DNA of 64,000 nt from positions 265,798 to 329,797 of IMG/VR virus record IMGVR_UViG_3300031992_004563. The stretch is one strand, 5' to 3'. Under the pieces are notes generated by a model. The model was not told the DNA's origin. It saw only the letters and a list, made by a program, of their open reading frames with translations, and ran no database searches. The position numbers and the translations under genes were made by a program. Source of the stretch: a virus (lineage: Duplodnaviria; Heunggongvirae; Uroviricota; Caudoviricetes). Shown one piece after another: positions 1 through 64,000 of this stretch (within the stretch, counting starts at the first letter, position 1; each line of letters begins with the position of its first letter).

Positions 1-241
1 ATAGCGATTACACTGGAGCTTACAGGCTAGGCTACGATGGTTATATGGACATTAGCAATAAGAATGACGAGTATCGTACTTTCGTTTGCCTACACTTTGG
101 CGACGCGTTAGCGTCTTAATAAATAATAAAACTAATTTTTATTAATTATATGATTAAAAAATTGTCAAAATCACAGGTTTACATAATGTTTTTAATGTGT
201 CTGATTCTGATCTTGATATAACTTCTATAATATAAAAAAAG

Positions 242-1234
242 ATGCGATCAGAAATTAATCAAAACAGCATATTATTTTTAACTGCAAGTGAAGATACATC
301 ATATGGTTATCTAGATGGAAACAAATATATTTGGACAATGGGAACATTATATCCAACTAACAGTTATGATGAAATTATCAAAGATAATGAAGAAGTTATT
401 GCAACTTCAATAACAACAATGGCAAACACTTTAGGATTAAACAGTAGCCTTAATGTTGAATGGAGTGAAGAATCTGGTTTAACTGAAGATACTATTAAAG
501 CTGCTATAGAGGACATTGCAAAAAACAAACAAGATGTATTGATAACTGGTCAAAATATTTCAATCGATGCTTCTAATAATATATCTGCAGAAGGATATGT
601 ATTTAATATAATAAATGGTGCATTTGCAGAAAAATATAAACAACTTCCAAATGAAGGTGGCCAAATAGTATCAAATATTATTAGTCAATCTGGATCACAT
701 GCCGAAGGTTATAATACAGAATCTTTAAATTACGGAAGTCACTCTGAAGGATATAAAACTAAAGCATTAGGCGTAGGTTCTCACGCAGAAGGACAAAGCA
801 CTGAAGCAACTGGAAATTATACTCACGCTGAAGGCTCTTTAAATGTAGCTTCCGCCTTGGCTGCTCACGCAGAAGGCTAGAGTTCAACTGCTTCTGGCCA
901 AGGTTCTCACGCAGAAGGTCTTCGAACAGTTACATCTAACACAGTCGCTCACGCAGAAGGCGAATCAACAACTGCTTCTGGTCAAGGTTCTCACACAGAA
1001 GGTAAAGGCACAACAGCATCTGGTTTATTATCACACGCTAAAGGCTTTAATTCAACGGCATCAGAACAATGTTCTCACGCAGAAGGCTATAATACTTCAG
1101 CATCAGGACACTCATCACACACTGAAGGTTCTCGTACAATTGCATCTAATGAATGTGAACACGCGCAAGGTAATTGTAATGTATCACATAAAAATTCAAA
1201 TACCTATGGTGATGCAGGAAACACAATAGATTAA
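242..1234 (+). CDS. Tail-fibre-like repetitive protein, about 14-aa repeats (xSHAEGxxTxASGxG); read through an in-frame TAG at 878-880
   Basis: ATG at 242 follows an AT-rich intergenic region. Frame 2 is open from 242 to TAA at 1232-1234 apart from one TAG at 878-880. The SHAEG-type repeat continues unchanged across the TAG. Confidence 0.5.
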
Positions 1235-1252
1235 CTTGGTATTGGACATTTA

Positions 1253-1444
1253 TTGAATGATGTTCCTCAAAGAAAAAATGCAATTGAAGTAATGCAAAAT
1301 GGTGACTACTATTTATATGGTGTAGGTGGTTATCAAGGAACTGATACGAAAGTTCAAAATGCTTCAATTTTAACATTACAAGAATACATTGTATCACTTG
1401 AAGCACGTATTGCTGCATTAGAAGGTAACACTCCAGTATCATAA
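1253..1444 (+). CDS. Short coiled-coil/fibre C-terminal-like ORF (…QEYIVSLEARIAALEGN) in the same frame as 242-1234, separated only by TAA 1232-1234; TTG start in ORF track
   Basis: Same frame (2) as the upstream repeat protein. The heptad-like C-terminus resembles fibre trimerisation segments. Could be a separate small gene or the 3-prime part of a disrupted fibre gene. Confidence 0.3.
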   Translation: MNDVPQRKNAIEVMQNGDYYLYGVGGYQGTDTKVQNASILTLQEYIVSLEARIAALEGNTPVS

Positions 1445-1626
1445 TTCAAATAATGCATAATAACAAAATAATGGGATTCCAAAAGATTCCCATTATTTAT
1501 TTTTCATTTGAACAAAAATATATAAAAAGTAAACATTTATTATTCAAAAAATTAACGGTTCAGATCATCTATTATATAGATCTATTTCCAGATCCATTTG
1601 ATCTGCTTCTAGATAATATAGTATAT

Positions 1627-2448
1627 TTAGTGGCATTTTTCTAATCCTTCTTTAACAGATATGTATTTATTTAATATATTTGGAATACTAAAATCAACTT
1701 CTTGATCTGGATTATCTTTATCTCGTTTTTTATCTGTTAATACATATGCTCGTCCATATAAATCCGCAAATTCTTTAATTGTTATTTTTTCCGGATTGAC
1801 ACAATTATACAATCCTCCATTTTTATTTCCGGCTTCTATAATTCCTCTTACTGCATCATCAATATATGTAAAACATCTTGTATTTTGTCCATTATTATAT
1901 AATTCAACCCAATCTAAATGTTTTAAACACCATAATAAAGTGTCTTTTCTTGGTTCTGGTCCATATACATTATGAAGTCTTACTCCTGTTGCATATGGTG
2001 CATAAATTCTTGCAAAATCTTCATTGAATCTTTTGCTTAATCCATATAATGAAGTTGTGTTATTATTATTTGCGGTGCTGCTTGATGTATAAACCAGTTT
2101 AATTCCACGTTCATTACATATTTTAGCAAGTTTAACAAACGCTATTATATTATCTTCAACAATTGCATCTAAATCATTATTAAATACGCTTGTTTGTGCA
2201 GCCAAATGATAAACAATATCTATATTATACAAATTAATTAAAAATTCTATATGATTGACATCCATTCCGTGTTTTTTGTCGACTTCATATATATTTGATG
2301 TTGGATATGATTCTCTAAGTTTTTTAACTAATTCTTTTCCTATAAATCCATCACTTCCAGTCACAATAATATTTCTTTTTGCATTGTCATTTGGCATCAT
2401 TATCAATTCAGTATGTGAGTCATTAAATGTGCAATCCAAAACACCCAT
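1627..2448 (-). CDS. NAD-dependent epimerase/dehydratase (extended SDR family)
   Basis: Rossmann motif IIVTGSDGFIGKEL and a YxxxK catalytic motif (YGLSK). The 26-aa extension before the Rossmann motif suggests the true start may be the internal MM at residues 17-18. Confidence 0.7.
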   Translation of the reverse strand: MGVLDCTFNDSHTELIMMPNDNAKRNIIVTGSDGFIGKELVKKLRESYPTSNIYEVDKKHGMDVNHIEFLINLYNIDIVYHLAAQTSVFNNDLDAIVEDNIIAFVKLAKICNERGIKLVYTSSSTANNNNTTSLYGLSKRFNEDFARIYAPYATGVRLHNVYGPEPRKDTLLWCLKHLDWVELYNNGQNTRCFTYIDDAVRGIIEAGNKNGGLYNCVNPEKITIKEFADLYGRAYVLTDKKRDKDNPDQEVDFSIPNILNKYISVKEGLEKCH

Positions 2449-2451
2449 TGA

Positions 2452-3036
2452 CTAAAATATTTCACATTTATTATCTATTGTTATGAATTTTTGATTTGGA
2501 TCATTAGAATATTTTTTAAATGCATGACGCATTATAAATTGTTCTGAATTTTTTAGATTTTCAATATTTAAAAACTCTAATGATTCTTGATAGAATTTTT
2601 TAAGTGCTTCTTTTTTGCCTATACAGCATCCTGCATTAAAATATCTATATGGTCCTAAATGAATTCTATTTGGAATGCAATCAATAAAAACATCTGGATA
2701 ATTATTACATGATGGATTATATATAATGTCATAACCAATCCTTAAATACTTATCTACTATGTCATCTAGATGTGTCAAGAGAACATCGTAGCCATCTAAA
2801 AATAAAACATATTCTTGATCTATTTTTTCTAATGTATCTAAGAAAAATCTTATTTTATTTGGCATATACCATTGCTGTGTAGTATCATAATCTTTTGGAA
2901 CACAATTAATCAATGGAATATTATATTTTTTGCATTGTTGAAATAAACAGCAATCTTCGTCAGAAGTCCATGTAGAAATAATTGCCAATTTAGATTTATC
3001 ATAATTCGCATTAACTTGATGCTCATTGAAAATCAT
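2452..3036 (-). CDS. Hypothetical protein, possible nucleotide-sugar transferase (DGYD/DxD-like motif); ends in TAG, same frame as the epimerase ORF
   Basis: 194-aa ORF. Its stop is TAG (2452-2454) and the downstream epimerase ORF is in the same frame. A fusion by TAG read-through cannot be excluded from sequence alone. Confidence 0.4.
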   Translation of the reverse strand: MIFNEHQVNANYDKSKLAIISTWTSDEDCCLFQQCKKYNIPLINCVPKDYDTTQQWYMPNKIRFFLDTLEKIDQEYVLFLDGYDVLLTHLDDIVDKYLRIGYDIIYNPSCNNYPDVFIDCIPNRIHLGPYRYFNAGCCIGKKEALKKFYQESLEFLNIENLKNSEQFIMRHAFKKYSNDPNQKFITIDNKCEIF

Positions 3037-3236
3037 ATCAAATGTTCTTGGAAGTTGAGATTTATTCTATCCATGAAAATGAAGAACATTTGGATAAAAA
3101 TTATTAAAATTTGTTATTTTCATTATTATTTTTGCATAATATTTTAAAATTATATGTTATTTATAGATAAATGTTTTAATAAATATATTGAAAACAAATT
3201 GAAATAAACGAGTTAATAAAAATATATTTTTTAATT

Positions 3237-3617
3237 ATGGCAAAGAAGAAAAGAAAAACATGGATATCTCGTTTATTTGATATGGATGATTCTACCGTAT
3301 CAGCATCAACTGTCTTTTTATTTTTAACATCATTTATTGCATTATTTCTTTTATTAGTTCCAGCCGTTGCAATGCTAATTGAAGTTTATTTTAATCATAC
3401 TATTGCATCCGATATTTCCGGAATGGCAGAATATATTGCAGCTGTTTGTGGAATATTTGCATCTGGTGGAATTCTGAAAGGATGGACAAATTATACAAAT
3501 TATAGATTCAATAAAAAATCTAAAGAGGAAATTGCTCACAAATTAGAAAAAGAAATAAAAGAAGAACTTGAAGATGAAAATGATTCAGATGATGAAGAAC
3601 CTGAATTAGATGCATAA
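3237..3617 (+). CDS. Small membrane protein with two predicted TM helices and a highly acidic C-terminus (holin-like topology)
   Basis: Hydrophobic stretches VFLFLTSFIALFLLLVPAVAMLI and IAAVCGIFASGGIL, then a D/E-rich tail. Confidence 0.4.
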   Translation: MAKKKRKTWISRLFDMDDSTVSASTVFLFLTSFIALFLLLVPAVAMLIEVYFNHTIASDISGMAEYIAAVCGIFASGGILKGWTNYTNYRFNKKSKEEIAHKLEKEIKEELEDENDSDDEEPELDA

Positions 3618-3620
3618 TAA

Positions 3621-3648
3621 AAAGGAACTCTAAAATGAGTTCCTTTAA
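3621..3648 (+). terminator. Stem-loop terminator (AAAGGAACTC…GAGTTCCTTT)
   Basis: Perfect 10-bp inverted repeat immediately after the stop of 3237-3617, followed by T-rich sequence. Confidence 0.5.
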
Positions 3649-3654
3649 TTTCGT

Positions 3655-3700
3655 GGATCTAGTGGGATTCGAACCCACGTGTTACATATGTTCCAACCTG
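3655..3700 (-). tRNA. tRNA-like 3-prime half (T-arm GTGGG-TTCGAAT-CCCAC plus acceptor strand and an encoded CCA). No matching 5-prime half or anticodon arm could be folded.
   Basis: The minus strand reads …GTGGGTTCGAATCCCACTAGATCCA. The T-arm is canonical and close to that of the tRNA-Arg at 13159-13232. The complementary 5-prime acceptor strand GGATCTA was not found upstream. Confidence 0.3.
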
Positions 3701-4140
3701 CTTTCTACATGTTTAGTTTGATTTAATTTTCGTATATTGCTAAACCTCAAACTAGCCAACAATATCTTAAGCTATTATAATTTCAAATTTGTTTAATAGC
3801 ATCACAAATTCTAATATCCAATATTTCTGCACCACTATAATCAATTCACCCTTGGATTATGGGTTTGAGTGATGTATGGTGAAATTACCTTGTAACTTCA
3901 TTAAGCGTGATCTTACTGTACTTCAGATCAAGCAGCCATAGCGTATTCATCTTCGCCATTTATTATTTTCAAAGAACATTTATTAGACGCATATCTTTAT
4001 GGCGTCACATGCTTACAAATCAAAATCAATGCAGTCAAAACCAAATAGACCCATAATTTTAATTTATATATTTATTATAAACAAAAACTGTAAAAAGTTT
4101 CAAAAATAAATATAAAAATAAAAATTTATTTTTGAATAAA

Positions 4141-4443
4141 ATGAATAGTTCAACAAATGAAGTTTTAAAAAGAACATTATCTACTACAAATGCACATGTA
4201 GAATTAGATCATATGACTACAATGACCGAATAGTTGGGTGATGTTTCTATTGATGTTAGCGCATATTATGATTATGATAAAACAGAAATTCCAGCGGATC
4301 CAAGCATATCTGAAGAAGATATAGTTAAAATGCGTCATACACATTTATATTTAGAAAGTAATAATTCTTCTACATATTTTACAGATATGTTTCAATATTA
4401 TATAGATAATAGTTTATATCCAACCACAAATTTTTTTAAATAA
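4141..4443 (+). CDS. Hypothetical protein with one in-frame TAG (4231-4233)
   Basis: ATG at 4141 with a TAtttTTG -7-like box about 15 nt upstream. Frame 1 is open through the TAG to TAA at 4441-4443. Confidence 0.45.
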
Positions 4444-4450
4444 TTAAAAT

Positions 4451-6601
4451 ATGTCAAAAAAATATACAAATAAAAGTAAATTATTAGGAAAGATTGGCAC
4501 TGAAAATTATAGAGTATCAAATTGCCCAGTACATTTACCTAAAGAAAATGTCAAGTTTTTTATGGCAATGCAAGATGCAGGAAATAAAGATCCATTTTCT
4601 TCTAATACATGGAGTAATCAAATTACGCCTGATTGGATGAAACCATTTCATGAATCTGTTGTATCTGCAATTTCTAAAGGAATTAAAAATGCATTAAATG
4701 AATCAAATGGTCTTGTGTCTGAAGAAGAATGTCTAAGAGCAAATTTGGTTTGTTTATATGATCATTCAGAACAAAATAATTTCTTTATTATTAAAAATCC
4801 TAGTGTAGAAGATATTAAAGAAATTGGAACATTTCATGATAGATATTATTGGCATAAAAAGGATACAGACGATAAAAAAGATCGTTTGATTGCTGATATG
4901 ATACAATGGGCGTTTTATAATATTAAATTAGATGGGTTAACTAGTATAGAATATGATGATGAAAATGTTAATTTATGTAGTTTTGGTTTAAAAAATGATG
5001 AAGAACTTTATAAATCTGTATATAAATTATATTTAGATAAAGATTAGTGGGCAGATAGTTCAAAATTATTAGATAGATTAAAATATGTTTTAAATATGAT
5101 TGATCAAAGTGTATTAAATAAACGAGATCATTATGGTTTTGGACTTGGTACACGTTTGTCTTTCATTGAATATTTTTTTAAAGAATATAAAGAAAATTTA
5201 GAACGATATAATACAAAAGACGATAAAGATTATTATTTAAAACGCATAAAAGAAAAGGAACAAATATTGTCTTCATATGATTCATTTAAATCATATATGA
5301 AAGATTAGGTTAAAAAATCTGTATGTGCTGGTGATTCTAGTAGTGCTACACTATTATTGAATTTAAAAACTGAATAGATTTTTGATCAAGCACCTAAAAC
5401 AATAATTCATTTTATAAAAACATTTCAAGAATATAAAGATGAAATGTATAAAATTTTAACCGAAGATCATAAATTAAAAGAATCTCAAGAATTTGATTTT
5501 AATTCTTTATTAAATGAATCACAAGTAAATTTAGCAATTGATGATTTTGATTATAGTGATGCATCAATAAATAATGTAAAATCTGATATAATTGATGTTA
5601 ATGATGTCATTAAACATAGAATTGAATTAAATAAATTTAATGAGTTATGTGAAAAGGTAAGTGTTTTCAATATCACTTCTAATGAATTTTATCAAATTTG
5701 TAAATTACATAATTAGTATGGTTTTAAATATACTGTAAAAGCAGGCACAGATGGCAATGCTGAAGAATTATCAGAATTAATTGAATACATTACAAAAAAT
5801 ATTGATACAGAAGTTGATTTAAACTGGATTGATGTTACTTAGATAACTGATATGTCTTATCTTTTTAATAAATCATAGTTTAATGGTGATATTTCAGAAT
5901 GGGATGTTTCTAATGTAAAAGATATGGCACATATGTTTGACCAATGTGCATTTGATGGAACATTCTCAGATATTTCTGGGTGGGATGTTTCCAAAGTTGA
6001 ATGGTTTGATGGAATGTTTTCATATTCGCCATTCAATAAACCAGATATTTGCAACTGGAATATGAAAAATGCTCATAGTACGACTGGAATGTTTACTGAT
6101 TCAGTATTCTGTCAAGATATTTCAAATTGGAATCTTCCATTAGGATGTGATGTAACTCATATGTTTAGCGCAGATTTCCCACAAAGTTATAAGCCAAAAG
6201 TTATTAAAGACATAATTAAAAAAGCTAAAGACGAATTCGATGAAGATGTTGAAGATTAGGAATCATTTGAAGATGAAAGAATTCGTAATGGATATGATGA
6301 TGACACAGATGATTCGTATAATGATGAAGATGATTCAGATGTTAATGAAGGATTTGTATTTGAAGGCGAATGTGCAGGAGATTGTGGTGGTGTTTCAGGA
6401 TCTTATAATATACCAATGAATACTGTTGGTGTTGGAAATATTGTTCCTGCTGGTACACCCGCAATGACAGGATCACAACAAGCAAATGATTCTTAGAATG
6501 GTTCTGGTGATATTACCATTCCCACATCGTCGAAGAAAAAATCAAAAACTAAAATAAAAGAAAAAGAAACTTTATACTTTCCTATCGCTGTCAAGAAATA
6601 A
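4451..6601 (+). CDS. BspA/DUF285-type repeat surface protein (repeat FNGDISxWDVSxVxxMxxMF) with an acidic C-terminal region; 8 in-frame TAG codons
   Basis: Four track ORFs (4451, 5096, 5444, 5924) all lie in frame 2 and are separated only by TAG codons (5045, 5306, 5381, 5714, 5840, 5876, 6257, 6494). There is no TAA or TGA in frame until 6599-6601. The DUF285-like repeats are clear in the 5924-6259 segment. Confidence 0.6.
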
Positions 6602-6699
6602 TTAATAATTAATAACTAGAAAAGGATTTATCTTTCCGTTAATTACAAGTAATTATTTTAGGACTCCGCGACGAAAAGTTTTTTCGCTGCAGTGTATTA

Positions 6700-7440
6700 A
6701 TGAAAAATATTAGTAAACAAATATTAGAAGCTGTACATAGAGGTATTCAATTGGCACTAGATGATATAGAAAATAATGATTTAAATAATTCTATATCATC
6801 TAAAAATGATATCATAGATAGTGAAGATTATATTACAAATAAAATAAAGTTTGAAAAATTATCTAAACAAATTCATAAATATTTAGATGATTCATTATAT
6901 ACAAGTGAAAATGAAAAATTAACATAGGCAATATTTGATATAGCAGAAATATGTAAACATTTTCCATTTAAATTTAAAGTTTCTACAGAATTTGAGCTTA
7001 TATATATTATTGATGTATTAATAGTTAATGACCCTGAAATAAATTTAAATTGGGTAGATACATCTAATATAACCCTTATGAAACGATTATTTATGAATAA
7101 AAAATTCAATGGTGACATTTCAAAATGGGATACATCTAATGTAATTAGTATGGATAGTATGTTTTATGGATCTACATTCAATGGTGATATTTCCAAATGG
7201 AATGTATCTAAAGTTAAAAATGCTAATCAAATGTTTGCACATTCAGATTTTAATTCACCTATTGGAAATTGGAAATTTAAATCATTGCAATCTGGCGATG
7301 AAATGTTTTGGGGAACAAATTTTAACCAAGACATATCAGAATGGGGTGATTATATATCAAAAGATGAAACAATAAGAGATTTATTAGTTGGTGCTAATAA
7401 ACTTAGAAAGTATAATAGGCCAAAGGGCTATAATATTTAA
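6700..7440 (+). CDS. Second DUF285/BspA-type repeat protein; one in-frame TAG (6925-6927)
   Basis: ORFs 6700-6927 and 7078-7440 share frame 1 and are separated by a single TAG with no other stops. Repeats FNGDISKWDTSNV…MF, FNGDISKWNVSKV…MF and FNQDISEW are present. Confidence 0.6.
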
Positions 7441-7472
7441 ATAATAAATAATAAAAGAATTAATTTTAATTT

Positions 7473-7823
7473 ATGGAACCAAAAGAAAGAACAGAGAGAA
7501 CAGCTTATCCAAATGGCCCAAAGGTTAGTGTTGCATCAGTAAATGATGGAGGCGATAATCTTGGTCAAGATTTTAATTTGGATTCTGATGATACTAATGC
7601 TGATACATATTTTGAAGGTGGCGATTTAAATTTTGAAGATGATAATGCACCATCTACAGAAGATATTGAAAAAGCTGAAGAAGAAGTAAAGAAAATGTCT
7701 GATGAAGAAATTAAAATTAAAGCATTAAATCAAGCTGTTAATGTTGCAAAATTAATGTCAAATGTTGGAACAGATGATGTTATTGAAATTGCAAAGAAAT
7801 TAGCTAAATTTATTAAAGGATAA
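7473..7823 (+). CDS. Acidic protein with a conserved C-terminal helix (…ALNQAVNVAKLMSNVGTDDVIEIAKKLAKFIKG)
   Basis: 116-aa ORF. The N-terminus is D/E-rich and the C-terminal 35 aa are paralogous to 7860-8261. Confidence 0.5.
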   Translation: MEPKERTERTAYPNGPKVSVASVNDGGDNLGQDFNLDSDDTNADTYFEGGDLNFEDDNAPSTEDIEKAEEEVKKMSDEEIKIKALNQAVNVAKLMSNVGTDDVIEIAKKLAKFIKG

Positions 7824-7859
7824 TAATTAAAGAATAATAAAAAATATATCAAATATATT

Positions 7860-8261
7860 ATGAACGTTAATTTACAAAAGTTTATTGAAGAACATATGCT
7901 TCCAAAAAATGAAAAACCCCTAAATGAAGGTGAAATGCTTTAGGAAGATGTTCTTAATGAAGATGATGTTAATGAAGCAAATGAGTCAAAGCCAATGACA
8001 GAAGAAGAGCTCAAAATTGAATCATTAAAAATTGCTACTAATATTGCAAAGTTGATGTCTGATGTAACTACTGATGATATTATTACTATTGCTGATAAAG
8101 TATCAGGTTTTATTCGTGATCACCAAATTGGTTCTGAAGAAACTAAATCTGAAGAATCAGATGTAGCTGCTGATTTAGAATTACCATCTGATGAAGAAAG
8201 TTCTGAAGAAAAACCAGAAGAATCATCTGAAGAAAATAAAGAAGAAAATTCTGCTGAATAA
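7860..8261 (+). CDS. Paralogue of 7473-7823 with an acidic Ser/Glu-rich tail; one in-frame TAG (7941-7943)
   Basis: ATG at 7860 is in frame 0 with the track ORF 7995-8261. The shared motif LKIESLKIATNIAKLMSDVTTDDIITIADKV matches the upstream gene. Confidence 0.5.
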
Positions 8262-8266
8262 TTATA

Positions 8267-8926
8267 ATGGCTAAGAAAAAGAAAATAGAACATCCATTTA
8301 CAGTTGTTTATGTATATGCTCCTGAACAATATAAGCAAGCATATATGGAAGGCAAAGAAATTCCTCGAGTAAAAATTGGGGAAACATATGCTGATGCAAA
8401 TGATTGTCAAACCTGTATGGAAGCTTCTATGAAAAGAATTAATCAATAGTCAACTTCTTTTGAAGAATATAATTATTTGCTTCAATGGTTTGTATTTCCA
8501 TTTAAAGAAGGAACTGATATTGCTATTAGAAAAATTCTTACTGAAAACATTTATCATTTATCATCGTCTGCTAAGATAGATAATGTTAATGATATGAAAA
8601 TTAAAAGATATGGCGAAGATAAACGCCAATCTAAAATTGGTCAAGAATTTGCATATAAAGTTTCTATTGCACAAGTTAATACGGCAGTATCTGCATATAA
8701 ATTAAAAGCAAAAATGGAAGAACTTATAAATGACAGAGGAATTGATCCTGCATTTAAAGTCAGACTTCGAGGAATTATAACAGATATGCTGGAGAATCTT
8801 GATGATGTTGTTAAAGAATCTAAGGATTATTATGTTGAATTAAATGATATTGAAGATAATCATATTATTCACAAAAAACGCTCCAGATTCAATTTTGAAG
8901 AAGATAATATAGATTTTAATTATTAA
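8267..8926 (+). CDS. Hypothetical protein with a T5orf172/GIY-YIG-like N-terminal segment (VVYVYAP…KIGETY); one in-frame TAG (8447-8449)
   Basis: ORFs 8267-8449 and 8477-8926 are both in frame 2 and are separated by one TAG. Confidence 0.4.
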
Positions 8927-8953
8927 GTAATTAAAGTGTCCCAGAATTAAAAT

Positions 8954-8986
8954 AAATGCTATTAGAATTGATTTCTAATAGCATTT
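8954..8986. terminator. Bidirectional hairpin terminator (AAATGCTATTAGAA…TTCTAATAGCATTT) between convergent genes
   Basis: Long inverted repeat between the + gene ending 8926 and the - gene ending 8993. Confidence 0.5.
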
Positions 8987-8992
8987 GTTATT

Positions 8993-9670
8993 TTAAAATT
9001 CAAAATCAAACAAATCTTGTGTTTTTTCAAAAACTGAATTAAAATATTCAGTATTTTTATTGTCCTGTAAATAAATTAAAGTATTTCCAATATTATTTTT
9101 TCTAATATAATAATTAGTTAAATTATAATAATCTTGTAATTTTTTAGCAACCGTAGGTATAATATGTTTATTTCCATTTATATGTATAACACAAATATTT
9201 TCTGGATTTACTACATTTTTGATACATATTCCATAATTATAATTTTCTACAGTAAAACAAAATGCATAGTTTGAATAAGTGTTTTTAGATCTAAATACAT
9301 AATTACTCCAAAACATTCCACGTATGTAATAATCATATAATTCCTTTTTAACTGGAATATATTTTTCTCCTATATTGTCTTTGCTTTCTGGTGTAATTCT
9401 TAATTCTAAATAAAGGGTTGGACATAAATTATGATGTGCATATTGCATATATGCATAACCATACTCTGAAAATTTTTTATTAAACCAGTTTCTAATAAAA
9501 AACCGTTCGCCCTCATTATATTGGGATAACGTAAATTCTAATAATAGAATATTTTTACTAAGAAGTTCTTGACCATGTTGCCATTGATTCCAGCAACAAC
9601 AATTTGAATGTCCAATGAGAAAGGCCTTTAAAGGCGTGTCAATTGTTTTTAAGTTTAGTTTCTTTTCCAT
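8993..9670 (-). CDS. Hypothetical protein (Cys-rich motif GHSNCCCW)
   Basis: 225-aa ORF terminated by TAA. Confidence 0.5.
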   Translation of the reverse strand: MEKKLNLKTIDTPLKAFLIGHSNCCCWNQWQHGQELLSKNILLLEFTLSQYNEGERFFIRNWFNKKFSEYGYAYMQYAHHNLCPTLYLELRITPESKDNIGEKYIPVKKELYDYYIRGMFWSNYVFRSKNTYSNYAFCFTVENYNYGICIKNVVNPENICVIHINGNKHIIPTVAKKLQDYYNLTNYYIRKNNIGNTLIYLQDNKNTEYFNSVFEKTQDLFDFEF

Positions 9671-9780
9671 AATTTTAAAAATTTATTTTTATTAAACAAA
9701 TTTTAAACTTATATTACTTTACAGTATTTCATATAAGCCTAAACTTAAATATTATAGAATAAAAAATAAAAATAGTTTTA

Positions 9781-9817
9781 AAAATGCAATTAGAATCAGT
9801 TTCTAATTGCATTTTTT
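9781..9817 (-). terminator. Hairpin terminator (AAAATGCAATTAGAA…TTCTAATTGCATTTTTT) downstream of the OMP gene; same design as the 8954-8986 hairpin
   Basis: Inverted repeat followed by a T-run. Confidence 0.5.
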
Positions 9818-10013
9818 ATTTTATAAATTTCCATATATTATCAAAACCTAATTTAATAAATGGAAATTGAAATCTATAAGCAAGATGCAAATTAAAATAA
9901 TGTTCAGTTTTTGAATTCCCGTAATGAAAACTTAAATGTTTCCAATTATCTTTTAATGGTAATGCATGCCAATTAAATCTAATTAATCCATGTAAAAATT
10001 TATATTCCATCAT
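9816..10013 (-). CDS. 65-aa ORF resembling terminal OMP beta-strands (…YRFQFPFIKLGFDNIWKFIK); probably the frameshifted C-terminus of the 10010-10834 OMP
   Basis: The +2 frame relative to the upstream OMP ORF has a 4-nt ATGA overlap. A C-terminal aromatic-rich strand typical of the beta-barrel terminus is present. Confidence 0.35.
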   Translation of the reverse strand: MMEYKFLHGLIRFNWHALPLKDNWKHLSFHYGNSKTEHYFNLHLAYRFQFPFIKLGFDNIWKFIK

Positions 10014-10834
10014 AATTCAAATCCAAAACCAAGATTCCATCCAAAGTTTTTTCCATATGCAAATTTTTCACAGCCAATATCAAATAAATTAAATCTGATA
10101 CCAGCTAAAACATATGCATTTATAATATCATTATTGAAAAAAGAATAGTTAACAGAACATGCTAAATTATTCAATGCAAAACCTTCATGTTTCTTTTTTA
10201 CAGGATCATAATATGTATACATTGAAGGATTTGGAGAAAACCCTAATTCTGATTTTATTGTCCAGTTTTCAATCTCATGAGTGTATCTGAAATAAACATA
10301 AGTTGAATATAGCTTTTTATAAGTATTTGCGTCTTTTTCTATTTCTTCGCTATTGCCTGAAAAATAATCACCACCACCAATCATAACAGCTGCACCAATT
10401 TCTAATCCATTATTTTCTTCCATAAACATTAATGGCCGAATAATTAATTCAACTTCATCTTGAGTTGATCCTGCACGTGATTTATCATATGCAAAATTAA
10501 AATATTTTGATCCACCAAAATAATAAAAATGTGTAACCTTTGCAGTAACCCAATCACCAGGACATGTATATGATAAGTATACATCAATTTCTGGAACTAA
10601 ATGATAAAAATCTGAATATACCCCAGATCCAACATTTACCCATGTTCCTACAGTTACACCATATGCAGAAAATTCAAGCCAAGGTTGTAAACTTAAACCA
10701 CCTTCAGCAAAACCTCGCCAAGAATAATTGGCTACTGCTTCTGCACCTCCAGATAATGAAATATGTTCCCAATCGTGTGAATACATTGATAAAGAACATA
10801 CTAAACATATTAAAGTTATTAAAAATTTTTTCAT
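10010..10834 (-). CDS. Outer-membrane beta-barrel (porin-like) protein with an N-terminal signal peptide; TGA stop overlaps the next ORF in ATGA
   Basis: Signal peptide MKKFLITLICLVCSLSMYS followed by alternating aromatic/hydrophobic beta-strand pattern. Resembles Bacteroidota OMP beta-barrel proteins. Confidence 0.55.
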   Translation of the reverse strand: MKKFLITLICLVCSLSMYSHDWEHISLSGGAEAVANYSWRGFAEGGLSLQPWLEFSAYGVTVGTWVNVGSGVYSDFYHLVPEIDVYLSYTCPGDWVTAKVTHFYYFGGSKYFNFAYDKSRAGSTQDEVELIIRPLMFMEENNGLEIGAAVMIGGGDYFSGNSEEIEKDANTYKKLYSTYVYFRYTHEIENWTIKSELGFSPNPSMYTYYDPVKKKHEGFALNNLACSVNYSFFNNDIINAYVLAGIRFNLFDIGCEKFAYGKNFGWNLGFGFEL

Positions 10835-10846
10835 TATATTTTGTTT

Positions 10847-11161
10847 TTATTTTTTATTAGCAAATTGAGAATTTAATGGAGTAATTATTTGTTCAATTGG
10901 AGGTTCTTCCACCTTTACTTCATTTGTTATATTCTTTGTATTTAAACAATGATTTGGATTATGCAATTCTACTTTTAGTCCTTCAAATAATTTTTGAAGA
11001 ATTGTTTCTTCAATAACAACTTCAGGAACCAACACATTTTCAAACATATGTTCAGTTTCACATATTTGTCCTATAATAGGAGCTTTTTCTTTTACTACTA
11101 CGCCTTCATCTGTTAATGTTTCTCGTGTAAATACTATTTTATATTTTCGTGTTAAACCCAT
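10847..11161 (-). CDS. Hypothetical protein
   Basis: 104-aa ORF, co-directional minus-strand block. Confidence 0.45.
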   Translation of the reverse strand: MGLTRKYKIVFTRETLTDEGVVVKEKAPIIGQICETEHMFENVLVPEVVIEETILQKLFEGLKVELHNPNHCLNTKNITNEVKVEEPPIEQIITPLNSQFANKK

Positions 11162-11181
11162 AAATTATATAAACTTAATTT

Positions 11182-11769
11182 TTATAGGTAGTCTTTACCA
11201 TTTTCTACAATTCTCCAACAACGGTGATCCCATATATTGAATGGTTGAATATGCATACAAAATTCCTCTCTACCAGTTTTTTCATCTAATACACACCAAT
11301 AATCTTGGTCAATAAAAAATGCAACTCCTTTGCATATGCCATAAACATCTTCACCTATTTCATTTTGAACTTTTTTACCAACCCATTTTTTAAGTGTACG
11401 TCTATGATAATTATATACGCTATTTTTACTTTTTAAATCTTTATCACCAGCTTTTAATCTATCTTTAAATAGTTCATAAAGTTCTTTTGTATTAGTGACT
11501 ATACAATAATATGGACAATTATAATATGAAGAATATTCTCCATATTCCTTTTTTAAATCTTCACGTTGCTTTTTATATTCTTCAACATGTTCTGGAAATT
11601 TCTTACAATATTCATCAAATTTATCACTATCATCACATTCCATTGCATTAATTTCTGCTTTTTCTGCACGATTAATATTAGCAACTTTTTCCATGTATTC
11701 AAAGTGCCTTTCTAAATATGCTTTAGTTTTTTCTTTAAATTCCTGAATTGATACTTTTATTGCGTCCAT
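11182..11769 (-). CDS. Hypothetical protein (Cys/His-rich)
   Basis: 195-aa ORF. Confidence 0.5.
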   Translation of the reverse strand: MDAIKVSIQEFKEKTKAYLERHFEYMEKVANINRAEKAEINAMECDDSDKFDEYCKKFPEHVEEYKKQREDLKKEYGEYSSYYNCPYYCIVTNTKELYELFKDRLKAGDKDLKSKNSVYNYHRRTLKKWVGKKVQNEIGEDVYGICKGVAFFIDQDYWCVLDEKTGREEFCMHIQPFNIWDHRCWRIVENGKDYL

Positions 11770-11777
11770 ATTATTGA

Positions 11778-12170
11778 TTAAAAAGGTTTTGTATTAAAAT
11801 AATCATCAAACTTTTCTTGTTCCCACCAATCGATACTCTCAATTAGGCTTTTAATAGATTTTTCCATTGCTTTATATGATCTAAATGGTTTTTTGCTTCT
11901 TAGCCAAAATAGATATGATGGGTATGTATCACTGCCATCTGCAAGAATTTCCCATTTTCCATCACTATAATTTCTATTTACACATCTAAAAAGTTTTCCA
12001 AGCCTAACAAAATCATTACAAAAGAAAAATATCATATATCTTTCTTTTAAATGTCCACAACAACTTTCCCATGTTTCTACACCTGTTAACGAGTTAAGTT
12101 TTTGACATAACTCAACACATTCTTTATCCATATCTTCAATTGGAAGTTCTATTTGTCTATCATTTATCAT
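11778..12170 (-). CDS. Hypothetical protein (Cys-rich)
   Basis: 130-aa ORF overlapping the next gene by 4 nt. Confidence 0.5.
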   Translation of the reverse strand: MINDRQIELPIEDMDKECVELCQKLNSLTGVETWESCCGHLKERYMIFFFCNDFVRLGKLFRCVNRNYSDGKWEILADGSDTYPSYLFWLRSKKPFRSYKAMEKSIKSLIESIDWWEQEKFDDYFNTKPF

Positions 12171-13141
12171 ACATTTAATATTTGTTTTAATTGTTCTATT
12201 TCAATGTCAGATAATTTAGAAACAAATTTTGACATTTTGTTATATATTTTTTTAATCTCATTTTTCTGCTTTGTTTTTTCTTTTAGTATTGGAGTCATTT
12301 TTTCTTTATATAAACGCTTTGTTTTATTATAAATTTTAAAATGTGTTAACCATTGTCTAATTTCCCATTTAAAATTTACATCTTCAAATATATTGTGATC
12401 TTTATAGAATTTAGATTTTAATGCAGTATTAACAAACATTTCCGGAAAATCTTCTGGAATTTTTACATATGTAGAATAGCCTCTTAAATATTGCCAATGG
12501 GTATTTCCATATTTTTTTGCATCCATACATGGTTTAGAAACACCATTTTCATCTGGTTCAAAATGACATAAAAATGTTCTAAATGTATAAATTTCACGAA
12601 TGTCATCTTCATAATCCTTATAAAATTTTAATTCCCAGTTTTTTCTTAAACCAAATACAATTCCTTCGTTAGCAAATACAAAATTGCAATTTGCCTCATA
12701 ATAGCGTTTATTATTTTCATCTATATATGTATTAATAATATCTTCATATACTACTGTTTCATCTGGAATAATATCATATCCATCAGCAGATTTAAATTCT
12801 TCGTCAATAGTTTCATTAGCTTCATCTCCAGATAAACATATTTCATTTATACGTGTTCTATCGGCATAGCTTTTGCTTTGTTCATTATATGCTGGATCCT
12901 CTTCAATGTAATAAAAAATTCGTAATGCATATTTGCCATACATTATATATGCACCAGTTTTATTAACATATGTTTTGTATTTGTCAGATATATCTATAAG
13001 TTCAAAGCCACGATTGATTATCGTGACTTCTTTACCAATGATTTTTTCAAGATATTCATCTTTTCTAAAATCTGTATGAGAATTGTTTTTATTAACTACT
13101 TTAACTTTTTGTCCAATTTTGTATTTATATGTAATTTCCAT
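12167..13141 (-). CDS. Hypothetical protein
   Basis: 324-aa ORF. Confidence 0.5.
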   Translation of the reverse strand: MEITYKYKIGQKVKVVNKNNSHTDFRKDEYLEKIIGKEVTIINRGFELIDISDKYKTYVNKTGAYIMYGKYALRIFYYIEEDPAYNEQSKSYADRTRINEICLSGDEANETIDEEFKSADGYDIIPDETVVYEDIINTYIDENNKRYYEANCNFVFANEGIVFGLRKNWELKFYKDYEDDIREIYTFRTFLCHFEPDENGVSKPCMDAKKYGNTHWQYLRGYSTYVKIPEDFPEMFVNTALKSKFYKDHNIFEDVNFKWEIRQWLTHFKIYNKTKRLYKEKMTPILKEKTKQKNEIKKIYNKMSKFVSKLSDIEIEQLKQILNV

Positions 13142-13158
13142 AATTTTGTAATTTTTTG

Positions 13159-13232
13159 TACCTCGAGTGGGATTCTAACCCACAACTCCCATCTTAGAAG
13201 GATGGTACTCTATACAGTTGAGTTATCGAGGC
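13159..13232 (-). tRNA. tRNA-Arg (anticodon UCU, reads AGA)
   Basis: The minus strand reads GCCTCGA-TA-ACTC-AACTGTATA-GAGT-A-CCATC-CTTCTAA-GATGG-GAGTT-GTGGG-TTAGAAT-CCCAC-TCGAGGT-A. Acceptor, D, anticodon and T stems all pair, and loop positions 34-36 are TCT. Confidence 0.7.
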
Positions 13233-13234
13233 AT

Positions 13235-14005
13235 TTAATTTACTTTATATAAAAGTTTTTTCTTTTCATTATATCTCCAAAATTCACAATGTAATTTATT
13301 GATTATATAATTTTGCCTGTTTATGTCTCTTTGACATAAAATATTTTCATCTACATTTTCATAATGTGTAGATTCATCATATTCAAATGCAATATTTAAA
13401 TCTTTATCATAACCATCTAAAAAATATCCAGCTACTTCTATTTCCCCACCATTTTCTGCATGCTATAAATTCCAATGTTTTTCTTCATTTAATTTATTAA
13501 TATATTCACATCCCCTTTTAGAATACCTACATTTATATTTCACTTTGCATGATTTAAGATATTTTATAGTATTTAATCTTATTTTTTCTTTTTCTTCATC
13601 TGTCCATTTATGCCAATTTTGTGTCCATTTTCCATTAATATAATTTTCTTTTCTTTTTTCTACCTATTTTTTAACTCTTTCATCATTTTCAGATGTTAAT
13701 CCTTTATTCCATGCTATATGCCCTACTGTATGTCCATGATTTCCAGGATGAATTTTTCTATTTGGGTTTTCTTTACATCTATTTATATGAAATGTAATAC
13801 CAGATTTAGTAGATTTTATTTCATTATTACAATATGGACAAGTATTTGTAATTATCTCTTTAGTTCTTTTTGATATAGATTTAGTAATATTATCACACAC
13901 TACTTTATTCTTTTCATAATTTGGATTTAACTTGCAATGTGTAGAATGTCCAGCCAATTTATATTTAGATTCAAATTCTTTATTACAATATTTACATTTA
14001 AACAT
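13235..14005 (-). CDS. Homing-endonuclease-like protein (N-terminal zinc-finger/HNH-like Cys-His motifs, C-terminal YxLDGYD…NIAFEYDE nuclease-like segment); two in-frame TAGs (13664-13666, 13463-13465)
   Basis: The track ORF 13664-14005 ends in TAG. The same frame continues without TAA or TGA through a second TAG to TAA at 13235-13237, 3 nt before the tRNA-Arg 5-prime end. Motifs CKYCNKEF…HSTHC and HPGNHGH are present. Confidence 0.5.
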
Positions 14006-14034
14006 AAAAATAAAATAATTTTTATATTTATTTC

Positions 14035-14068
14035 TATGCTCTAGTCCATTGAGCTACCGAGCCAAGTT
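14035..14068 (-). pseudogene. Diverged partial copy of a tRNA 5-prime half (acceptor plus D-arm: GGCTCGGTAGCTCAATGGACTAGAGCA) immediately upstream of the endonuclease-like gene
   Basis: About 70% identical to the 5-prime 27 nt of the tRNA-Arg at 13232. No anticodon or T-arm follows. The ATG of the 13235-14005 gene lies about 30 nt downstream. Confidence 0.35.
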
Positions 14069-14274
14069 AAATTATCGTTTATAAAATTCTCTAAAAATAT
14101 CACTATGAATTTTTGAGGTTTTATTTAATTCTTTTTTATATGCTACAATTGCAATACCTGCACCTAATACAAATAAAAAACCAAATGCTATTCCAAAAAA
14201 CATTAATGCTTCCATCGTTAAACAAATTTATTTTTAATTATTATAATTATAAAAAATTAAAAGTTTAGGTAAAA

Positions 14275-15126
14275 ATGCATTTTGTACATTCATTATGGAC
14301 TAAACCTCTAATAGCTAATAGACGAAATATAGAGTTTAAAACATCATTATTAACAACTACATTATGTAATGCAGTTTCTGTTGCATGGGTTAATCATTTA
14401 GGTGGAAAAATAAACTTATATGCAGATGGTTTAGGAAGAGATATGTTAGGATTTCTTCCTTATGATAATATTTATGAATTACATGTACCTGTTCATATAC
14501 CCGTATGCACATGGGCATGTGGAAAGTTTTTAACATTAGAAAAAATGCCATTAGGCGATGTTCATATTGATGGTGATGTTTTTCTTAAATCTGAAAAACT
14601 TATTGAATTGTGTTCAGATAATTCATATGATATGGTTGTTCAATCAATAGAAAATGATAAAACAACACTTAAAAAATACTATTCAGCCGTAAGAGAACTA
14701 TTAAAGAAAAATAATATTAAGCCAAAAACATGTTCATTAGAAGAAAGTCCATCATATAATTGTGGAACAATTGGATTTTTTAATAATGAATTAAAACAAA
14801 AATATTTGATTGAATATTTTACAATGCTAAATAACATTATTAATAATAAATCATTATTAGTTGATTTAAATAAAAATTTAAATGCAATTCCTGATTTAAT
14901 AATGGAACAACAATTTCTTTATGAATTGGCTACACCATATAAAGTTAATAATCTATTAGGTGATGCAGAAACAATGTATGATAATGCAATTAAACTTAAC
15001 TATCAACATATTCTTGGAGGATTTAAAGAACAGCAATTGGATAAAATTTTGCAAGAACTTAAATATGTTGATGAAAAAATTTATAAAGAAACATTAAAAT
15101 ATATTAACTTTTTAATTAATTTTTAA
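14275..15126 (+). CDS. Hypothetical protein
   Basis: 283-aa ORF, TAA stop, followed by a hairpin. Confidence 0.5.
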   Translation: MHFVHSLWTKPLIANRRNIEFKTSLLTTTLCNAVSVAWVNHLGGKINLYADGLGRDMLGFLPYDNIYELHVPVHIPVCTWACGKFLTLEKMPLGDVHIDGDVFLKSEKLIELCSDNSYDMVVQSIENDKTTLKKYYSAVRELLKKNNIKPKTCSLEESPSYNCGTIGFFNNELKQKYLIEYFTMLNNIINNKSLLVDLNKNLNAIPDLIMEQQFLYELATPYKVNNLLGDAETMYDNAIKLNYQHILGGFKEQQLDKILQELKYVDEKIYKETLKYINFLINF

Positions 15127-15145
15127 AATTTAACATAAAAATATT

Positions 15146-15179
15146 AATGCCAATAAACTTAAGTTTGTTGGCATTTTTT
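15146..15179 (+). terminator. Hairpin terminator (AATGCCAATAAACTT…AAGTTTGTTGGCATTTTTT)
   Basis: Inverted repeat plus T-run after 14275-15126. Confidence 0.5.
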
Positions 15180-15231
15180 ATTAAAATAAATATAAAAAGT
15201 TATGCGATAAAAAATAATTTTTAAGAAAAAT

Positions 15232-18006
15232 ATGGTATATAAAAATTTAGGTTTGCCTGCTACATTAATTCATAGTGTTAATGGCAAGAAATATACTTTA
15301 AATGGAAAATTATTGGCAGTTAATGAATCTTCAAAAACATGTACAATGCAATTTGGAGATAAGCAAAGTGAAAATATTCCATTAACAGAAGTATATTTAA
15401 ATGAAGCTGCATTATCAGATCTTATTAAAAAGACTGGTAAAAAACTTAAAGATGTTGCTGGCAAATTATGGGAAAAAATTAAAGGAATTGCTAAAATTGT
15501 TGGTGGTTGGTTAGTTCCAGTTGATCAAGATGGAAATGAGTTAATTCAATACATTAATAACCCACTTAACTTAGCAGTAATGCCACTTCCTTCATCAATT
15601 TCATATGCTCCATCAGAAAGAACAATTGCATTATGTGAAGAAAATGGTGCTAAAGTTCGTAACACTGGTTCATTAGATGAAGCTTTTGGATCATTAATTG
15701 ATAATGATAAAAGCCAAATTGAGACTTATTGGTCAAGAGTAATGAAGGAATATGTTAAAAATGAAAGTTTAACATTAAGTGATACAGTTAAATTGGTTAA
15801 TGAATCATATTATCAACGCGAAACAATTGATGGCACAGAACCAATTAATGAAGCGGTGGTTTCATTAAAATCACCAAATGAAAGAATGTATGGACGTTTT
15901 GTAAATACAAATGAATTAATTAAATTAATTACAGACAATATTTTCCACCAAATGCATCCATTATATGTTCATAAAAAAGGTGATAGTTATGTAAAACCAC
16001 TTTTAATTTGGGGTGCTCCTGGTATTGGCAAAACAGCCGTTATTAAACAAGCTGCTAAATTTATGAAAGAAAACTATAATACCAAGCTTGATCTTGTTAC
16101 TATGGCATGCGGTGGTATTAAAGTGGATGACTTCAGTTTGCCAGATACAGCTAAAAACCAATATGGTCAAGAAATTGCAGTTGAAATTCCAAAAACATGG
16201 TTACCTGTATATGATATCGATGGTTTATCAAAAGAACAAATTGAAAGACTTGATGCTTTTTATAATAGTGGTAAATATCGTATTAGAGACTTTATGTCAG
16301 ATGACCTTAAAGATAGAAAAGATAAAAATGGTGAAAATGTTTTAAGCTTGGAAGATAATGGTGTTGGTGAATCATATGATGGTGGTATTTTATTCTTCGA
16401 TGAGTTTGCTCGTTTACGTCAACAAAAAGTAATGGATGTAATGATGACTCTTTGTGGTGATAGAACATACCAAAAAATGATTCTTGCATCAGGTTGGTCA
16501 ACAATTGCAGCTGCAAACCGTCTTACAGATGATAAACTTCCTGAAAATAATGTAGACTTCCGTTCTTTATGGGGTGAAGCAATGAAAACTCGTTTCACAC
16601 ACTTAACATTTGTTCCAACAAAAGTTGAATGGTTAAGATGGGCAAGAGAAGTCAATGAAGATGGATACCAAAATGTTGATGAATTAATTTGTAAATTTAT
16701 TGAAAAATCACCAGATGGTGTTTGGTATGATGCATTAGACTTTGGTTCAAGAGAAATTGCAGATCCAGATGTTGCAAGAATTCTTGGTGTTGATGCATCT
16801 TCCAAAGGCGCGAAGGGTGGTTCAAGTTCAAATGGAACATGGGGTACTAATGATTTAACACGTGATGAATTAAGAAAAGTTTCTAAATACAATTCAGATG
16901 TAAATGCAAATGTTGATAACATGGAAATGATTGCATGGAATGGCCGTACATGGGATCAAAAAATCTCACGTGTATTCTTAAGTGGTTTACGTCAATTATT
17001 CTATGGACATCCAGATTGGTACGAAGATTGCTTCTCAACACAAAAACGTGTTCGTGAATTAAATGGTGGTGCAAGTTCAGAAGAATATATTGTTAAAAAT
17101 ATAGATGTCAATAAATTAAAAACTCAATTAAATAAAGTTCCAAGAGATAGATGGTTCAATTGGACAAAAGGTATTTATGAAAAAATTGATCCAAGCCAAA
17201 ATTCAAGAAATAATGATAGATATGATTTCTTAATGAAATATCTTGGATATATTATTGAATCTGAAACAGGTAAAGGTGGTGTTCCAAGTAAAGCATGGGA
17301 TCATTATAACAGTATTGATTCAGTTATTGATGAAATTGATATCCGTGAAATTTATAATAAAGGACAACTTAGAAGCACAGCTGCAAGAAGAGATGATAAT
17401 ATGTTATTTGATACAATGGCAGATTATAGTCAAGCAACAGCTGTTAACTGGAAATCTAATATTGCAAATGTTGATGAAGTTATTTCTATTGTATTAGATG
17501 CACTTCCAAAATACATTACAGTTGATGAAATTATTAAAGATCAAAAACGTATTGAGAAATTTGCAGGTAAATATGCTGCTACTCCTGCTGATTTACAAAT
17601 GTTTAAAGATGAATATACTTTGCATTTAACAGATGAAAATGGAAAAGAAATTAAAACTGTTCCAACATTATTCTCAAAAGCACTTGAATATAATGAAGAT
17701 CTTGAAGAAAGAGTAACATTTGTATTAAAACAATCAGGTGTTGCTAAAAAACTTGCAAATGTTGCAATGTGGATTTCAAAAGTTGCAATTCAAATTAATC
17801 AAAATACTCCTATTACAGCTGCACTTGGTATTGAAGGTGAAGCAACCGATGGAACACTTGCAGATAGAGTATATAAGATTATGGAAGGCAATCAAGAAGC
17901 AATGGCATTCTATGAAAAAGATTCAGAAATTAGAAAATATAGAATCATGGATCCTGCAATTGTAATTTTGAAAGCAATGAGATTCTATAGAGAATCACAA
18001 CAATAA
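15232..18006 (+). CDS. Large AAA+ ATPase (MoxR/CobS/AAA_5-like); no in-frame TAG
   Basis: 924-aa uninterrupted ORF. Walker A LLIWGAPGIGKTAV, Walker B GGILFFDEFARL and a sensor-1-like motif STIAAANR. Confidence 0.75.
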   Translation: MVYKNLGLPATLIHSVNGKKYTLNGKLLAVNESSKTCTMQFGDKQSENIPLTEVYLNEAALSDLIKKTGKKLKDVAGKLWEKIKGIAKIVGGWLVPVDQDGNELIQYINNPLNLAVMPLPSSISYAPSERTIALCEENGAKVRNTGSLDEAFGSLIDNDKSQIETYWSRVMKEYVKNESLTLSDTVKLVNESYYQRETIDGTEPINEAVVSLKSPNERMYGRFVNTNELIKLITDNIFHQMHPLYVHKKGDSYVKPLLIWGAPGIGKTAVIKQAAKFMKENYNTKLDLVTMACGGIKVDDFSLPDTAKNQYGQEIAVEIPKTWLPVYDIDGLSKEQIERLDAFYNSGKYRIRDFMSDDLKDRKDKNGENVLSLEDNGVGESYDGGILFFDEFARLRQQKVMDVMMTLCGDRTYQKMILASGWSTIAAANRLTDDKLPENNVDFRSLWGEAMKTRFTHLTFVPTKVEWLRWAREVNEDGYQNVDELICKFIEKSPDGVWYDALDFGSREIADPDVARILGVDASSKGAKGGSSSNGTWGTNDLTRDELRKVSKYNSDVNANVDNMEMIAWNGRTWDQKISRVFLSGLRQLFYGHPDWYEDCFSTQKRVRELNGGASSEEYIVKNIDVNKLKTQLNKVPRDRWFNWTKGIYEKIDPSQNSRNNDRYDFLMKYLGYIIESETGKGGVPSKAWDHYNSIDSVIDEIDIREIYNKGQLRSTAARRDDNMLFDTMADYSQATAVNWKSNIANVDEVISIVLDALPKYITVDEIIKDQKRIEKFAGKYAATPADLQMFKDEYTLHLTDENGKEIKTVPTLFSKALEYNEDLEERVTFVLKQSGVAKKLANVAMWISKVAIQINQNTPITAALGIEGEATDGTLADRVYKIMEGNQEAMAFYEKDSEIRKYRIMDPAIVILKAMRFYRESQQ

Positions 18007-18031
18007 TTATTAAAAATAATTAAATTTGAAT

Positions 18032-18060
18032 AAAGGCATATTTTATTAAAGTATGCCTTT
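18032..18060 (+). terminator. Hairpin terminator (AAAGGCATA…TATGCCTTT)
   Basis: Inverted repeat directly after the ATPase stop codon. Confidence 0.5.
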
Positions 18061-18101
18061 ATTTATGTAAAATAAATATAAAAAATATTAAATAGAAAAA
18101 T

Positions 18102-19127
18102 ATGTCATCTATATTTAATGGGCAATTTGGAAAAAATACTACAGATGATCAAAAACGTACATATCAATGGCATGAAGATCAAGAGACACGATCAAAATAC
18201 CAATATAAAGAAAGATATAAAAGTATAAATATTTCCAAAATATTAGAAGATAAAATTCCATTAACAAGTGGTGGATATATAACAATTAAACCTGCAGCTA
18301 TTGCAGATGATGTCAAGTTAATGATGGATGAAATGAGGCGAGATCCAAAATATGAATTTATTAAGCCTTATATTCAAAAACCTGTTATTTGGACATATGA
18401 AATAGGTGCAGCATTAACAGATGGTATTCGTATTTATATGTCACCAATATTTGCAGCAACATTACTTAGTTCAAATCCTAGAACTGGTATGGGTGGTAAA
18501 GAAGCAGATGAATTTTGGAATAATTTAAATCCTACCGAACAACGTGATTCTAAAAACCGTGCACAATTCAGAATGATGAAAACTAAATATGTTAGATTTG
18601 CAATTATTCATGAAGTTTATCATATCATATATAATCACGTTAGACGTGGTATTCTTAAATATGGTTCAAATCCAACTAAACAAGAACATGATGTTGGTAA
18701 TATTTCAATGGACCTTGAAATCAATAGAGATATTGAATCAACTTTTCCAGATTTAAGAGGCTCAACAGAAAAAATTGGTGCAATATGGTATATGCATGAA
18801 AAATTCTTTAATAAAAATGGTAAGCCATTTATTAAAGATATTTGGGAAGATATATGGGATGATTTTATGAATAGAAATAAAGATTTTGATCTTTCTGATC
18901 CATTTGCAAATGAAGGAGCAAATCCTGTTCAAGAAGATAAAACTAAACAAGGCCCATTTGCAGATGGTTGGAGAAAAGCTGTTGATGCAATTAAAGGTAA
19001 AATGATTGATCCACGAACATTTAATATACCGGGTGGCTCTGGTACAATTAGTGGAAATATTAAAGACGCTTTAGACCAAATATTTAAAGCTGCCGCTGAA
19101 GGAAATGGTGTAGAAGATGAAGACTAA
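18102..19127 (+). CDS. Putative zinc metallopeptidase-like protein (HExxH: FAIIHEVYHIIYNH)
   Basis: 341-aa ORF without TAG. The HEVYH motif lies in a helix-like context. Its position between the AAA+ ATPase and the VWA protein recalls DUF2201-type metallopeptidase+VWA proteins that pair with MoxR ATPases. Confidence 0.5.
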   Translation: MSSIFNGQFGKNTTDDQKRTYQWHEDQETRSKYQYKERYKSINISKILEDKIPLTSGGYITIKPAAIADDVKLMMDEMRRDPKYEFIKPYIQKPVIWTYEIGAALTDGIRIYMSPIFAATLLSSNPRTGMGGKEADEFWNNLNPTEQRDSKNRAQFRMMKTKYVRFAIIHEVYHIIYNHVRRGILKYGSNPTKQEHDVGNISMDLEINRDIESTFPDLRGSTEKIGAIWYMHEKFFNKNGKPFIKDIWEDIWDDFMNRNKDFDLSDPFANEGANPVQEDKTKQGPFADGWRKAVDAIKGKMIDPRTFNIPGGSGTISGNIKDALDQIFKAAAEGNGVEDED

Positions 19128-19147
19128 AAATAATAATTAATTATTAT

Positions 19148-21727
19148 ATGAAAAAAGAAAAGATTAATACTGATAGATTATTTGGAAAGCCTTTAAACGA
19201 AACAGACATTTATTAGGTTCCACCAACAGATGAAAATGGAAATGTTCATATGTTTTCAATTGATTAGCTTGCTGCAATTTATGAAGCAATGAAGCCATTA
19301 TTAAATGCATAGGAATTATAGGATTTTAATGATATGTCTCCTGAAGATTAGGAACAATATTTAACAGGCTTTGGTGCAAATATATTAGAATGGAAAAAAG
19401 CTAAAGAAGCAGCAAATGATCCTGACTCAGACGAATAGAAACCTGGTATGCCAGGACAACAACCACCAGAAGATGGTTTAGACCATTGGCAACCAGTAAA
19501 AAAATCAAAAAATAAAAGTCAACAAGGATAGCAACCAAAAGGCAATAAAGTTTATTCAGATATTCAAGAAGAACTTGATAAAATTGAATAGGAAAATCAA
19601 TAGGCTGAATAGGATGCAGAAAATAGTAACAATCAATCTGCTGATAGTAGTGATGCATAGGATATTGCAGATAACGCAAATGATATTGCATCTTCTGCAC
19701 AAAAAATGGCAGATGCAGCTTAGGCCGCTGCTGATGCTGCACAAAATGCGGCAGATTAGGCAGATGAAAATGCTCGTGATTCCGGCTCACCAAAGGATGT
19801 AAGAAATGCTGATAGATCTTAGAATTCAGCAGATGCTGCATAGGATTTAGCAAATCAAGCAAAAGAAGCAGCTGAAAGAGCATCTCAATTAGCAAAGGAT
19901 GCATAGGAAGCTGCTGATAGAGGTGATACATTAGAAGCTGAAAGAAAAACTAAAGAAGCGTATGATGCGGCTAAAGAAGCATCTAATAAAACTAGAGCCG
20001 CATAGATAAATGCAAAAGATGCATTAAATGCAAGTAAATAGACAGCACAAAATCAACCTGGCCAAAATGGTCAAGGACAATCAGGTCCAGGTCAAAATGG
20101 TCAAGGACAATCAGATAGTGATATTAATAATATGTCTGCATAGGATGCTGCTAATGCTGCTCAACAATCTGCTACAAATGCTCAAAATTAGGCAAATCAA
20201 GCATAGGCAGCCGCTGATGCAGCATAGGAAAAAGCAGATACATCTGGAAGTTCGGCTGATTAGGCAAAAGCAGATGCGGCTCAATAGGCAGCCGATAATG
20301 CTCAATCAGCTGCTGATTAGGCATAGGCCGCTGCTAATGCTGCTCAACAGGCAGCCGACAATGGAAATACATCTTCAGCACAACAATAGGCAAAAAATGC
20401 AAGAGATGCTGCAAATAGTGCTCAACAATATGCTCAGTCTGCTCAATAGAATACTGGACAATCTGGTCAACAATCTTCACAAATGTCAGGAGGCGAATCA
20501 GGTCAGAAAGGACAAAACAGTGAATAGGGTTCTGGCCAAGAATCTAATTCACAAGGCCAAAGCCAAGCTGGTTCAAATTCAGGTCAATTAGATCCAAATG
20601 GACGTCATGGATAGATTGGTAAACCTGGACAATAGGGCCAACAAGGACAACCTGGTGATATGGATGATGCCGATACAGACCCAACATTAAAAAAGGTTGA
20701 TAATAAATTTGACCAAAATGGCGAAATTGTTCATAAAAGGCCTGTAAGTCTTGATATGCCATTTGATGGAAATGATTTTGTTGCAAATGATGAAGAAATG
20801 AGAGAAAAATGTCGTGAAATGGCAGAACGTGCAGGTCAGCCACTTGACGCAGATGATTATATTTCTCCACAAGAATATGCTACAAGAAAATATCAAGAAG
20901 CAAAATCTGCATTACAAAAATGGAAACAAAATACACCTGGTTCTGCTGGTAATCCTCCTGGATATCTTACAGAAGTAATGGATAGATTATTTGCTACAGA
21001 AATTGATTGGCGTGATTTAGTTCAAGAATTTATGACAGATAAATCACCTGAAGATATTATTGATGTATGGTCTAAACGCCGTATGGGATTGCCTGATACA
21101 CACCCATTCCATAGAGGAAGATATTTGCATCCTTATGAAGATTTTGAAGAAAGAAGATCAGGTATTGCACAAGTATTCTTCTTAGTGGATGCATCTGGTT
21201 CTATGGGTGTAACTGCAGGTGATGGCAGAAATATATTTGAACATATTATGTCAGAACTTATTCAAATTGAATTATAGGTTAAAATTAAACGTTCTGCATA
21301 TGCAACATTTAATGCTGGTCATATTTATAGAGATGATATTTTCACTTGGACATATCAAGATGCAATGGATGAAGAATCATTAATGGAAGAATTTAAATTA
21401 CCTTCTGCTGGTGGTGGAACATCTGCAATAGAGGGTATTAAATCTATTCAAGAATATGAAGATGTATATAGTACAAATGACCCATGGACATTATTAATTG
21501 TAGTAACTGATGGTGGTGACTATTATGAAGGATTAAAAGATATTTGTAAAGACCCAGAATAGGTTGAACATATGTTATGGATTATAACAGCCGAAGGCGA
21601 AGATTATTTTAAAGGCAGAATTAAAGCTTTAGGTGAACAAGGTGTTCCTAGTGATCATATTGTATGTGTAGATATTAATAAAGAATGGGGTGTAGATGAA
21701 GAAATGGTTAAAAAGAGCAAAAGATAA
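19148..21727 (+). CDS. von Willebrand factor A (VWA/MIDAS) domain protein with a long N-terminal Ala/Gln-rich low-complexity region; about 40 in-frame TAG codons
   Basis: ATG at 19148 is in frame 2 with track ORFs 20660-21277 and 21365-21562, and there are no TAA or TGA codons until 21725-21727. The MIDAS motif VFFLVDASGSMG is present. TAG codons replace CAA/CAG in parallel AAQ-AADNA repeats. Confidence 0.65.
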
Positions 21728-21796
21728 TTAATGCCACATTTATATTAAAATAAATAATAAAATAAGATAATATATAAAAATATATAATATTTTAAA

Positions 21797-23752
21797 ATGA
21801 AGAGAAATTTAAATGAAAATGCACATTTAGACGAAGGTGTAAAAATTTGTGTATCTGAAATTCGTAATGATGATCAATCAATGGATTGCAATGAATTAAG
21901 AGATATCTTTGTTGAAGAAGGTGCTGAAGTAGAAGGCAGTCATGGTTTTTATGATGGTGCGCCTGCAACATTCATGACAGTTTACAATTTAAATAAAGAT
22001 AGAGTTGTAGAAATTCTTCAAGATTTTTTAAATGCATCTGAAGATGTAGCTCCAGCAGAAGACTATATTCAAGAAGATGAAGAATTAGAAAACGATTTTC
22101 CTGCATATGAAGACGTTGAAGCTGAAAATGATTTAGATCCTGAAGAAGATGCATTAAATGACGAAGCATTATTAGAAGGTGATAATATTCTTGATGATGC
22201 TAAAGAAGAATTAAGAGATGTATTATCACGTATAGATGATGAGATTTATCTTAGTTATGATGGAATTGTATTGGATACTGTTTTATCAGATGACAATTTA
22301 ACCGTATATTCTATTGATTCTGATGGTAATATGGAAACTAATGAGGAAGATATTGTAAATGCATTTGATTTAACAGATGCCGATGATATCTTTACATTAT
22401 GTGACGTTATTAAAGATGCTTTAGAATTTGATGCTCAATATCCTGCATATGATGACGTTGATATTGATGACGATGAATAGCCACGATTTGAAAAAATGAA
22501 ACGTCATGGTCGTCTTGATGAAAAGAAGAAAAATGATTGTTGCCCAGGTACAGGTAAAGTAAATGAGGCTGAAGCAATTGATGCAGTATTAACTGATATT
22601 GATGCACAAGTTTTAAATGAGTCTAAAGAAGCTGAAGCTAAAAAACAAAATGCATTAGAAGTTAAAACTTTAAAAGCATTATCTGAAAATCAACATTCAT
22701 TACATTCTAATATTAGTTATAATGGCAAAACATTTGATAAGATGACACTTAAAGAGTTAAAGAATTTATATGAAACTGTTAATGCATCTGTTGAAGAATT
22801 AACTAATAAAACACTTAATGAAAGTGCAATAGATGAAAAATTATTAAACACAATTAATAATAAGAAACAACTTCTTAACTATCTTGATGAAGAAATTACA
22901 TACAGAACAACTCGTATGGAATGCTTAAAGAAACTTAATGAAGATGGCGCTGAAATTTCTGATGAAGAATTAAAGAACTTATTTGGACCAGCACAAGGTG
23001 AAGAAGAAACACCTGCTGAAAACAAAGAAGAATCATCTAAGGAAAATAAAGAAGAAAGTTCAGAAGAAAACAAAGAAGAATCATCTGATGAAAATTCAGA
23101 AGAAGATGGTGAAACTGTTGAATTATCACGTATTGTAATTACATTAAAAGATTCTGAAGCCGCAAATGATTTAAAACAAGCTTGTATTGAAGCAGAAATT
23201 CCAGAAGATGCATTTGAATTAGAAAATGTTGAAGAAGAATCAGCAACTGAAGATGAAGAAAATTCAGAAGAAAATAAAGAATCTGATGAAAATTCAGAAG
23301 AAAATTCAGAAGAAAACACTGAAGAAAATGCAAATGAATCTTATGAATATGCTAAATATGTTAAGTATTTAATGGAAGGTGAAATTCCTACAGAAGAACA
23401 ACCTGCAGAAGAAGCTCCAGTCGAAGATCAACAACCAGAAGAAAATGCTGAAGAAAATTCAGAAGAAAATAAAGAATCTGATGAAAATTCAGAAGAAGAT
23501 GAAGAAGATAAACAACCTAAATTTATTTTAACTAATACAGATTATGCATCTAAATTAGCTAAAGTATTAGAAGATGTTTATGGAATTTCTAAAGAAGAAT
23601 TCGAAGAAATGGTTGGTGGTAAAATTGTAGAAGAAGATTCAGAAGAAGAAAACAAAGATGAAAATTCTGAAGAAAATAAAGAAGAAAGTTCAGAAGAAAA
23701 TAAAAATGATGAGGAAGAAATTGATCCATCAGATTTATTTAAAAATCTCTAA
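21797..23752 (+). CDS. Hyperacidic repetitive protein (ENSEENKEES repeats); one in-frame TAG (22478-22480) joins the two track ORFs
   Basis: ORFs 21797-22480 and 22496-23752 share frame 2 and are separated by a single TAG. D/E content is extreme. Confidence 0.45.
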
Positions 23753-24149
23753 TATATGAATTACAAGCGCATCCAATTTTTGAATTGGGTGTTTGCTCGT
23801 TTTTCAATTAGTTTTCATTTTTAGAAGGAGTGGCTTGTGAAAGTCATTCCTTTGTTTATATAATAAACAAAACAATATATAAATCGTATAATAATCAAGA
23901 TATAGTGTTTTTATGATAATAAATAAACTGAAAAATGAAAACTAATTTTAATGAAGATAAATGAATTTATCAATATTGCTAAAGAATTTATTATAACACA
24001 ATATAATAGATTTATTGTTTTTGTTAAAAATGTGTTTAATAAAAAACCTAAAATAAATAAACAAACAGATAACAATGACATTCATATTGTAAAAGTTAAA
24101 GTTAAAAATGTCAAAGTTAAAATTAAATGAAAACTAATTTATAAACAAT

Positions 24150-25241
24150 ATGGCACAAACTAGATTTTTTCAACATTTAAATGAGAATGAAAGTGATTTT
24201 CAAAAAGTGACTACATTGGAATATATTGATAATTCTGATGGTTTTTCTATGTATTATTTTAAAGATGGATCTAAATGTAATAAAACTTATATTGCACCTG
24301 TAAATGCTAATTCAATTGAAGGATTTGAATTTGCAGAGGTTACAAGTCCTGGTAATGTATGGAAACTAAAAAAAGTTATTCCTGTGCAAGAAAAAAGGCA
24401 AACAGCTGTTAATGCAGATGGTGTTTTAGTAGAAGCTCCTACATGGGAAGAATTTACAAATAGTAAAGCAGAACGTAAAACACGCGTAGATGTTTTAGGA
24501 AAACCATTAAAGGTTGATAATTATGAAATTCCAAATGATAGTGATTATTCTGTACAAGCTTATATGGATGCATTAAAAACAAAACCTAAAACTGCACCTG
24601 TACCTGCGCCTGCACAATCATTTGATTTTAATAATGATACACAAAAATCTGCAAAAAAAGTTGAAACACAAAAGCCTGAATTGCTTAATAAACTTGCTGA
24701 AGTATCAGTTGTAGATGATACAATGTATATTTATATGGATCCATTTATAAAAAATGTTAAAAATGTTGAATTTATTTTTGAAAACAAAAATCGTTGTGAA
24801 ATGACAGCCGATGAGTTTATAGATAATGCATTAACACCAAAAGAAGAAAAAGTTGTTGAAAAAGTCGTTGAAAAAGAAGTTGTAGTTAAAACATCTGATA
24901 CAGATATTGATCTTGGAATTGATAATGTTCAAAAAGGTTTATTAGACAATATGATTGATATGTCTAATAAAATGGAATGTGCAATTGATATGGAATTAAC
25001 TTTAAAACTTCCACCATCATCTGTTTATAAACTTATTAAATCGGTTTATCCTGAAGGAATGGATAAAGGGTTTGTTAATATTCTTGCAAATAGAATGCAG
25101 GTTAAAGAGCTTAAAGAATCTGTGGCTGAAGGATTATTAGCATTTTATGACGATGAATATAATAATGAAGATTCTAATAAAAATAATGGTAATGATTCTA
25201 ATATTACCGATACTGTTAAAAAACCAGGTCGTAAAAAATAG
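24150..25241 (+). CDS. Hypothetical protein; ends with TAG then TAA two codons later
   Basis: 363-aa ORF. TAG 25239-25241 is followed by ACA GTA TAA. Confidence 0.5.
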   Translation: MAQTRFFQHLNENESDFQKVTTLEYIDNSDGFSMYYFKDGSKCNKTYIAPVNANSIEGFEFAEVTSPGNVWKLKKVIPVQEKRQTAVNADGVLVEAPTWEEFTNSKAERKTRVDVLGKPLKVDNYEIPNDSDYSVQAYMDALKTKPKTAPVPAPAQSFDFNNDTQKSAKKVETQKPELLNKLAEVSVVDDTMYIYMDPFIKNVKNVEFIFENKNRCEMTADEFIDNALTPKEEKVVEKVVEKEVVVKTSDTDIDLGIDNVQKGLLDNMIDMSNKMECAIDMELTLKLPPSSVYKLIKSVYPEGMDKGFVNILANRMQVKELKESVAEGLLAFYDDEYNNEDSNKNNGNDSNITDTVKKPGRKK

Positions 25242-25292
25242 ACAGTATAATATTTCATTATAAATAATAAAAATCATTTTTTAGTTTTATTA

Positions 25293-25763
25293 ATGAATAC
25301 AATATATATGACATCTGATAGTGAGAATAAGTTGAGGTCAATATATACAAATTTAAAAAACTATTATATATTAGATGTATAGTCTTTTATAAAAAGTTTA
25401 AATTTGGATATGAATAAACAAAGTAGTATATTCATTATTAATGATGAAATACAAACTTTAGTGAGTTCATAGTTGAAACTTAAAAAATATAAAGGTGTCA
25501 TATATATTAATCATCATTTATCAAAAGAATTATACAATTCATTTAAACTTTATTTTTAGAAATGTGGAGAAGATATTAAAATTGTCTTAATTGACAATGG
25601 ATAGTTTCCAAAGCATTAGGATATAATGGATATATTTGATGAAGTTATTTTCTATGAAAGATTTAGAAAAAATAAAATCGTAGAATTTAATGGTTTTGAT
25701 AAAAATCAAAATGACGTCATTAATAATATTAATATGGATGAAAATGATTTAGGCGATGAATAA
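25293..25763 (+). CDS. Small hypothetical protein with 5 in-frame TAG codons
   Basis: ATG at 25293. Frame 0 is open to TAA 25761-25763 apart from the TAGs. TAATG overlap with the next gene. Confidence 0.4.
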
Positions 25764-27907
25764 TGAAATACTTTACATTTGAATAGTTTAGTCGTTCTGA
25801 TACAGCAAAAAGGAAAAATATAGATAATTCTGTTCCGTCTGATCTTAGACCACATGCTGAAGAATTAATTAATAATATATTAGATCCTTTACGTGATGCG
25901 TGGGGTAGTGATTTATATTTAACCTCTGCCTATCGTGGTTATGCACTTAATAAAGCTGTAGGTGGTTCTACGACATCTGCACATTCTTATGCGTATGCAG
26001 CTGATTTAGTTCCAAAAAATGGAAAAACTCTTGAATTTAAAGAGTTTGCAATGAAATGGCTTCTTAATAATGGAGTCAATTTTGATTAGTTTATTGATGA
26101 ATATAGTGGAAAAAGTTCATGGGTTCATATAGGTATTCGTAATGGTAGTGGAAATTAGAGAAAACAATATTTAAAATACCTTAATGGAAAATACACATCA
26201 ATTAATCCAAATATATATAAGCCTGGTTCTAACTCACAATCTTCTACGTCATCTGCGTTACCAAGTTTTGGTGGTTCATCTTCTAGTTCTTCACAATCAA
26301 CAGGAATTAATGTTACTGAAATAACAACCGGTGGCAGTACACAAACTGGTAGCACTGAAGGATTATTAAAAGGTCGTTCAGTCTATTTAAAAGATATAGA
26401 TTATGAAGGCATTAAAGCAAACGATGTTTTTGCAAAAGATGAATCAGGTGAGCCATTGCTTGATGAAAATGGAGATTTTATTATTTCTGACGCATATTTA
26501 ATGGATGGTGCAAATGAATCTGAATCTGATGCTATTGAAAGCACTGATGAATTAGATCCAGAACCATTTGATTTTGATATGTCATCTATTACTATTGAAA
26601 ATACTGAATAGATGAAAGGCATTCAATATAATGCCGATGGTTCATATGTTGTTAAATAGAGTAAAACCATTCAAGAAATAATGGCATTAGTTCAACAATG
26701 GTGGCAAATGATTCAATCTTTAAAGAAAATTGATTTTAAACATATTTAGGATTCAATTAAAAACGTAAAAGCAGAGACTGAAAATGCAGAGACTCCATCT
26801 ATTAATGCAATGGTTTATATGAAAGCAGCATTCGATATGTATGGACATGCATATAGAGAAGGAATGACTTGCCCAATTTGTGGAAAGAAAGCAAGATTTT
26901 TACCACCTGGTGGATATTGTTCCATTGAGTGTTTGTTAAAAGCTGTAAAAGATAAATCACTTGCATTTCTAATGTCTCCTAATGATAAGTATGGTTGGCT
27001 TCAAGAAATTATTGATCAATTATGTGCGGTATTGGATTTAACAAATTTATTAATTAATTCAATAGTATTAATTCCTGACATTATTAGAGAATTGGCATAG
27101 CTTCCATAGGAATATAAAGATTATGTATAGGCAAAAATTGCTGAAGGGTTTGCAGAATTATAGGAATTAATTCAAAAAGCAATGGTTAAGAAAAATGAAT
27201 TGCTTGCAAAAATATTAAAACCTATTAATTTTGGTATTATTGCAAAACCTGTTGCAATGGCAATGCAGGTAATTGAAGTTATTAGAAATGCATTATAGGT
27301 TGCATAGGAAGCATTTAATATGGCATTTGATGTTGTTAAAATGATATTAAGTAAATTATCATTACCAAGTGTTGCACCAGGATTAGTTCTTCCAGCAGAA
27401 TCATTTGCGTGGTCATTAACTCCAAGATCATTTATAAGCCCAATGCCATATACATGCCCAGATGCAGGTAAAATATTTGTGGTTTTGCCTGGTGGCAGCG
27501 GTGCACCTATACAGGGTTTAAAACCTTTGTTGCCATCAGCACTATAGGATCTTAATATGGAATCAATAGATTCAGTAATTTAGGGATTATTTCCACCATT
27601 AACGCCAATGGATTATTATTTAGAGCCAGAATTATTTCAAATAAGATATCTGTTCAGTGATCAAAGTGATTTAGTTTTTTAGATTAGGCAACAATTAGAA
27701 GATTTTTTAAGATGCGGTCCAGATTATCTTCCAAAATTTGAAAATTTATTACCAATTAAAATGTTTACATTTGGAAAAGGCACACCTAATGAAATATAGA
27801 TTCCACTTCCAAATATGGGATATTTATGGTTTTTATTAGGATTACTGGATGCATGGGCACCTCATAGCCAATCAATGGTAGGAAGTATATTAAATCCTGC
27901 AATATAA
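25763..27907 (+). CDS. Large protein with an N-terminal peptidase M15 (D-Ala-D-Ala carboxypeptidase/lysin-like) domain; many in-frame TAGs; candidate tail-associated lysin or tape-measure-like protein
   Basis: Motifs LTSAYRGYALNKAVGGSTTSAHSYAYAADL match the Zn-dependent M15/VanY-type fold. Track ORFs 26810 and 27320 and the TAGs at 25784 and 26087 are all in frame 2. Terminates at TAA 27905-27907. Confidence 0.55.
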
Positions 27908-27909
27908 TA

Positions 27910-27938
27910 AAAGGAATGCACTAGAATGCATTCCTTTC
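27910..27938. terminator. Bidirectional hairpin (AAGGAATGCA…TGCATTCCTT) between convergent genes
   Basis: Perfect 10-bp inverted repeat. Confidence 0.5.
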
Positions 27939-27966
27939 TGTTTATATATAAACTATTACTATTAAC

Positions 27967-28296
27967 TCAATACCCAAGTTCTGCGCCTAAAGCTGACATT
28001 ACTAATGATGAAGTCATCAATTTTCCTAAAGTTCCATTTTGATCAATGCCAAGTATCTTACAAATTGCTTTCATAATTGCCGGCCCAATTGTTGCACCTG
28101 CAACACCACCAAGAAGTGCAGTAAATAACCCTTCATCCATCACATCGTCTATTGACTTTCCTTCTTCCTATGCAATTGCAGCCGATTCAACAATATAGTT
28201 AAAAAGCTTCTTTGCATTTTGAACTTCTTTTACTGAAACTTTACTTAAATCTACTCCTTCAAATAATTCATTAGTTGCATGTGAATGCTAAATCAT
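27967..28296 (-). CDS. Small Gly/Ala-rich hydrophobic protein with two in-frame TAGs (possible membrane protein)
   Basis: Minus-strand ATG at 28296, TGA stop at 27967-27969, 110 codons. Segment LLGGVAGATIGPAIMKAI. Confidence 0.3.
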
Positions 28297-28323
28297 AATA
28301 ACCTTTATTATTTTTATTATTTA

Positions 28324-28488
28324 TTAAAATAAGTTGTTTTTAGGTTTCTTTTTTCCGCCAACAATTGTAAATTTTTTTGTTGGTTCTTTTTGTTCAGCTT
28401 TTATAATTAAATCTGGAGCTTTAGATAATTCAAGATTTTTATGTCCACAACCTGGACAAAATGTTGCTATTTTTGGATCTAATTTCAT
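28324..28488 (-). CDS. Small zinc-ribbon protein (CPGCGH)
   Basis: 54-aa ORF directly after the stop of 28490-28888. Confidence 0.35.
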   Translation of the reverse strand: MKLDPKIATFCPGCGHKNLELSKAPDLIIKAEQKEPTKKFTIVGGKKKPKNNLF

Positions 28489-28489
28489 A

Positions 28490-28888
28490 TTATTTCTTAA
28501 TTTGTTGAATATTATTCAAATTAAATTTTTTAAGCTTAAATTCATTATTACCAACAACTGAACAATTAAAAATAAAATTATCTTTATCAAATTTATGAAC
28601 AACACATCCTTCATAAAGTTGATCATCTTTATCTGAATGCCATCTATATTTTGGCCTAAGTTCTTCTACTGGTATATCTAAATCAATACCTAAATTTTTT
28701 GCATTTAATAAACGTCTAGATTCGAAATATGATTTTTCATTTTCTAATTGTTGTTTCTTTTCTTCTTTTTCATCTTCCAAATCTTGAATATCTTGTTCTT
28801 CTTGAAATTCTTCTTCTAAATCTTGCATTAGCATTTGTTCTTCAAGATCCACATTGTCAATATCATAGTTAATATCATTTACGTCCAT
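28490..28888 (-). CDS. Hypothetical protein with an acidic N-terminus
   Basis: 132-aa ORF. Confidence 0.45.
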   Translation of the reverse strand: MDVNDINYDIDNVDLEEQMLMQDLEEEFQEEQDIQDLEDEKEEKKQQLENEKSYFESRRLLNAKNLGIDLDIPVEELRPKYRWHSDKDDQLYEGCVVHKFDKDNFIFNCSVVGNNEFKLKKFNLNNIQQIKK

Positions 28889-28946
28889 GTTAACCCATAT
28901 TATTAATTTTCTTTGTATTTATTTCGTTTCATTTTCAAAAAAGTTA

Positions 28947-29708
28947 TCAGTCTATGTGCCAATAATTATTCCTAATAACTTTATATTCATATACATTCTG
29001 TGTATTATAGTCAATATCATCATTTTGTTTATCACGAATATCAGAAGGATCAATATTTTTATCTTCTTGAATAACTAATGGAATTGATGGAATATATGTA
29101 TTTAATTCTGGTTTATCCATTGGAGCCCTGTATAAAGGCCCATCAGCAACCCAAAGAAATTTATCAATAAAATCCAAATAATATTCCATTCCTTTTCGTG
29201 AAAGAGCATACATTGATGTAGTCCATAACCCAACACCTGGGTGTTTTACCCACCATTTAGACTCATCCATATAGTCTTTAATTCTTGGATCAGCCGTAAA
29301 ACCACCAAATTGAAGAATATCAAAATCTTCTGGAATATTTTTTAAAAATTCTTCCCATGCAACATGATCTTTTAAAAATCTAATATCATCTTCCATAATA
29401 AGACAATATTCATATCCTTGGTCATATGCTTGTTTAACCATTGAATAATGATTATGCGTGCAATCATATTCATTAGGTTTTGTTAATTTACCTAATTTAT
29501 TTTGATTTAGAACATACATCATCACTTTATTGTATTTCGAAAATGGTACAGTTGTTCTAATATCAAGTTCTTCTTGTGTATATAAATCTTCTAAAAGACC
29601 AAAATCTCGAAGTTGTTTAAGCATTAAATCTCTCCTATCCTTACGAGTGGAGAGATTTAACATAAAGATATGTTGAAATTTTGAAAGTAGTGTATAGTAA
29701 ATATTCAT
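28947..29708 (-). CDS. Glycosyltransferase family 25-like (LPS/LOS glycosyltransferase)
   Basis: N-terminal motif LNLSTRKDRRDLMLKQL is typical of GT25. Confidence 0.6.
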   Translation of the reverse strand: MNIYYTLLSKFQHIFMLNLSTRKDRRDLMLKQLRDFGLLEDLYTQEELDIRTTVPFSKYNKVMMYVLNQNKLGKLTKPNEYDCTHNHYSMVKQAYDQGYEYCLIMEDDIRFLKDHVAWEEFLKNIPEDFDILQFGGFTADPRIKDYMDESKWWVKHPGVGLWTTSMYALSRKGMEYYLDFIDKFLWVADGPLYRAPMDKPELNTYIPSIPLVIQEDKNIDPSDIRDKQNDDIDYNTQNVYEYKVIRNNYWHID

Positions 29709-29803
29709 TTCAAGACACTTTATTTTAATTATAATAGTTCAATTATTTAAATTGTTTAAATTCACTAGAGTGTATCTAAATTATAATAGTAATTAATTTA
29801 ATA

Positions 29804-30877
29804 CTACCATATAGCTTTAAATATTTCAACTACATTATTTTTAGTATCATCAAAAGATTTTTTAACAGTGTTTTTTATAACTGTTCCTGCCTCTTTTAAT
29901 TCTCCTAAATCTGATTTACTTAATTTAAAATCAGTTGAACTACTTTTCTTTTTAGCAAATTTTCTTCCGCCTGACATATATTTTTCTTCTAATGTCATAT
30001 CATTAGATATTTTTGTACTCATTATAAGAGACATATGTTGTTCACCATATTTATTGACCAATTTATTCCATTGTTTTTCAGTAAATACTCTATTGCCAAT
30101 ATTATATGTCGGGTGTTGTTCACTATATTGATTATCATAATAAACCTTTGTTGTATTTTTACCATCTGAAACTATAAAATATAATACCATTTCATATACA
30201 TCATAACCAACATTTTTAATTGTCCATTTTACATATGATGTAGTATAATTAATTTTCTTTTTAGTATTAATATCTGTTTCATATGAGTTATTATAAAAAG
30301 GTGCATATGATTCTTCTAAGAACATTCCGTATCCATTTGTTGCAAAAACCAAATTTGTTCCAATAAGAGACTTTAAATAATTATAGTGTTTTTCAACAAT
30401 GAAAGGAAAATTCTCCATATCAATTCGTGTATATTTCTTTTCACCATTGCATATATATTTAACTTTTTCTCCTGTATTCAAATCAGTTAAATATAATACC
30501 CAATCATCATAGTCTTCAATACGTTTAACATCATTAACATAAAATCTATGTCCTTCTATCCAACGTTTATGCGTACCGGCAACCATACCATCTAAATAAT
30601 TAAACGCATCATATTTATATTGATTTGCTGTATACATTAAACCAAAGTCTTCTTTCCAAAATCTGTCATAATCCATAAAATTATGATAGTGCTCTATAGG
30701 TTGATCAAACAAATCAGTATAATTTGAACCGGTTAAAGGAACAAGATATAATGTTTCACCTTTTAAAGATGAAATGTTTTTAAACTGATAATTTGTTTCT
30801 TTGTTAAAAGACGAATTTGCAAATACACAAATAATATTTAAACAATAGACCGAAAAAATTAAAAAAAGGCGTTTCAT
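29804..30877 (-). CDS. Secreted hypothetical protein (signal peptide)
   Basis: N-terminal MKRLFLIFSVYCLNIICVFA. Promoter motif upstream. Confidence 0.5.
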   Translation of the reverse strand: MKRLFLIFSVYCLNIICVFANSSFNKETNYQFKNISSLKGETLYLVPLTGSNYTDLFDQPIEHYHNFMDYDRFWKEDFGLMYTANQYKYDAFNYLDGMVAGTHKRWIEGHRFYVNDVKRIEDYDDWVLYLTDLNTGEKVKYICNGEKKYTRIDMENFPFIVEKHYNYLKSLIGTNLVFATNGYGMFLEESYAPFYNNSYETDINTKKKINYTTSYVKWTIKNVGYDVYEMVLYFIVSDGKNTTKVYYDNQYSEQHPTYNIGNRVFTEKQWNKLVNKYGEQHMSLIMSTKISNDMTLEEKYMSGGRKFAKKKSSSTDFKLSKSDLGELKEAGTVIKNTVKKSFDDTKNNVVEIFKAIW

Positions 30878-30894
30878 AATCGTAATCTTTAAAA

Positions 30895-30943
30895 TTAACG
30901 ATACAAAATTACTAATATTTCATTATATTAAAAAATAGAAGTT
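30895..30943 (-). promoter_or_regulatory. Conserved promoter motif (coding strand AACTTCTATTTTTTAA-N19-TAATTTTGTATCGTTAA), -7 box TAnnTTTG about 26 nt upstream of ATG
   Basis: One of six near-identical copies upstream of minus-strand genes. Matches the Bacteroides-type -7 element. Confidence 0.55.
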
Positions 30944-30966
30944 AAAATAACTCCTATTTAAAAATG

Positions 30967-30997
30967 TTTGAGGCCATATTATTTCAATGGCCTCAAA
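30967..30997 (-). terminator. Hairpin terminator (TTTGAGGCCAT…ATGGCCTCAAA) after the flotillin gene
   Basis: Inverted repeat downstream of the 31013 stop. Confidence 0.5.
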
Positions 30998-31012
30998 CAA
31001 ATATTAATTGAA

Positions 31013-32965
31013 TTACTTCACCTCTTTAAACTCTACATTATCCTTTTTAGATTTTGTATGTTTTACAGGTTCTTCTGTTGAAGGTGTTTCAACCTCTACT
31101 GGAATTTTTGATTCCTCTGGCTTTGGCAACGATGTTGTAGGTTGATTTTTACCAAGAAGATTCAAAATTTGAGGTTTAAGACCATCATTAACCATGCTAA
31201 CCATTGGAGCAAACTTCTCAAGCCAAGTCTTAGCAAATTCAGCGCTTGTATTCTTATCACCATAAACTGTAACATTGCCAAGTTGAATATGTTCAAGAGT
31301 CTTAGATTGTGCTTCAGCAATACCCTTCCATTGATCAGTCATCATATATTGAACAACTACCTCAGGATTTCCACCAGCGGTTTCAACCATTTGCTTAAAT
31401 GCAAGTGCTGGTGCCAATGCAATTTGTTGTTGCTGTTCAGCCTCTGCCATAAGAGATGCTCGTTTACCCTCAGCTTGTGCAAGCAAAATAGATTTTTCAC
31501 CTTCTGCATCTGCAAGTTTCTTTTTACGAATTGCTTCAGCTTGTGCTTCAGCCTCTTTCAAAATTTTTGCAGCGGCTGCTTCTGCCTCAAGTGTTGCAAC
31601 AGCCTTTGTCTGTTCAGCTTTAATTGTTGCTTGCTCTTTTTCTTTTTGAGCCTTAACAATCATTGTTGCTTGTAACTCGGTTTCTTGAGCTTTAGCCTTC
31701 ATTTCATTAACTTTCACTTGTTGTTCTTGCTCAGTTTGTGCAACGGCCATTCGAGCTTCAACCTTTGCCATACCAGTAACCTTTTCTGCTTCTGCCTCAG
31801 CCTTGCCTGCTTCTGCTTTTGCTTTAGCAACATCAATAGTTGCGGTCTGTTCTGCTACACCTGCCTTTTTATTAGCCTCTGCTGCTTTTTGACGGCGTTC
31901 AGATTCATATTCAGCAATGCTTGCTTGTTTCTTTTGAGTTGCCTCAGAAATCTTTGCCTCTTTTAATTGTTCTGCCTCAGCTGCTTTTGCTTCAGCATCA
32001 GCCTTTGCTTTAGCAACATTAACAGCTGCAATGGATTCTTGCTCTGCTTTTGCAGAATCAGCTTTTTGACCAGCAGTAGCAACTGCAATTGTTTGTTCTG
32101 CCTCAGCGTCGGCAACACCTTCAGCACGTTCCTTTTCAGCTTGCGCCAATTGAATTGCCTGATCCTTACGAGCTTGTGCAACTGCAACCTCTTGTTCCTG
32201 AACTGTTTTAGCAACTGTTGCCAATTGTTCACGCTCAGCCTCTGCAACTTGAATTGCTTCCTCCTTTTTAGTATTGGCAATTTTAATTTTACCTTGCTTT
32301 TCTTGCTCTGCAATATCTGCTTCTGCTTGCGCCTTTGCTTGAGTTGCGGCTTTCTTACCCAAGTTTACAATATAGTTTGCGTCATCATCAATATTAGAAA
32401 TATTAATATTAATAATACCAAAACCAACTTTATTCAACTCCAACTCAATCTTTTGCTTTGCATTCTCAAGGAACTTATTACGGTCAGCGTTAATTTCCTC
32501 AATAGGCATTGTTGCCATAATAGCACGAGTTTCACCAATAAGAATATCCTCAATTTGGCTATCCATTGCTCGTACATCAGAACTTAAGAAACGAGCTGCT
32601 GCATTTTGCATAAGGGTATCAGTTGTTCCAATACCAGTAATCAATGTTACAGGAATAGTTACTTTAATGTTTTGTGAAGATAGACCTGTAATATCGGCTT
32701 TAATCTTGTGAGGTACTAAACTCATCATTTTATATTCCTGGATAACTGGCCATACAAAAGTACCACCGCCATGAATAATTTTTGATGTAAGGATACGATC
32801 TACAGATTTACCATTTTCATCAAATGATTTCTTTGTGCCAGCCTTACCAAATACTACAAGAATTTGGTCACTCGGGCAACGACGATAGCGAGATAAAATC
32901 CAAATAGTTGTCAAAACAACCACAAGTACAATAACTGCTACAGTAATAAAAATTGATACATTCAT
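31013..32965 (-). CDS. Flotillin-like SPFH/band-7 domain protein with a long Ala/Glu/Gln-rich coiled coil
   Basis: N-terminal TM helix, an SPFH-like domain, then an EA-repeat flotillin-type region. 650 aa. Antisense ORFs in this region are low-complexity artefacts. Confidence 0.75.
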   Translation of the reverse strand: MNVSIFITVAVIVLVVVLTTIWILSRYRRCPSDQILVVFGKAGTKKSFDENGKSVDRILTSKIIHGGGTFVWPVIQEYKMMSLVPHKIKADITGLSSQNIKVTIPVTLITGIGTTDTLMQNAAARFLSSDVRAMDSQIEDILIGETRAIMATMPIEEINADRNKFLENAKQKIELELNKVGFGIININISNIDDDANYIVNLGKKAATQAKAQAEADIAEQEKQGKIKIANTKKEEAIQVAEAEREQLATVAKTVQEQEVAVAQARKDQAIQLAQAEKERAEGVADAEAEQTIAVATAGQKADSAKAEQESIAAVNVAKAKADAEAKAAEAEQLKEAKISEATQKKQASIAEYESERRQKAAEANKKAGVAEQTATIDVAKAKAEAGKAEAEAEKVTGMAKVEARMAVAQTEQEQQVKVNEMKAKAQETELQATMIVKAQKEKEQATIKAEQTKAVATLEAEAAAAKILKEAEAQAEAIRKKKLADAEGEKSILLAQAEGKRASLMAEAEQQQQIALAPALAFKQMVETAGGNPEVVVQYMMTDQWKGIAEAQSKTLEHIQLGNVTVYGDKNTSAEFAKTWLEKFAPMVSMVNDGLKPQILNLLGKNQPTTSLPKPEESKIPVEVETPSTEEPVKHTKSKKDNVEFKEVK

Positions 32966-32998
32966 AATTTTTAAATATTTAAAAGTTTATAAAATTTG

Positions 32999-33523
32999 TT
33001 ATACATAAAATTTTCCATTATCAGCTGATATAATAATTACTTCATCGCCAAGTTTATGTTTTTCATTCAATGAATACACTTTAATTTCTTGACCATTGAA
33101 ATCTGGAATATTTACATAATATGCATTTTCTTCATCTGTGCATACAATTGAAACTACACCTTTATGCCCAATAAAATCTTCTGGTGTTTGACCAACAGGT
33201 TCATGCCGTAATTTGAGCAATAATATTCCTATATAAAATAGAATTACTGTAAATGCAATTCCAAGTACAATAGCAATCAAATAATCATACCAAACAAGTG
33301 TACCATTATATGATACTAATGACAACCATCCAGCAAAACCCATTAAGAAATGAATAATTCCTTTAAATGATAGAATATCACCCCATGACAAATCACCAAA
33401 TCCATCACCATCAAAGTCAATATCCGTATCAAAATCAGTTCCACCAAACATGGCAATAAAAAATTGAATAAGGAAAATTGAATAGGCTATAATAGCCAAA
33501 GAATAATAAATTGTTGTTAACAT
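32999..33523 (-). CDS. NfeD-like membrane protein (YuaF/YqiJ-type), the usual partner of SPFH proteins
   Basis: Polytopic N-terminus with a DxDxD-rich loop and a C-terminal soluble OB-like domain. Lies immediately upstream of the flotillin gene. Confidence 0.6.
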   Translation of the reverse strand: MLTTIYYSLAIIAYSIFLIQFFIAMFGGTDFDTDIDFDGDGFGDLSWGDILSFKGIIHFLMGFAGWLSLVSYNGTLVWYDYLIAIVLGIAFTVILFYIGILLLKLRHEPVGQTPEDFIGHKGVVSIVCTDEENAYYVNIPDFNGQEIKVYSLNEKHKLGDEVIIISADNGKFYV

Positions 33524-33628
33524 TATTAATTAAATTTAAATGTTAGTAAATAATTTAATTTGTTTAAAATATAGGTTTATGCCAAATTACACAAACCTAT
33601 ATTTTATATTCATTAATTTTTAAATGTT

Positions 33629-35023
33629 TCACTTATTATCTTTGAGATCATTAAGAAAATTCCAAATTTTATTAATTACTTCATCATGTTCTTGTATCTT
33701 TTTATTAAGATCCGTATGAATATCAGTAATTGCATCATTAACAATCTTAACAACCGGCTTAGTAACAGGAGTAGTATACTCTTTTTTAGGCTCAACATAT
33801 TTATCAAGTTGATAGCTATAAAATTCTTTATAATTTGATACATGAACATTTAATTTGCTACCAAATCGTACAAGATACTTAGTTTTTGTACCACTATCAC
33901 ATCGATGTCGAATAATTTCATCAATAACTCCATGTGTGCCTTTCAAACTGCCAGTTTTAACCACAACTTTATCACCAACTTTAAATTTATTTACAAAGCG
34001 CGGTTCAGATTTAACTGTATCCTGTGGTCTAAATTCAACCATTTGAATAGGATTGGTTTTTGCCGGTTTTTCAGCATCCTTTTTTGTATCACTTTGCTTA
34101 ATATCGTCATTTACAACATCTGCAATAACATCCATAATAGAATTAAATGTTAAACGGCCATCCTCATTAGCATTAAGAATATTATAAATGTCATGAAACA
34201 TTTCTTGTGTAATGGTATAAATTTTATCCTGACCAAGATTAAGTTTAAATATTGTAATTGTAAATTTAGACCCTGTAAAATTCTTACGATGCTTAAGCAT
34301 TACTGCATAATCCTTTGTCAATTCACGATAAAGTGTGCATTGTTCAGTTTCACACCAATGAGGGTTCTCAGTCTTAACATTTTTCTTAAGTTCATCAACC
34401 AACTTTGACACACCTGATTTAACAGTTTCCTTTGCATCATTATAGGTCTTTTTAAATTTGTCAGAATCCTTTGTAAATGTTTCAACCTGATTTTTGGCAG
34501 AATTATAATAATCATTTACAATATCCAAAAAATCATCTAACTTATCTTGAAGATTTGCATTTTGTGCAATATCCAAAAGTTGTGAAACATATTTACGAAC
34601 ATTTTGACAGCCGTCTTTAATATCATCAATTTTAAAATTGAATACTTTATTAAGCAATCTCATTTCATTTCCAGCAAATACAGCATATTGTTTATCTTCA
34701 TAAACATAAAGATCATGTTCACTAGTATAAAGAATACGTTCAACACCAACACATTTATGTACTAATACATTTTGATATTTAACTGTTGAATTTTTACCAG
34801 CATTTGGCGTAGAAGGGGTAATTGTAATTTTTACAATAACTGGGTCATTTGGATGAGATTTGCTTGCAGCATATCCAAGAATAGTGTTTTGATCACGACC
34901 CTCACTTACATTTTTAATATATTGATCTGTTGAAATAACAAGATCATAAGTACCATCTTTTTCCTGATACTCTACTACATATTTAGGTTTAAATGACATG
35001 TAATCTAAAAATTTCTTTGCCAT
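33629..35023 (-). CDS. Hypothetical protein containing a KOW-like motif (FKVGDKVVVKTGSLKGTHGVIDEI)
   Basis: 464-aa ORF. Confidence 0.45.
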   Translation of the reverse strand: MAKKFLDYMSFKPKYVVEYQEKDGTYDLVISTDQYIKNVSEGRDQNTILGYAASKSHPNDPVIVKITITPSTPNAGKNSTVKYQNVLVHKCVGVERILYTSEHDLYVYEDKQYAVFAGNEMRLLNKVFNFKIDDIKDGCQNVRKYVSQLLDIAQNANLQDKLDDFLDIVNDYYNSAKNQVETFTKDSDKFKKTYNDAKETVKSGVSKLVDELKKNVKTENPHWCETEQCTLYRELTKDYAVMLKHRKNFTGSKFTITIFKLNLGQDKIYTITQEMFHDIYNILNANEDGRLTFNSIMDVIADVVNDDIKQSDTKKDAEKPAKTNPIQMVEFRPQDTVKSEPRFVNKFKVGDKVVVKTGSLKGTHGVIDEIIRHRCDSGTKTKYLVRFGSKLNVHVSNYKEFYSYQLDKYVEPKKEYTTPVTKPVVKIVNDAITDIHTDLNKKIQEHDEVINKIWNFLNDLKDNK

Positions 35024-35054
35024 AATTTTAAAAATTTTAAGTTTATAATGTTAA

Positions 35055-35330
35055 TTATTTTTTCTTATCTATAAATGACCAAGTTGAACAGTGTCTAAAA
35101 ATTTCTGGATTTGCATCAGTAAAATCATTAAAATCAATTTCACTAAGAGGAATTTTTACACCCGTTCCCATGTAATCACAACTAATCCATGCAAATTCTT
35201 TTTCAAGATTTGAAGTATTTACAATAATAGGATATCTTACATGAACATTTTTCTCTTTAAGCAATTTAAGCACCTTTTTATAGGTTTCATTAGATTGCTC
35301 AAGTTCTTCAGCATTTAATTTTTTAATCAT
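35055..35330 (-). CDS. Hypothetical protein
   Basis: 91-aa ORF. Confidence 0.4.
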   Translation of the reverse strand: MIKKLNAEELEQSNETYKKVLKLLKEKNVHVRYPIIVNTSNLEKEFAWISCDYMGTGVKIPLSEIDFNDFTDANPEIFRHCSTWSFIDKKK

Positions 35331-35470
35331 ACGCTTTATAAATTTATGTTTATAATTTCATTTCGCTTTATTATTATAATTAAGGTTTTAAAAAAGTTTA
35401 CAGTTTTTTCAAATAAAAACAATATTTTGGTTTTGTACTAAAATATTCAAATAAAAATTTAAGGCATTTA

Positions 35471-36049
35471 ATGAAAGTAATTATTATTGAGGGGCCTGAT
35501 AATACTGGTAAAAATACATTAATAAATCATGTTTTGGATAATAATGAAATTGTGAAAATTATTCATTGCAGTAAGCCAAAACAATTGGACAATGTTTTAT
35601 ATCATCAATTCATTTCATTTAAAAAATTAGCTGAAGAAGCAATTAAAGATTATAGTTTAAATTCAGATGAGGTTTTAATTTATAATCGTTATCATATTGG
35701 CGAATATGTTTATGGTCAATTATATAGAGATGAAAATCCTGAACAAATTCTTGAAGTAATTCATCTTATTGAAGATACAATATTAAATGCAATTCCTCAA
35801 GATAATATTTCATATATTCAATTGTTATCTCGTTCAGCAAAACTTTTACAAAACAATGATGATAATAAATCTTTATCTAATGCAAGACTTGATTTAATTG
35901 AAAAAGAAAATCAATTATTTAAAGAAGCTTTTGAAAAATCAAAATTTAAAAACAAACATATAATTTATATCGATAAAGAAAATACAGATACATTTAAAAC
36001 AAGAGAACAAATTATTGACGAATTTGATATTTTTACAAAAAATGATTAA
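35471..36049 (+). CDS. P-loop (d)NMP kinase-like protein (thymidylate/deoxynucleotide monophosphate kinase family)
   Basis: N-terminal IIIEGPDNTGKNT P-loop in the typical dNMP/thymidylate kinase context. Confidence 0.5.
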   Translation: MKVIIIEGPDNTGKNTLINHVLDNNEIVKIIHCSKPKQLDNVLYHQFISFKKLAEEAIKDYSLNSDEVLIYNRYHIGEYVYGQLYRDENPEQILEVIHLIEDTILNAIPQDNISYIQLLSRSAKLLQNNDDNKSLSNARLDLIEKENQLFKEAFEKSKFKNKHIIYIDKENTDTFKTREQIIDEFDIFTKND

Positions 36050-36058
36050 TAATAGTTT

Positions 36059-36778
36059 ATGTTAAAAACTGAAGATATTAAAAATCTATTAAAAGAAAAA
36101 TATAAAAATGAAGAATTTAGAGTAACTAAATCTGGTGTAAAAACTGTTGAACTTCAAGGTATTCAGTTTGAAGCTGATAAAGATTCTATTATTCGTGAAC
36201 CAAATTATGATTATGCAAATAGGGAAATTCAATGGTATGAATCACAATCATTAAATGTTAATGATATTCCAGGTGGAGCACCAACAATTTGGAAACAATG
36301 TGCAGATGTAAATGGTGATATTAATTCAAATTATGGTTGGATGATTTATTCAAAGGAAAATGGCTCACAATATAATAACTGCGTTTGGCAATTAGTTAAT
36401 GACCCAACTACAAGAGAAGCTTGTATGATTTATAATAGACCAAGTATGCATGTTGATGCAACATCAAATCATAAACATGATTTTTGTTGTACTTATGCAG
36501 TTCAATGTTTCTTAAATGAAGTTAATAGATATCACACATCGCCAGATGGTGATAAAGTTAAAATTGGTTTAGATTATTATACATTAGATTATATTGTATA
36601 TCAAAGAAGTTGTGATGCAGTATTTGGTTATAATAATGATGTTTTATGGCATACATATGTACGTGATAAAATGCTAAAAGATTTTAATGAAATGGGTTTA
36701 AATGTTAAAAAAGGCATAATAAATTATAATTGTGGCAGTTTACATGTTTACGAGAGACACTTTAAGTTCTTAGACTAA
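36059..36778 (+). CDS. Thymidylate synthase/pyrimidine hydroxymethylase family enzyme, divergent (Cys-Cys in place of the canonical Pro-Cys-His)
   Basis: YQRSCDAVFGYNNDVLWH aligns with ThyA YQRSCDVFLGLPFN. The active-site region HDFCCTYAVQCF aligns with PPCHAFFQFYV. Confidence 0.6.
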   Translation: MLKTEDIKNLLKEKYKNEEFRVTKSGVKTVELQGIQFEADKDSIIREPNYDYANREIQWYESQSLNVNDIPGGAPTIWKQCADVNGDINSNYGWMIYSKENGSQYNNCVWQLVNDPTTREACMIYNRPSMHVDATSNHKHDFCCTYAVQCFLNEVNRYHTSPDGDKVKIGLDYYTLDYIVYQRSCDAVFGYNNDVLWHTYVRDKMLKDFNEMGLNVKKGIINYNCGSLHVYERHFKFLD

Positions 36779-36802
36779 TAACTTAATTAATATATAAAAT
36801 GA

Positions 36803-36900
36803 AGGCTAGAAATTTAATTTCTAGCCTTTTATATTTTGCATAATGAATAATTTTTAATTCATTATGCTGCAAAATACTGCATAATGAATAATTTTTAAAT
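36803..36900. repeat. Terminator hairpin (GGCTAGAAATT…AATTTCTAGCC) followed by two tandem ~33-bp direct repeats, each a perfect palindrome (GCATAATGAATAATTTTTA(A)ATTCATTATG)
   Basis: Direct reading of 36803-36900 between convergent genes. Confidence 0.5.
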
Positions 36901-37212
36901 CATTATGACAAAATTCTTTGCTGAATCAAGTTCATTATCTGTACATACCAATGTATGTGCTCTATTAATACCTTGTAAACTCAATGTTTCCAAACTTGGA
37001 TTTACTGATGCCACAATAAACAAATCATAATCATTTAAACTTGTTGCATCCTTTAATTCACCTGTAATTGTATTATAGTTGTCAGTGTTAAGATAACGTG
37101 TACAAATTACTGCATCCTTAATTTGGCGATCTGTATACTTTTCAAGCTTGTGTACAAAGGTGTTAATTTTTTCTTGATTTTCTGTTGTTGCTCTTACGAT
37201 AATTGTTTTCAT
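36895..37212 (-). CDS. Hypothetical protein
   Basis: 105-aa ORF. Confidence 0.45.
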   Translation of the reverse strand: MKTIIVRATTENQEKINTFVHKLEKYTDRQIKDAVICTRYLNTDNYNTITGELKDATSLNDYDLFIVASVNPSLETLSLQGINRAHTLVCTDNELDSAKNFVIMI

Positions 37213-37306
37213 GCTTCATTAATATAAATTTTTGATTTATATATTATATGTTGGTATTTTAGAATGTTTCATTTTTTAATAAATATATTGAAAATAAATG
37301 TATTTT

Positions 37307-38425
37307 ATGAATAAAAAACAATTATATGAATCAATAATGTCTTCTGTTTCTAAAGAGGTTAAAAAGGCTTTATTAGAATATAGAACAAAATCTGTAGATA
37401 CATATGATATAAATCTAAAAGATGTTGAATAGTATTTAAAAACTACATTACAACAATGGATTTATGCAAAAATTAAAAGTATTCAAGGCTTACGCTATGA
37501 ATTTTGGAGTTGGGGTGATTCTGGAGCAATATATGTATATGTTGGATCTATATATCCTAATCAACCTATAAATATTACTATTTCTAATAAATCATATTAT
37601 AGAGATATTCGATCAGACTTACAAAAAATACAAGATTACCTTAAAGATCATAAAGAATTTCAAATAACATCTTCTAGAATAGCAAGAGATCAACGTTTAG
37701 AATGTAGATATTTTGTTGAAAAAGATAAAGATTTATATGATGCCATACAAAATGCAAAGAATAAATTTGAACAAGATGTTGAAGAAGCTAATACAGATGA
37801 ATTTGCACCAACAGAAAGAGATTGGATTAAGATGGTTGGATATATGAATAATCATTCAAATCCAGAACGTGTTGCAAAATCTTGTAAAGAACCAAGAAAA
37901 ATTGTTGCAAGATATATAATTGCTAGAACTCTTGGTTGGGATGAAGCTGCACATGAATTTAAGTATAAAATTTTATCCGAACATATTTTAAGTGAAGCTC
38001 AACTTGAAGCATATAGAAGAAAATATGCAACATATAATATTCCAGATGATATAAAGGAATTAATAGAAGATTTTAAAGAAGCTGATGAAACTGGTGGTTT
38101 AAATAGAAATATAGAACATGCTGATATATTGCCAAATCAACTTAAAAAATATATACATGATAATATAAACATTAAATCTTATACAATTGAAATTCCAGAA
38201 GATAAAAATGTAGTTCCAATTAAAAAGACTGGAAGATATAGAAGTGGATTTGGATATAATTATATTCCAGTTGGCAATGCAAAATGTGTGATTTTACATA
38301 TTACATTAATAAATGGACAAACTAAAGATTTATTATTTGTTTATAAACATAATAATAATAAACAATGTTTTATTACAACAAGAGATTTATATAATATATC
38401 ATATTTTGATAATAATGATTTTTAG
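37307..38425 (+). CDS. Hypothetical protein with one in-frame TAG (37430-37432)
   Basis: ATG at 37307 and the track ORF 37832-38425 share frame 2. No other stops lie between them. Confidence 0.45.
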
Positions 38426-38482
38426 GGAGCAAATCCAAAAACATCAGCATATACTCTAGATACAATTATAAATCAATAAAAT

Positions 38483-38509
38483 AAAAGGTTGGAAATTTTC
38501 CAACCTTTT
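38483..38509. terminator. Bidirectional hairpin (AAAAGGTTGGAAA…TTTCCAACCTTTT)
   Basis: Inverted repeat between convergent genes. Confidence 0.5.
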
Positions 38510-38510
38510 A

Positions 38511-38816
38511 TTATGCAGAAAAACTTATAGTTCCAACCTCATTTTCCAATTCACATACAGAATCTGTACATGCGCACCATTTTCCGTGTTTAGCAGATTC
38601 TTGTAAACAATCTGCTGTAAAGTTTACTCGCCAAATATCAGTATTGCCTTTTTCATTAATAAAATCAAGGCAACATTGAACCAAACGGTCTTGAAGTTCC
38701 CTTGCAAGATTATTAGCTTCAGGATTTTCAAGCAATTCTTGACGTCTTTTAATGGCCTCTGCTTCTCTTTTGCAGATTTCATCATATGCTTTTGCTTTTC
38801 TTTCTTCTAATGTCAT
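38511..38816 (-). CDS. Hypothetical protein
   Basis: 101-aa ORF. Confidence 0.45.
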   Translation of the reverse strand: MTLEERKAKAYDEICKREAEAIKRRQELLENPEANNLARELQDRLVQCCLDFINEKGNTDIWRVNFTADCLQESAKHGKWCACTDSVCELENEVGTISFSA

Positions 38817-38948
38817 AATTATTAATATTTTAAATTTTAACTAAGCAATAAACCAACTATTACACCAATAATTGCGCCAATACATCCACATCCAATTATT
38901 AAATAATTGCATATAGCCAATCTGGTATTTCAAATTCAATTTTCATAC

Positions 38949-39563
38949 TTATTTTTTAATATATGCATAAAGTAAAGTTAAACCTTCTTTTTTTAATTCA
39001 GCAGGAACCCCAATATTATTCAATACACGAGTATCAAATGCATGAGTAATAAAATGGCAACCATGTGCAGTATCAACTGCTTTAATAATATTTCCTTCTG
39101 GATAATCAGATGCTGCATAATTAATTTTATTATATGCAAGTTGGATTTCAACTGGGTCCTGAGTATCTACGTCAATAACCCAGTACTTATTATCTTTATC
39201 ACTGCCGGATTTCATAACAGCTGAATCAAGCATTCCTTTAAGAAGCATTGAAGAACCGCCGTTAACTTCATTTTTAATATTCTGCATTACAATAGATTGC
39301 AGTGCAAAAAGAACATTAAGAATTGGTTTTGGATTTACACAAATATATGCACGACATTGATGTTGTTTGCAAAGCTCGATGATTTCTTGTTCACGCTTCT
39401 CAAAATCTTCCATACTTTGAATATGATAAGATTTAATAGTACGCTCAATGTGCTCATCATTATCTTTTGCACGCATACAAACCCAAACCCAAATAATGGT
39501 TTTCTTTTTAGGGTCAAACTCTAAAAAGGATTTAATTGCTTTAAAATTGTTAATTTCTATCAT
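38949..39563 (-). CDS. Hypothetical protein
   Basis: 204-aa ORF. Confidence 0.5.
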   Translation of the reverse strand: MIEINNFKAIKSFLEFDPKKKTIIWVWVCMRAKDNDEHIERTIKSYHIQSMEDFEKREQEIIELCKQHQCRAYICVNPKPILNVLFALQSIVMQNIKNEVNGGSSMLLKGMLDSAVMKSGSDKDNKYWVIDVDTQDPVEIQLAYNKINYAASDYPEGNIIKAVDTAHGCHFITHAFDTRVLNNIGVPAELKKEGLTLLYAYIKK

Positions 39564-39568
39564 AACTA

Positions 39569-39868
39569 TTAATTATTTTTAGGTCTAAATGATACATAAT
39601 AAGAACCATCTACAATTTCATTTCCAATTGTGTGTCTTCCAAAGAAAAATTTTCGATAAGTTCCAATTATACAATTTCCAAGAATTTCATTTTCAAATAA
39701 TTCTTTATTTTCATCAAAGAGATAAAAATCTCCTGTATGAGAACCACGTGGAGTTTTAATACTAACATAAGTAATTCCTAAATTCTTTAATGCTTCTTCA
39801 CATTCCATTGTTGCACCAATGTGCCAACCTAAATTAGGAATTTTAGTATTTACATGGATTTCTTTCAT
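39569..39868 (-). CDS. Hypothetical protein
   Basis: 99-aa ORF. Confidence 0.45.
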   Translation of the reverse strand: MKEIHVNTKIPNLGWHIGATMECEEALKNLGITYVSIKTPRGSHTGDFYLFDENKELFENEILGNCIIGTYRKFFFGRHTIGNEIVDGSYYVSFRPKNN

Positions 39869-40040
39869 AATTACAATAATGTTCCTGTAAATTGGCCAAC
39901 AGTAATATCTCGACCATTGAATTTAGCAGTTACATCACATTTATATCTATTTGATAATTTAGACATTTCTGCTTGTAAATGTCCAAGACTGCATCCAGGC
40001 GCAGGTTCTACATGTATTTTACTAATGCCAGGTATCATAA

Positions 40041-40310
40041 TTATTTAAGATTTTGTAATTCACGTTTTCTACGTTCTGCACAGTATTTACAATTGCCTTT
40101 GTGGGAAAAATATCCATATCCACCATAGCCAGTAGAGATTGAACCAATAAGATATTCGCAGCTATCAATAATTACAACTCTAACGTTAAGATCGTCATAT
40201 ACTCTATATACATCATTTGTTTTTTCAACTTTATGATATACATTAGTATCAGGCTGTTCACTGCAAGAAATCATTGCAAATAATGCTACTAAGATAAAAA
40301 ATTTCTTCAT
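40041..40310 (-). CDS. Small lipoprotein (signal peptide plus lipobox …AMISCSE)
   Basis: N-terminal MKKFFILVALFAMISC. Confidence 0.5.
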   Translation of the reverse strand: MKKFFILVALFAMISCSEQPDTNVYHKVEKTNDVYRVYDDLNVRVVIIDSCEYLIGSISTGYGGYGYFSHKGNCKYCAERRKRELQNLK

Positions 40311-40311
40311 A

Positions 40312-40698
40312 TTATTTTGATTTTTTAGTTCTTGTTTTCTTTGGTTTTTCTTCTATTTCACCTTTAGCGATTTTCTCAGCTTTTTCTTTTTCTTTAGCCT
40401 CACGTTTCAATCGGCGTTGTTCATCACCCCAGGCTTTTGCACGTTCAACGAGTTCTTTATGTTTTTGCTCAGCTTCTTCAGGGTGTTCACGTTCCCAATT
40501 AATTTGGTCCCAAACAAAACTTCCATAACCAAGTTTCCAACTATGATAATGAGGACACATTAAAAACCAATGGCTATTACCTTTATATTTTTCAATACAT
40601 GCACCTTTCATTATGCATGTTTTCTTACATACATCCTCTTGAAATTGAGGAACATCGCTAGCTTTATAAAAGTCTTTATTTGCCATATTATTCTTCAA
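40312..40698 (-). CDS. Hypothetical protein (Cys/His-rich N-terminus, lysine-rich tail)
   Basis: 128-aa ORF. Confidence 0.45.
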   Translation of the reverse strand: MKNNMANKDFYKASDVPQFQEDVCKKTCIMKGACIEKYKGNSHWFLMCPHYHSWKLGYGSFVWDQINWEREHPEEAEQKHKELVERAKAWGDEQRRLKREAKEKEKAEKIAKGEIEEKPKKTRTKKSK

Positions 40699-41560
40699 TA
40701 AGATTCATTTCTATGAGCATGCTATATAATTTTTTCAAATCACATGCATAGTATCCATAAGAACAATATCCACCATAATAATCAGATTCGCCTCGTTCCT
40801 CTACAGTTACAGTTTCACGATAAAGTTTCTTATATTGAAGCATTGAAATGTTAGGACATACTTCAGTAAGCAAATCATCAAATTCTTTAAATTCGCTTGG
40901 TTGGGCTTCAGCACTAATATTACCACTAGCACCAGTATAATCACCCCATGTCCCGCCAAGACACCATTCTTCACTTCTCATTTCATCTTGTTTCATCCAA
41001 GATTCACGTATTTTAAACAAAGATTCATACTTATTCATTTTATGTACCTCCATTTCTTTAATTACAAATTCAATTTCACTAAATTCTTTAGATAGACCAT
41101 CAATATCAGGTTTTTCAAATTCTGCATGCTTAATAGTAATATGTGCCTTACGATCTTGTTGACGAATGCTATCATTATATAAACATGTATCTCTATCTTC
41201 TTTAAAATATACAAATTGAATTTTAACATGTTCACTATCAAAAATATAATGTGTACATTCATTATAAATGGCTTTAACCAATTTATGTTGTGTTTCATTG
41301 GTTAAAAATAATCCATCTATAATCCAATGATTATAATTTGCATTATGATGTATAATTGAATAGCAAAAACTTGAGTCTCTTAAAACATTTGTAAAAGATC
41401 TTTTCTCACGTTTAAGATAATCTTTATCAAAATCAATGTAGCATGTATTTGAATTAAATGTAGATAAAAACTTTTCACCATTATTGGCACTTTGTGCATA
41501 ATGAGTTTTACCACTACCAGGCAATCCAATTAAAATTTCTACTAATACTTGATTTTTCAT
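40688..41560 (-). CDS. P-loop kinase, polynucleotide kinase-like (Walker A GLPGSGKTH)
   Basis: N-terminal ILIGLPGSGKTHYA resembles PNK/AAA_33-type kinases. Lies immediately downstream of the RNA ligase gene. Promoter motif at 41579-41627. Confidence 0.5.
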   Translation of the reverse strand: MKNQVLVEILIGLPGSGKTHYAQSANNGEKFLSTFNSNTCYIDFDKDYLKREKRSFTNVLRDSSFCYSIIHHNANYNHWIIDGLFLTNETQHKLVKAIYNECTHYIFDSEHVKIQFVYFKEDRDTCLYNDSIRQQDRKAHITIKHAEFEKPDIDGLSKEFSEIEFVIKEMEVHKMNKYESLFKIRESWMKQDEMRSEEWCLGGTWGDYTGASGNISAEAQPSEFKEFDDLLTEVCPNISMLQYKKLYRETVTVEERGESDYYGGYCSYGYYACDLKKLYSMLIEMNLIEE

Positions 41561-41578
41561 AACTATTCAATTTTTAAA

Positions 41579-41627
41579 TTAACGATACAAAATTAATATA
41601 TTTTATTTAAATTAAAAAATAGAAGTT
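41579..41627 (-). promoter_or_regulatory. Conserved promoter motif copy (…AACTTCTATTTTTTAA…TAATTTTGTATCGTTAA…)
   Basis: Lies between the terminator hairpin 41636-41658 and the ATG at 41560. Confidence 0.55.
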
Positions 41628-41635
41628 AAAAATTT

Positions 41636-41658
41636 AAAGGTGGAATTGCACCACCTTT
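41636..41658 (-). terminator. Hairpin terminator (AAAGGTGGAATTGCACCACCTTT)
   Basis: Perfect inverted repeat after the RNA ligase stop codon. Confidence 0.5.
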
Positions 41659-41661
41659 AAA

Positions 41662-43335
41662 TCAATTTTCATCTGGATTTTCTTCACCATATCTTTCTTG
41701 CATTTCATAATCTGATGTAACACCTTTATCCATATCTTCAGCTTCCTTACCAAGGAATTTCAAACATTTAAGTTTGAATGCTTCTGCTACAGGGTCATCA
41801 TTAATTCTAAGAACGATACCTTCACGAGGAAGTTCATTTTTACACATTGGTTCATTTTCTTCCATTCCAAAGTTTTTATCCTTTTTCATTCTAGAAAGAA
41901 CATTTTCATTCCAATGATTTCTAAGATCCAAATCAGGATAAAGATCTTTCATTAAGCCATTATACAAAATTGTAATTGGTTTAATTTTTGAAGCATCATT
42001 AGTATTATTTTCTTTATCACGTTTTTGAAGTGCAGGAATAAGAGTATGCAATGTATAATCATGTACATCTTGAACATTAAATTCATATACATCCCCATTT
42101 TCAAGTACATGTTTAATACGGTAAATCATTAAATAATTATCACCTGTTTTACAACCATAGTCATAAACTTTTCCACCAAGTGATTGGATTCCCGATGTAG
42201 AATTTGTTACATATCCACAAATTTCTCCATAAAATGTCATTCCTTGAGGAATAAAATCTTTAAGGATTTTGTAATATGTTGCCCAAATATCTACTCCATA
42301 AAAACCTCCAGACTTGCCACCATATTTAAATCTAAACAATGATTTAAATTTATCCCAAAAAGTAATTTCTGGTTCATTTTGGTTTTTACGTTTCTTTTTC
42401 TTAAACATTGATTTCAATGTGCTTGTAATATGAAGCCACCATGCATAAATTATTTGGTAAATAATTGCAATCATATTTTGATTTTTAATTACACCACGAG
42501 AGCTATAAATTACATCATAGCCTTCAGTAGTAAATTGCAAAACTTTAGGCAAATATACAAAAGCTTTTTCATACAAACCACCATACTTAGGTTTATGAAC
42601 TTTTACATTACCAAAAATCGCTGATGAACCATGTTCCTTAACGGTAATTGATACTGAAGTTTCAGGTTTAATTCTATTCATTGAACGTTGAAGTTGTTCA
42701 GTATCATAATGAAATGCAAATTGTCCAGGAATCATACGATCATATTTTTTAATTTGCTTTTCATGACGGCCTTTTTTAACTCCACCATTTCGGCCTTTTA
42801 CTTCAGGAACATATGCTTTTACAAACAAACGTTCACCTACAGTATCAAAATCTTCACCAAGATGTGCAGACCAATCAAAATTTTCCAAGTCTGCTTCGTA
42901 TTCACCCATTTGGTATGGAGAAATAAGATAACCCATTGACATTACACCACGAAGTTTCTTCATACGAACACGACAGTTCTTACCAAAATAACCTTTATTA
43001 AGATTCAAATAATGTTGAATCTCTTCTTCAGATGCATTTTGTTTTCTCATTTTTTCCAAATGAGGACCTACATCTTGATAATTTGAATTAAGTGTGATAT
43101 CATCAAATTGATTAGTTGAAGATAGAAACAAACTATCAAGTTGACATTCATTGGCTACATAAATCATATAGCTTCCTGTTTTAACCAAATCTTTACGAAC
43201 TACGATATCTCTGCCTTCAACCATCACTGTGGCAAGAAAATCGGAATTTTCAATTGGTGTCAATTCACCAATTTGAACAACAGTTGCACAATATTCATGT
43301 GACATGTCTTTTGATTGTGATAATACATTTTCCAT
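41662..43335 (-). CDS. ATP-dependent RNA ligase-like protein (N-terminal OB-like domain as in DraRnl/NgrRnl-type ligases; motif I KEHGS; motif IV EGIVLR; motif V KLKCLKF)
   Basis: N-terminus …YCATVVQIGELTPIENSDFLATVMVEGRDIVVRKD… resembles the N-domain of Rnl5-type ligases. Nucleotidyltransferase motifs are present. Confidence 0.55.
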   Translation of the reverse strand: MENVLSQSKDMSHEYCATVVQIGELTPIENSDFLATVMVEGRDIVVRKDLVKTGSYMIYVANECQLDSLFLSSTNQFDDITLNSNYQDVGPHLEKMRKQNASEEEIQHYLNLNKGYFGKNCRVRMKKLRGVMSMGYLISPYQMGEYEADLENFDWSAHLGEDFDTVGERLFVKAYVPEVKGRNGGVKKGRHEKQIKKYDRMIPGQFAFHYDTEQLQRSMNRIKPETSVSITVKEHGSSAIFGNVKVHKPKYGGLYEKAFVYLPKVLQFTTEGYDVIYSSRGVIKNQNMIAIIYQIIYAWWLHITSTLKSMFKKKKRKNQNEPEITFWDKFKSLFRFKYGGKSGGFYGVDIWATYYKILKDFIPQGMTFYGEICGYVTNSTSGIQSLGGKVYDYGCKTGDNYLMIYRIKHVLENGDVYEFNVQDVHDYTLHTLIPALQKRDKENNTNDASKIKPITILYNGLMKDLYPDLDLRNHWNENVLSRMKKDKNFGMEENEPMCKNELPREGIVLRINDDPVAEAFKLKCLKFLGKEAEDMDKGVTSDYEMQERYGEENPDEN

Positions 43336-43436
43336 AATTTTAAATGTTTAAATTTTTACTAAAGTTCGAGTTTCTCCGCCACCAGCGATATTTCTATCGC
43401 AATTTTATTATTATAAATATTATTTTATTTTTGTTT

Positions 43437-43634
43437 TTAAGGCAATATTTTCCATTGATAACACCACCATTTAATATTGTATTTTTCTTTAAGCCAATCC
43501 CAATGGGTTTTTACTGATTTAAGAACCCCAATCTTTTTGTTTGCAGTACAATAAATAATTGGTTCATTTGGCAATTCTGGAAAATACACATCTGCATTTT
43601 TCCATTCTAGTGTTAATATAAAATTATTTTCCAT
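43437..43634 (-). CDS. Small hypothetical protein
   Basis: 65-aa ORF. Confidence 0.3.
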   Translation of the reverse strand: MENNFILTLEWKNADVYFPELPNEPIIYCTANKKIGVLKSVKTHWDWLKEKYNIKWWCYQWKILP

Positions 43635-43691
43635 AATTTAAAAAATTAAAAAATGGTGACTCTTTTTCAAAGCCACCATTTAAAAAGTTAA

Positions 43692-45071
43692 TTAAAATAA
43701 CTCTTCGCTTTTTGGCTTTTCTTTAGTCTTTGGCTTTGTTTCTTCTTCATCCTCAATAGGTGTATTATCCAATGCACATAATTCATTATAGTATTCATTT
43801 TCACCATCGTGGAAGCAGTCATCAACCATTTTTTGTGCAATAGAACGTGCATCACAATTTTTCTTAAATGCATCAAAAATCCTATTGCGTAACTCATCAT
43901 ACTTTTCTTTATTACTTGCAAGCTCATCCATTTGTGCAAGACATTCATCAAGATTTGATAAGTCCTTTTTAATGAATACACCAAGTCCTAATTCAAGTGC
44001 TGTTTTATTTAGACACTTTGTGTTTTCATCATACATACGACATGCATTACCTGCATTCCAATCTAACAATGGAATTGAACCCATTTGAATAATCTCAAAT
44101 ACTGAATATTCAAAATCATCTCCATAACATCCATCAGTTTTAAGATGGAAAAAGTCACATCCAAATGCAGACTTTGCAACGCATCTCATTCCTTCTTCAC
44201 GTTTATATGCATCAAATACATAACACCAACCTTTTTCACGTTTAGGGGTATCAAGCATTGGATCATCATATGCAATACCATTTTCTTCTCTCCACTTTTT
44301 ATCTGAAGCCATTATACAAGCCTTAGATGGAAGACGGTTTCCTTGCTCATCAAATGAATAAAGCAAGTCAGGAATTGTAGATACATTAATTGTACGTTTA
44401 ATACCACGCATTTCCAACTCATAATCATGTGCATAAAATTTATCACGACCACGAAGTAAACGAGTTGGGTCTTTAAATCCAGAATGACGACCAAGATAAG
44501 TTATTCGACGTAATTTCTCATCAAATGGAACCCATTGTTTCTTATCTTCATCTGAATAATTATGTGGAAGAATTAATTGAACAAAACGTTTTCTAAATTC
44601 TTCTTCACCACACGCTGCACAAATTTTTTGTGCTACCATTGCCTTTGGTGCAAATGTAATAATTTTATCAAATGCCAACCAAAATTCTGAATTATGCAAT
44701 AGTGGTCCATAATATGCAGCAAATCCCAATACATTATGATCATTACATACAATTGCTTTTCTTGTAGTAATTTTATTCATAACCAAATCCATCCAGAGAT
44801 TATGATATTTTTCATCTGCTTTTTTCTCCATAATGGAATTAATGATAACCAAATCAGCTTCATTAATATGATTAACTGTATTTTCAGAATAATCATATTC
44901 TACGGCGAATGGAATGCTTTGTGTGCCACCATCCATCTCAGCCTTTTCATGTGCTTTTACATAAATAACTTCAACTTCATGGCCAGCAAGCTTCAAGCCT
45001 TTATTTAATTCTATAACATATCGGGTTACACCAGAACCCTCAATGCGTGCCATCAATTGTACAATTTTCAT
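43692..45071 (-). CDS. Glycosyltransferase, GT4-like N-terminal domain
   Basis: N-terminus MKIVQLMARIEGSGVTRYVIELNKGLKLAGHEVEVIY is typical of GT-B/GT4 enzymes. Confidence 0.5.
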   Translation of the reverse strand: MKIVQLMARIEGSGVTRYVIELNKGLKLAGHEVEVIYVKAHEKAEMDGGTQSIPFAVEYDYSENTVNHINEADLVIINSIMEKKADEKYHNLWMDLVMNKITTRKAIVCNDHNVLGFAAYYGPLLHNSEFWLAFDKIITFAPKAMVAQKICAACGEEEFRKRFVQLILPHNYSDEDKKQWVPFDEKLRRITYLGRHSGFKDPTRLLRGRDKFYAHDYELEMRGIKRTINVSTIPDLLYSFDEQGNRLPSKACIMASDKKWREENGIAYDDPMLDTPKREKGWCYVFDAYKREEGMRCVAKSAFGCDFFHLKTDGCYGDDFEYSVFEIIQMGSIPLLDWNAGNACRMYDENTKCLNKTALELGLGVFIKKDLSNLDECLAQMDELASNKEKYDELRNRIFDAFKKNCDARSIAQKMVDDCFHDGENEYYNELCALDNTPIEDEEETKPKTKEKPKSEELF

Positions 45072-45074
45072 ATA

Positions 45075-46415
45075 TTAAAATAAACTTTGTTTTGTTGCTA
45101 TATTAAGTACTTCTTGTTTTGTATTATCTTGAAATGCTACATTAGAAGTATGTTCTCGATTATTATATTCCCAATTATTCAAAATGTTTACAACTTGAGA
45201 AACAATAAATTTCGCTGTGTTAACTGGAACATTTTGACCAATTTTTGCAAGATTTGTTTTATCTCCATATATAATAAAATCTTCTGGCATACCCATTAAT
45301 GAAAGATATTCCCTTATTGTGCAAAATCTCTTACCAGTATAATGAATCATATTAGGTATTGATCTAAATTGAACAGATGGAAAATAATCCTTAAATACCC
45401 ATGCATCTTCGCCATAATAATTCAAACCTTGTGAAGTTTTTTCAAAGATATGTTTAAAATACTTTTCAACCTTTGCCTTTTCTTCATCAGTGTATTTATC
45501 AGATTCTTTAACAAATTTCAAAAAATCTTCAAGTTTACCAGTTTTCATTATATATGTTATAATGTTTCTTTTATCTTTTATTTCATCTGCCCAATTTTCA
45601 CCATAATTTTTAACATTATAATCAATAGCTGCGTAATTATGAATAAATGATTCTACTGGTGTTTGTTGAGGAGCGTCCTTTGATATTGATTCAAAAAATT
45701 CTGGAATAAGAATAGAATCTTTTTCATAACCAAACAATGGTGGTTTTTGTTCTGTGTTTTTTCCTTGCCATTGAGTAAAAATAACAAATGTTCTTGGTCT
45801 GCGTTGGCAATTATGATGAAGAACTGTATCTGTTTTATAATAAAGAACAGAATATCCTGCATTCTTTGCAATATCCTCCAATGATGCACGAACATCATCG
45901 CCTCTGTCACCAACCAATGTAGGTGCATTTTCAAACACATATACTTTAGGTTTAATAACATTTAAAGTATAATATGTAATCCATTGCATATTACAATTTC
46001 TGGATTCTTTTGTTTCATTAGCAGCTTTAGTAACAACTGATAAACCTGAACATACAGGAACTGCAACAACTAAATCCATATCTGAAAAATCTGGCAATGG
46101 AACATCATCTTCAAGTCCTTTTCGTACTTTTAAATCAGTTGAATGAATGTCCATATCAAACATCTTTCTATTTGTTATTTGATAATATGGAACTTTATAT
46201 CCATCCTTTGTAGATTTAAATAACCATTCTCTTAAATTATATTCATTACCTGCACCTGTTATAATAGGATTATCTTTATCACCAGCTACAGTTATTGCAT
46301 CAAGCCCATCATACGATAAAATCCATTCGGCTTGATGGCCAATGGCTTTTAACGCTCCTATATACATTCCGCCTGTTAATGGTTGAATACATCCCCATTT
46401 AATTTCTTTTGACAT
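45075..46415 (-). CDS. DNA (cytosine-5)-methyltransferase family protein, divergent
   Basis: Motif I-like PLTGGMYIGA, motif IV-like AVPVCSGLS, motif VI YVFENAP, motif VIII CQRRPR, motif X IGQNVPVNTAKFI. Confidence 0.55.
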   Translation of the reverse strand: MSKEIKWGCIQPLTGGMYIGALKAIGHQAEWILSYDGLDAITVAGDKDNPIITGAGNEYNLREWLFKSTKDGYKVPYYQITNRKMFDMDIHSTDLKVRKGLEDDVPLPDFSDMDLVVAVPVCSGLSVVTKAANETKESRNCNMQWITYYTLNVIKPKVYVFENAPTLVGDRGDDVRASLEDIAKNAGYSVLYYKTDTVLHHNCQRRPRTFVIFTQWQGKNTEQKPPLFGYEKDSILIPEFFESISKDAPQQTPVESFIHNYAAIDYNVKNYGENWADEIKDKRNIITYIMKTGKLEDFLKFVKESDKYTDEEKAKVEKYFKHIFEKTSQGLNYYGEDAWVFKDYFPSVQFRSIPNMIHYTGKRFCTIREYLSLMGMPEDFIIYGDKTNLAKIGQNVPVNTAKFIVSQVVNILNNWEYNNREHTSNVAFQDNTKQEVLNIATKQSLF

Positions 46416-46423
46416 ATAATATT

Positions 46424-46786
46424 TTATTTTCTTTTTCTATATACAAAATCCAAAAATCGTTTAATTGGACAAATTTTTTCTTTTGGTTTTTCTTTTTCGA
46501 CATTGTGATATGATCCACGATTACATACATTAAAAATATGTGGTGTGCTATAACCAGATACATCTAAAAAGTCATCAGATAAATCATCAAACATATCTTC
46601 CAAATCATCTGTTATATCATCAATCATATCATCTATATCATCTATTAAATCATCTACATCATCCGATAAGTATTTTATATCATCCATATCAGATGCATAG
46701 TATTTATTTGATTTAATTTTATAATTAGATGAAAATGGTTTACTTAAATCTTTATATTTAAAATGTCTATATATCATTCTTTGCAA
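46424..46786 (-). CDS. Hypothetical protein with a DD-rich repeat segment
   Basis: 120-aa ORF. Confidence 0.4.
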   Translation of the reverse strand: MQRMIYRHFKYKDLSKPFSSNYKIKSNKYYASDMDDIKYLSDDVDDLIDDIDDMIDDITDDLEDMFDDLSDDFLDVSGYSTPHIFNVCNRGSYHNVEKEKPKEKICPIKRFLDFVYRKRK

Positions 46787-46974
46787 ATTGCAACACCGCC
46801 TTCTGGTGTAGTTACAACTAAATACTTTGAATTACCAACTTCAATCTCATCTACGCCATAACTTGCAGTTTGGCCATTTACAAAATACTTTCCATAGTTA
46901 CGATATGGAACAAATGATGTAAATAATACTATTACAGTAAATATTACACAAAACCAAATTAAAAACTTTTTCAT
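46774..46974 (-). CDS. Small secreted/membrane protein
   Basis: 66-aa ORF with a hydrophobic N-terminus. Confidence 0.35.
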   Translation of the reverse strand: MKKFLIWFCVIFTVIVLFTSFVPYRNYGKYFVNGQTASYGVDEIEVGNSKYLVVTTPEGGVAICKE

Positions 46975-47090
46975 ATTAAATGTATTTAAAAAATCTTTGG
47001 CGTTTTAACTCAACATCTGTTATAAATTTAGTACAACTGCATGTTTTAGTTTTTTCACAAGTATCGAATAACTTGCATATTTTACAATAT

Positions 47091-47723
47091 TCACTTACCA
47101 TAATAATCTCCGTAAAAATACTTTAAACCATTTGATTTAACATAATTATTATATAACACTTTTAAGTGATGTTTATTAAAATACTCTTCAGGCGTATAAC
47201 CAATTAAAGGCTTTTCTACATCTCCAATTTCAATATCTTTTAATGTATCGAATACAACTAAAACAAAATTGGCAGTGTTTTTATGAATTTTTGGATGAGT
47301 ATTTTCTAATTTATTTACCAACCAATTATACTCTTTTTGATATGAAAAATCTTTTCCAAAATATGCTTTAGCCGCACCAAGCCAATCACATATAAGTTCT
47401 ACTGCATATTTATATGGCATTTCAATACATGTTGTTCCATTGTCATAATTATCTGTCCAATACTCATAATGATGAGGATTGCGGCCTTTATGATGTTGCC
47501 ATGCCAATGAATAACCTTTATCCGCTTTACATGCATTAATTGGAGAACTTGAGCCTTGATAATATTTTACAGACTCCCAAAATTCAATCCATGAAAATTT
47601 GGACATATCATGCATAATACCTTGCCAATAAAGACCAGCTTTAAAGCAATAATATGCAACCCAATATTTATGAATACAAATTTTCTTAAAATGCAACCAA
47701 GTATTTTTAAGCGTTATTTTCAT
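47091..47723 (-). CDS. Hypothetical protein (His-rich motif WQHHKGRNPHHYEYW)
   Basis: 210-aa ORF. Confidence 0.45.
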   Translation of the reverse strand: MKITLKNTWLHFKKICIHKYWVAYYCFKAGLYWQGIMHDMSKFSWIEFWESVKYYQGSSSPINACKADKGYSLAWQHHKGRNPHHYEYWTDNYDNGTTCIEMPYKYAVELICDWLGAAKAYFGKDFSYQKEYNWLVNKLENTHPKIHKNTANFVLVVFDTLKDIEIGDVEKPLIGYTPEEYFNKHHLKVLYNNYVKSNGLKYFYGDYYGK

Positions 47724-47737
47724 ATTGTTTATTTGTT

Positions 47738-48052
47738 TTATTTAAAATTACACGTATTGTTAGAATTATAAATTTTTTTAAGTCTGTCAAATATGTAGAA
47801 AAACCATAATGGAGTAATATATGCATCATCTTCTTTTACCAATCCCAACATTTCTCTATAAGTATCTAAATTTATAATTTTAAATACTGTATCAATTCCA
47901 ATACTTCCAAATAATAGCCATGCAATTGGTGTTAATACTATCAACATTGGTATTGAAAATGCCCAGCAAAACACTACAGTTATAAGATACAAAAGAAAAC
48001 CTATTATACAATACAATGTAATTAAAATTCTAAATAAAAAATTTCTTATCAT
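47738..48052 (-). CDS. Small membrane protein (two or three TM helices)
   Basis: 104-aa hydrophobic ORF. Confidence 0.45.
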   Translation of the reverse strand: MIRNFLFRILITLYCIIGFLLYLITVVFCWAFSIPMLIVLTPIAWLLFGSIGIDTVFKIINLDTYREMLGLVKEDDAYITPLWFFYIFDRLKKIYNSNNTCNFK

Positions 48053-48053
48053 A

Positions 48054-50045
48054 TTAATTAAATTTTTGAAGTTTATTTAAAATTTGTTTATATGCCAACT
48101 CATCATTAGATGTTATTGGGCGTTTAATTTTATTCTTAAGCTTCCACCATTTAATGGTTTCTTTAATAAGTTCATCGCTTACGTTAGGAACTTTACCCTT
48201 AAGCATTAAAATGAACGAATCCTCCATTTTGCTCTCTTCAACAAGTTTTGCATGAACTGATTCAAGCATTGGCATTATATCCAAATAATCTGCACGGTTA
48301 ACTCGGTTATTAAGATAATATTCAACAGTTTCAAGATCTAATGCATCATAATTAAGAAGTTCACGTTCATCGGTATATACTTTGAATGCTATACGATTTT
48401 TACGTTCAGTTTCTCTCCACCAATCACTTTCTTTAGATGGCATATATTTGATAACAAATTCACCAACCGAATTTTTCTCGATATTATATACTCCAGTACT
48501 TGGTCTAACTGGCAAACCCCAATCATCATCTCTATTACGATTCCAGGAATAGAAACGTTCATCAAATCTTTCTTGAGTTCCAGCCACATAGTTTTCAAGG
48601 AATAATACACGGGTTCCAACCTTAATATCTTTATTAACTTCTTTTACAAACTCCCAATAACTTGGATGTCCATCAGTTAATTTCTTAACTCCTGCATCAT
48701 ATATAAATTCTATATAAGGAGAATCCAAACCATCCGTAAATAGATTAACAGGATTATGAGGAGCAAGAACATCAGAACGATCAAGTAATCCTTGAAGCAA
48801 ACAGAAATTAAATTTGTATCTGTCGATAAAGTCCTCAATTTGTTCTTTTTTGCTTGAAGCCCAATAATGAGTACCAGACTCTTCCAGTTCATTAATAAGT
48901 TTTTGAAGCTCATCTTGTTTTGGGAACAAATATGGATAGATAATCAAATCTGCCCAAATACGATATACATTATCTCCATTACGAATAATAATATATGTTT
49001 GTTTATCTTCCAAATCTAATTCATTTCTGAAATATGGGTTATGAACAAAATGATTTCCAATTCTCATGTCTTTACCACGTTTGCCATAACGACGAGGCCT
49101 AAATACTCGAATACCCTTTTCCGGCAAGAACAAATCAATATGATTATCACGAAGAAGCCATTCATCAAATTGTTCAATTTTCGAAAAATCAAGACCACCA
49201 TCTCTCCAATCACCTACCTCTTCATCCATGTATAATACATCCTGGAAGAAATGAATAGGTGTATCAATAGGTGCAGGCATTCCCTCTTGAATTTGAACAA
49301 TATCCTCGTTAACACCAAGATACAATTCAATTTGTCCAAGAACTCGTTGAATACGTGTTATTTTTCGTTGAACAATAGCAATTGCTTTTTCGCAATCTCT
49401 ACGAATAATATCAAATTTTGCTTGTTGTTCGGCTATACTCATTTTAACAATCGCCAATCGCCGATCCAATTCCTCTTTAAGAGCTAACGTACTTTTTTCA
49501 GCATTTACATACGTCATTTTAGATGACATACTTACCAATGCAGTAGAGTTGTCATCATTCTCATTATCATCAATATCATATTTTTTAAGGAAATCGGTGT
49601 CTTTACCCATAATAGCATTTGTAGCGCCATTTATGTATTCAAGCAACTCTTCTTTATCCTTAAACACAAAATATTTACGACCATCTTCATTGCGATCCAG
49701 ACTTAATGCTTTAATCTCCCATTTGTAATCGTGTCCAAAACCATCACCAACTTGGCATTCTTCACCAGTGAATGGATTAAATCTAACAGCTTTTACATCA
49801 AGATGATATGTATCGAGTTCTACCTCAACCCGTTGATTATCTTTAAACTCGATTTTAGTATCTTTTACCGGTTCAATGGAAATAATACGATAGCAGTATG
49901 GATCGTGCCATTGCACATCCACTATATAATTACCTGGATGGATTTCCTTTTTCCACTCATCTGGATGGGTTTCACGAGCATTAGCGATTTGACCCTCAAT
50001 TGTTGTTAAATCTCTACTCGTGTATTTTTCAATTCCGTTCTCCAT
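48054..50045 (-). CDS. Large hypothetical protein
   Basis: 663-aa ORF preceded by a promoter motif copy at 50069-50110. Confidence 0.5.
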   Translation of the reverse strand: MENGIEKYTSRDLTTIEGQIANARETHPDEWKKEIHPGNYIVDVQWHDPYCYRIISIEPVKDTKIEFKDNQRVEVELDTYHLDVKAVRFNPFTGEECQVGDGFGHDYKWEIKALSLDRNEDGRKYFVFKDKEELLEYINGATNAIMGKDTDFLKKYDIDDNENDDNSTALVSMSSKMTYVNAEKSTLALKEELDRRLAIVKMSIAEQQAKFDIIRRDCEKAIAIVQRKITRIQRVLGQIELYLGVNEDIVQIQEGMPAPIDTPIHFFQDVLYMDEEVGDWRDGGLDFSKIEQFDEWLLRDNHIDLFLPEKGIRVFRPRRYGKRGKDMRIGNHFVHNPYFRNELDLEDKQTYIIIRNGDNVYRIWADLIIYPYLFPKQDELQKLINELEESGTHYWASSKKEQIEDFIDRYKFNFCLLQGLLDRSDVLAPHNPVNLFTDGLDSPYIEFIYDAGVKKLTDGHPSYWEFVKEVNKDIKVGTRVLFLENYVAGTQERFDERFYSWNRNRDDDWGLPVRPSTGVYNIEKNSVGEFVIKYMPSKESDWWRETERKNRIAFKVYTDERELLNYDALDLETVEYYLNNRVNRADYLDIMPMLESVHAKLVEESKMEDSFILMLKGKVPNVSDELIKETIKWWKLKNKIKRPITSNDELAYKQILNKLQKFN

Positions 50046-50068
50046 AATGTAAATCTTTTAAATTTTGT

Positions 50069-50110
50069 GCAAAATTAATACAAAACTATTAATCTAAAAA
50101 ATAGAAGTTA
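50069..50110 (-). promoter_or_regulatory. Conserved promoter motif copy (variant with GCAAAATTAATA)
   Basis: -7 box TAATTTTG lies 26 nt upstream of the ATG at 50045. Confidence 0.5.
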
Positions 50111-50114
50111 TATT

Positions 50115-50339
50115 TTATATTAATTCCAAATCCTCTTCGGCCCAATTAAGCGCAGTTAATCTATGAGTAAATCCATTTTCATAAAAATCAAAAATATCTC
50201 CCCTTTTTCTATGACGAATTTTACATTTTAAATGTGTTTCTACTTCATCACCCCATAAATCGCGTGACCACCAAGTAAAATCTATTGGTGTATTATATGG
50301 TATATCTTTACCATTTATATCTTTTAAACCTGTTAACAT
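50115..50339 (-). CDS. Small hypothetical protein
   Basis: 74-aa ORF. Confidence 0.35.
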   Translation of the reverse strand: MLTGLKDINGKDIPYNTPIDFTWWSRDLWGDEVETHLKCKIRHRKRGDIFDFYENGFTHRLTALNWAEEDLELI

Positions 50340-50346
50340 ACAAAAA

Positions 50347-50598
50347 TTATCTATCTGCCCATGGGCCAGATTTTTCTTTAAATTTTACACATAAATCATT
50401 ATCATAACGATTATATGTTACATCAAAACCCGCTTCAGTTAACAATTGCTGTAATCCATCTTCATATGGGATTACAGTAAAAGAATTATTCATTAATCCT
50501 TGTTTAATTCTCGGTAATGCTTTTTCAAAGGCAATTTGTGCCTGCATTTGTTCTGCTATTGTCATCATATTATTCAAGTAATTTGCATTCTTCTTCAC
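50347..50598 (-). CDS. Small hypothetical protein
   Basis: 83-aa ORF. Confidence 0.35.
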   Translation of the reverse strand: MKKNANYLNNMMTIAEQMQAQIAFEKALPRIKQGLMNNSFTVIPYEDGLQQLLTEAGFDVTYNRYDNDLCVKFKEKSGPWADR

Positions 50599-51247
50599 TA
50601 TATAATGAATGGAGTTTTTCTAACCACCATTTAGTTTTTACTTTAACAGATGGACGTCTTTGACCTTTAAGTAAAGTACTGCGTTTAAATACCACACCTT
50701 CTTTGACTGTTGGGTATTTTGCATCTGCCTGTGTCCAATCATTTTCCTGTATATCTTTAATAATTTCAGCAGTTAGAGGGCCTTTATATATAAGTTCAGG
50801 TATTTCTATACCACAGCCATTAAATATTGTGTAATATTCTTCTGGTTCAATATATCCCTTTTTCTTAAGAAATACATCTGTAAGAGCTAATCTCATTTCA
50901 TCACCTTCAACATGCTTACCAGCAAATGAATTATCTCCATACCATTCAAACACAAATGTTAATTCATCTACACCATTAAAGACTTTTTTCTTTGCAGAAT
51001 TTTCTTTAATGAGTTTAGCCAAAATATCTTGATAATTTGAATTATAAAACCATTGAACAACTGGTCCAAACTGTTCACTGTTTTCATCTACAGTAACAGT
51101 ACGTGAACCACATGGGCCAAATGTTTTCTTGCGACAATTATATGCCACAACAAAATTTTGTCCATCTAATTTATTAAAACCCCAAACAATATCTCCTTTT
51201 AAAGAGCCATCATCTTGGATTCTCGGTATACTATCGTAATGTTTCAT
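50570..51247 (-). CDS. Minimal ATP-dependent ligase-family nucleotidyltransferase (motif I KLDG, III FVFEWYG, IV EGVVFK, V KVKTKWW); RNA ligase-like
   Basis: Covalent nucleotidyltransferase motifs occur in canonical order in a 225-aa protein. Confidence 0.5.
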   Translation of the reverse strand: MKHYDSIPRIQDDGSLKGDIVWGFNKLDGQNFVVAYNCRKKTFGPCGSRTVTVDENSEQFGPVVQWFYNSNYQDILAKLIKENSAKKKVFNGVDELTFVFEWYGDNSFAGKHVEGDEMRLALTDVFLKKKGYIEPEEYYTIFNGCGIEIPELIYKGPLTAEIIKDIQENDWTQADAKYPTVKEGVVFKRSTLLKGQRRPSVKVKTKWWLEKLHSLYSEEECKLLE

Positions 51248-51251
51248 AAAT

Positions 51252-51512
51252 TTATTCTCTTTCTTTTAAACAAGCTTCCAAATCTTTAATTATGGTTTCA
51301 TCGCTCAAAAGACAGGTTTCTTGCGTATATGGATAGTACTTATGTTTACCATCAAGAGATTCAACATAATACGGTTTACTTGGATCTTTTCCATTGTTAT
51401 ATCCATTAACTACTCGGCCTACTTTCAATGTTCCTTTTACATCAATAAGAACAATGTCGCCATCATTTAATACAACCGGATTCCATCCAGATAATGATAC
51501 AAATCGTTTCAT
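51252..51512 (-). CDS. Hypothetical protein
   Basis: 86-aa ORF. Confidence 0.4.
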   Translation of the reverse strand: MKRFVSLSGWNPVVLNDGDIVLIDVKGTLKVGRVVNGYNNGKDPSKPYYVESLDGKHKYYPYTQETCLLSDETIIKDLEACLKERE

Positions 51513-51513
51513 A

Positions 51514-51966
51514 TTAGCAATATGGTAAATTATAGTATTTGTTTAGTTTATAATTATACACATTTTCCTGTAAGTACGCCCAATATAAGCATTTTAAATG
51601 TGAAAGAATTTTTTCATCTTTAATATTATCTTCTAAATGCTTAAAATATTTTGAATTTAATTTTTCGATAAATGCATCTCTATAATATTGTCTAACATTT
51701 TTTGGAAGACAATTATAGTACATACCAGTTTCATGAATTATTTTAGAAAATATATTAACAAACCAATATTTAACAGATTGATCTTCTGTATGTAAAATAA
51801 TATCTTCACACACATCTACAATATATTGTCTTGCTGTATGTTTTCCTGTTAATGAATCAAAAAGTAAAGTAGCTTTATATTTTTCTGATTTGCCTATTAA
51901 ACCTCGTAATTGATTAAATAATGAGGATATAGTATTTTCATTATAATTTTTAAAGTTCTTTTTCAT
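51514..51966 (-). CDS. Hypothetical protein
   Basis: 150-aa ORF. Confidence 0.45.
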   Translation of the reverse strand: MKKNFKNYNENTISSLFNQLRGLIGKSEKYKATLLFDSLTGKHTARQYIVDVCEDIILHTEDQSVKYWFVNIFSKIIHETGMYYNCLPKNVRQYYRDAFIEKLNSKYFKHLEDNIKDEKILSHLKCLYWAYLQENVYNYKLNKYYNLPYC

Positions 51967-51968
51967 AA

Positions 51969-52457
51969 TTATGCTAAAATATTTTTAAGGCGAAAATAAC
52001 TTTCATTAAAAAGATTATCATATGCATCATAATATGGCTTAAATAAATCCATCGTCCTAGCCCATCTAAGTGAATCTTTTTGACGCTCTTTCTTTTCATA
52101 TTCTTCATAAGACATCTCAGGATGAAGTTTATTCCATTCCTCGATAAATTTATCATGAGAATCTTTATAATATACATATGAATCTTTAGGCTCAAAATAT
52201 GGTTTAGATATAGATTGAACAAAATCTCTAAATTGAGCAGTTATTTTATATACATCATAAAATATACCATTTTTATTAACAAACTGCTCATAAATATCTC
52301 CAAGTGTTATAGATTCTCTAATAACATTTTTACGCTCAATACCCATATCGCCTGTATGTTCAAATGCCCAGGTATCAAGATAATTTCTTACTACAAAATC
52401 TTTACCAAGTTTTTCAATAAGAGCATTAAACTCTTTAATTTGTTTGTTGTACGTCAT
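51969..52457 (-). CDS. Hypothetical protein
   Basis: 162-aa ORF. Confidence 0.45.
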   Translation of the reverse strand: MTYNKQIKEFNALIEKLGKDFVVRNYLDTWAFEHTGDMGIERKNVIRESITLGDIYEQFVNKNGIFYDVYKITAQFRDFVQSISKPYFEPKDSYVYYKDSHDKFIEEWNKLHPEMSYEEYEKKERQKDSLRWARTMDLFKPYYDAYDNLFNESYFRLKNILA

Positions 52458-53004
52458 AATAGTATAAACTGTTTGTATTAAATTGTCCTACCCGATTAAT
52501 TGAACTAAATGTTCCTTCCCAATCTTGCAAAGGAATATTATGTTGAAACAAATCATTAATATGATTCATAAAATAGATTTCATATTCACAAATTTCATGA
52601 TCCAACATAATATCATTTATGCATTGAGTATTTAAATATTGATGTGCTTCTTCTAAATTAGAAATAAACATACCAGTAAAAAATCCATGAAGATGATGAG
52701 TTTGTGCAAATGCAGACGCCCAACACCAAACACCAATAATATTTTGAGCATGAATTAAATGTACATTATTTTCATGTATAATATATTGGCCAGAATCCAA
52801 ATTAGGATGAAGCAAACCATAAGATGTTCCATGACCACAAATAATTAATGTGTCATCTTCAGTTATTAATGCTTCTTCTACTGCATCTTCATAATTCTCA
52901 TCATCATGACAAATTACAATTAACCGGTCAATATGCAATCCTTGCCACATTGCCTGTAGCAAGCCAGTATCCCGATCACCACTATTTGCATATATTACTG
53001 TCAT
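52435..53004 (-). CDS. Hypothetical protein
   Basis: 189-aa ORF. Confidence 0.45.
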   Translation of the reverse strand: MTVIYANSGDRDTGLLQAMWQGLHIDRLIVICHDDENYEDAVEEALITEDDTLIICGHGTSYGLLHPNLDSGQYIIHENNVHLIHAQNIIGVWCWASAFAQTHHLHGFFTGMFISNLEEAHQYLNTQCINDIMLDHEICEYEIYFMNHINDLFQHNIPLQDWEGTFSSINRVGQFNTNSLYYYDVQQTN

Positions 53005-53010
53005 ATCTTA

Positions 53011-53427
53011 TTATTTTATTAAATATTTCTTATATGTTTCAAAAATAGATAAAATGTTATCTCTTCCAGGAGGATTGCTTGAATGGCATTCATAATATGG
53101 AAATTCAAATCCATAATCTTCTATAATATCACATATTTCTACTGCAACATTATATCCTGTTTTTTCATCATCACTTATGTATGAGCCTAAATCATGGTCA
53201 AGACAAAAACAATTAACATATTCATTTGGATCTTCTTTTATCCATTTATTGCTCCAATCTACCCATGCATCATATGATTTACACCATACGATTTCAACAT
53301 CATGCCCATCAACCAAAGATAAAAATTCCTTTGGAACAACTTTATTCCAATAAGTAAATAAACTCATTGGATCACGTTGATCATCAATCCAAATTACTCT
53401 GTACTTTGTCTGCTTCATTATTGTCAA
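53011..53427 (-). CDS. Hypothetical protein
   Basis: 138-aa ORF. Confidence 0.45.
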   Translation of the reverse strand: MTIMKQTKYRVIWIDDQRDPMSLFTYWNKVVPKEFLSLVDGHDVEIVWCKSYDAWVDWSNKWIKEDPNEYVNCFCLDHDLGSYISDDEKTGYNVAVEICDIIEDYGFEFPYYECHSSNPPGRDNILSIFETYKKYLIK

Positions 53428-54046
53428 ATATTTTTAAATTCATAAGTTTTTTAACTAATTCATCTGGAATATCTTGAAAATCAATCCAGTCCCATTTAGC
53501 TATCATAAATGAAACCCCATTTTCTCGAGGAGTATCATATGCATCAAATATTCCATTCCAAACTTTGCTACGTTGTCTCCATTGTCTCCATGTTAAATTT
53601 GGATCAGGATCGCCTTGGTCACCATACCAATACTCATCAACAATGGTCATCAATAAATCTATATTTTCATCTTTTCCATAACCAAATTCTGGACCAAAAT
53701 AATTTCCATATAAATTTCCATGATATGGATAAATCATTACTTCAAACGGATAATCAAGTTCTCCTCTTAATCTAGCTTTTTCTGTATCATCACCAATTCT
53801 ATGAAGATCCCTAACAATTTCAAGTTTAACTGCTAGTAAATTCATTTCAGTTGGATCATTTTTATATTTTATAATATCTTTTTTAAGATAATCACTCATC
53901 TTAGAAGCCAACCCATAAAAATTTTTATTAAGCAATGAATTTGCCATATTTTTCAATGCTTGTTTTCTAATAGACTTTAATTGGTCTAAAGCTTTTTCAA
54001 TACTTTTTGTACGAAACTTAATTCCTGTGTATACAGTAAAACTCAT
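53384..54046 (-). CDS. Hypothetical protein
   Basis: 220-aa ORF with a promoter motif copy at 54073-54114. Confidence 0.45.
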   Translation of the reverse strand: MSFTVYTGIKFRTKSIEKALDQLKSIRKQALKNMANSLLNKNFYGLASKMSDYLKKDIIKYKNDPTEMNLLAVKLEIVRDLHRIGDDTEKARLRGELDYPFEVMIYPYHGNLYGNYFGPEFGYGKDENIDLLMTIVDEYWYGDQGDPDPNLTWRQWRQRSKVWNGIFDAYDTPRENGVSFMIAKWDWIDFQDIPDELVKKLMNLKIFDNNEADKVQSNLD

Positions 54047-54072
54047 ATAATTAACATTTTTAAATTTTATGA

Positions 54073-54114
54073 TGCAAAATTAATATATTTCTATTAAATT
54101 AAAAAATAGAAGAT
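54073..54114 (-). promoter_or_regulatory. Conserved promoter motif copy
   Basis: GCAAAATTAATA…AAAAAATAGAAG upstream of the ATG at 54046. Confidence 0.5.
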
Positions 54115-54189
54115 TCCAATTATTATATAAAAACATAGAAGGTTGTTTCACAACAACCCTCTATTTAAAATCTTCTAATATTAACAAAT

Positions 54190-55359
54190 TTAATATGATT
54201 CAATATTAAGATCATGGAAACATTGTGCAATTTCCGTTTGATCACCCATTACTTTGCCAGCATCGTCACTTACTTTAATACAATTAACCATTGGGCTATT
54301 TGCATTCATTCGACACATTGTAAGTTTCATTACAATATTCTGACTTGGCGTATTGGTATCACATGTAAGATTAGTTCCAATACCGGCAGAACATTTAATT
54401 TTGCCTTTGCAATAATCAGCAATTGCTTTAAATTTTGGGAATGTTAATGCATTAGAGAATACAATTGTTTTGTCCTTTGGATCAATTCCCTTAGATTTAT
54501 AAGCTTCAATTGCCATTTGGGTGAATTCATACTCATCACCTGAGTCATGACGAACACCATCAAACAATTTTGCATGCTTCAAACTAAATGTATCGAAGAA
54601 TGCTTTACTTCCATAAGTATCTGTCAATGCAATACCAAGAGCACCATCATAAACAGATACCCAATCCTCATAGGCTTTATAGTTTGCATTGCGATAACCA
54701 AACTGTGCGCCATGGAACATTACCCACTCATGAGCAACAGTGCCAATAGGCTTCATATCATACTTCATTGCAAGGTGTACATTGGATGTTCCTACACAAT
54801 AAAGTGCATTTTCTTTAAGACGTTTTACAACGGCATCCTGAACGGCATAACTGAAACGACGACGAGTACCAAACTCACTAAATACCAATCCATGCTCATT
54901 GGACAATGCAATTTTCTTATCGAGACGAGAAAGTACATCAGCCATATTAACGATATGAACACTATTAGAAATTTCAGATACAATTGCAAGACATGCAATC
55001 TCCCAAAGTGTTAAACTATAAAGTTTATCAGCTGCAGTAATATGCAAAATTTGACTATCATCAAGCCATGCAGTTACTTTAGTTGAATCAAATCTAAATC
55101 CACGAAGCCATTCCCAATAGAATTGAGGAATATATGTAATATGATTTTTACACCAATAAAACTCTTCGTCAGTAAGACTTAAATTTTCAAGTTCTTTAAT
55201 ACTTTTGATAATTCTATCCAATTCACCACGAGTTCGTTTAACTCGATTTCGGTCAAAAAACTCAAATACACCTTCAGCTTCAGGATAAAGCTTCATGTAT
55301 GCATAACTCATACTAAGTTTGTACAAGTCAGTGTCCAAAATACTTTTAATTACTCCCAT
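54190..55359 (-). CDS. pncB: Nicotinate phosphoribosyltransferase
   Basis: Aligns with E. coli PncB at ILDTDLYKLSM, FSEFGTRRRFSYAVQDAVVKRL, IGTVAHEW, GIALTDTYGS and VRHDSGDEYEF. Confidence 0.85.
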   Translation of the reverse strand: MGVIKSILDTDLYKLSMSYAYMKLYPEAEGVFEFFDRNRVKRTRGELDRIIKSIKELENLSLTDEEFYWCKNHITYIPQFYWEWLRGFRFDSTKVTAWLDDSQILHITAADKLYSLTLWEIACLAIVSEISNSVHIVNMADVLSRLDKKIALSNEHGLVFSEFGTRRRFSYAVQDAVVKRLKENALYCVGTSNVHLAMKYDMKPIGTVAHEWVMFHGAQFGYRNANYKAYEDWVSVYDGALGIALTDTYGSKAFFDTFSLKHAKLFDGVRHDSGDEYEFTQMAIEAYKSKGIDPKDKTIVFSNALTFPKFKAIADYCKGKIKCSAGIGTNLTCDTNTPSQNIVMKLTMCRMNANSPMVNCIKVSDDAGKVMGDQTEIAQCFHDLNIESY

Positions 55360-55362
55360 ATC

Positions 55363-56835
55363 TTATTTTAAATTAAAATGTTGTTCAATATATTCATATA
55401 ATGCTTCTGGAGTGTTTTCAATAATGTTATCCAAAAGAGCATCTTTCATCATTTTTTTAATTTCACCAATTTGTTTACCTGGTTCAAGATGGTATTTCTC
55501 CATAAGATCATTGCCAGTTACGCATGGTTGGAACATACGAACATAATCCTTATGAGCAATATCTTCAATACGTTCCATTAATTCATTATATCTAAATTGG
55601 AAGTTTTGTTTCTTGTTTTCGTTCTTTGTCGTAATATCAGAATTAGCAAGAATCATCAATTCCTTGATATAACCATTTGCATCATTAACCAAACGACGAA
55701 CACCTGCATCGGTTACTTCATCTCCACAAATTGCTTGAGGACGCATATGAAGTTGAACCATAAGAGCAGTAAATTTCATATTTTCATCCTGAGGCATTTT
55801 TAACCGTTTAAATATAGATTCCACCATCTTTGCACCTACATATTCATGATTGTCAAAAGAATAACCATTGTGGGCATCATAATGACGTGTAGGTATTTTA
55901 CCTATGTCATGTAATAGTGCGGCAATACGAAGATATACATTCTCAGTTTGTAAACAAACACTTCGTAAAACATCTAATGTATGCCAATAGATATTTTTAT
56001 GTTTATCTGTATATCGAGGACCACACTTACCAGTAGTATCAAGTGCATCCACTTCAGGCAAAAACTTTTTAAGTAATCCAGTATTCTTTAAAATCTCAAT
56101 GCCATCAGCTGCATAATCTGAACTCATAATTTTTAAGAATTCTGTCATAATACGTTCAGCTGAAATAATATCCAAACGATCCAAATTTTTTACAATTGCA
56201 TTATATGTAGTTTGTTCAATGCCAAAACCAAGTTTACATGCAAAACGAACTGCACGTAACATACGCAATGGGTCATCAGAAAAAGTAATATCTGGATTAG
56301 TAGGAGTTTTAATAGTACCAGTTTTCAAATCTTCAATACCACCAAATGGATCAACCAATTCTCCAAAATGATCACTATTAAGGCAAATAGCCATTGCATT
56401 AATTGTAAAGTCACGACGAAGTTGGTCATCTTGAAGAGTGCCTTCCTCAACAATAGGTTTACGACTACCACGCTCATAAGATTCCTTACGTGCTCCGACA
56501 TATTCTACTTCAAAATCACCAAATCGAACCTGTGCAGTTCCAAAGTTTTCAAAAATAGACAATTTAATATTTTTGAAATTAGTTTGTGTTTTAAGATATT
56601 GCTCAAAATGACGAGCCATTACTTGCCCTTTTCCAACTACAACGACATCAATATCGTCATTAGGTCTGCCAAGAAGCAAATCACGAACATAACCACCAAC
56701 AACATAACAAGGATATTGAAGGTGATCAGCCACATATTTGATATTGCATAAAACTCCAAAAACTTCTTTATTTCGTTTTTGAATTTCTTTTAAAATACTT
56801 TCTTTGTCTAATTGTTTTAACATATATTTTTTCAA
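55363..56835 (-). CDS. cca: tRNA nucleotidyltransferase (CCA-adding enzyme, class II head domain plus HD domain)
   Basis: GGYVRDLLLGRPNDDIDVVVVG, RRDFTINAM and HD motif HTLDV…LLHDIGK. Confidence 0.8.
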   Translation of the reverse strand: MKKYMLKQLDKESILKEIQKRNKEVFGVLCNIKYVADHLQYPCYVVGGYVRDLLLGRPNDDIDVVVVGKGQVMARHFEQYLKTQTNFKNIKLSIFENFGTAQVRFGDFEVEYVGARKESYERGSRKPIVEEGTLQDDQLRRDFTINAMAICLNSDHFGELVDPFGGIEDLKTGTIKTPTNPDITFSDDPLRMLRAVRFACKLGFGIEQTTYNAIVKNLDRLDIISAERIMTEFLKIMSSDYAADGIEILKNTGLLKKFLPEVDALDTTGKCGPRYTDKHKNIYWHTLDVLRSVCLQTENVYLRIAALLHDIGKIPTRHYDAHNGYSFDNHEYVGAKMVESIFKRLKMPQDENMKFTALMVQLHMRPQAICGDEVTDAGVRRLVNDANGYIKELMILANSDITTKNENKKQNFQFRYNELMERIEDIAHKDYVRMFQPCVTGNDLMEKYHLEPGKQIGEIKKMMKDALLDNIIENTPEALYEYIEQHFNLK

Positions 56836-56843
56836 TTTGATGT

Positions 56844-56884
56844 TGCAAAATTAATATATTTCTATTAAATTAAAAAATAGAAGC
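56844..56884 (-). promoter_or_regulatory. Conserved promoter motif copy upstream of cca
   Basis: TTGCAAAATTAATA…AAAAAATAGAAG. The -7 box lies about 12 nt from the ATG at 56835. Confidence 0.5.
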
Positions 56885-56928
56885 TAATTATTTTAGCTCC
56901 TATTCATTATTTTGTTTCACATTATGTA

Positions 56929-57576
56929 TTAGATTACATTAATTTGACAAGATCTCATTACTTCAAGTGCAGCCTCATGTTTTTCAGGAGTAACACCTGC
57001 ACAGCATTTACTATCTACTGTAATCTCCGCAAAATCATATGTAAATGCTTTAAGAATAAGTGCATTAGATACTACACAAATATCTGTACAGAATCCACAC
57101 ATTTCAATCTCCATAGGAATAGGCTCATTTTGATGGTCTTTTTCCAAATTCATAATACACTCAGGCAGAGACACATGATTCTCGAAAAATTCTTTCCATT
57201 GGCCAACAAGTTTCTCCTTAATGCGTCCACCCTCTACAGAGCCAAAAGTAAACTTAGGAATAAACTTGATTTCCAATCCTTGTTTTGCTTTTTCCATTGC
57301 AGCATCTTCAATTTGACTAGTTACTCGCCAACCACATTGAATTTCATATCCTTGATCACATATACAATGCTCTACTGGAAGCTTCTTGCCCTCACGGGTT
57401 TCAAGATAATTATTAAAATGGGTATCCATTGTCAAGAAAATAGCATCACCATCAAATGTCAAAATCTTGTCTACAATATTAGGCACTGCTTTCTGCGCCT
57501 CTGTATTTTCTAATGTTCCATAGATGAAGTCATTCTGAGCATCAACTACAACCAAAACTTTAATCTTGTCTTTCAT
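56929..57576 (-). CDS. pncA: Isochorismatase-family hydrolase, probable nicotinamidase
   Basis: VLVVVDAQNDF and GFCTDICVVSNA match the PncA/isochorismatase fold. First gene of an operon with cca and pncB. Confidence 0.65.
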   Translation of the reverse strand: MKDKIKVLVVVDAQNDFIYGTLENTEAQKAVPNIVDKILTFDGDAIFLTMDTHFNNYLETREGKKLPVEHCICDQGYEIQCGWRVTSQIEDAAMEKAKQGLEIKFIPKFTFGSVEGGRIKEKLVGQWKEFFENHVSLPECIMNLEKDHQNEPIPMEIEMCGFCTDICVVSNALILKAFTYDFAEITVDSKCCAGVTPEKHEAALEVMRSCQINVI

Positions 57577-57578
57577 AA

Positions 57579-58391
57579 TTAAATTAATGTTTTTGCTTTT
57601 TCTAACAAATCTTTAAAACAATTCATAAACTCCTCTGCCATTTCTTGTGTCGGGAATGATAGCATTGTTATCCAACCATTATAGCATTTGTTAACTGTGA
57701 ATCCTTCAGACACTGTAGAAACAATACAATATTTAGGATTTTTATGTGATGTTTCTTTACTCCAATCTGGACGCCAATTGTCAATCCATGCTCTACGCAA
57801 TCTAATTAATCGACCATATGCAATAAATGCATCTGCATCATCCTCGTCAAAGCCATGCGCAAAATGAGGATAATAATGCATATGTTTTTCAAATGGATAA
57901 AAATTATCACAGTAATCTTCCCATGTTTGAGGAACTTTAGGTTTAGGATTTAATTCCTCTTCATCAAAAACTTGAAGAGCAAATTCTTTTGCCTGACCAC
58001 CAGCTTTATACATTTTTTGAGCTTCCTTAAGAGTAAGCCTAATGCATCTTTCTACTATATCAGTGTCACCATATCGATTTTTTACTACATTATCGTCAAC
58101 TATAATTTTAGATGCAATGCGTTTAAGTTGTTCTGCTGACTTAGAATCAATATCTTTAAATGGACTTTGATCAAATTCCAAAATCACTTTTGGCCAATGT
58201 CCATTGCGTTTTGTATTTGTGTTTTTCTCACATTTTTGAATTTCATATGAGTAATAAAATCCTATAGCGCTGCCAACATCAACTCCATACACACGACGCT
58301 CACCATTTGAACATGAACTATCAATTACTCCAATTTTTCCAGTTTTATTAACTTTAACCCTGTCGCCAATTTGAAATTTTTTTTGTGCCAT
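57579..58391 (-). CDS. Hypothetical protein
   Basis: 270-aa ORF with a promoter motif copy at 58411-58459. Confidence 0.5.
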   Translation of the reverse strand: MAQKKFQIGDRVKVNKTGKIGVIDSSCSNGERRVYGVDVGSAIGFYYSYEIQKCEKNTNTKRNGHWPKVILEFDQSPFKDIDSKSAEQLKRIASKIIVDDNVVKNRYGDTDIVERCIRLTLKEAQKMYKAGGQAKEFALQVFDEEELNPKPKVPQTWEDYCDNFYPFEKHMHYYPHFAHGFDEDDADAFIAYGRLIRLRRAWIDNWRPDWSKETSHKNPKYCIVSTVSEGFTVNKCYNGWITMLSFPTQEMAEEFMNCFKDLLEKAKTLI

Positions 58392-58410
58392 AATATATTC
58401 ATTTTAAAAT

Positions 58411-58459
58411 TTAACGATACAAAATTATTCTATTTCTATTAAAATAAAAAATAGAAGTT
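58411..58459 (-). promoter_or_regulatory. Conserved promoter motif copy
   Basis: TTAACGATACAAAATTA…AAAAAATAGAAGTT lies 29 nt upstream of the ATG at 58391. Confidence 0.5.
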
Positions 58460-58499
58460 AATTATTATAACCTCTATTTAATATTTGTTTTAATTTTAA

Positions 58500-58916
58500 T
58501 TACCAATTATCAGTAATATCTTTAGTTTCTTTACATTCATTGCATTTAATACTTACACTGTGTCCTAACCCACCAGGTGTAATTTCATATGTAAATTGTT
58601 GTCCCATTGCAGAGAAAAATGTTTTGCCTTGTTCAGCAAATTCTTCTTTATGACGATGTGCATTTTTAAATTCCATTGCTGCTTTAGTTTCATTATCAGT
58701 CAATTCAAAAACTACATTGTTTTTTCCATTTTGATAACATGGTTCTAAATCAACATTTTTTCCAGTATTTGGATGTCCGCATATTGGGCATTTCCATGCA
58801 TATTCATCATTTGCAACCTTTGGCATTCCAAATTGAGCTTCTGACTCACGTAAATCTTCAATACTTGCAACAAAATCTCCATTACAATGTTCACAATGAC
58901 ATTTGTAATATGTCAT
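58500..58916 (-). CDS. Zinc-ribbon hypothetical protein (CxxC…CxxC)
   Basis: 138-aa ORF with the pairs CHCEHC and CPICGH. Confidence 0.45.
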   Translation of the reverse strand: MTYYKCHCEHCNGDFVASIEDLRESEAQFGMPKVANDEYAWKCPICGHPNTGKNVDLEPCYQNGKNNVVFELTDNETKAAMEFKNAHRHKEEFAEQGKTFFSAMGQQFTYEITPGGLGHSVSIKCNECKETKDITDNW

Positions 58917-58976
58917 ATAATATTCCTTTTCTGCCTATTCTAATGTTCTAATCATATATAATTATTTAATTTTTAT

Positions 58977-59768
58977 TTAATCCCACCAGCCTTCAATACC
59001 AGCACCATCATTAATTTCGTCCCATATTTTTCTTTTTAATTCTGTTAATTCTTCTTCTGGTAATGTTTGTGGGCCAGATGTTAATTCTTTAATACGTTTT
59101 TTATATTCTTTTTCTTTTTCTTCATAATCTTTGCCAATAATTAAATCAAATATCTTTTTATAATGAAGTTTACGTTCTTTTGCCAATTCTGTGTAGAATT
59201 CTTTACTTTTTTGCTTATGTTCTTTTGATTCATCACCATGCATACAAGTAGAACCATCAGCATAAAGAGTTACTTTACCAGACGCTATTAAATCATAACC
59301 TAAACGTTCTCTAAGTTCTTCTTCATAATCACGATCAATTTCAGCAATAAGTGCTTTCATCGCAGAAATACATTTATTACGTTCTGTTTCTTCTGTATTA
59401 CCATAATAATCCAAAGCATTTGCCAATTGTACAATACCAAATTTAAATAAATCAATTTGATAATGATAATCAAATGAACGCCAAGTTTTAAGAACTGGCT
59501 GAAATCTTTTCAAATTGCTAAAATACCATTTAGTATTATACCACCAATCTCTTAATCGATAATATACGCTATATTTCCAAAAATCTTTAAATTTTTTTGA
59601 AAACTTTTTATTTTCTTCATCCCATTTCTTTTCTTGCCAATCCCAATATTCACGTGGGTTATTCCATTCTTGAACAACCTCTTTGCTTTTTATAGGATCT
59701 GGTTTTTCAATTTTATCCAAACCCATTCGTTTAATAGCTTTTTCGCTTAATGCATGACTTACTGGCAT
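58977..59768 (-). CDS. Hypothetical protein (Lys/Glu-rich, Trp-rich)
   Basis: 263-aa ORF. Confidence 0.45.
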   Translation of the reverse strand: MPVSHALSEKAIKRMGLDKIEKPDPIKSKEVVQEWNNPREYWDWQEKKWDEENKKFSKKFKDFWKYSVYYRLRDWWYNTKWYFSNLKRFQPVLKTWRSFDYHYQIDLFKFGIVQLANALDYYGNTEETERNKCISAMKALIAEIDRDYEEELRERLGYDLIASGKVTLYADGSTCMHGDESKEHKQKSKEFYTELAKERKLHYKKIFDLIIGKDYEEKEKEYKKRIKELTSGPQTLPEEELTELKRKIWDEINDGAGIEGWWD

Positions 59769-59788
59769 AATATTAAAAATTAGTTTAT

Positions 59789-60217
59789 TTATAATAGGCT
59801 TAAATGACCTGTTAGTTTATTTAATGATTCACTTTCCCATGGGCCAATTCCTAAACATGTATTTGTTGGAATACCATGAAATTCAGTTAAACCTGCATCT
59901 GTTATTAATGCATGAGGAATATCTAGTTCTTCACATTTTTTATTTAATTCTAAAAGTTGTTCTTCATTATCAATACCTACAACAATTTTAGTAAATATTC
60001 CATTTAACCAATTATCCAATATACAATCATCACCAAATTCAACTTCATATCTTGTTGTAAATTGATTGTTAGGATATTCACATTTTATTTTACTAAAAAA
60101 TTTTAAAAGTGAACCCAAACTTGCGTGACAACATTGTGCAGCAAATTTGCCTTTTCTAATTCCATGTTCACCTTTTAAAAGGTCTTTTCTAAATACTATT
60201 ACTTGTTTTGTTTCCAT
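59789..60217 (-). CDS. Peptidyl-tRNA hydrolase, PTH2 family
   Basis: VIVFRKDLLKGEHGIRKGKFAAQCCHAS, …ITDAGLTEF…CLGIGP and C-terminal TGHLSLL align with PTH2. Confidence 0.75.
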   Translation of the reverse strand: METKQVIVFRKDLLKGEHGIRKGKFAAQCCHASLGSLLKFFSKIKCEYPNNQFTTRYEVEFGDDCILDNWLNGIFTKIVVGIDNEEQLLELNKKCEELDIPHALITDAGLTEFHGIPTNTCLGIGPWESESLNKLTGHLSLL

Positions 60218-60750
60218 AAGTCAAATTTATCAATTGTTTCTTGTCCATACTTTTTCCAATGGGCCAATGAACTTTTATTTAATTTTATATTAAGTGTTGG
60301 GTTGTTAATAATATGTCTTAAACATTCTCTATGAATATGATTCAATATATTTTGTATTTCATGCACATAATTAAAATTTATTGAATCATTAGATGTATTT
60401 GGATGAAATTCAAATCTTCCATAATAAAAGTTTATACGGCCATATTGAGTATCAAAATAATAATCATAAGGGTTTTCATTATATGGTAATGGCCATCCCT
60501 CTTTATTATACTTATCTATTTCTGATTGAAAAATTACAGTTTGATGATAAGTACTATACCTACCATTTTTTATAATTTCTTCTGTTACTTCTATAGGTTC
60601 AATATTATCCAGCTTTTCAGTTATTTTATTACCATTCTTGGATAATAATGTAACCCTGTTTTTACTGGCAATAATATCTTCAACTTTAAGATATTCTTTA
60701 TTGCCTTTAATGGTAACATAATTTCCAGTTTTTAATTCAGATGCTTCCAT
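60199..60750 (-). CDS. Hypothetical protein
   Basis: 183-aa ORF. Confidence 0.45.
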   Translation of the reverse strand: MEASELKTGNYVTIKGNKEYLKVEDIIASKNRVTLLSKNGNKITEKLDNIEPIEVTEEIIKNGRYSTYHQTVIFQSEIDKYNKEGWPLPYNENPYDYYFDTQYGRINFYYGRFEFHPNTSNDSINFNYVHEIQNILNHIHRECLRHIINNPTLNIKLNKSSLAHWKKYGQETIDKFDLWKQNK

Positions 60751-60765
60751 AATTATTTAAGATTT

Positions 60766-61152
60766 TTACACCATTCTTTTTTCGCTATAAATACACCAGC
60801 CTTTAACATTCATTTTTTCATTTTTCTTTGGACAAAATACATGTCGTTTATCATCTTCAATAGGTTGAGCATGTACACAATGCTGGCATGTATCATCATC
60901 CCATCTATTATGGAATTTTTCGCATCCGCATCTGCCCTTAATATATTCTTGTCCTTTACACCTGCCACTTCTAGCCTCATCACAGTACTTACATTTAGGA
61001 TCCATAAAATCCTTTTCTCCAATAAGAAAAACCTCTGGAGTGACATTATCAAAATGTAATCTATCCATGTCGTCTTGAGCATAATTACCCATACGCACAC
61101 GATTCAACATATCTAATAATTGATTTTCATATTCTTTACCAATATTTCCCAT
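60766..61152 (-). CDS. Cys/His-rich hypothetical protein
   Basis: 128-aa ORF with many Cys and His. Confidence 0.45.
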   Translation of the reverse strand: MGNIGKEYENQLLDMLNRVRMGNYAQDDMDRLHFDNVTPEVFLIGEKDFMDPKCKYCDEARSGRCKGQEYIKGRCGCEKFHNRWDDDTCQHCVHAQPIEDDKRHVFCPKKNEKMNVKGWCIYSEKRMV

Positions 61153-61156
61153 GATA

Positions 61157-61450
61157 TCACGCTAAAGTTTTTAATCTTGTAAATAACAAATCTTTATCAC
61201 CCAAACATGCTACGGCTGTAATGGTATTATTTAAATCTGGTTCTTCGAAGAAACTAAAGTCATATTCATGTTCTTTCATTTCTTCAATCTTTTTATCTAA
61301 TCGGCAATTAAGATAAATTAAAGTTGTATTTAAATCATACTCACCTGGGTGTTCAAGAATCCATTGTGCCAAAGCATGTCCACCTTGAACAGATGCATAC
61401 ATAGGTGCTAACCTACGATTGCATAAAATATACATTCTTTTTTCTTCCAT
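61157..61450 (-). CDS. Small PTH2-like protein (degenerate; …SVQGGHALAQ…TAVACLGD…)
   Basis: Weak pattern similarity to PTH2 in a 97-aa ORF. Confidence 0.3.
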   Translation of the reverse strand: MEEKRMYILCNRRLAPMYASVQGGHALAQWILEHPGEYDLNTTLIYLNCRLDKKIEEMKEHEYDFSFFEEPDLNNTITAVACLGDKDLLFTRLKTLA

Positions 61451-62283
61451 TATTCTATAGGTTTTATAAACTTAAGTGTTTTATATGTGTTTATTGCATA
61501 ATTTGGTATATTGTCAAATGTATATACACCATTCCCATCTGGTATACTTGGGTCTGAATAAAATTTTATATTTTCTGGCAGTTTTTTAATATCTATCTAT
61601 AATATTGTATATTCATTATCATCAAGATGTTCAGTTTTATCTCTAAAATCCTAAAGCATTTTCATTATACATAGTTGATGATCTGATAATGCATCAGTTT
61701 TTGTTCCCATTAAATATATTCTATCTGGATAAGAAAATACATTATTTTTATGTTTTGGAATTAAACCATTTTTTAAAATTTTATTTACATTAATAGAGGG
61801 TGTTGCATGATACAAATATTTATATGTTTTAATTATATCTGTAATATCTTTTGCAAATTTCTATTCAAAAATTATAATTAAAAGACCTTTATAATGTCGA
61901 GGATTTAATAATTTATAATATCCACATGTATTCATAAAATGAATTAATTCACCAACTATATTTTTCGATGTATTTTCATCTAACATAAATACAATTTGAT
62001 TATTTAAAATACCATTATTTCTACGCTTTGTTATTTCAACTTGAAAATCTTTTAAATCAAATTTTCTACATGCCAATTCTTTAACTTTATTTATATCATA
62101 TGATTTAATTAAACCTTCATTTATTTCATCTTTTAACATATTCTCATATGATAATATATTTGTTAATATTTCAGTTTTTAAAGATTCATCTATTTTTTCT
62201 AATTTTCCAGATGAACCTGATTTAAATAATTCTTTATTTTTATGATATTGTATTATTAAATTTTCAAGTTCCTGTGTAGACAT
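61450..62283 (-). CDS. Hypothetical protein read through three in-frame TAGs (61861-61863, 61651-61653, 61597-61599)
   Basis: Track ORF 61861-62283 ends in TAG. The same minus-strand frame has no TAA or TGA until 61450-61452, which overlaps the next ATG (TAATG). Confidence 0.45.
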
Positions 62284-62349
62284 TTTTACTAAAATTATTT
62301 TTAATATAATATTATTTTATTTTTATGAAAAAGTTTAAAAATATCATAA

Positions 62350-62380
62350 AAATAGAGGACCGATTTCTCGATCCTCTATA
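62350..62380 (-). terminator. Hairpin terminator downstream of the capsid gene (AGAGGACCGATTTCTCGATCCTCT)
   Basis: Near-perfect inverted repeat after the 62406 stop. Confidence 0.45.
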
Positions 62381-62405
62381 ATATAATGGTTTTTAATTAT
62401 TAAAA

Positions 62406-64000
62406 TCAAAGACCACGGCAATCAACGAAGAATGTAAGGTATTGAGTTTCTGGGAAGAAACCTGCGTCTACCAATGCATAACGTGATTTAATCATGAGTT
62501 TTGGAGCCATTGTACCTTCAGCGATGATACGAACAACTTCGGCCATGATGTATGGGCAGAAATGAACACCTGGTTCGTCTTTTGCACCTTTACGTCCAAC
62601 TAATACACGAGTATCAGAAGCTTTCATCAATGGGTCTACGTAAACTGTTAAACCACATACTGTACCGATTGGGTAAAGTTGACCTGCAGTTTGTTTAACT
62701 GTATTTTCAATTGGTGAGAAGCTATAATGTGCATCAGATTGTAACAATGTAGCAACACGGATGTTAGTTACAACGAATGTAGCAGCACCGTAACGACCAC
62801 GTTGTTGGATCCAGTTAGAAGCAGCTAAGATATTTGTGAAGATTCTCTTGATGAGAGTGTCACGGTTTTCGAAGTTAGCGCCTTCAATAACACCCATAGG
62901 CATTAATGGAAGTTCAACCATTCTTTGAGAAGCGTAACGTTGTTCAGCATCAATATATTCACCTTCAGGAATAGCAAATGCGCGTACTTCAGGATCAGCT
63001 GTTTTGTCGAATTTTTGGAAAGTCATATTTAAGCAAGCTTCAAGACCTTCAACTTCAACAAGTTTAGCGTGGTTCTTCCAACCAAGAGCAAATAAACGAG
63101 ATGTGATGTGACGGTTGATAGTTTGTGATAATTCATTAACACCAGCGTTTTCAACGATCTTTAATACATCGATACCCCATTGTTTTTGTAAGTCAGAAAC
63201 TTGTTCTTGAGTTACTGCACATGCAACTTGGATTGTACCAACTGCAATGTTCTTTGTGAAGAGTTGTAATGAGATTTGACGAGCAGGAGTTAATTCACCT
63301 GTAGCGCGGCTCATTGGTTCATAAAGAACTGTACCATCTTGGTATGTACCAGCCCAAGCATCTTTATCTACTTCACCAGCACCAGTAAAACCAAGAAGTG
63401 AATCTTCTAACATAGAGATTAATTTAGGAGCTTTAACTGTTAAGTTTACATCACCTTCTAATTCTACGTCACCATTAGCGAATGTTTCGCCAAGAGATTG
63501 GTCACCATTAACAACTTTGAACATTGGGTCACCATCAATACGACTCCAACCAATAAATTCAACTGTAAGGTGTTCGTCTTTTTCAACTAAAACTGTACCA
63601 GCTTTTAAACCAGCTTCTTCAAGTTCATGTTTAACAATAACTGCTGGTTTTGCATCAGAACCTTCAGCAAGTACAAGAGCAGCTTTAAATGCGTGAGGAA
63701 GACCATATGCTTCAAATGCTCTATTTGCAACAGTATTAGCTTTTGGTGTACGAGCACTATGAATGTATGCAGGATTTGCATGATCAGCATCAAATGCAGG
63801 AGTTGCACCATATGGTTGTTTGCTACCACTGTATACATAATCCATATATGGAAGAACACCACTAGGACCTGCAAGAGGAGTAGTATTTACAAGTTCAAAA
63901 CCAATAGTTTTAGCAGCAACTTTCATTGCTAATGGAAGAAGAGCTGGGAATTTATCACCAGAACCAAGGATTTGGTCATCAGCTTGTGCTGAACCAGACA
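62406..64000 (-). CDS. Major capsid protein, T4 gp23 family (5-prime partial; the ORF continues beyond the window edge)
   Basis: C-terminal GVHFCPYIM…KSRYAL matches T4 gp23 GIYYAPYV…KTRYGI, and upstream DKFPALLPLA matches KKFPALAAS. The frame stays open beyond 63926 to position 64000. GC content and codon bias are noticeably higher than in surrounding genes, and there is no in-frame TAG. Confidence 0.75.
   Translation of the reverse strand, partial: SGSAQADDQILGSGDKFPALLPLAMKVAAKTIGFELVNTTPLAGPSGVLPYMDYVYSGSKQPYGATPAFDADHANPAYIHSARTPKANTVANRAFEAYGLPHAFKAALVLAEGSDAKPAVIVKHELEEAGLKAGTVLVEKDEHLTVEFIGWSRIDGDPMFKVVNGDQSLGETFANGDVELEGDVNLTVKAPKLISMLEDSLLGFTGAGEVDKDAWAGTYQDGTVLYEPMSRATGELTPARQISLQLFTKNIAVGTIQVACAVTQEQVSDLQKQWGIDVLKIVENAGVNELSQTINRHITSRLFALGWKNHAKLVEVEGLEACLNMTFQKFDKTADPEVRAFAIPEGEYIDAEQRYASQRMVELPLMPMGVIEGANFENRDTLIKRIFTNILAASNWIQQRGRYGAATFVVTNIRVATLLQSDAHYSFSPIENTVKQTAGQLYPIGTVCGLTVYVDPLMKASDTRVLVGRKGAKDEPGVHFCPYIMAEVVRIIAEGTMAPKLMIKSRYALVDAGFFPETQYLTFFVDCRGL

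Follow-up and report, generated by a model that had tools for sequence, protein, structure and literature searches.

Genes and boundaries of the module

Three consecutive genes on the plus strand of the window (the whole 64,000-nt stretch of viral DNA analysed here) encode a MoxR-class AAA+ ATPase (15232..18006, 924 aa), a zincin-like HExxH protein (18102..19127, 341 aa) and a linker-VWA protein (19148..21727, 859 aa). The first two genes are free of TAG; in the third, 33 in-frame TAGs are read as Gln. The triad of AAA+ ATPase, HExxH protein and VWA protein with a MIDAS motif called in the first-pass annotation was thus recovered, with its motifs in place. We take the window to be part of a ~500-kb, Lak-like gut megaphage; tblastn matches were confined to Prevotella Lak phages, and a 498-kb contig bears a member of the cluster at 90% identity.

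The Walker A (GAPGIGKT, residues 261-268) and Walker B (ILFFDEFA, D390 and E391) motifs of the ATPase sit in an AAA core spanning residues ~219-509, with further core residues at N429/R430 and R454. A beta-rich N-terminal domain (~1-60) precedes the core, and the large C-terminal region behind it (~540-924) is helical. The proposed MoxR-type assignment was borne out by a profile match to phrog_1297 (1.8e-22) and by matches to AAA_5, AAA_3 and bpMoxR on homologues. By hhalign, the protein aligned (probability 98.6) with the AAA_5 ATPase of Aeromonas phage PhAER-4, whose gene adjoins that of a bona fide DUF2201 protein. CbbQ and NorQ were the closest solved structures.

Terminator-like hairpins on the plus strand, each a pattern match with a 13-bp stem, are candidate boundaries of the module. 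The left one (15146..15175), from a consensus scan, is followed by a T-run and lies 3' of the upstream DUF6734 gene; the right one (23824..23853) lies 3' of a gene for a very acidic protein. Exact plus-strand copies of AAAATAAATATAAAAA occur 34 nt upstream of the ATPase start (15183..15198) and upstream of the HExxH gene (18069..18084). This intergenic motif had 11 matches with two or fewer mismatches, compared to 3.6 expected and a count reached in 0 of 100 shuffles, and it is a candidate promoter element. Because the 20-nt gap before the VWA gene holds no copy, the HExxH and VWA genes are probably co-transcribed. An AT-rich plus-strand hairpin between the ATPase and HExxH genes (18030..18065, AAAGGCATA...TATGCCTTT then ATTT), picked out by eye and missed by the scanner because its loop exceeds 8, is a weak, possible terminator or attenuator. 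The acidic protein (21797..23752, plus strand, 651 aa, 31% D+E, 1 TAG), whose gene directly follows the VWA gene in each of the four clades examined, is from synteny only a possible partner or client of the module; Pfam and PHROG searches with it returned no match.

A proposed co-chaperone divided between two genes

The HExxH motif (HEVYH, residues 170-174, nt 18609-18623) held up in its context, as it falls within a predicted helix (162-176) and H170, E171 and H174 were unchanged in all 19 homologous sequences. A DLEINRD motif lies at 204-210 and a disordered tail at 266-341, and the gene ends in TAA with more stops right after. The zincin label is motif-based, since a PDB search with the model of this protein gave no structural match (best E 1.7).

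The VWA gene runs from ATG at 19148 to TAA at 21727 and forms a single frame only when TAG is sense; each of its 33 internal stops is a TAG, and codon 23 is the earliest of them. Its start and architecture are kept in L003, L004, L008 and L009. The conserved N-terminal ~100 aa (19148..19447) carry the EQYLTGFGANILEW motif, and an identical motif order is found within the fused relative P0226. The low-complexity insert that follows (19448..20656, residues 101-503, 25 TAGs) had been described as an Ala/Gln linker of ~450 aa; it is rich in both residues (A 21%, Q 18%), but its length is about 400 aa. In order, it comprises a Q/P/G hinge, an Ala-rich heptad block (131-300), a Q/G hinge, a second Ala-rich heptad block (331-455) and a Q/G/S hinge. 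Its Ala autocorrelation peaks at lags 3, 4, 7 and 14, and no recent DNA tandem repeats were found in it. Because two heptad-periodic Ala-rich blocks lie between Q/G-rich hinges, the linker, with its coiled-coil-like blocks, resembles a rod more than a floppy tether. The earlier likening to the flexible linker of midasin does not fit: midasin (Mdn1/Rea1) is a single polypeptide of six AAA modules with a D/E-rich linker, whereas the linker here is not D/E-rich, belongs to an adaptor protein separate from the ATPase, consists of Ala/Gln-rich heptads and connects a peptidase-like half-domain with the VWA domain.

Downstream of the insert lie the C-terminal helical part of a DUF2201_N-like region (20792..21049, assigned by PF13203 and hhalign) and a VWA domain (21140..21724, assigned from invariant columns, profiles and hhalign), both on the plus strand. 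As had been claimed, the MIDAS motif is complete (DASGSMG, D681-x-S683-x-S685, nt 21188-21202; GGT Thr758; TDG Asp788), and its columns were unchanged in 12 of 12 sequences. Profile searches for the VWA domain gave weak matches to VWA, VWA_2 and VWA_CoxE in 10 of the 12 family members and no above-threshold Pfam match for the window protein. By hhalign, the window protein aligned with a PF09967-bearing reference (probability 94.6) over a span that also covers the C-terminal DUF2201_N-like part.

Profile comparison indicates that the HExxH and VWA genes together are a split DUF2201-type protein, in agreement with the first-pass annotation. The two products match neighbouring parts of the phrog_1314 profile (positions 37-218, E 6.6e-15, and 172-377, respectively), and their PF13203 coverage is complementary (~57-180 for HExxH proteins; 154-249 for the VWA protein). 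The PF13203 match that marks 20792..21049 spans profile positions 154-241 of 271 and is sub-threshold (E 0.003). With hhalign, the two products align to separate halves of a bona fide DUF2201_N + DUF2201 phage protein; the probability for the HExxH protein against a bona fide DUF2201 phage protein was 94.8. PF13203 matches 15 of the 19 HExxH family members, the window protein not among them, and a Pfam search of the two window proteins gave nothing above threshold; the evidence for their DUF2201 membership is at the family and profile level. The HExxH protein is the N-terminal, putatively catalytic half of the DUF2201_N domain. The partner is split by real stop codons in five genomes, and fused relatives with matching motif order are Lak-A1, Lak-B2, P0222, P0226 and P0243. 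We propose that fission of a co-chaperone gene gave rise to the HExxH and VWA genes, and that a variable loop of the ancestral protein would have expanded into the ~400-aa insert with its two heptad blocks and hinges.

The triad thus appears to be the Lak-like-megaphage version of a catalogued pair, phrog_1297 (MoxR-class AAA+ ATPase) and phrog_1314 (DUF2201-type co-chaperone). A check of synteny in related phages found the module order kept in at least four megaphage clades that are deeply diverged from one another. We are highly confident of the identity of the three parts, taken alone.

TAG codons in the VWA gene

The statement that only the VWA gene is heavily recoded holds within the triad: TAG makes up 33 of its 96 Gln-type codons (TAG, CAA, CAG) and 0 of 42 in the ATPase and HExxH genes (Fisher p = 1.5e-6). 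It does not extend to the window, where other genes are recoded (25763-27907, 16 TAGs; 4451-6601, 8; 25293-25763, 5); the neighbouring M15/phrog_894 gene, for a peptidoglycan-hydrolase protein, is also TAG-loaded. TAG served as the terminal stop of 0 of 54 long ORFs, and no suppressor tRNA was found within the window. Translation of the VWA gene would halt after codon 22 until TAG was decoded.

Such a halt could be an evolved switch, with the ATPase and peptidase made as soon as infection begins and the VWA adaptor that would activate them appearing only after suppressor expression. The sharp contrast within the triad and the early first TAG fit this idea, as does the probable co-transcription of the HExxH and VWA genes, which would therefore be separable by translation alone. 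The VWA gene is the TAG-richest of the triad in all five split-clade genomes, with most TAG columns unshared, and TAG accounts for 0 of 48 Gln-type codons in an SPFH gene of the window that is also Q-rich, so that Q-richness by itself does not bring TAG. Lak-A1 and Lak-B2 are also strongly asymmetric (p = 6e-7 and 6e-4), but in the opposite direction, with 9 and 5 TAGs in the ATPase and 0/77 and 0/75 in the fused partner. Gating of only the VWA subunit, as first claimed, is a property of this genome alone. In four close relatives all three genes bear TAGs: the ATPase (1-4 TAGs) and the HExxH gene (2-4 TAGs, 19-31% of its Gln-type codons, equal to the VWA gene) would require suppression as well. 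The ~390-kb clade has no TAG in any of the three. Furthermore, the conserved 356-aa C-terminal part of the VWA protein holds 2 of the 33 TAGs (p = 0.06 compared to the ATPase and HExxH genes). We consider an evolved switch unlikely.

To a reading of the TAG load as a by-product, and not a device aimed at one subunit, we give about even weight. Here, a late gene class would tolerate TAG, and the fast-evolving, Gln-rich and weakly constrained N-terminus and linker would gain it from CAG, AAG and GAG while the constrained ATPase would not. The other 31 TAGs of the gene are confined to the first 100 aa and the linker. Although low-complexity regions align unreliably, 71 of 90 TAG columns were private to one genome, which points to rapid turnover, and the residues opposite TAG were mainly Q, K and E, all of which a single mutation separates from TAG. 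The per-gene TAG pattern also differs between clades, and recoded stops accumulate once a suppressor is acquired (Borges et al. preprint). However, TAG accounts for 6 of 7 Gln-type codons even in the conserved N-terminal 100 aa, and its avoidance in the SPFH gene and the Lak-A1 fused partner points to gene-by-gene selection.

Proposed role and comparison with known systems

By analogy with CbbQ-CbbO, NorQ-NorD, RavA-ViaA and ATV p618-p892, we infer a complex, its protease activity, its client and its timing as follows. The ATPase would form a ring on which the VWA protein docks, the MIDAS metal would hold a client protein by an acidic residue, and the client would be remodelled through ATP hydrolysis. 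The HExxH protein would cut the client or an adaptor and would probably be held by the VWA protein, because both together rebuild one DUF2201_N domain. The most likely setting would be late infection, during virion assembly or maturation. Late timing is suggested by the TAG load of the VWA and M15/phrog_894 genes, because recoded stops, already hypothesized to gate late genes, are associated with late genes in Lak phages (Borges et al. preprint); the TAG-free ATPase and HExxH genes could have an early role here. A virion-assembly role is a real possibility that we rate somewhat short of probable; against it, the MoxR pair of Bacillus phage 0305phi8-36 lies among non-structural genes and no recognisable capsid or tail gene was found in the neighbourhood of the module. 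Overall, we moderately favor the statement that this is the catalogued pair in a split, linker-expanded form with the proposed late remodelling and cleavage mechanism.

The module might instead act in conflict, as counter-defence or host takeover, with the MoxR-vWA pair thresholding or delivering a peptidase effector against host proteins, like the ternary MoxR-vWA systems of bacteria. Bacterial MoxR-vWA pairs control effectors in conflict systems (Kaur et al. 2020), bpMoxR (PF20030) is found on some distant ATPase homologues, zincin peptidases of jumbo phages are probably directed at host proteins (Iyer et al., PMC7824862), and the standard code suffices for the ATPase and HExxH genes, i.e. 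early. On the other hand, PADLOC matched neither the three proteins nor the reference pair, no third component (VMAP, iSTAND, FtsH or beta-propeller) was found, and the stable synteny differs from the patchy spread typical of conflict genes. We doubt this alternative.

Cofactor insertion or enzyme activation, with the module serving a phage or host metalloenzyme like CobS-CobT, NorQ-NorD or CbbQ-CbbO, appears very improbable. Pairs resembling cobS/cobT are annotated in large phages, and here too a VWA/MIDAS partner adjoins an ATPase whose closest solved structures are CbbQ and NorQ. Yet matches of the CobT, CobT_C, NorD or CbbO type were absent, the neighbourhood holds no candidate client metalloenzyme, and the zincin HExxH module of the partner has no counterpart in those three systems. 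In the bacterial CbbQ-CbbO and NorQ-NorD pairs of MoxR-class ATPase and VWA adaptor, the partner also lacks a sequence-level family match to ours, the clients (Rubisco and NO reductase) are absent from the window, and the window ATPase is more than three times longer.

Among viruses, p892 (VWA) of Acidianus two-tailed virus binds and stimulates p618 (MoxR-type ATPase) and is tied to virion (tail) morphogenesis (PMC4124505). The two likewise form a viral MoxR-VWA pair, but from an archaeal virus, without a peptidase module and known from biochemistry. The Prevotella megaphages Lak-A/B (MK250016, MK250021) and the metagenomic megaphages P0222, P0226 and P0243 encode fused HExxH-linker-VWA proteins that share the motif order and a long low-complexity insert; the ATPase is 30% identical over 92% of its length and an acidic protein lies downstream. 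Unlike in the window, one chain of about 690-1130 aa forms the partner in these phages. Lak linkers are Q/S/G/D-rich and not built of Ala/Gln heptads, and TAG is distributed the other way round in Lak, with 5-9 in the ATPase and 0 in the partner.

The arrangement had been thought undescribed, but a MoxR AAA+ ATPase with a metallopeptidase-vWA co-chaperone was reported in group 2.2 (T4-like) jumbo phages and proposed as a virion-assembly aid (Iyer, Anantharaman, Krishnan, Burroughs, Aravind 2021, Viruses 13:63; PMC7824862). We regard that pair as equivalent to phrog_1297 and phrog_1314, e.g. in Aeromonas phage PhAER-4 (PQ495741). Both are neighbouring phage genes, both protein families match by profile comparison, and the HExxH, MIDAS and Walker motifs are shared. 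The window differs in its longer ATPase (924 compared to 383 aa, with extra N- and C-terminal domains), in the division of the partner between two genes, in a variable loop of ~70 aa that has grown to ~400 aa with heptad-periodic Ala-rich and with Q/G-rich stretches, and in its TAG-recoded genome and conserved downstream acidic protein. The system itself is known; what is new is this variant form of the pair, with its partner in two genes, a long helical spacer and a TAG-dependent half.

The three-gene locus and its ATPase

Three genes follow one another on the plus strand between 15232 and 21727 in the AT-rich window (~29% G+C). The first (15232-18006) encodes a 924-aa ATPase with Walker A GAPGIGKT and Walker B ILFFDEFA; the second (18102-19127) encodes a 341-aa protein with an HEVYH motif, the HExxH protein; the third runs from an ATG at 19148 to a TAA at 21727 and encodes, when TAG is read as Gln, an 859-aa protein with a C-terminal VWA domain carrying DASGSMG. 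The HExxH gene ends at a TAA (19125-19127), with more stops right after it and ahead of the new ATG. The VWA frame is open only with readthrough of 33 internal stops, all of them TAG, the first at codon 23. NCBIfam searches with the three proteins were empty. The 6.5-kb region had no megablast match among GenBank phages, and by tblastn the ATPase matched nothing but Prevotella Lak megaphages of ~540-550 kb, aligning over 75-92% of its length at ~30% identity. The closest database homologues are 99% (ATPase) and 96% (HExxH) identical to the window proteins, and a 498,037-bp contig carries members of the 90%-identity clusters of those homologues. From these three observations we conclude that the window is a piece of a Lak-like megaphage whose clade is absent from the GenBank phage set.

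The ATPase had been proposed to be of the MoxR type, and the profile evidence bears this out. Pfam by itself gives slight support, AAA_5 scoring 23.6 bits against a cut-off of 22 with an alignment limited to the P-loop segment, residues 256-284; PHROGs returned phrog_1297, 'ATPase', at 1.8e-22. PF07728 (AAA_5) is present in many of 177 homologous clusters, PF07726 (AAA_3) or PF20030 (bpMoxR) in some, and one cluster bears the name 'MoxR-like ATPase'. The core (~219-509) aligned by hhalign with the 383-aa AAA_5 ATPase of Aeromonas phage PhAER-4 (PQ495741) with a probability of 98.6 (E 1e-15). The cluster content and the alignment to the PhAER-4 ATPase support assignment to the MoxR/CbbQ/NorQ type. 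Among 50 homologues the Walker A segment G261-T268, the Walker B pair D390/E391, the sensor-1 Asn in N429/R430 and the Arg finger R454 are invariant or nearly so. MoxR-class members are structurally closest to the AAA core, which has the beta-hairpin insert after strand 2 (helix-2 insert). Searches of PDB sequences with the ATPase and the VWA part (phmmer and profiles) gave only P-loop-level or chance matches. Typical MoxR-class members are less than half as long as this protein, which has an extra N-terminal domain rich in beta structure and, at the C-terminal end, a helical region of ~380 aa. Its VWA/MIDAS partner is encoded 1.1 kb downstream, likewise on the plus strand, and this synteny, which the first-pass annotation had suggested following in related phages, is kept in 8 loci.

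A DUF2201-type partner split into two genes

Because a direct Pfam scan of the HExxH and VWA proteins was empty at E up to 0.1, their membership was set by family-level and profile-level tests. Both proteins match phrog_1314, in adjacent parts of the profile (37-218 for the HExxH protein, 6.6e-15; 172-377 for the VWA protein, E 6e-5). The PhAER-4 member of that family (6e-73) is a DUF2201 protein, with PF13203 DUF2201_N at 4.5e-15 and PF09967 DUF2201 at 3e-8, and its gene has the AAA_5/phrog_1297 ATPase gene two genes upstream. The phrog_1314 label, 'HNH endonuclease', was discarded on this domain content; the family is filed under DNA/RNA metabolism, and the label has the look of a misannotation that is going to spread. 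Residues 50-147 of the PhAER-4 protein aligned with the HExxH family (probability 94.8, E 5e-8) and its PF09967-bearing residues 273-474 with the VWA family (probability 94.6, E 6.5e-8; both hhalign). PF13203 matched 15/19 HExxH-family members at model positions ~57-180 (best 1.2e-6; the window protein itself is unmatched), and the stretch of the VWA protein directly before its VWA domain matched positions 154-241. These complementary matches uphold the proposal that a DUF2201-type protein is here divided between two genes, and since both halves match parts of PF13203, the break lies within DUF2201_N or on its margin.

The putative active sites are conserved on both sides of the break. Across 19 HExxH sequences, H170, E171, H174 and the DLEINRD motif do not vary, and the HExxH motif sits in a predicted helix, so that HEVYH lies in a helical, conserved context. 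As Foldseek found no structural neighbour of the HExxH model in the PDB (best E 1.7), we infer peptidase activity from the motif and regard the protein as a putative metallopeptidase. The VWA/MIDAS identity of the third protein is supported by its profile match to the PF09967-bearing reference region and by the MIDAS positions 681, 683, 685, 758 and 788 (D178, S180, S182, T255 and D285 of the C-terminal piece), all invariant in 12 sequences. With the HExxH and MIDAS residues conserved in this way, the outcomes that would have refuted the first-pass annotation did not arise. PF09967 itself matched none of the 12 VWA-family members, which gave only weak VWA, VWA_2 and VWA_CoxE matches. Against the window protein, VWA models reached E 0.076 (PF00092) and 0.19 (PF05762), and against family members 4e-4 to 1.5e-3, all below the gathering scores.

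Relatives carry the partner in fused and in split form. In Lak-A1 (MK250016) and Lak-B2 (MK250021), two Prevotella Lak phages, the gene after the ATPase gene encodes one ~855-aa protein with the order HExxH (HEAYH), a Q/S/G/D-rich low-complexity region and VWA (DNSGSM). Four close relatives, L003 (a 491-kb contig), L004, L008 and L009, have a three-gene arrangement identical to that of the window. Their junctions have real stop codons and differ among relatives, with gaps of 17-35 nt or a 14-nt overlap, and the fission is therefore genuine and conserved in the window clade. A third clade (contigs of ~380-390 kb) is also split. In one of its contigs, L006 (ENA ERZ27319181 k141_154485), an IS607-like pair, a serine resolvase and a TnpB (OrfB_IS605/Cas12f-like), sits at 6065-7950, exactly between the HExxH and VWA genes. 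This element may be a clue to how fissions arise or persist. The L006 TnpB gene has 8 in-frame TAGs, which shows this TnpB to be adapted to the code of its phage.

An exhaustive profile search of 1.84 billion proteins with the HExxH family returned only 210 representatives at E up to 1e-3, a mix of ~300-aa proteins and proteins of 690-1133 aa that match at their N-termini. We read three of the long ones, P0222, P0226 and P0243, all from metagenomic megaphages. P0222 and P0226 extend to a complete VWA domain, and P0243 stops at the MIDAS motif. P0226 and P0243 carry the motif found at the end of the HExxH protein (GW..A...IK.G.IDP.TF), followed by that found near the start of the VWA protein (E[WY]..G[YF]......W). 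In all three a long low-complexity stretch comes next, with Ala/Gln/Asp heptad-like repeats in P0222 and P0226 and Q/G-rich in P0243, ahead of a GGND...AE..G.P segment and the VWA motif. In the window, the HExxH protein at its C-terminal end (FADGWRKAVDAIKGK, 19020-19124) and the VWA protein close to its N-terminus (EQYLTGFGANILEWKKAK, 19340-19400) carry similar short motifs, and both copies stand in tandem inside P0226 and P0243. Canonical DUF2201 proteins are single chains. Because of this, and because fused relatives exist, the window state is best read as a gene fission at a poorly conserved junction. The fused, split, and split-plus-insertion-element forms make up a natural fission series, which marks the position of the domain boundary and the pieces that need to re-associate.

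The Ala/Gln low-complexity linker noted ahead of the VWA domain is present, at ~400 aa (residues 101-503; A 21%, Q 18%) rather than the ~450 aa first estimated. It is not uniform: two Ala-rich blocks (131-300 and 331-455; 26-33% Ala, 2-6% Pro+Gly) are flanked by Q/G/N/S/P-rich hinges (27-31% Pro+Gly). Within the blocks Ala positions autocorrelate at lags of 3, 4, 7 and 14, a pattern also found in one fused relative and characteristic of amphipathic helices or of a coiled coil with an Ala core, and the linker is probably partly rod-like. As the PhAER-4 protein has a short, ~70-aa G/S/Q/D/N-rich loop in the equivalent place, the megaphage insert looks like the expansion of a pre-existing variable loop. 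Recent repeat expansion was discarded as its origin, a DNA tandem-repeat search having given only trivial short arrays. The insert is enlarged family-wide, in helical or low-complexity form, which suggests that the spacer matters.

TAG recoding in the partner genes

The 54 long ORFs of the window stop at TAA (46) or TGA (8) and never at TAG, 84 in-frame TAGs occur overall, and the residue opposite TAG in alignments of relatives is most commonly Gln, then Lys and Glu. On these grounds we read TAG as a sense codon here, as in code-15 phages. Neither a suppressor tRNA nor RF2 was found in the 64-kb window, which has only a tRNA-Arg(TCT) and a full-length tmRNA (3651-4052, minus strand; ARAGORN tag peptide GEDEYAMAA; Rfam RF00023, 81 bits, E 7e-30). 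A phage-encoded tmRNA thus coexists with a reassigned stop codon in one genome.

Counting TAG, CAA and CAG as Gln-type codons, the TAG share is 33/96 in the VWA gene versus 0/42 in the ATPase and HExxH genes together (p = 1.5e-6). Richness in Gln does not by itself explain this contrast, since a Q-rich protein of the SPFH/Band-7 (flotillin-like) type, whose long tail is coiled-coil-like and rich in Ala, Gln and Glu (31013-32965, minus strand), has 48 CAA/CAG codons and a TAG share of 0/48, which shows gene-specific avoidance of TAG. Within the VWA gene, 31/33 TAGs fall in the first 100 codons or the linker; the conserved 356-aa C-terminal part has a share of 2/14 (p = 0.06 versus the other two genes).

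The contrast on which gating of only the VWA subunit had been proposed is thus real in the window. It was not upheld across relatives. The four close relatives have 1-4 TAGs in the ATPase gene and 2-4 in the HExxH gene, where they make up 19-31% of Gln-type codons, and the TAG shares of their HExxH and VWA genes are indistinguishable (p = 0.74-1.0). With TAGs in all three genes, all three proteins need suppression in these phages. The asymmetry is opposite in Lak-A1 (9001-14450) and Lak-B2 (9001-14465), where the ATPase genes have 9 and 5 TAGs and the fused genes 0/77 and 0/75 (p = 6e-7 and 6e-4). The ~390-kb clade has 0 TAGs across the three genes, although that phage uses TAG elsewhere. A device aimed specifically at the VWA subunit is therefore not supported across relatives.

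Individual TAG codons turn over fast, as 71/90 TAG columns are private to a single genome in an alignment that is uncertain in its low-complexity parts. Relative per-gene TAG density is stable in the split clade. The VWA gene has a high density, as does a gene for a ~156-aa protein (25293-25763, plus strand, 156 aa in the window; TAG 5/8 of Gln-type codons, a ratio that stays high in relatives), and the genes for an acidic protein and DUF6734 are near zero. A further TAG-rich gene, with 16 TAGs in the window, the sole locus where it was countable, encodes a 714-aa protein (25763-27907, plus strand) that has a Peptidase_M15_3/phrog_894 'endolysin' domain at its N-terminus, a motif rich in Cys and an extended hydrophobic C-terminal portion. 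Recoded stops have been proposed to be a mark of late genes in phages, Lak among them (Borges et al., preprint). The TAG load of the VWA gene, given the stable per-gene density in the split clade, fits this idea, and the gene very probably belongs to the class translated only after the code switch. With homologous pairs of opposite TAG asymmetry in sister clades, the locus offers a clean test case of whether per-gene stop-codon recoding is regulatory or incidental.

Neighbourhood, role and relation to known systems

Terminator-like hairpins on the plus strand (15146-15175 and 23824-23853) bracket a block from the ATPase gene through the gene for the acidic protein. A 16-nt motif, AAAATAAATATAAAAA, has exact copies upstream of the ATPase and HExxH genes and a copy with 2 mismatches upstream of the acidic-protein gene, and is absent before the VWA gene. 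The window has 11 matches at up to 2 mismatches versus 3.6 expected, three of them exact, with intergenic matches upstream of genes at 4103, 14019 (minus strand), 15183, 18069, 21747, 24050 and others. The motif is a candidate phage promoter element, and the HExxH and VWA genes, 20 nt apart, are probably co-transcribed. Predicted sigma-70 promoters, of which 70 were found versus 61 expected from shuffling, were set aside as not above expectation; the sigma-70 consensus is also inappropriate for a Bacteroidota host.

The acidic protein (21797-23752, plus strand; 651 aa, 31% D+E, a CCPG motif, no family match) is encoded downstream of the VWA gene in 8/8 loci from four clades, in all of them almost TAG-free; in two of the four clades a small nucleotidyltransferase-like gene lies between the two. 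As MIDAS sites bind acidic side chains, we speculate from the synteny that it is a candidate client or partner of the module. No capsid or tail genes were recognised near the module. Two DUF285 (BspA-like repeat) proteins are encoded at 4451-6601 and 6700-7440 (plus strand), the larger with 8 TAGs; L004 also has a DUF285 gene near the module.

MoxR-VWA pairs are widespread and mostly uncharacterised, and to our knowledge the phage version with a zincin module has been described only computationally. The first-pass annotation's view that this is not a described arrangement does not hold, as the pair is in PHROGs and in a computational description of jumbo phages (Iyer et al., PMC7824862), and MoxR pairs have been noted in phages since 2007. 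A literature search on DUF2201 found nothing functional, and these genes go unmentioned in the Lak papers that were searched. What is new is a megaphage branch whose ATPase is greatly enlarged, the fission giving three genes, the expanded heptad/low-complexity insert and the clade-dependent, even opposite, TAG asymmetry between partners.

Iyer et al. proposed that the pair in jumbo phages serves virion assembly as a chaperone, with proteolytic processing, and this is the role we favour by analogy; it also fits the late-type recoding of the VWA gene. If so, the module may help build capsids for ~500-kb genomes. A role in counter-defence or host takeover seems less likely, as PADLOC models gave only a P-loop-level match of the ATPase at E 0.005 and none for the other proteins, and an effector-type third component is lacking. 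Cofactor insertion is likewise less likely, given the lack of CobT-, NorD- or CbbO-type domains. For the assembly chaperone, CbbQ-CbbO, NorQ-NorD, RavA-ViaA and ATV p618-p892, in the last of which the VWA protein binds and stimulates the ATPase (PMC4124505), suggest a mechanism: the ATPase would form a ring and engage the VWA adaptor, the adaptor MIDAS would grip a client, and the HExxH module, held via the shared DUF2201_N-like region, would cleave the client or the adaptor.

A more ambitious reading, which we consider improbable, is that the genetic-code switch serves megaphages as an assembly checkpoint for this AAA+ machine. Each TAG-using clade would load at least one partner of an obligate ATPase-adaptor pair (the VWA adaptor here, the ATPase in Lak-A/B), so that a potentially dangerous remodelling/protease complex forms only once the suppressor is active. 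The lock-bearing partner would be interchangeable, and the heptad-periodic Ala-rich insert would be a rigid spacer setting the reach from the ring-bound MIDAS to the peptidase site.

The locus does not define a new category of system, and two comparisons place it among known ones. CobS works with a partner that has CobT/CobT_C, whereas here Pfam gave no CobT-family match at E up to 1, and a CobT-like reading was discarded on this domain content. The domain content likewise discards a midasin-like reading, and the midasin-like flexible linker first envisaged was not borne out. In midasin a D/E-rich linker joins the MIDAS to the AAA ring within one polypeptide, whereas here ATPase and VWA are encoded by separate genes and the linker, rich in Ala and Gln rather than D/E and heptad-periodic, belongs to the VWA protein.

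What the first reader, a model, noticed from the sequence alone, without database searches (positions are those of the whole stretch)
25763..28296. TAG-dense M15 peptidase-domain giant protein followed by a small TAG-containing hydrophobic protein: a lysis or penetration module gated by suppression
The N-terminal 120 aa of 25763-27907 match Zn D-Ala-D-Ala carboxypeptidase/M15 lysin signatures. The rest is a long Ser/Gly-rich, TAG-rich extension, consistent with a tail-associated peptidoglycan hydrolase or tape-measure fusion. The convergent small gene 27967-28296 is Gly/Ala-rich and hydrophobic, and also contains TAGs. If the enzymes that breach the cell wall need amber suppression, lysis timing would be tied to suppressor tRNA expression.
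Basis: partly seen in the sequence, partly recalled or inferred. Interest (0 to 1): 0.55.

Follow-up and report, generated by a model that had tools for sequence, protein, structure and literature searches.

The report
Amber-recoded cell-wall peptidase fusion in megaphage
A giant gut phage related to the Lak megaphages carries a real gene, readable only if the stop codon TAG is decoded as glutamine, in which a zinc cell-wall-cutting enzyme is attached to a lineage-specific protein of unknown role; this is a new architecture of a known kind of phage enzyme, and the neighbouring small gene is not its partner.

Summary
The observation largely holds. Window 25763-27907 (+) is a genuine 714-codon gene with 16 in-frame TAGs, the first at codon 8. 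TAG reads as Gln. Residues 1-150 are a Peptidase_M15_3 domain with intact Zn ligands H74, D81 and H122. The rest is not a Ser/Gly-rich tail. It is a ~45-aa disordered linker, a small beta mini-domain, and a ~450-aa module (four-Cys zinc ribbon plus three-helix bundle) found only in Lak-like megaphages.

The first ~260 aa behave as a movable cassette. They are absent from the same gene in a close relative. In another megaphage they head two other, larger proteins; one was tested and is unrelated. In distant relatives a CHAP domain takes their place. Classical Lak phages carry a free-standing, TAG-free 151-aa M15 gene instead.

I judge a carrier-bound, probably particle-associated wall hydrolase most likely (about 0.5). 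A true endolysin is the main rival (about 0.3).

The small gene 27967-28296 is a highly conserved Lak core gene, but it is not a conserved partner. It is convergent, lies beyond a terminator, and sits about 125 kb away in Lak-A2.

Lysis gated by suppression is the published Borges et al. hypothesis and cannot be tested here. The capsid gene in this window has no TAG. Interest is modest.

The parts
24150..25250 (+). First large gene of the operon (366 aa, 1 TAG), function unknown. It is conserved and syntenic in Lak-A2.
   Evidence: ORF table. tblastn to L001 gives 32-33% identity. No PHROG hit. A terminator-like hairpin at 23824-23853 lies upstream.
25293..25763 (+). 156-aa gene of unknown function. 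TAG supplies 5 of its 8 Gln codons. Its TAA stop overlaps the ATG of the peptidase gene (TAATG).
   Evidence: 48% identity to the syntenic Lak-A2 ORF. No family hit.
25763..27907 (+). Whole peptidase-fusion gene, 714 codons plus TAA. In-frame TAG (Gln) falls at codons 8, 109, 132, 283, 299, 329, 446, 449, 456, 467, 512, 515, 595, 607, 640 and 679.
   Evidence: Among 43 database homologues, many are full length at 47-97% identity.
25763..26212 (+). Peptidase_M15_3 (LAS-type zinc peptidase) catalytic domain, aa 1-150. Key residues are R58, H74, D81, E113 and H122.
   Evidence: Pfam 2.1e-13. PHROG 894 at 3.6e-31. Invariant residues. Profile against 1LBU at E=2.1e-10. Model pLDDT ~88.
26213..26344 (+). 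Ser/Gly/Thr-rich disordered linker, roughly aa 151-194. It contains no TAG.
   Evidence: Sequence. pLDDT 25-31. Length varies among homologues.
26345..26548 (+). Small conserved beta-rich mini-domain, about aa 195-262. It always travels with the M15 domain as part of a ~260-aa cassette.
   Evidence: Conserved in the alignment. pLDDT 84-87 over aa 210-240. Shared with P0040 and the 1614-aa protein of L015. No match in phage GenBank records.
26549..27904 (+). Lak-lineage-specific carrier module, about aa 263-714. It comprises a helical N-part, a zinc ribbon, a three-helix bundle and an alpha/beta C-end.
   Evidence: 28-29% identity to Lak-A/B/C ORFs. Only 101 cluster representatives among 1.84 billion proteins. 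Model pLDDT 75. No informative fold match.
26870..26932 (+). Four-cysteine zinc ribbon, C370-x2-C373 ... C386-x3-C390 (CPICGKKARFLPPGGYCSIEC).
   Evidence: The four Cys are the only invariant columns across 48 family members. They are also invariant in the 55-sequence alignment.
26984..27358 (+). Three long antiparallel helices, aa 408-532.
27910..27937 (.). Terminator-like hairpin readable on both strands, between the convergent genes.
   Evidence: 11-13 pair stem with T-runs on both strands.
27967..28296 (-). 109-aa highly conserved Lak core protein with TAG at codons 3 and 43. It has an acidic N-half and a Gly/Ala-rich hydrophobic C-half. It is the last gene of the minus-strand block and is not part of the peptidase unit.
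   Evidence: 59% identity to Lak-A/B/C proteins located elsewhere in those genomes. 64 homologues, none with a Pfam domain. In relatives it is always preceded by the 54-57-aa and 125-133-aa genes, and by the GT25 gene wherever the locus extends that far.

Best explanation
The window is a fragment of a ~0.5 Mb Lak-like megaphage that reads TAG as glutamine in a subset of its genes. Gene 25763-27907 encodes a modular peptidoglycan hydrolase.

Its N-terminal LAS/M15 zinc peptidase is of the kind that small phages use as a free endolysin. A flexible Ser/Gly/Thr linker and a small beta mini-domain tether it to a ~450-aa lineage-specific module built from a zinc ribbon and a three-helix bundle.

The first ~260 aa are a movable 'lysin cassette'. 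In this lineage the cassette heads other, larger proteins as well, one of them tested and unrelated, and it can be present or absent on the same gene.

I infer that the carrier module places the enzyme in the phage particle (tail interior, tail tip or ejected proteins). The enzyme would then cut peptide stems or cross-links of the host murein locally during entry. It would not act as the soluble enzyme that bursts the cell.

The first TAG is codon 8, and two more TAGs lie inside the catalytic domain. Nothing functional can therefore be made until the phage's amber-decoding system is active, which confines synthesis to the recoded phase of infection.

Shown: the gene is real, TAG=Gln, the domain identity, the intact metal site, the cassette behaviour and the dependence on TAG decoding. 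Inferred: enzymatic activity, particle association, an entry role and timing.
For: Gene reality and code:
- TAG aligns mostly with CAA/CAG in five orthologues (71 of about 240 non-TAG codons, next GAA and AAA).
- Among the 43 homologues, many are full length.

Enzyme:
- Pfam and PHROG hits.
- R58, H74, D81, E113 and H122 are invariant, and the domain is 38-42% identical to the KS9 and B124-14 endolysins.
- The H-x6-D motif aligns to 1LBU.
- A PF08291 phage protein is zymogram-active (PMC10589892).

Cassette on carriers:
- The close relative L005 (carrier 76% identical, same synteny) lacks the cassette.
- In L015 the same cassette heads a 682-aa protein whose C-terminus is unrelated (hhalign probability 0.1).
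- In L015 it also heads an adjacent 1614-aa protein that ends in a hydrophobic segment, next to a gp2-like 'DNA end protector' hit.
- Distant carrier homologues bear N-terminal CHAP (three) or M15 instead.
- P0006 carries M15 plus a lysozyme domain.
- Many family members, including those of Lak-A/B/C, have no recognised enzyme domain and many are ~400 aa stand-alone. The carrier therefore has its own core function.

Size: proteins of 682-1614 aa are far above the ~130-150-aa free M15 endolysins of Gram-negative phages.

Gating: first TAG at codon 8 or 5 in all six orthologues.
Against: - The neighbours in the window are not recognisable tail or head genes.
- The catalytic domain's closest named relatives are endolysins.
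- Classical Lak phages have a free-standing M15 gene. No such free-standing copy appeared on the near-complete fusion-bearing contigs among the 120 listed hits. The fused copy could therefore be the only M15 enzyme there.
- No virion proteome exists for these uncultured phages.
Confidence: 0.5

Rival explanations
1. It is the phage's endolysin, the enzyme that destroys the wall from within at the end of infection. The C-terminal module would serve as a regulatory, targeting or oligomerising appendage. TAG codons would keep the enzyme from being made until the code switch, as in the Borges et al. model.
For: - The N-domain is 38-42% identical to endolysins. KS9 gp23 sits between a holin and an Rz spanin.
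- PHROG 894 is labelled 'endolysin'.
- Lak-A1 has a free 151-aa M15 gene and a bare carrier. The fusion-bearing ~490-kb contigs show no free copy among the listed hits, a complementary pattern.
- Recoded lysis genes are reported in other recoded phages.
Against: - A relative with a 76% identical carrier lacks the enzyme altogether.
- In one genome the same cassette heads two adjacent proteins of 682 and 1614 aa. That is not what a soluble endolysin looks like.
- No holin or spanin is recognisable nearby.
- Lak-A1's free M15 gene has no TAG, so gating is not conserved for this enzyme.
- The negative is weak. 48 hits were not listed and only the longest contig per cluster is shown.
Confidence: 0.3
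2. The peptidase gene and the small hydrophobic gene 27967-28296 form a two-component lysis cassette, with the small protein acting as the holin.
For: - The two genes are adjacent in the window and in several relatives.
- Both have an early TAG: codon 8 in the peptidase gene and codon 3 in the small gene.
- The small protein has a Gly/Ala-rich hydrophobic stretch with a Kyte-Doolittle maximum of 1.68.
Against: - The genes are convergent and separated by a bidirectional terminator-like hairpin.
- An unrelated gene lies between them in L007 and L010.
- They are about 125 kb apart in Lak-A2, with no shared neighbours.
- In every relative examined, the small gene is preceded by the 54-57-aa and 125-133-aa genes of the minus-strand block, with GT25 beyond them where the locus reaches.
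- It has no holin or other family hit.
- It has only one borderline hydrophobic segment and no charged C-terminus.
- It is retained next to the enzyme-less gene in L005.
Confidence: 0.05
3. It is a tape-measure protein, or a tape-measure fusion, with an embedded lysin motif.
For: - It contains long helices.
- Lysin motifs in tape-measure proteins are a known phenomenon (own knowledge).
Against: - No tape-measure HMM hit.
- The carrier is only ~450 aa, far too short to measure the tail of a ~0.5 Mb myovirus-type phage (own knowledge of the length rule).
- The helices are modelled as a compact three-helix bundle with a zinc ribbon, not an extended rod.
- No tail genes were recognised nearby.
Confidence: 0.03
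4. The TAG richness reflects relaxed constraint rather than selection for gating. On this view, TAG accumulates through CAG-to-TAG drift in an AT-rich genome in any gene translated after the code switch, and only early or very highly expressed genes are kept TAG-free. This concerns the 'gating' part only and is compatible with either role above.
For: - TAG positions turn over rapidly among orthologues, while the TAG share stays at 37-50% of Gln codons.
- CAG is almost absent.
- 52 of 75 ORFs are strictly TAG-free, including the capsid gene.
Against: - All six orthologues keep a TAG within the first 8 codons, at a different codon in L007.
- All seven clade orthologues of the small gene have TAG at codon 3.
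- Borges et al. report preferential recoding of lysis genes in other clades.
Confidence: 0.4

Closest known systems
Free-standing Peptidase_M15_3 endolysins of Gram-negative phages (Burkholderia phage KS9 gp23, Bacteroides phage B124-14 ORF017, Rhodobacter phage Jorvik gp3)
   Same: The catalytic domain is 38-42% identical and has the same SxxR, H-x6-D, QxIxE and WxH signature. Jorvik gp3 (PF08291) degrades cell walls in zymograms.
   Different: Those proteins are 130-185 aa and single-domain, and KS9 gp23 sits in a holin-endolysin-spanin cassette. Here the domain is the head of a 714-aa fusion with no recognisable lysis partners, and it needs TAG decoding.
Streptomyces albus G zinc D-Ala-D-Ala carboxypeptidase (PDB 1LBU, MEROPS M15A)
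   Same: It is the only solved structure found by sequence (profile E=2.1e-10). Chain R138, H154 and D161 align with R58, H74 and D81. That H154 and D161 are zinc ligands comes from my own knowledge.
   Different: Only the central ~55 residues align. The bond specificity of the phage enzyme is unknown.
Virion-associated peptidoglycan hydrolases on large structural or ejected proteins (T7 gp16 N-terminal transglycosylase, phiKZ gp181, T5 Pb2, staphylococcal HydH5). Named from my own knowledge; HydH5 also appeared as PMC3150257.
   Same: The architecture is shared: a wall-hydrolase domain grafted onto a much larger non-enzymatic protein. The hydrolase type is interchangeable (M15, CHAP, lysozyme) and dispensable in relatives.
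   Different: There is no sequence or fold relationship of the carrier to any of them. Particle association is not demonstrated here.
Lak-A/B/C megaphage orthologues
   Same: The carrier module is 28-29% identical and sits in the same upstream gene order. These phages also read TAG as Gln and carry a suppressor tRNA(CUA) and RF2, as reported in PMC6784885.
   Different: In Lak-A2 the carrier has a different N-terminus without a hydrolase. In Lak-A1 the M15 enzyme is a separate 151-aa TAG-free gene about 95 kb away.
Recoded lysis genes of crAss-like and Agate phages (Borges et al., bioRxiv 10.1101/2021.08.26.457843)
   Same: A wall hydrolase is strongly enriched in the reassigned stop codon, in a genome where many genes avoid it. 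The proposed consequence is the same: no product before the code switch.
   Different: The phage clade and enzyme family differ. Here the capsid gene is TAG-free and the enzyme is probably structural, so the link to lysis timing is weaker.

Membership tests
Peptidase M15 / LAS zinc peptidases (Pfam PF08291 Peptidase_M15_3) | Match to the family HMM above the curated cut-off | tested here: met
   50.8 bits against a cut-off of 23.2, E=2.1e-13, residues 3-98.
Peptidase M15 / LAS zinc peptidases (Pfam PF08291 Peptidase_M15_3) | First two zinc ligands, the H-x6-D motif | tested here: met
   H74 and D81 are invariant. They align to H154 and D161 of 1LBU.
Peptidase M15 / LAS zinc peptidases (Pfam PF08291 Peptidase_M15_3) | Third zinc ligand (C-terminal His) | tested here: met
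   H122, in the invariant W-x-H motif, is shared with the KS9 and B124-14 endolysins. Its assignment as a ligand rests on family knowledge, not on a structure superposition.
Peptidase M15 / LAS zinc peptidases (Pfam PF08291 Peptidase_M15_3) | Peptidoglycan-degrading activity | not testable with these tools
   This needs a zymogram or muropeptide analysis of the recoded recombinant domain.
Phage endolysin (functional class) | Encoded with a holin and spanin, or otherwise in a lysis cassette | tested here: not met
   No holin or spanin hit among the neighbours. The small adjacent gene fails the holin tests.
Phage endolysin (functional class) | Enzyme present in all close relatives at that locus (indispensable) | tested here: not met
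   L005 has the same gene without the M15 cassette.
Virion-associated peptidoglycan hydrolase | Hydrolase domain fused to a larger non-enzymatic protein, with interchangeable or dispensable hydrolase domains | tested here: met
Virion-associated peptidoglycan hydrolase | Carrier recognisable as a structural protein, or gene located in a structural module | tested here: inconclusive
   The carrier has no annotated relatives. The neighbours are unknown. In L015 a cassette-bearing protein sits beside a weak gp2-like hit at 3.9e-7.
Virion-associated peptidoglycan hydrolase | Presence in purified particles | not testable with these tools
   The phage is uncultured and no proteome is available.
Holin (for the small gene 27967-28296) | At least one clear transmembrane segment and a charged C-terminus | tested here: inconclusive
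   One borderline segment, Kyte-Doolittle maximum 1.68 over 19 aa. The C-terminus is uncharged (...GAELGY).
Holin (for the small gene 27967-28296) | Conserved linkage to the lysin gene | tested here: not met
   Convergent and beyond a terminator. Interrupted in L007 and L010. About 125 kb away in Lak-A2.
Tail tape-measure protein | Tape-measure HMM match and length commensurate with the tail | tested here: not met
   No such hit. The carrier is ~450 aa and is modelled as a compact bundle.
Genetic code 15 (TAG = Gln) recoded phage gene | In-frame TAGs in a conserved ORF that align with Gln codons in orthologues | tested here: met
Genetic code 15 (TAG = Gln) recoded phage gene | Suppressor tRNA(CUA) and RF2 in the same genome | not testable with these tools
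   Neither is in the 64-kb window: only tRNA-Arg(TCT) and a tmRNA were found. The rest of the genome is not available. Both are reported for Lak phages.

The most novel reading that the evidence does not exclude
The ~450-aa zinc-ribbon/three-helix module is a previously undescribed, megaphage-specific 'lysin carrier'. It would be a core protein of cell-envelope penetration, or possibly of lysis, that has repeatedly captured different wall hydrolases (M15, CHAP, lysozyme). The split arrangement in classical Lak phages and the fused arrangement in this clade would then form a Rosetta-stone pair, linking a protein of unknown function to murein degradation. In addition, the very early TAGs kept in every orthologue (codon 5-8 here, codon 3 in the small gene) would be a selected translational gate rather than drift.
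Probability: 0.2. Interest if true: 0.55.

Novelty: new variant of a known kind. Interest (0 to 1): 0.3.

Why it matters
Lak-like megaphages are uncultured, and most of their genes have no assigned function. This locus gives a specific, testable handle on one of them: a lineage-restricted core protein that is repeatedly joined to cell-wall hydrolases and so very probably acts at the host envelope. It also adds a clean data point to the debate on why phages reassign stop codons. In one 64-kb window a wall hydrolase uses TAG for 44% of its glutamines, while the major capsid gene and 51 other ORFs use none. The free-standing version of the same enzyme in Lak-A1 also uses none. The recoded N-terminal domain could be a candidate lytic enzyme against Prevotella. 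None of this overturns current understanding.

Tried and rejected
- Megablast of 12 kb around the locus against GenBank phages found no match.
- NCBIfam gave nothing for the three proteins of the locus.
- PDB sequence search with the C-terminal module gave nothing.
- Foldseek of the full-length model against PDB gave only helical noise, because the low-confidence helical part dominated.
- tblastn with the mini-domain region found no match in phage records.
- hhalign of the carrier profile against P0040's C-terminus found no relationship.
- I looked for homologues in the window of the L015 neighbours (RuvC-like, gp2-like) and found none.
- I looked for a suppressor tRNA in the window and in ten related loci and found none.
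- I checked whether TAGs near gene ends (24150-25250 and 29798-30877) are real stops. The first aligns with CAG in L002, so it is sense.
- I considered a transmembrane helix at aa 419-441 (Kyte-Doolittle 1.86). I rejected it because it is modelled inside the three-helix bundle and the Lak-A2 counterpart is less hydrophobic.
- I considered a pseudogene or non-coding reading. It is rejected by conservation and by the TAG/CAA exchange.
Full report
**What the window is.** The window has about 29% G+C. Reading TAG as sense lengthens several ORFs markedly. The C-terminal 440 aa of the focal protein, the small neighbouring protein and two upstream genes have their only named relatives in the Prevotella Lak megaphages, at 28-59% identity. 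Full-length homologues lie on metagenomic contigs of 470-498 kb. Megablast finds nothing in GenBank phages. The window is therefore a fragment of a Lak-like megaphage from a clade distinct from Lak-A/B/C.

**The observation.** 25763-27907 (+) is open for 715 codons with 16 in-frame TAGs and no TAA or TGA. Base composition gives a probability of about 3e-20 for that. Codon alignment with five orthologues (51-78% protein identity) shows TAG most often opposite CAA/CAG (71 of about 240 non-TAG codons). GAA and AAA come next, as expected for glutamine.

- Residues 3-98 match Pfam Peptidase_M15_3 at E=2.1e-13, above the curated cut-off.
- Residues 1-159 match PHROG 894 'endolysin' at 3.6e-31.
H74-x6-D81 and H122 are invariant in 17 homologues and in a broader set that includes two annotated endolysins and free-standing Lak-type enzymes.
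- A profile of these domains finds PDB 1LBU (zinc D-Ala-D-Ala carboxypeptidase) at E=2.1e-10, with H154 and D161 opposite H74 and D81.

The description of the remainder is inaccurate. Only about aa 150-205 are Ser/Gly/Thr-rich. That stretch is modelled as disordered and carries no TAG. Downstream lies a small well-modelled beta mini-domain. After it comes a ~450-aa module with a four-cysteine zinc ribbon, three ~37-residue helices and an alpha/beta end. At 714 aa the protein is not 'giant'.

**The C-terminal module.** It has no Pfam, PHROG, NCBIfam or PDB-sequence relatives. An exhaustive profile search of 1.84 billion representatives finds only 101. The four cysteines are the only invariant columns across 48 members. 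Fold searches of the carrier model return only generic three-helix bundles. Many family members are ~400 aa with no recognised enzyme domain. In Lak-A2 the syntenic gene has a different, non-enzymatic N-terminus. Three distant members carry an N-terminal CHAP domain. Another distant member carries M15. One close homologue carries M15 plus a phage lysozyme domain.

**The N-terminal cassette.**
- A close relative (L005, carrier 76% identical, identical gene order) has the gene without the first ~260 aa.
- In a 394-kb relative (L015) the same ~260-aa unit (M15, linker, mini-domain) heads a 682-aa protein. Its C-terminus shows no relationship to the carrier by hhalign.
- Immediately downstream in L015, the unit also heads a 1614-aa protein that ends in a hydrophobic segment.
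- This L015 pair is flanked by weak hits to a RuvC-like resolvase and a T4 gp2-like DNA end protector.
- Classical Lak phages have the M15 enzyme as a separate 151-aa gene about 95 kb from the carrier gene.

**Interpretation of function.** A wall-hydrolase head is interchangeable, dispensable in a close relative, and mounted on proteins of 682-1614 aa, one of them shown to be unrelated to the carrier. From general knowledge, that is the pattern of virion-associated hydrolases such as T7 gp16, phiKZ gp181 and staphylococcal HydH5. It is not the pattern of the 130-185-aa soluble M15 endolysins of Gram-negative phages. I therefore prefer a carrier-bound, particle-associated enzyme that opens the murein locally at entry (confidence about 0.5).

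The main rival is a true endolysin (about 0.3). The catalytic domain's nearest named relatives are endolysins. Among the 120 listed homologues of the Lak-A1 free enzyme, none sits on the near-complete fusion-bearing contigs. That negative is weak. Nothing here can settle particle association.

**The small gene.** 27967-28296 (-) is real and has TAG at codons 3 and 43. It is unusually conserved: 81-100% identical within the clade, where the peptidase protein is 47-97%, and 59% identical to Lak-A/B/C. It is not a partner of the peptidase gene, for these reasons:
- It is convergent and lies beyond a bidirectional terminator-like hairpin at 27910-27937.
- It is the terminal gene of a conserved minus-strand block of GT25, a 125-133-aa gene, a 54-57-aa gene and the 109-110-aa gene.
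- In two relatives another gene lies between it and the peptidase gene.
- In Lak-A2 it lies about 125 kb from the carrier gene, with unrelated neighbours.
- It has no family hits, one borderline hydrophobic segment and no charged tail.

**Gating by suppression.** What the sequence shows directly is this. The first TAG is codon 8, and two more (codons 109 and 132) lie in the catalytic domain. The only internal Met before codon 109 lies after H74 and D81. Under the standard code, therefore, nothing functional is produced. TAG supplies 16 of 36 Gln codons here, against 72 of 692 in the rest of the window (p=5.6e-7). 52 of 75 ORFs have none.

All six orthologues have a TAG within the first 8 codons, at a different codon in L007. 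The small gene has TAG at codon 3 in all seven clade orthologues.

The idea that such recoding delays lytic and structural proteins is published, and it includes Lak phages (Borges et al.). Lak genomes are reported to encode tRNA(CUA) and RF2. No suppressor tRNA lies in this window or in ten related loci.

Three observations temper the idea:
- The gp23-like major capsid gene at 62406-63926 has 0 TAG among 20 Gln codons.
- Lak-A1's free M15 gene has 0 TAG.
- TAG positions turn over quickly while the TAG share stays at 37-50% and CAG is nearly absent. That pattern also fits neutral CAG-to-TAG drift in genes translated after the switch.

**Operon context.** Terminator-like hairpins at 23824-23853 and 27910-27937 bracket a unit of 24150-25250, 25293-25763 and the peptidase gene. 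The last two genes overlap as TAATG. The first two are conserved in Lak-A2 but have no known function.

**Verdict.** The gene is real and correctly spotted, and the enzyme identification is correct. The architecture, a lysin cassette on a Lak-specific carrier, appears undescribed in the literature I could search. It is nevertheless a variant of a well-known kind. The 'module with a small hydrophobic protein' and the 'tape measure' readings are not supported. The regulatory idea is already published and cannot be tested here. Interest is modest.

Noticed in passing
window 3651-4052 (-): A full-length tmRNA gene: Rfam RF00023 at 81 bits, and ARAGORN gives tag peptide GEDEYAMAA. It sits in a phage that reassigns a stop codon. 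tmRNAs are reported in huge phages, but their role alongside TAG recoding is unexplored.
   Followed up: partly
window 62406-63926 (-): A T4 gp23-like major capsid protein (Pfam Gp23, 6.9e-33) with zero TAG among 20 Gln codons. It shares a window with genes that use TAG for 33-62% of Gln. This is a late, very highly expressed gene that is compatible with the standard code.
   Followed up: partly
window 15232-21727 (+): A three-gene set. It comprises a 924-aa AAA ATPase (PHROG 1297), a 341-aa protein with an HExxH-like motif, and an 859-aa protein with a VWA-like C-terminus. The N-terminal ~450 aa of the last protein are Gln/Ala/Asn/Asp low-complexity sequence containing 33 in-frame TAGs. The first two genes have no TAG.
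   Followed up: partly
window 31013-33523 (-): A 650-aa protein whose L005 orthologue is annotated Band_7 (flotillin/SPFH), followed by a 174-aa membrane protein that looks NfeD-like. Both are TAG-free. Membrane-scaffold genes are unusual cargo for a phage.
   Followed up: no
window 43692-46415 and 54190-56823 (-): Auxiliary genes, all TAG-free: a DNA alpha-glucosyltransferase-like protein, a C5 cytosine DNA methylase, a nicotinate phosphoribosyltransferase and a CCA-adding / poly(A) polymerase-family enzyme with an HD domain.
   Followed up: partly
window 4451-6601 (+): A 716-aa protein with 8 TAGs and repeats of the 'F..DIS.WDVS.V..M..MF' type. Similar repeat proteins flank the small-gene homologue in Lak-A2 (L006 6352-7737), and a DUF285 protein occurs in L015.
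   Followed up: no
window 13158-13232 (-): tRNA-Arg(TCT), the only tRNA in the window. There is no tRNA(CUA) suppressor here.
   Followed up: yes
L015 8001-14905 (394-kb contig ERZ12302819 NODE_4): Two adjacent genes (682 aa and 1614 aa) both begin with the same M15-linker-mini-domain cassette. The larger ends in a proline-rich hydrophobic segment. They are flanked by weak RuvC-like and gp2-like 'DNA end protector' hits.
   Followed up: partly
L014 3989-4444 (Lak-A1 MK250018.1 512461-512916): A free-standing 151-aa M15 peptidase gene in classical Lak phages. It has no in-frame TAG, lies on the opposite strand to its neighbours, and sits next to a 477-aa gene with 13 TAGs.
   Followed up: partly
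protein P0006 (918 aa): A close homologue (75% identity) with a Phage_lysozyme (PF00959) domain inserted between the M15 domain and the linker. It is a double-headed version of the same protein.
   Followed up: no
L006 4611-5861 (-), Lak-A2: A 416-aa protein with a long Gly/Ala/Val-rich hydrophobic stretch lies divergently next to the small-gene homologue in Lak-A2. It may be functionally related to the small conserved protein.
   Followed up: no

What the first reader, a model, noticed from the sequence alone, without database searches (positions are those of the whole stretch)
30895..58459. Six copies of a bipartite promoter motif carrying the Bacteroides-type -7 box TAnnTTTG
The six copies lie at 30895-30943, 41579-41627, 50069-50110, 54073-54114, 56844-56884 and 58411-58459. 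The coding strand reads AACTTCTATTTTTTAA, then ~19 nt, then TAATTTTG(TATCGTTAA or CA), placed 12-30 nt upstream of minus-strand start codons and downstream of terminator hairpins. TAATTTTG matches the Bacteroidota sigma-A -7 consensus, which argues for a Bacteroidota host. The conserved upstream box CTTCTATTTTTT does not resemble the host -33 TTTG and may be the site for a phage-encoded factor defining a temporal gene class. All six copies drive non-recoded genes.
Basis: partly seen in the sequence, partly recalled or inferred. Interest (0 to 1): 0.6.

Follow-up and report, generated by a model that had tools for sequence, protein, structure and literature searches.

The report
Host-type promoter family in a megaphage
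Six near-identical 40-base promoters carrying the Bacteroidota -7 box sit in front of the standard-code (non-recoded) genes of a Lak-like giant phage; the same design also occurs in Bacteroidales chromosomes, so the host's own RNA polymerase, not a phage factor, most likely reads it.

Summary
The bipartite pattern occurs 6 times against 0.00 expected, all on the minus strand, 22-28 nt upstream of co-oriented ATGs. The window is a Lak-related megaphage (capsid 64% identical to Prevotella phage Lak) with TAG recoding. About 70 more copies occur in related IMG/VR contigs, with fixed 17-nt spacing. In the variants only the 'nn' of TAnnTTTG changes, as expected for the Bacteroidota primary sigma factor. 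The motif precedes TAG-free genes (RNA repair, NAD salvage, DNA modification) and tRNA arrays. TAG-recoded genes instead carry a different, T4-late-like motif (AAAATAAATATAAAA). New here: the 'phage-specific' box CTTCTATTTTTT, with the same spacing and a similar spacer, also occurs in gene arrays on chromosomes of Bacteroidales MAGs, most of them RUG-labelled. This argues against a phage-encoded reader. In 3 of the 6 window copies the box plus its T-run also forms the 3' arm and U-tract of a terminator hairpin. The published Lak-B genome keeps the T-run, spacing, -7 box and leader, but not CTTCTA. Verdict: an unreported member of a known kind, a host-polymerase early/middle phage promoter class. 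No transcript data support this; every functional statement is inferred.

The parts
30904..30943 (-). Promoter P1 core AACTTCTATTTTTTA-N17-TAATTTTG. Box at 30930-30941, -7 box at 30904-30911, predicted start of transcription near 30899. Drives ORF 29804-30877.
   Evidence: start site inferred from the 4-5 nt rule in PMC6847099
30933..30959 (-). AT-rich hairpin whose 3' arm is the P1 box, followed by the T-run (-9.8 kcal/mol, z = -3.4).
30966..30998 (-). G+C-richer hairpin GTTTGAGGCC...GGCCTCAAAC followed by ATTTTT. Likely terminator of ORF 31013-32965.
   Evidence: read directly from the sequence
41588..41627 (-). Promoter P2 core. Box at 41614-41625, -7 box at 41588-41595, predicted start near 41583. 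Drives the P-loop kinase-like ORF 40688-41560 and downstream genes.
41631..41663 (-). Terminator-like hairpin (13 pairs, -15.9 kcal/mol) ending 3 nt before the P2 module.
50070..50109 (-). Promoter P3 core. Box at 50096-50107, -7 box at 50070-50077, predicted start near 50065. No hairpin upstream. Drives ORF 48054-50045 and a long operon down to the RNA ligase-like ORF 41662-43335.
54075..54114 (-). Promoter P4 core. Box at 54101-54112, -7 box at 54075-54082, predicted start near 54070. Drives ORF 53384-54046.
54135..54164 (-). Terminator hairpin ATAGAGGGTTGTT-GTGA-AACAACCTTCTAT followed by GTTTTT (-18.8 kcal/mol). Its 3' arm is a near-copy of the box.
56846..56885 (-). Promoter P5 core. Box at 56872-56883, -7 box at 56846-56853, predicted start near 56841. 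Drives the CCA-adding enzyme (ATG at 56823) and the NAPRTase gene.
56875..56905 (-). 13-pair hairpin GAATAGGAGCTAA/TTAGCTTCTATTT whose 3' arm is the P5 box; the T-run serves as U-tract (-14.8 kcal/mol, z = -5.7).
58420..58459 (-). Promoter P6 core. Box at 58446-58457, -7 box at 58420-58427, predicted start near 58415. Drives ORF 57579-58391 and the isochorismatase/nicotinamidase-like ORF 56929-57576.
58449..58479 (-). 12-pair hairpin AAATAGAGGTTA/TAACTTCTATTT whose 3' arm is the P6 box (-14.2 kcal/mol, z = -6.6).

Best explanation
The six sites belong to one promoter class of a Lak-related, TAG-recoding megaphage.

Proposed mechanism:
- The host (Bacteroidales) RNA polymerase with its primary sigma factor binds the -7 element TAATTTTG.
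- It starts transcription about 5 nt downstream, at a purine, giving a leader of about 18-24 nt that is A-rich and lacks a Shine-Dalgarno sequence.
- The invariant upstream element (A/G)CTTCTATTTTTTA spans about -43 to -30, with its T-run at the -33 position and a fixed 17-nt spacer. It is an accessory promoter element that the host machinery also reads. It is not the site of a phage protein.
- The class therefore works on naked incoming DNA. It drives the genes that can be translated in the standard code: RNA and tRNA repair, CCA-adding enzyme, NAD salvage, DNA modification and, in relatives, tRNA arrays. These are the early or early/middle genes.
- TAG-recoded virion and lysis genes use a separate A/T-rich, T4-late-like motif.
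- In about half of the window copies an upstream complement turns the box plus T-run into the descending arm and U-tract of an intrinsic terminator, so one 60-70 nt cassette ends one transcript and starts the next.

Shown here: sequence conservation, placement, spacing, the variation pattern, segregation with TAG content, the bacterial look-alikes, and hairpin energetics.

Inferred: promoter activity, the start sites, which protein reads the box, and the timing of expression.
For: Reality of the motif:
- 6 matches against 0 expected, and the weight-matrix scores are bimodal.

Family and conservation:
- 44 exact and about 27 variant copies lie in 282 kb from about 10 large IMG/VR contigs. Their capsid protein is 79-80% identical to the window's.
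- Spacing is almost always 17 nt.
- The -7-plus-leader pattern is accompanied by the box, exact or with one mismatch, in 26 of 26 evaluable cases.

Placement:
- 64 of 71 unique sites are followed by an ORF of at least 40 codons. The median distance from the -7 G to the ATG is 26.5 nt, interquartile range 25-31.
- At least three of the other seven precede tRNA arrays.

The -7 box behaves as in Bacteroidota:
- Variants are TAATTTTG, TATTTTTG and TATCTTTG, plus five copies ending in A and one changed at the first base. This fits T-12 A-11 T-8 T-7 T-6 G-5 and TAHHTTTG (PMC6847099).
- In Segatella copri the -7 box occurs at more than 70% of start sites and a -33 box at only 15%.
- Sigma-70-type promoter matches are not enriched: 133 found against 130.6 expected.

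The host reads the box:
- Full-length look-alikes such as AACTTCTATTTTTTAATTTGAAAATAAAGTATTATCTTTGC occur in arrays on contigs assigned to Bacteroidales, mostly RUG and UBA MAGs. Of the 15 loci scoring at least 20 bits, 13 are Bacteroidales.
- The two exceptions are a 3-kb, 29% G+C contig in a Clostridium bin (57.8 bits), which looks like a mis-binned phage fragment, and a 22-bit site with no open reading frame after it in a Methanobrevibacter bin.
- The Bacteroidales contigs have 38-53% G+C and carry SRP54, H+-pyrophosphatase, OmpA and FMN reductase genes.
- A Bacteroides fragilis phage promoter with 'UP elements' is known to work constitutively in uninfected Bacteroides (10.1101/2025.03.18.644028 and PMC11554821).

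Gene class:
- In-frame TAG density is 0.27 per 1000 codons in first driven genes, against 5.2 per 1000 after the second motif. The gene counts are 3 of 64 against 8 of 10, p = 4.5e-7.
- Driven genes include a CCA-adding enzyme, NAPRTase, a nicotinamidase-like protein, a kinase, an RNA ligase, a C5 methylase and a glucosyltransferase.

Terminator overlap:
- P1, P5 and P6 form hairpins of -9.8 to -14.8 kcal/mol, z = -3.4 to -6.6.
- 7 of 48 sites have stems of at least 10 bp, against 0.3% in shuffles, p = 1e-10.
- The base before the box (A or G) co-varies with its partner (T or C) in six of the seven long-stem sites. The seventh, L016 12466, has T there paired with A.
Against: - There are no transcript data. 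Promoter activity, start sites and timing are all inferred.
- The box is far more conserved (13-14 nearly invariant positions, rigid spacing) than a -33 or UP-type element usually is, and it lacks the G of TTTG. That is what a dedicated sequence-specific protein would produce.
- In the bacterial arrays the whole intergenic region (about 130 nt) is repeated. Box conservation there could reflect duplication or horizontal capture of a phage promoter rather than independent selection.
- Those arrays hold island-type genes (GmrSD, PD-(D/E)XK, AAA), not housekeeping genes. The box is therefore not shown to be a general host promoter element.
- The genome scan required the box and TAnnTTTG, so part of the resemblance follows from how the search was set up.
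- Only 64 kb of a genome that is probably over 300 kb was seen. A phage sigma factor or activator could be encoded elsewhere; Lak genomes are said to encode sigma factors (PMC6784885).
- Published Lak-B keeps the T-run, spacing and -7 box but not CTTCTA. The hexamer is therefore clade-specific, which fits either a host-clade or a phage-clade reader.
Confidence: 0.6

Rival explanations
1. This is a middle-class promoter that needs a phage protein, in the manner of T4 MotA/AsiA. Host sigma reads the -7 box, while a phage-encoded activator or a remodelled sigma region 4 reads CTTCTATTTTTT in place of the -33 element.
For: - The box is nearly invariant over 13-14 nt, at a rigid 17-nt distance from the -7 box, while the spacer varies.
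- There is no TTTG at -33.
- The CTTCTA hexamer is clade-specific and absent from Lak-B1 promoters that otherwise share the architecture.
- The functions driven (DNA modification, RNA ligase, kinase) are early/middle genes in T4 (own knowledge).
Against: - The same box, spacing and -7 box stand in front of genes on Bacteroidales chromosomes, where no phage is present.
- No MotA, AsiA, sigma or helix-turn-helix family was found among about 60 window proteins. Most of the genome was not seen.
- No other well-placed TAHHTTTG promoter exists in the window that could serve as the earlier class making such a factor.
Confidence: 0.17
2. A phage-encoded sigma factor, derived from or mimicking the host primary sigma, reads both halves of the motif.
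For: - Lak genomes are reported to encode sigma factors (PMC6784885).
- The two halves are strictly coupled, in 26 of 26 evaluable cases.
Against: - The look-alikes on bacterial chromosomes.
- The variation pattern of the -7 box equals that of the host sigma.
- The class drives the TAG-free genes, the ones expected to be expressed before phage factors accumulate.
Confidence: 0.08
3. The box is mainly a terminator part (3' stem arm plus U-tract) and only the TAATTTTG half is a promoter. The bipartite look would then come from packing a terminator next to a promoter.
For: - In P1, P5 and P6 the box is the 3' arm of a stable hairpin followed by T6.
- Other terminators in the window end in CCTTCTATGTTTTT (54135-54164) and CCTCTATTTTT (about 62352-62380).
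- Long stems are enriched, and the closing pair shows compensatory changes.
Against: - About 70% of copies have no complementary 5' arm. P2 and P4 use separate hairpins and P3 has none.
- A stem arm should drift with compensatory changes rather than stay invariant.
- The rigid 17-nt distance to the -7 box has no meaning for a terminator.
- Bacterial look-alikes keep the box without a hairpin.
Confidence: 0.07
4. In addition to being a promoter, the repeated cassette is a recombination substrate that shuffles gene cassettes, like the promoter-early stem-loop (PeSL) elements of T4-type phages. This is not exclusive of the best explanation.
For: Comparison with the syntenic relative L013 shows promoter-bounded insertions and deletions:
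- P6 is absent there.
- Extra promoter-plus-gene units lie between the pncA-like and CCA-enzyme genes and before the P4 gene.

The bacterial look-alikes also separate variable cassettes in arrays.
Against: - Only one pairwise synteny comparison was made.
- No recombination junctions were mapped.
- Indels at intergenic sites are expected anyway.
Confidence: 0.25

Closest known systems
Bacteroidota primary-sigma (sigma-ABfr) promoters, with -33 TTTG and -7 TAnnTTTG (Bayley 2000 as cited in PMC6847099 and PMC7366714; S. copri in 10.1101/2024.04.05.588293)
   Same: - An exact TAnnTTTG, followed by C/T then A.
- No G at the two free positions.
- An A/T-rich spacer with an A-tract near -18.
- A short A-rich leader without a Shine-Dalgarno sequence.
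- A purine at the expected start, 5 nt after the G.
   Different: - No TTTG at -33. Instead there is an invariant 13-nt CTTCTATTTTTTA at a rigid distance.
- Host promoters have a weak or absent -33 box and a spacer of variable length.
Bacteroides fragilis phage promoter P_BfP1E6 (Whitaker 2017, as described in 10.1101/2025.03.18.644028 and PMC11554821)
   Same: - A phage promoter with a host-type -7 box plus upstream ('UP') elements.
- Stronger than host rRNA and rpoD promoters.
- Active in uninfected Bacteroides, so it is read by host polymerase alone.
   Different: - Its sequence could not be retrieved here, so no direct comparison was made.
- It comes from a small siphovirus, not a recoded megaphage.
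T4 early promoters and promoter-early stem-loop (PeSL) cassettes of T4-type phages (own knowledge: Arbiol, Comeau and Krisch 2010)
   Same: - Many near-identical, extended host-sigma promoters paired with stem-loops.
- Located between small early genes in plastic regions.
- Cassette indels are bounded by the repeat.
   Different: - A different sigma type and a different sequence.
- Here the stem-loop can overlap the promoter's upstream element.
- A role in recombination was not shown.
T4 middle promoters (host -10 element plus a MotA box at -30, sigma appropriation by AsiA/MotA; own knowledge)
   Same: - The host downstream element is kept.
- The host upstream element is replaced by a conserved box at a fixed distance.
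- Similar gene functions are driven.
   Different: - The box is also present on host chromosomes.
- No MotA or AsiA relatives were found in the window.
T4 late promoters, TATAAATA read by gp55 (own knowledge); compared with the second motif only
   Same: AAAATAAATATAAAA contains ATAAATA (7 of 8 positions). It sits 15-35 nt before the ATG of TAG-recoded or structural genes, after terminators.
   Different: - The first T is an A.
- No gp55 homologue was looked for.
- Only 13 sites were examined.
[quoted passage not shown]
   Same: Arrays of co-oriented short genes of low G+C, separated by a conserved intergenic sequence.
   Different: - No tyrosine recombinase appeared among the 25 most frequent of 43 matched families.
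- The gene content looks like defence-island genes (GmrSD, PD-(D/E)XK, AAA) rather than immunity genes.
- Membership is not shown.

Membership tests
Bacteroidota sigma-ABfr-type promoter | A -7 element TAnnTTTG with T-12, A-11, T-8, T-7, T-6 and G-5 nearly invariant. | tested here: met
   All six window copies read TAATTTTG. In the variant copies from relatives, changes are confined to the nn positions, apart from five G-to-A changes at the last base and one first-base change.
Bacteroidota sigma-ABfr-type promoter | No G at -10 or -9 (TAHHTTTG). | tested here: met
   The nn positions read AT, TT or TC in all copies seen; rule from PMC6847099.
Bacteroidota sigma-ABfr-type promoter | A -33 element TTTG upstream of the -7 box. 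| tested here: not met
   A T6 run followed by A occupies the position, with no G. The -33 box is found at only 15% of S. copri start sites and was not detectable in F. johnsoniae, so this feature is weakly defining.
Bacteroidota sigma-ABfr-type promoter | Transcription starts 4-5 nt after the -7 element. | not testable with these tools
   No RNA data are available. A purine lies 5 nt after the G in all six copies.
Bacteroidota sigma-ABfr-type promoter | Intergenic position, co-oriented with and shortly upstream of a gene. | tested here: met
   All six window copies qualify. So do 64 of 71 sites overall, with a median of 26.5 nt to the ATG.
T4-type middle promoter (activator box plus host downstream element) | The box is specific to the phage and read by a phage-encoded activator; MotA/AsiA-like genes are present. 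| tested here: not met
   The box occurs on Bacteroidales chromosomes. No such Pfam or PHROG family was found in about 60 window proteins. The rest of the genome was not seen.
T4-type middle promoter (activator box plus host downstream element) | A box at a fixed distance replaces the host upstream element. | tested here: met
   The spacer is 17 nt in all six window copies and in nearly all relatives.
Promoter-early stem-loop (PeSL) cassettes | A repeated early promoter joined to a stem-loop. | tested here: met
   Hairpins lie next to 5 of 6 copies.
Promoter-early stem-loop (PeSL) cassettes | The repeats bound gene cassettes that differ between related genomes. | tested here: inconclusive
   One synteny comparison (window against L013) shows promoter-bounded indels. 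Junctions were not mapped.
Intrinsic terminator | A stable stem-loop directly followed by a U-tract at the end of a transcription unit. | tested here: met
   P1, P5 and P6 use the box and T-run for this. P2 and P4 have separate hairpins. P3 has none.
rAID arrays (for the bacterial look-alikes) | A tyrosine recombinase at the head of the array. | tested here: inconclusive
   None appears among the 25 most frequent families in 54 ORFs of 16 loci. The loci are only 8 kb each, and 18 further matched families were not listed.

The most novel reading that the evidence does not exclude
The identity between the phage promoter and the promoter of variable island genes on Bacteroidales chromosomes (a GmrSD-type nuclease of the kind that cuts modified DNA, PD-(D/E)XK nucleases, AAA ATPases) may be functional cross-wiring rather than shared use of ordinary host polymerase. 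Either the islands have captured the megaphage promoter so that their genes fire when the infecting phage supplies or remodels the factor that reads CTTCTATTTTTT, which would be an infection-triggered defence switch. Or the phage mimics a host regulon controlled by an unknown host protein that binds this box.
Probability: 0.07. Interest if true: 0.8.

Novelty: new member of a known kind. Interest (0 to 1): 0.45.

Why it matters
- Lak-type megaphages are uncultivated, and no paper found here describes their promoters.
- This work gives two candidate promoter classes that separate with genetic code. A host-type class precedes genes readable in the standard code. A T4-late-like class precedes TAG-recoded genes.
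- That makes the proposed link between stop-codon recoding and the timing of the lytic programme directly testable on metatranscriptomes.
- The promoter look-alikes, found only in Bacteroidales genomes, offer a host-assignment clue that does not depend on CRISPR spacers.
- A compact 40-nt promoter that is probably strong, with or without a built-in terminator, could be useful for engineering Prevotella and other Bacteroidales.

Tried and rejected
- **Near-identical phage genomes:** megablast of 20 kb against 50,697 phage records found nothing. The clade is not in GenBank phages.
- **Lak-A1, 42 kb around the capsid gene:** no copy and no repeated promoter-like motif. This is probably a structural region. 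The whole Lak genome was not scanned.
- **Inverted repeat inside the spacer** (TTCTATT-N9-AATAGAA in P4-P6), considered as an operator for a dimeric protein: rejected as a general feature, because P1-P3 and the relatives do not keep it.
- **Metagenome scan with the window-specific spacer:** only one true relative, a 4-kb contig (AUXO012536726.1, 94.5% protein identity over the P4 gene product), and three chance hits.
- **rRNA or tRNA operon promoter as the identity of the bacterial look-alikes:** rejected. Rfam found no rRNA or tRNA downstream, and the downstream genes are island-type proteins.
- **rAID membership of those arrays:** not established. The key paper, PMC6938237, is not held.
- **Sequence of the B. 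fragilis phage promoter P_BfP1E6:** could not be retrieved.
- **Sigma-70-type promoters:** not enriched.
- **Literature search for the box sequence:** returned only unrelated primers.

Full report
**1. What is there**

Reading the six intervals on the minus strand shows the same module each time: (A/T)(A/G/T)CTTCTATTTTTTA, then 17 variable A/T-rich bases, then TAATTTTG. The tail is TATCGTTAA in P1, P2 and P6, and CA in P3-P5. An ATG follows 22-28 nt after the G.

- Exact CTTCTATTTTTT occurs six times in 64 kb, only at these sites.
- The bipartite pattern gives 6 matches against 0.00 expected.
- A weight matrix trained only on related contigs scores the six at 31-49 bits and everything else at 4.5 bits or less.
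- Of 73 TAHHTTTG octamers in the window, 11 are intergenic, and only these six lie 22-28 nt upstream of a co-oriented start codon.

The spacer is 16-17 nt, not about 19. Hairpins precede five of the six copies, not all.

**2. Context**

- The window has about 29% G+C.
- Its major capsid protein (62406-63926, minus strand) is 63.6% identical over its full length to that of Prevotella phages Lak-A, Lak-B and Lak-C.
- No near-identical DNA exists in 50,697 phage records.
- Reading through TAG joins fragmented plus-strand ORFs into long ones: 4451-6601, 19148-21727 (33 TAGs) and 25763-27907 (16 TAGs).
- A tmRNA and a tRNA-Arg gene are present.

It is therefore a Lak-related, TAG-recoding megaphage.

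The six promoters head minus-strand operons between 28 and 58 kb. Recognisable products are a CCA-adding enzyme, a nicotinate phosphoribosyltransferase, an isochorismatase/nicotinamidase-like protein, a P-loop kinase, RNA ligase-like proteins, a C5 DNA methylase and an alpha-glucosyltransferase. Single matches to PTH2, cREC_REC and thymidylate-synthase-like families also came from a pooled scan of 40 window proteins, but were not assigned to an ORF.

In-frame TAG density separates the blocks:

| Block | In-frame TAG |
|---|---|
| Minus strand, 38.5-58.4 kb | 2 in 6144 codons (both probably artefacts of start choice) |
| Plus strand, 14-28 kb | 13 per 1000 codons |

**3. The same module elsewhere**

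An exact-pattern scan of IMG/VR returned 44 matches in 30 loci from about 10 large contigs of up to 262 kb. Their capsid is 79-80% identical to the window's. A matrix scan of those loci adds about 27 variant copies, with no scores between 5 and 20 bits.

- Spacing is 17 nt in nearly all copies.
- The -7-plus-leader pattern is accompanied by the box, exact or with one mismatch, in 26 of 26 evaluable cases.
- 64 of 71 unique sites are followed by an ORF of at least 40 codons. The median distance from the -7 G to the ATG is 26.5 nt, interquartile range 25-31.
- At least three of the other seven precede tRNA arrays.
- In the variants the -7 box reads TAATTTTG, TATTTTTG or TATCTTTG; five copies end in A and one differs at the first base. 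So essentially only the two 'nn' positions move, and never to G.

That pattern matches the one described for the Bacteroidota primary sigma factor (T-12 A-11 T-8 T-7 T-6 G-5; TAHHTTTG; start 4-5 nt after the G; PMC6847099). In Segatella copri the -7 box marks more than 70% of start sites and a -33 box only 15%. Sigma-70-type promoter matches are at chance level.

**4. A gene class tied to the genetic code**

First genes downstream of the motif have 0.27 in-frame TAG per 1000 codons, and 3 of 64 genes contain any.

A second motif, AAAATAAATATAAAA, lies 15-35 nt before the ATG of plus-strand genes at 4103, 15183, 18069 and 21747, and of the minus-strand gene at 14005. It contains ATAAATA, which is 7 of 8 positions of the T4 late promoter TATAAATA (own knowledge). 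In the window and relatives together, 8 of 10 genes behind this motif contain TAG, at 5.2 per 1000 codons. Fisher's exact test gives p = 4.5e-7.

So two candidate promoter classes separate with recoding status.

**5. The upstream box is not phage-specific**

A scan of one genome per species (185,579 species) with the box, a 16-18 nt gap and TANNTTTG gave 118 loci, mostly single chance hits in many phyla.

- Fifteen loci score at least 20 bits with the phage-trained matrix, and 13 of them come from Bacteroidales MAGs: RUG225, RUG456, RUG552, RUG14423, RUG12580, RUG152, RUG716, UBA2712, UBA4333 and a reindeer Paludibacteraceae genome. These score 21-44 bits.
- The two exceptions are L142, a 3-kb contig of 29% G+C binned as Clostridium that scores 57.8 bits and is probably a mis-binned phage fragment, and L139, a 22-bit site in a ruminal Methanobrevibacter bin with no ORF downstream.
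- 'RUG' stands for rumen uncultured genomes (own knowledge).
- The Bacteroidales sites read AACTTCTATTTTTTAATTTGAAAATAAAGTATTATCTTTGC. This is close to the IMG/VR phage consensus even in the spacer (AATTTGAATAAAAAGTATTAATTTTGC).
- They occur two or three per contig, in front of co-oriented genes: a GmrSD-type nuclease, PD-(D/E)XK, AAA and unknown proteins.
- The contigs reach 264 kb, have 38-53% G+C, and carry SRP54, H+-pyrophosphatase, OmpA, S41 peptidase and FMN reductase genes. They are bacterial chromosomes.

No phage factor is available there, so the simplest reading is that host machinery reads the whole promoter, box included.

There is precedent. A Bacteroides fragilis phage promoter with upstream 'UP elements' is constitutively active, and several-fold stronger than rRNA and rpoD promoters, in uninfected Bacteroides (10.1101/2025.03.18.644028 and PMC11554821).

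Caveats:
- The scan demanded the box and the -7 box.
- In the bacterial arrays the whole intergenic region of about 130 nt is repeated.
- The genes there are island genes, not housekeeping genes.

**6. Clade specificity**

In published Lak-B1, three promoters in 40 kb keep the T-run, the spacing, TATCTTTG and a leader GTATTGTTAATAAAAA. CTTCTA is replaced by other bases. The architecture is therefore family-wide, while the hexamer is specific to the window's clade and to the Bacteroidales look-alikes.

**7. Overlap with terminators**

- In P1, P5 and P6 an upstream complement (AAATAGGAGTT, GAATAGGAGCTAA, AAATAGAGGTTA) pairs with the box. The result is a 12-13 bp hairpin followed directly by the T-run, at -9.8, -14.8 and -14.2 kcal/mol with z = -3.4, -5.7 and -6.6.
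- Across 48 sites, 7 have stems of at least 10 bp, against 0.3% in shuffles.
- The base before the box (A or G) changes together with its partner (T or C) in six of the seven; in the seventh (L016 12466) it is T paired with A.
- P2 and P4 have separate G+C-richer hairpins, and P3 has none.

The box is invariant whether or not it is paired, so promoter function comes first. The terminator is built onto it in a subset of copies.

**8. Plasticity**

The relative L013 keeps the order P6-gene, pncA-like, CCA enzyme, NAPRTase, P4-gene at 49-85% protein identity. It lacks P6 and has extra promoter-plus-gene units inserted. This resembles the promoter-early stem-loop cassettes of T4-type phages (own knowledge). 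The resemblance rests on one comparison.

**9. Mechanism proposed, with confidence 0.6**

- Host holoenzyme binds the -7 box and the upstream T-run/box.
- It starts at a purine about 5 nt after the G (predicted near 30899, 41583, 50065, 54070, 56841 and 58415).
- It makes short A-rich leaders.
- The class serves genes that must be expressed from incoming DNA and translated in the standard code.
- Recoded genes use the second motif, presumably with a phage-specified factor.

The rivals, in order of weight: a phage activator of the MotA kind (0.17), a phage sigma factor (0.08), and a purely terminator role for the box (0.07). A recombination role (0.25) is not exclusive of the main model.

**10. 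Novelty**

No paper retrieved describes Lak promoters, and the box sequence appears only in unrelated primers. This is an unreported member of a known kind, not a new kind of system. All functional statements are inferred from sequence; no transcript data were available.

Noticed in passing
window 4103-4117 (+), 15183-15197 (+), 18069-18083 (+), 21747-21761 (+), 14020-14034 (-); also L007, L010, L011, L016, L023, L027: A second repeated motif, AAAATAAATATAAAA, contains ATAAATA (7 of 8 positions of the T4 late promoter). It lies 15-35 nt before the ATG of TAG-recoded or structural genes, often just after a hairpin. Eight of 10 genes behind it contain in-frame TAG. It is a candidate late promoter class.
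   Followed up: partly
window about 3174-3194 (+) and about 37274-37294 (+), both in divergent intergenic regions: A third repeat, TTTTAATAAATATATTGAAAA, occurs twice upstream of plus-strand genes (3237 and 37298). Its function is unknown.
   Followed up: no
L061, L085, L100, L103, L104, L106, L114, L118, L140, L141, L153 (Bacteroidales MAG contigs): A conserved intergenic repeat of about 130 nt (...GTCGCTCGTAAGCAA..TATGGCTAATTAGGGCTAATTGCAAAAAAGATT, then the promoter look-alike, then the leader AATCGGAAAGTGCCCAATGCCGAACAAAGACGGGCGAAAA) separates variable island genes (GmrSD_N, PDDEXK_4, DUF2779, AAA and unknowns). It resembles the 'conserved intergenic motifs' described for rAID arrays, but no recombinase was seen.
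   Followed up: partly
window 43692-45071 (-), 45075-46415 (-); L061 2943-4676: The P3 operon encodes a T4-like DNA alpha-glucosyltransferase and a C5 cytosine methylase, and a thymidylate-synthase-like protein is present somewhere in the window. This suggests modified phage DNA. In one bacterial locus the look-alike promoter drives a GmrSD-type nuclease, an enzyme family that targets glucosylated DNA (own knowledge).
   Followed up: no
window 54075-54112, 56846-56883, 58420-58457 (-): In P4-P6 the spacer holds AATAGAA, an inverted copy of the box core (TTCTATT-N9-AATAGAA). With the upstream complement this gives three half-sites in P5 and P6. It is not conserved in P1-P3 or in relatives, and is unexplained.
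   Followed up: partly
window 54135-54164 (-) and about 62352-62380 (-): Terminator hairpins unrelated to a promoter also begin with ATAGAGG and end with CC(T)TCTAT plus a T-run. The box sequence therefore recurs as a terminator arm.
   Followed up: partly
window about 14035-14066 (-): GGCTCGGTAGCTCAATGGACTAGAGCATAG looks like the 5' half of a tRNA (acceptor and D arm), cut off by the late-type motif. Neither ARAGORN nor Rfam calls it.
   Followed up: no
L022 4625-4765 and 4820-5260; L024 5650-5800; L022 5620-5776: In relatives, some copies of the promoter are followed not by ORFs but by apparently structured RNAs ending in tRNA-like T-arm/acceptor sequences, and by a 157-nt tRNA match with a long insertion. 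Apart from that tRNA match, Rfam finds no family at gathering score.
   Followed up: partly
L154 (Lak-B1, MK250020.1 record positions about 388315, 389867 and 393256): Published Lak-B has a sister promoter class, TTATTTTTT(T)-N-TATCTTTGTATTGTTAATAAAAA. It shares the T-run, spacing, -7 box and leader with the window's motif but lacks CTTCTA.
   Followed up: partly
window 15232-21727 (+): Three adjacent genes encode an AAA ATPase (924 aa), a protein with a metallopeptidase-like HExxH motif (its only family match is a PHROG annotated as HNH endonuclease), and an 859-aa protein. The 859-aa protein's Q/A/D-rich low-complexity region holds 33 in-frame TAG codons, the densest recoding in the window.
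   Followed up: no
window 3651-4052 (-), 13158-13232 (-): A phage-encoded tmRNA (tag peptide GEDEYAMAA) and a tRNA-Arg(TCT). No suppressor tRNA lies within the window.
   Followed up: no
L034 1-54 (IMGVR_UViG_3300010389_000001): The contig begins with a Nextera adapter sequence (TCGTCGGCAGCGTCAGATGTGTATAAGAGACAG) fused to a truncated copy of the promoter. This is an assembly artefact in the public record.
   Followed up: no
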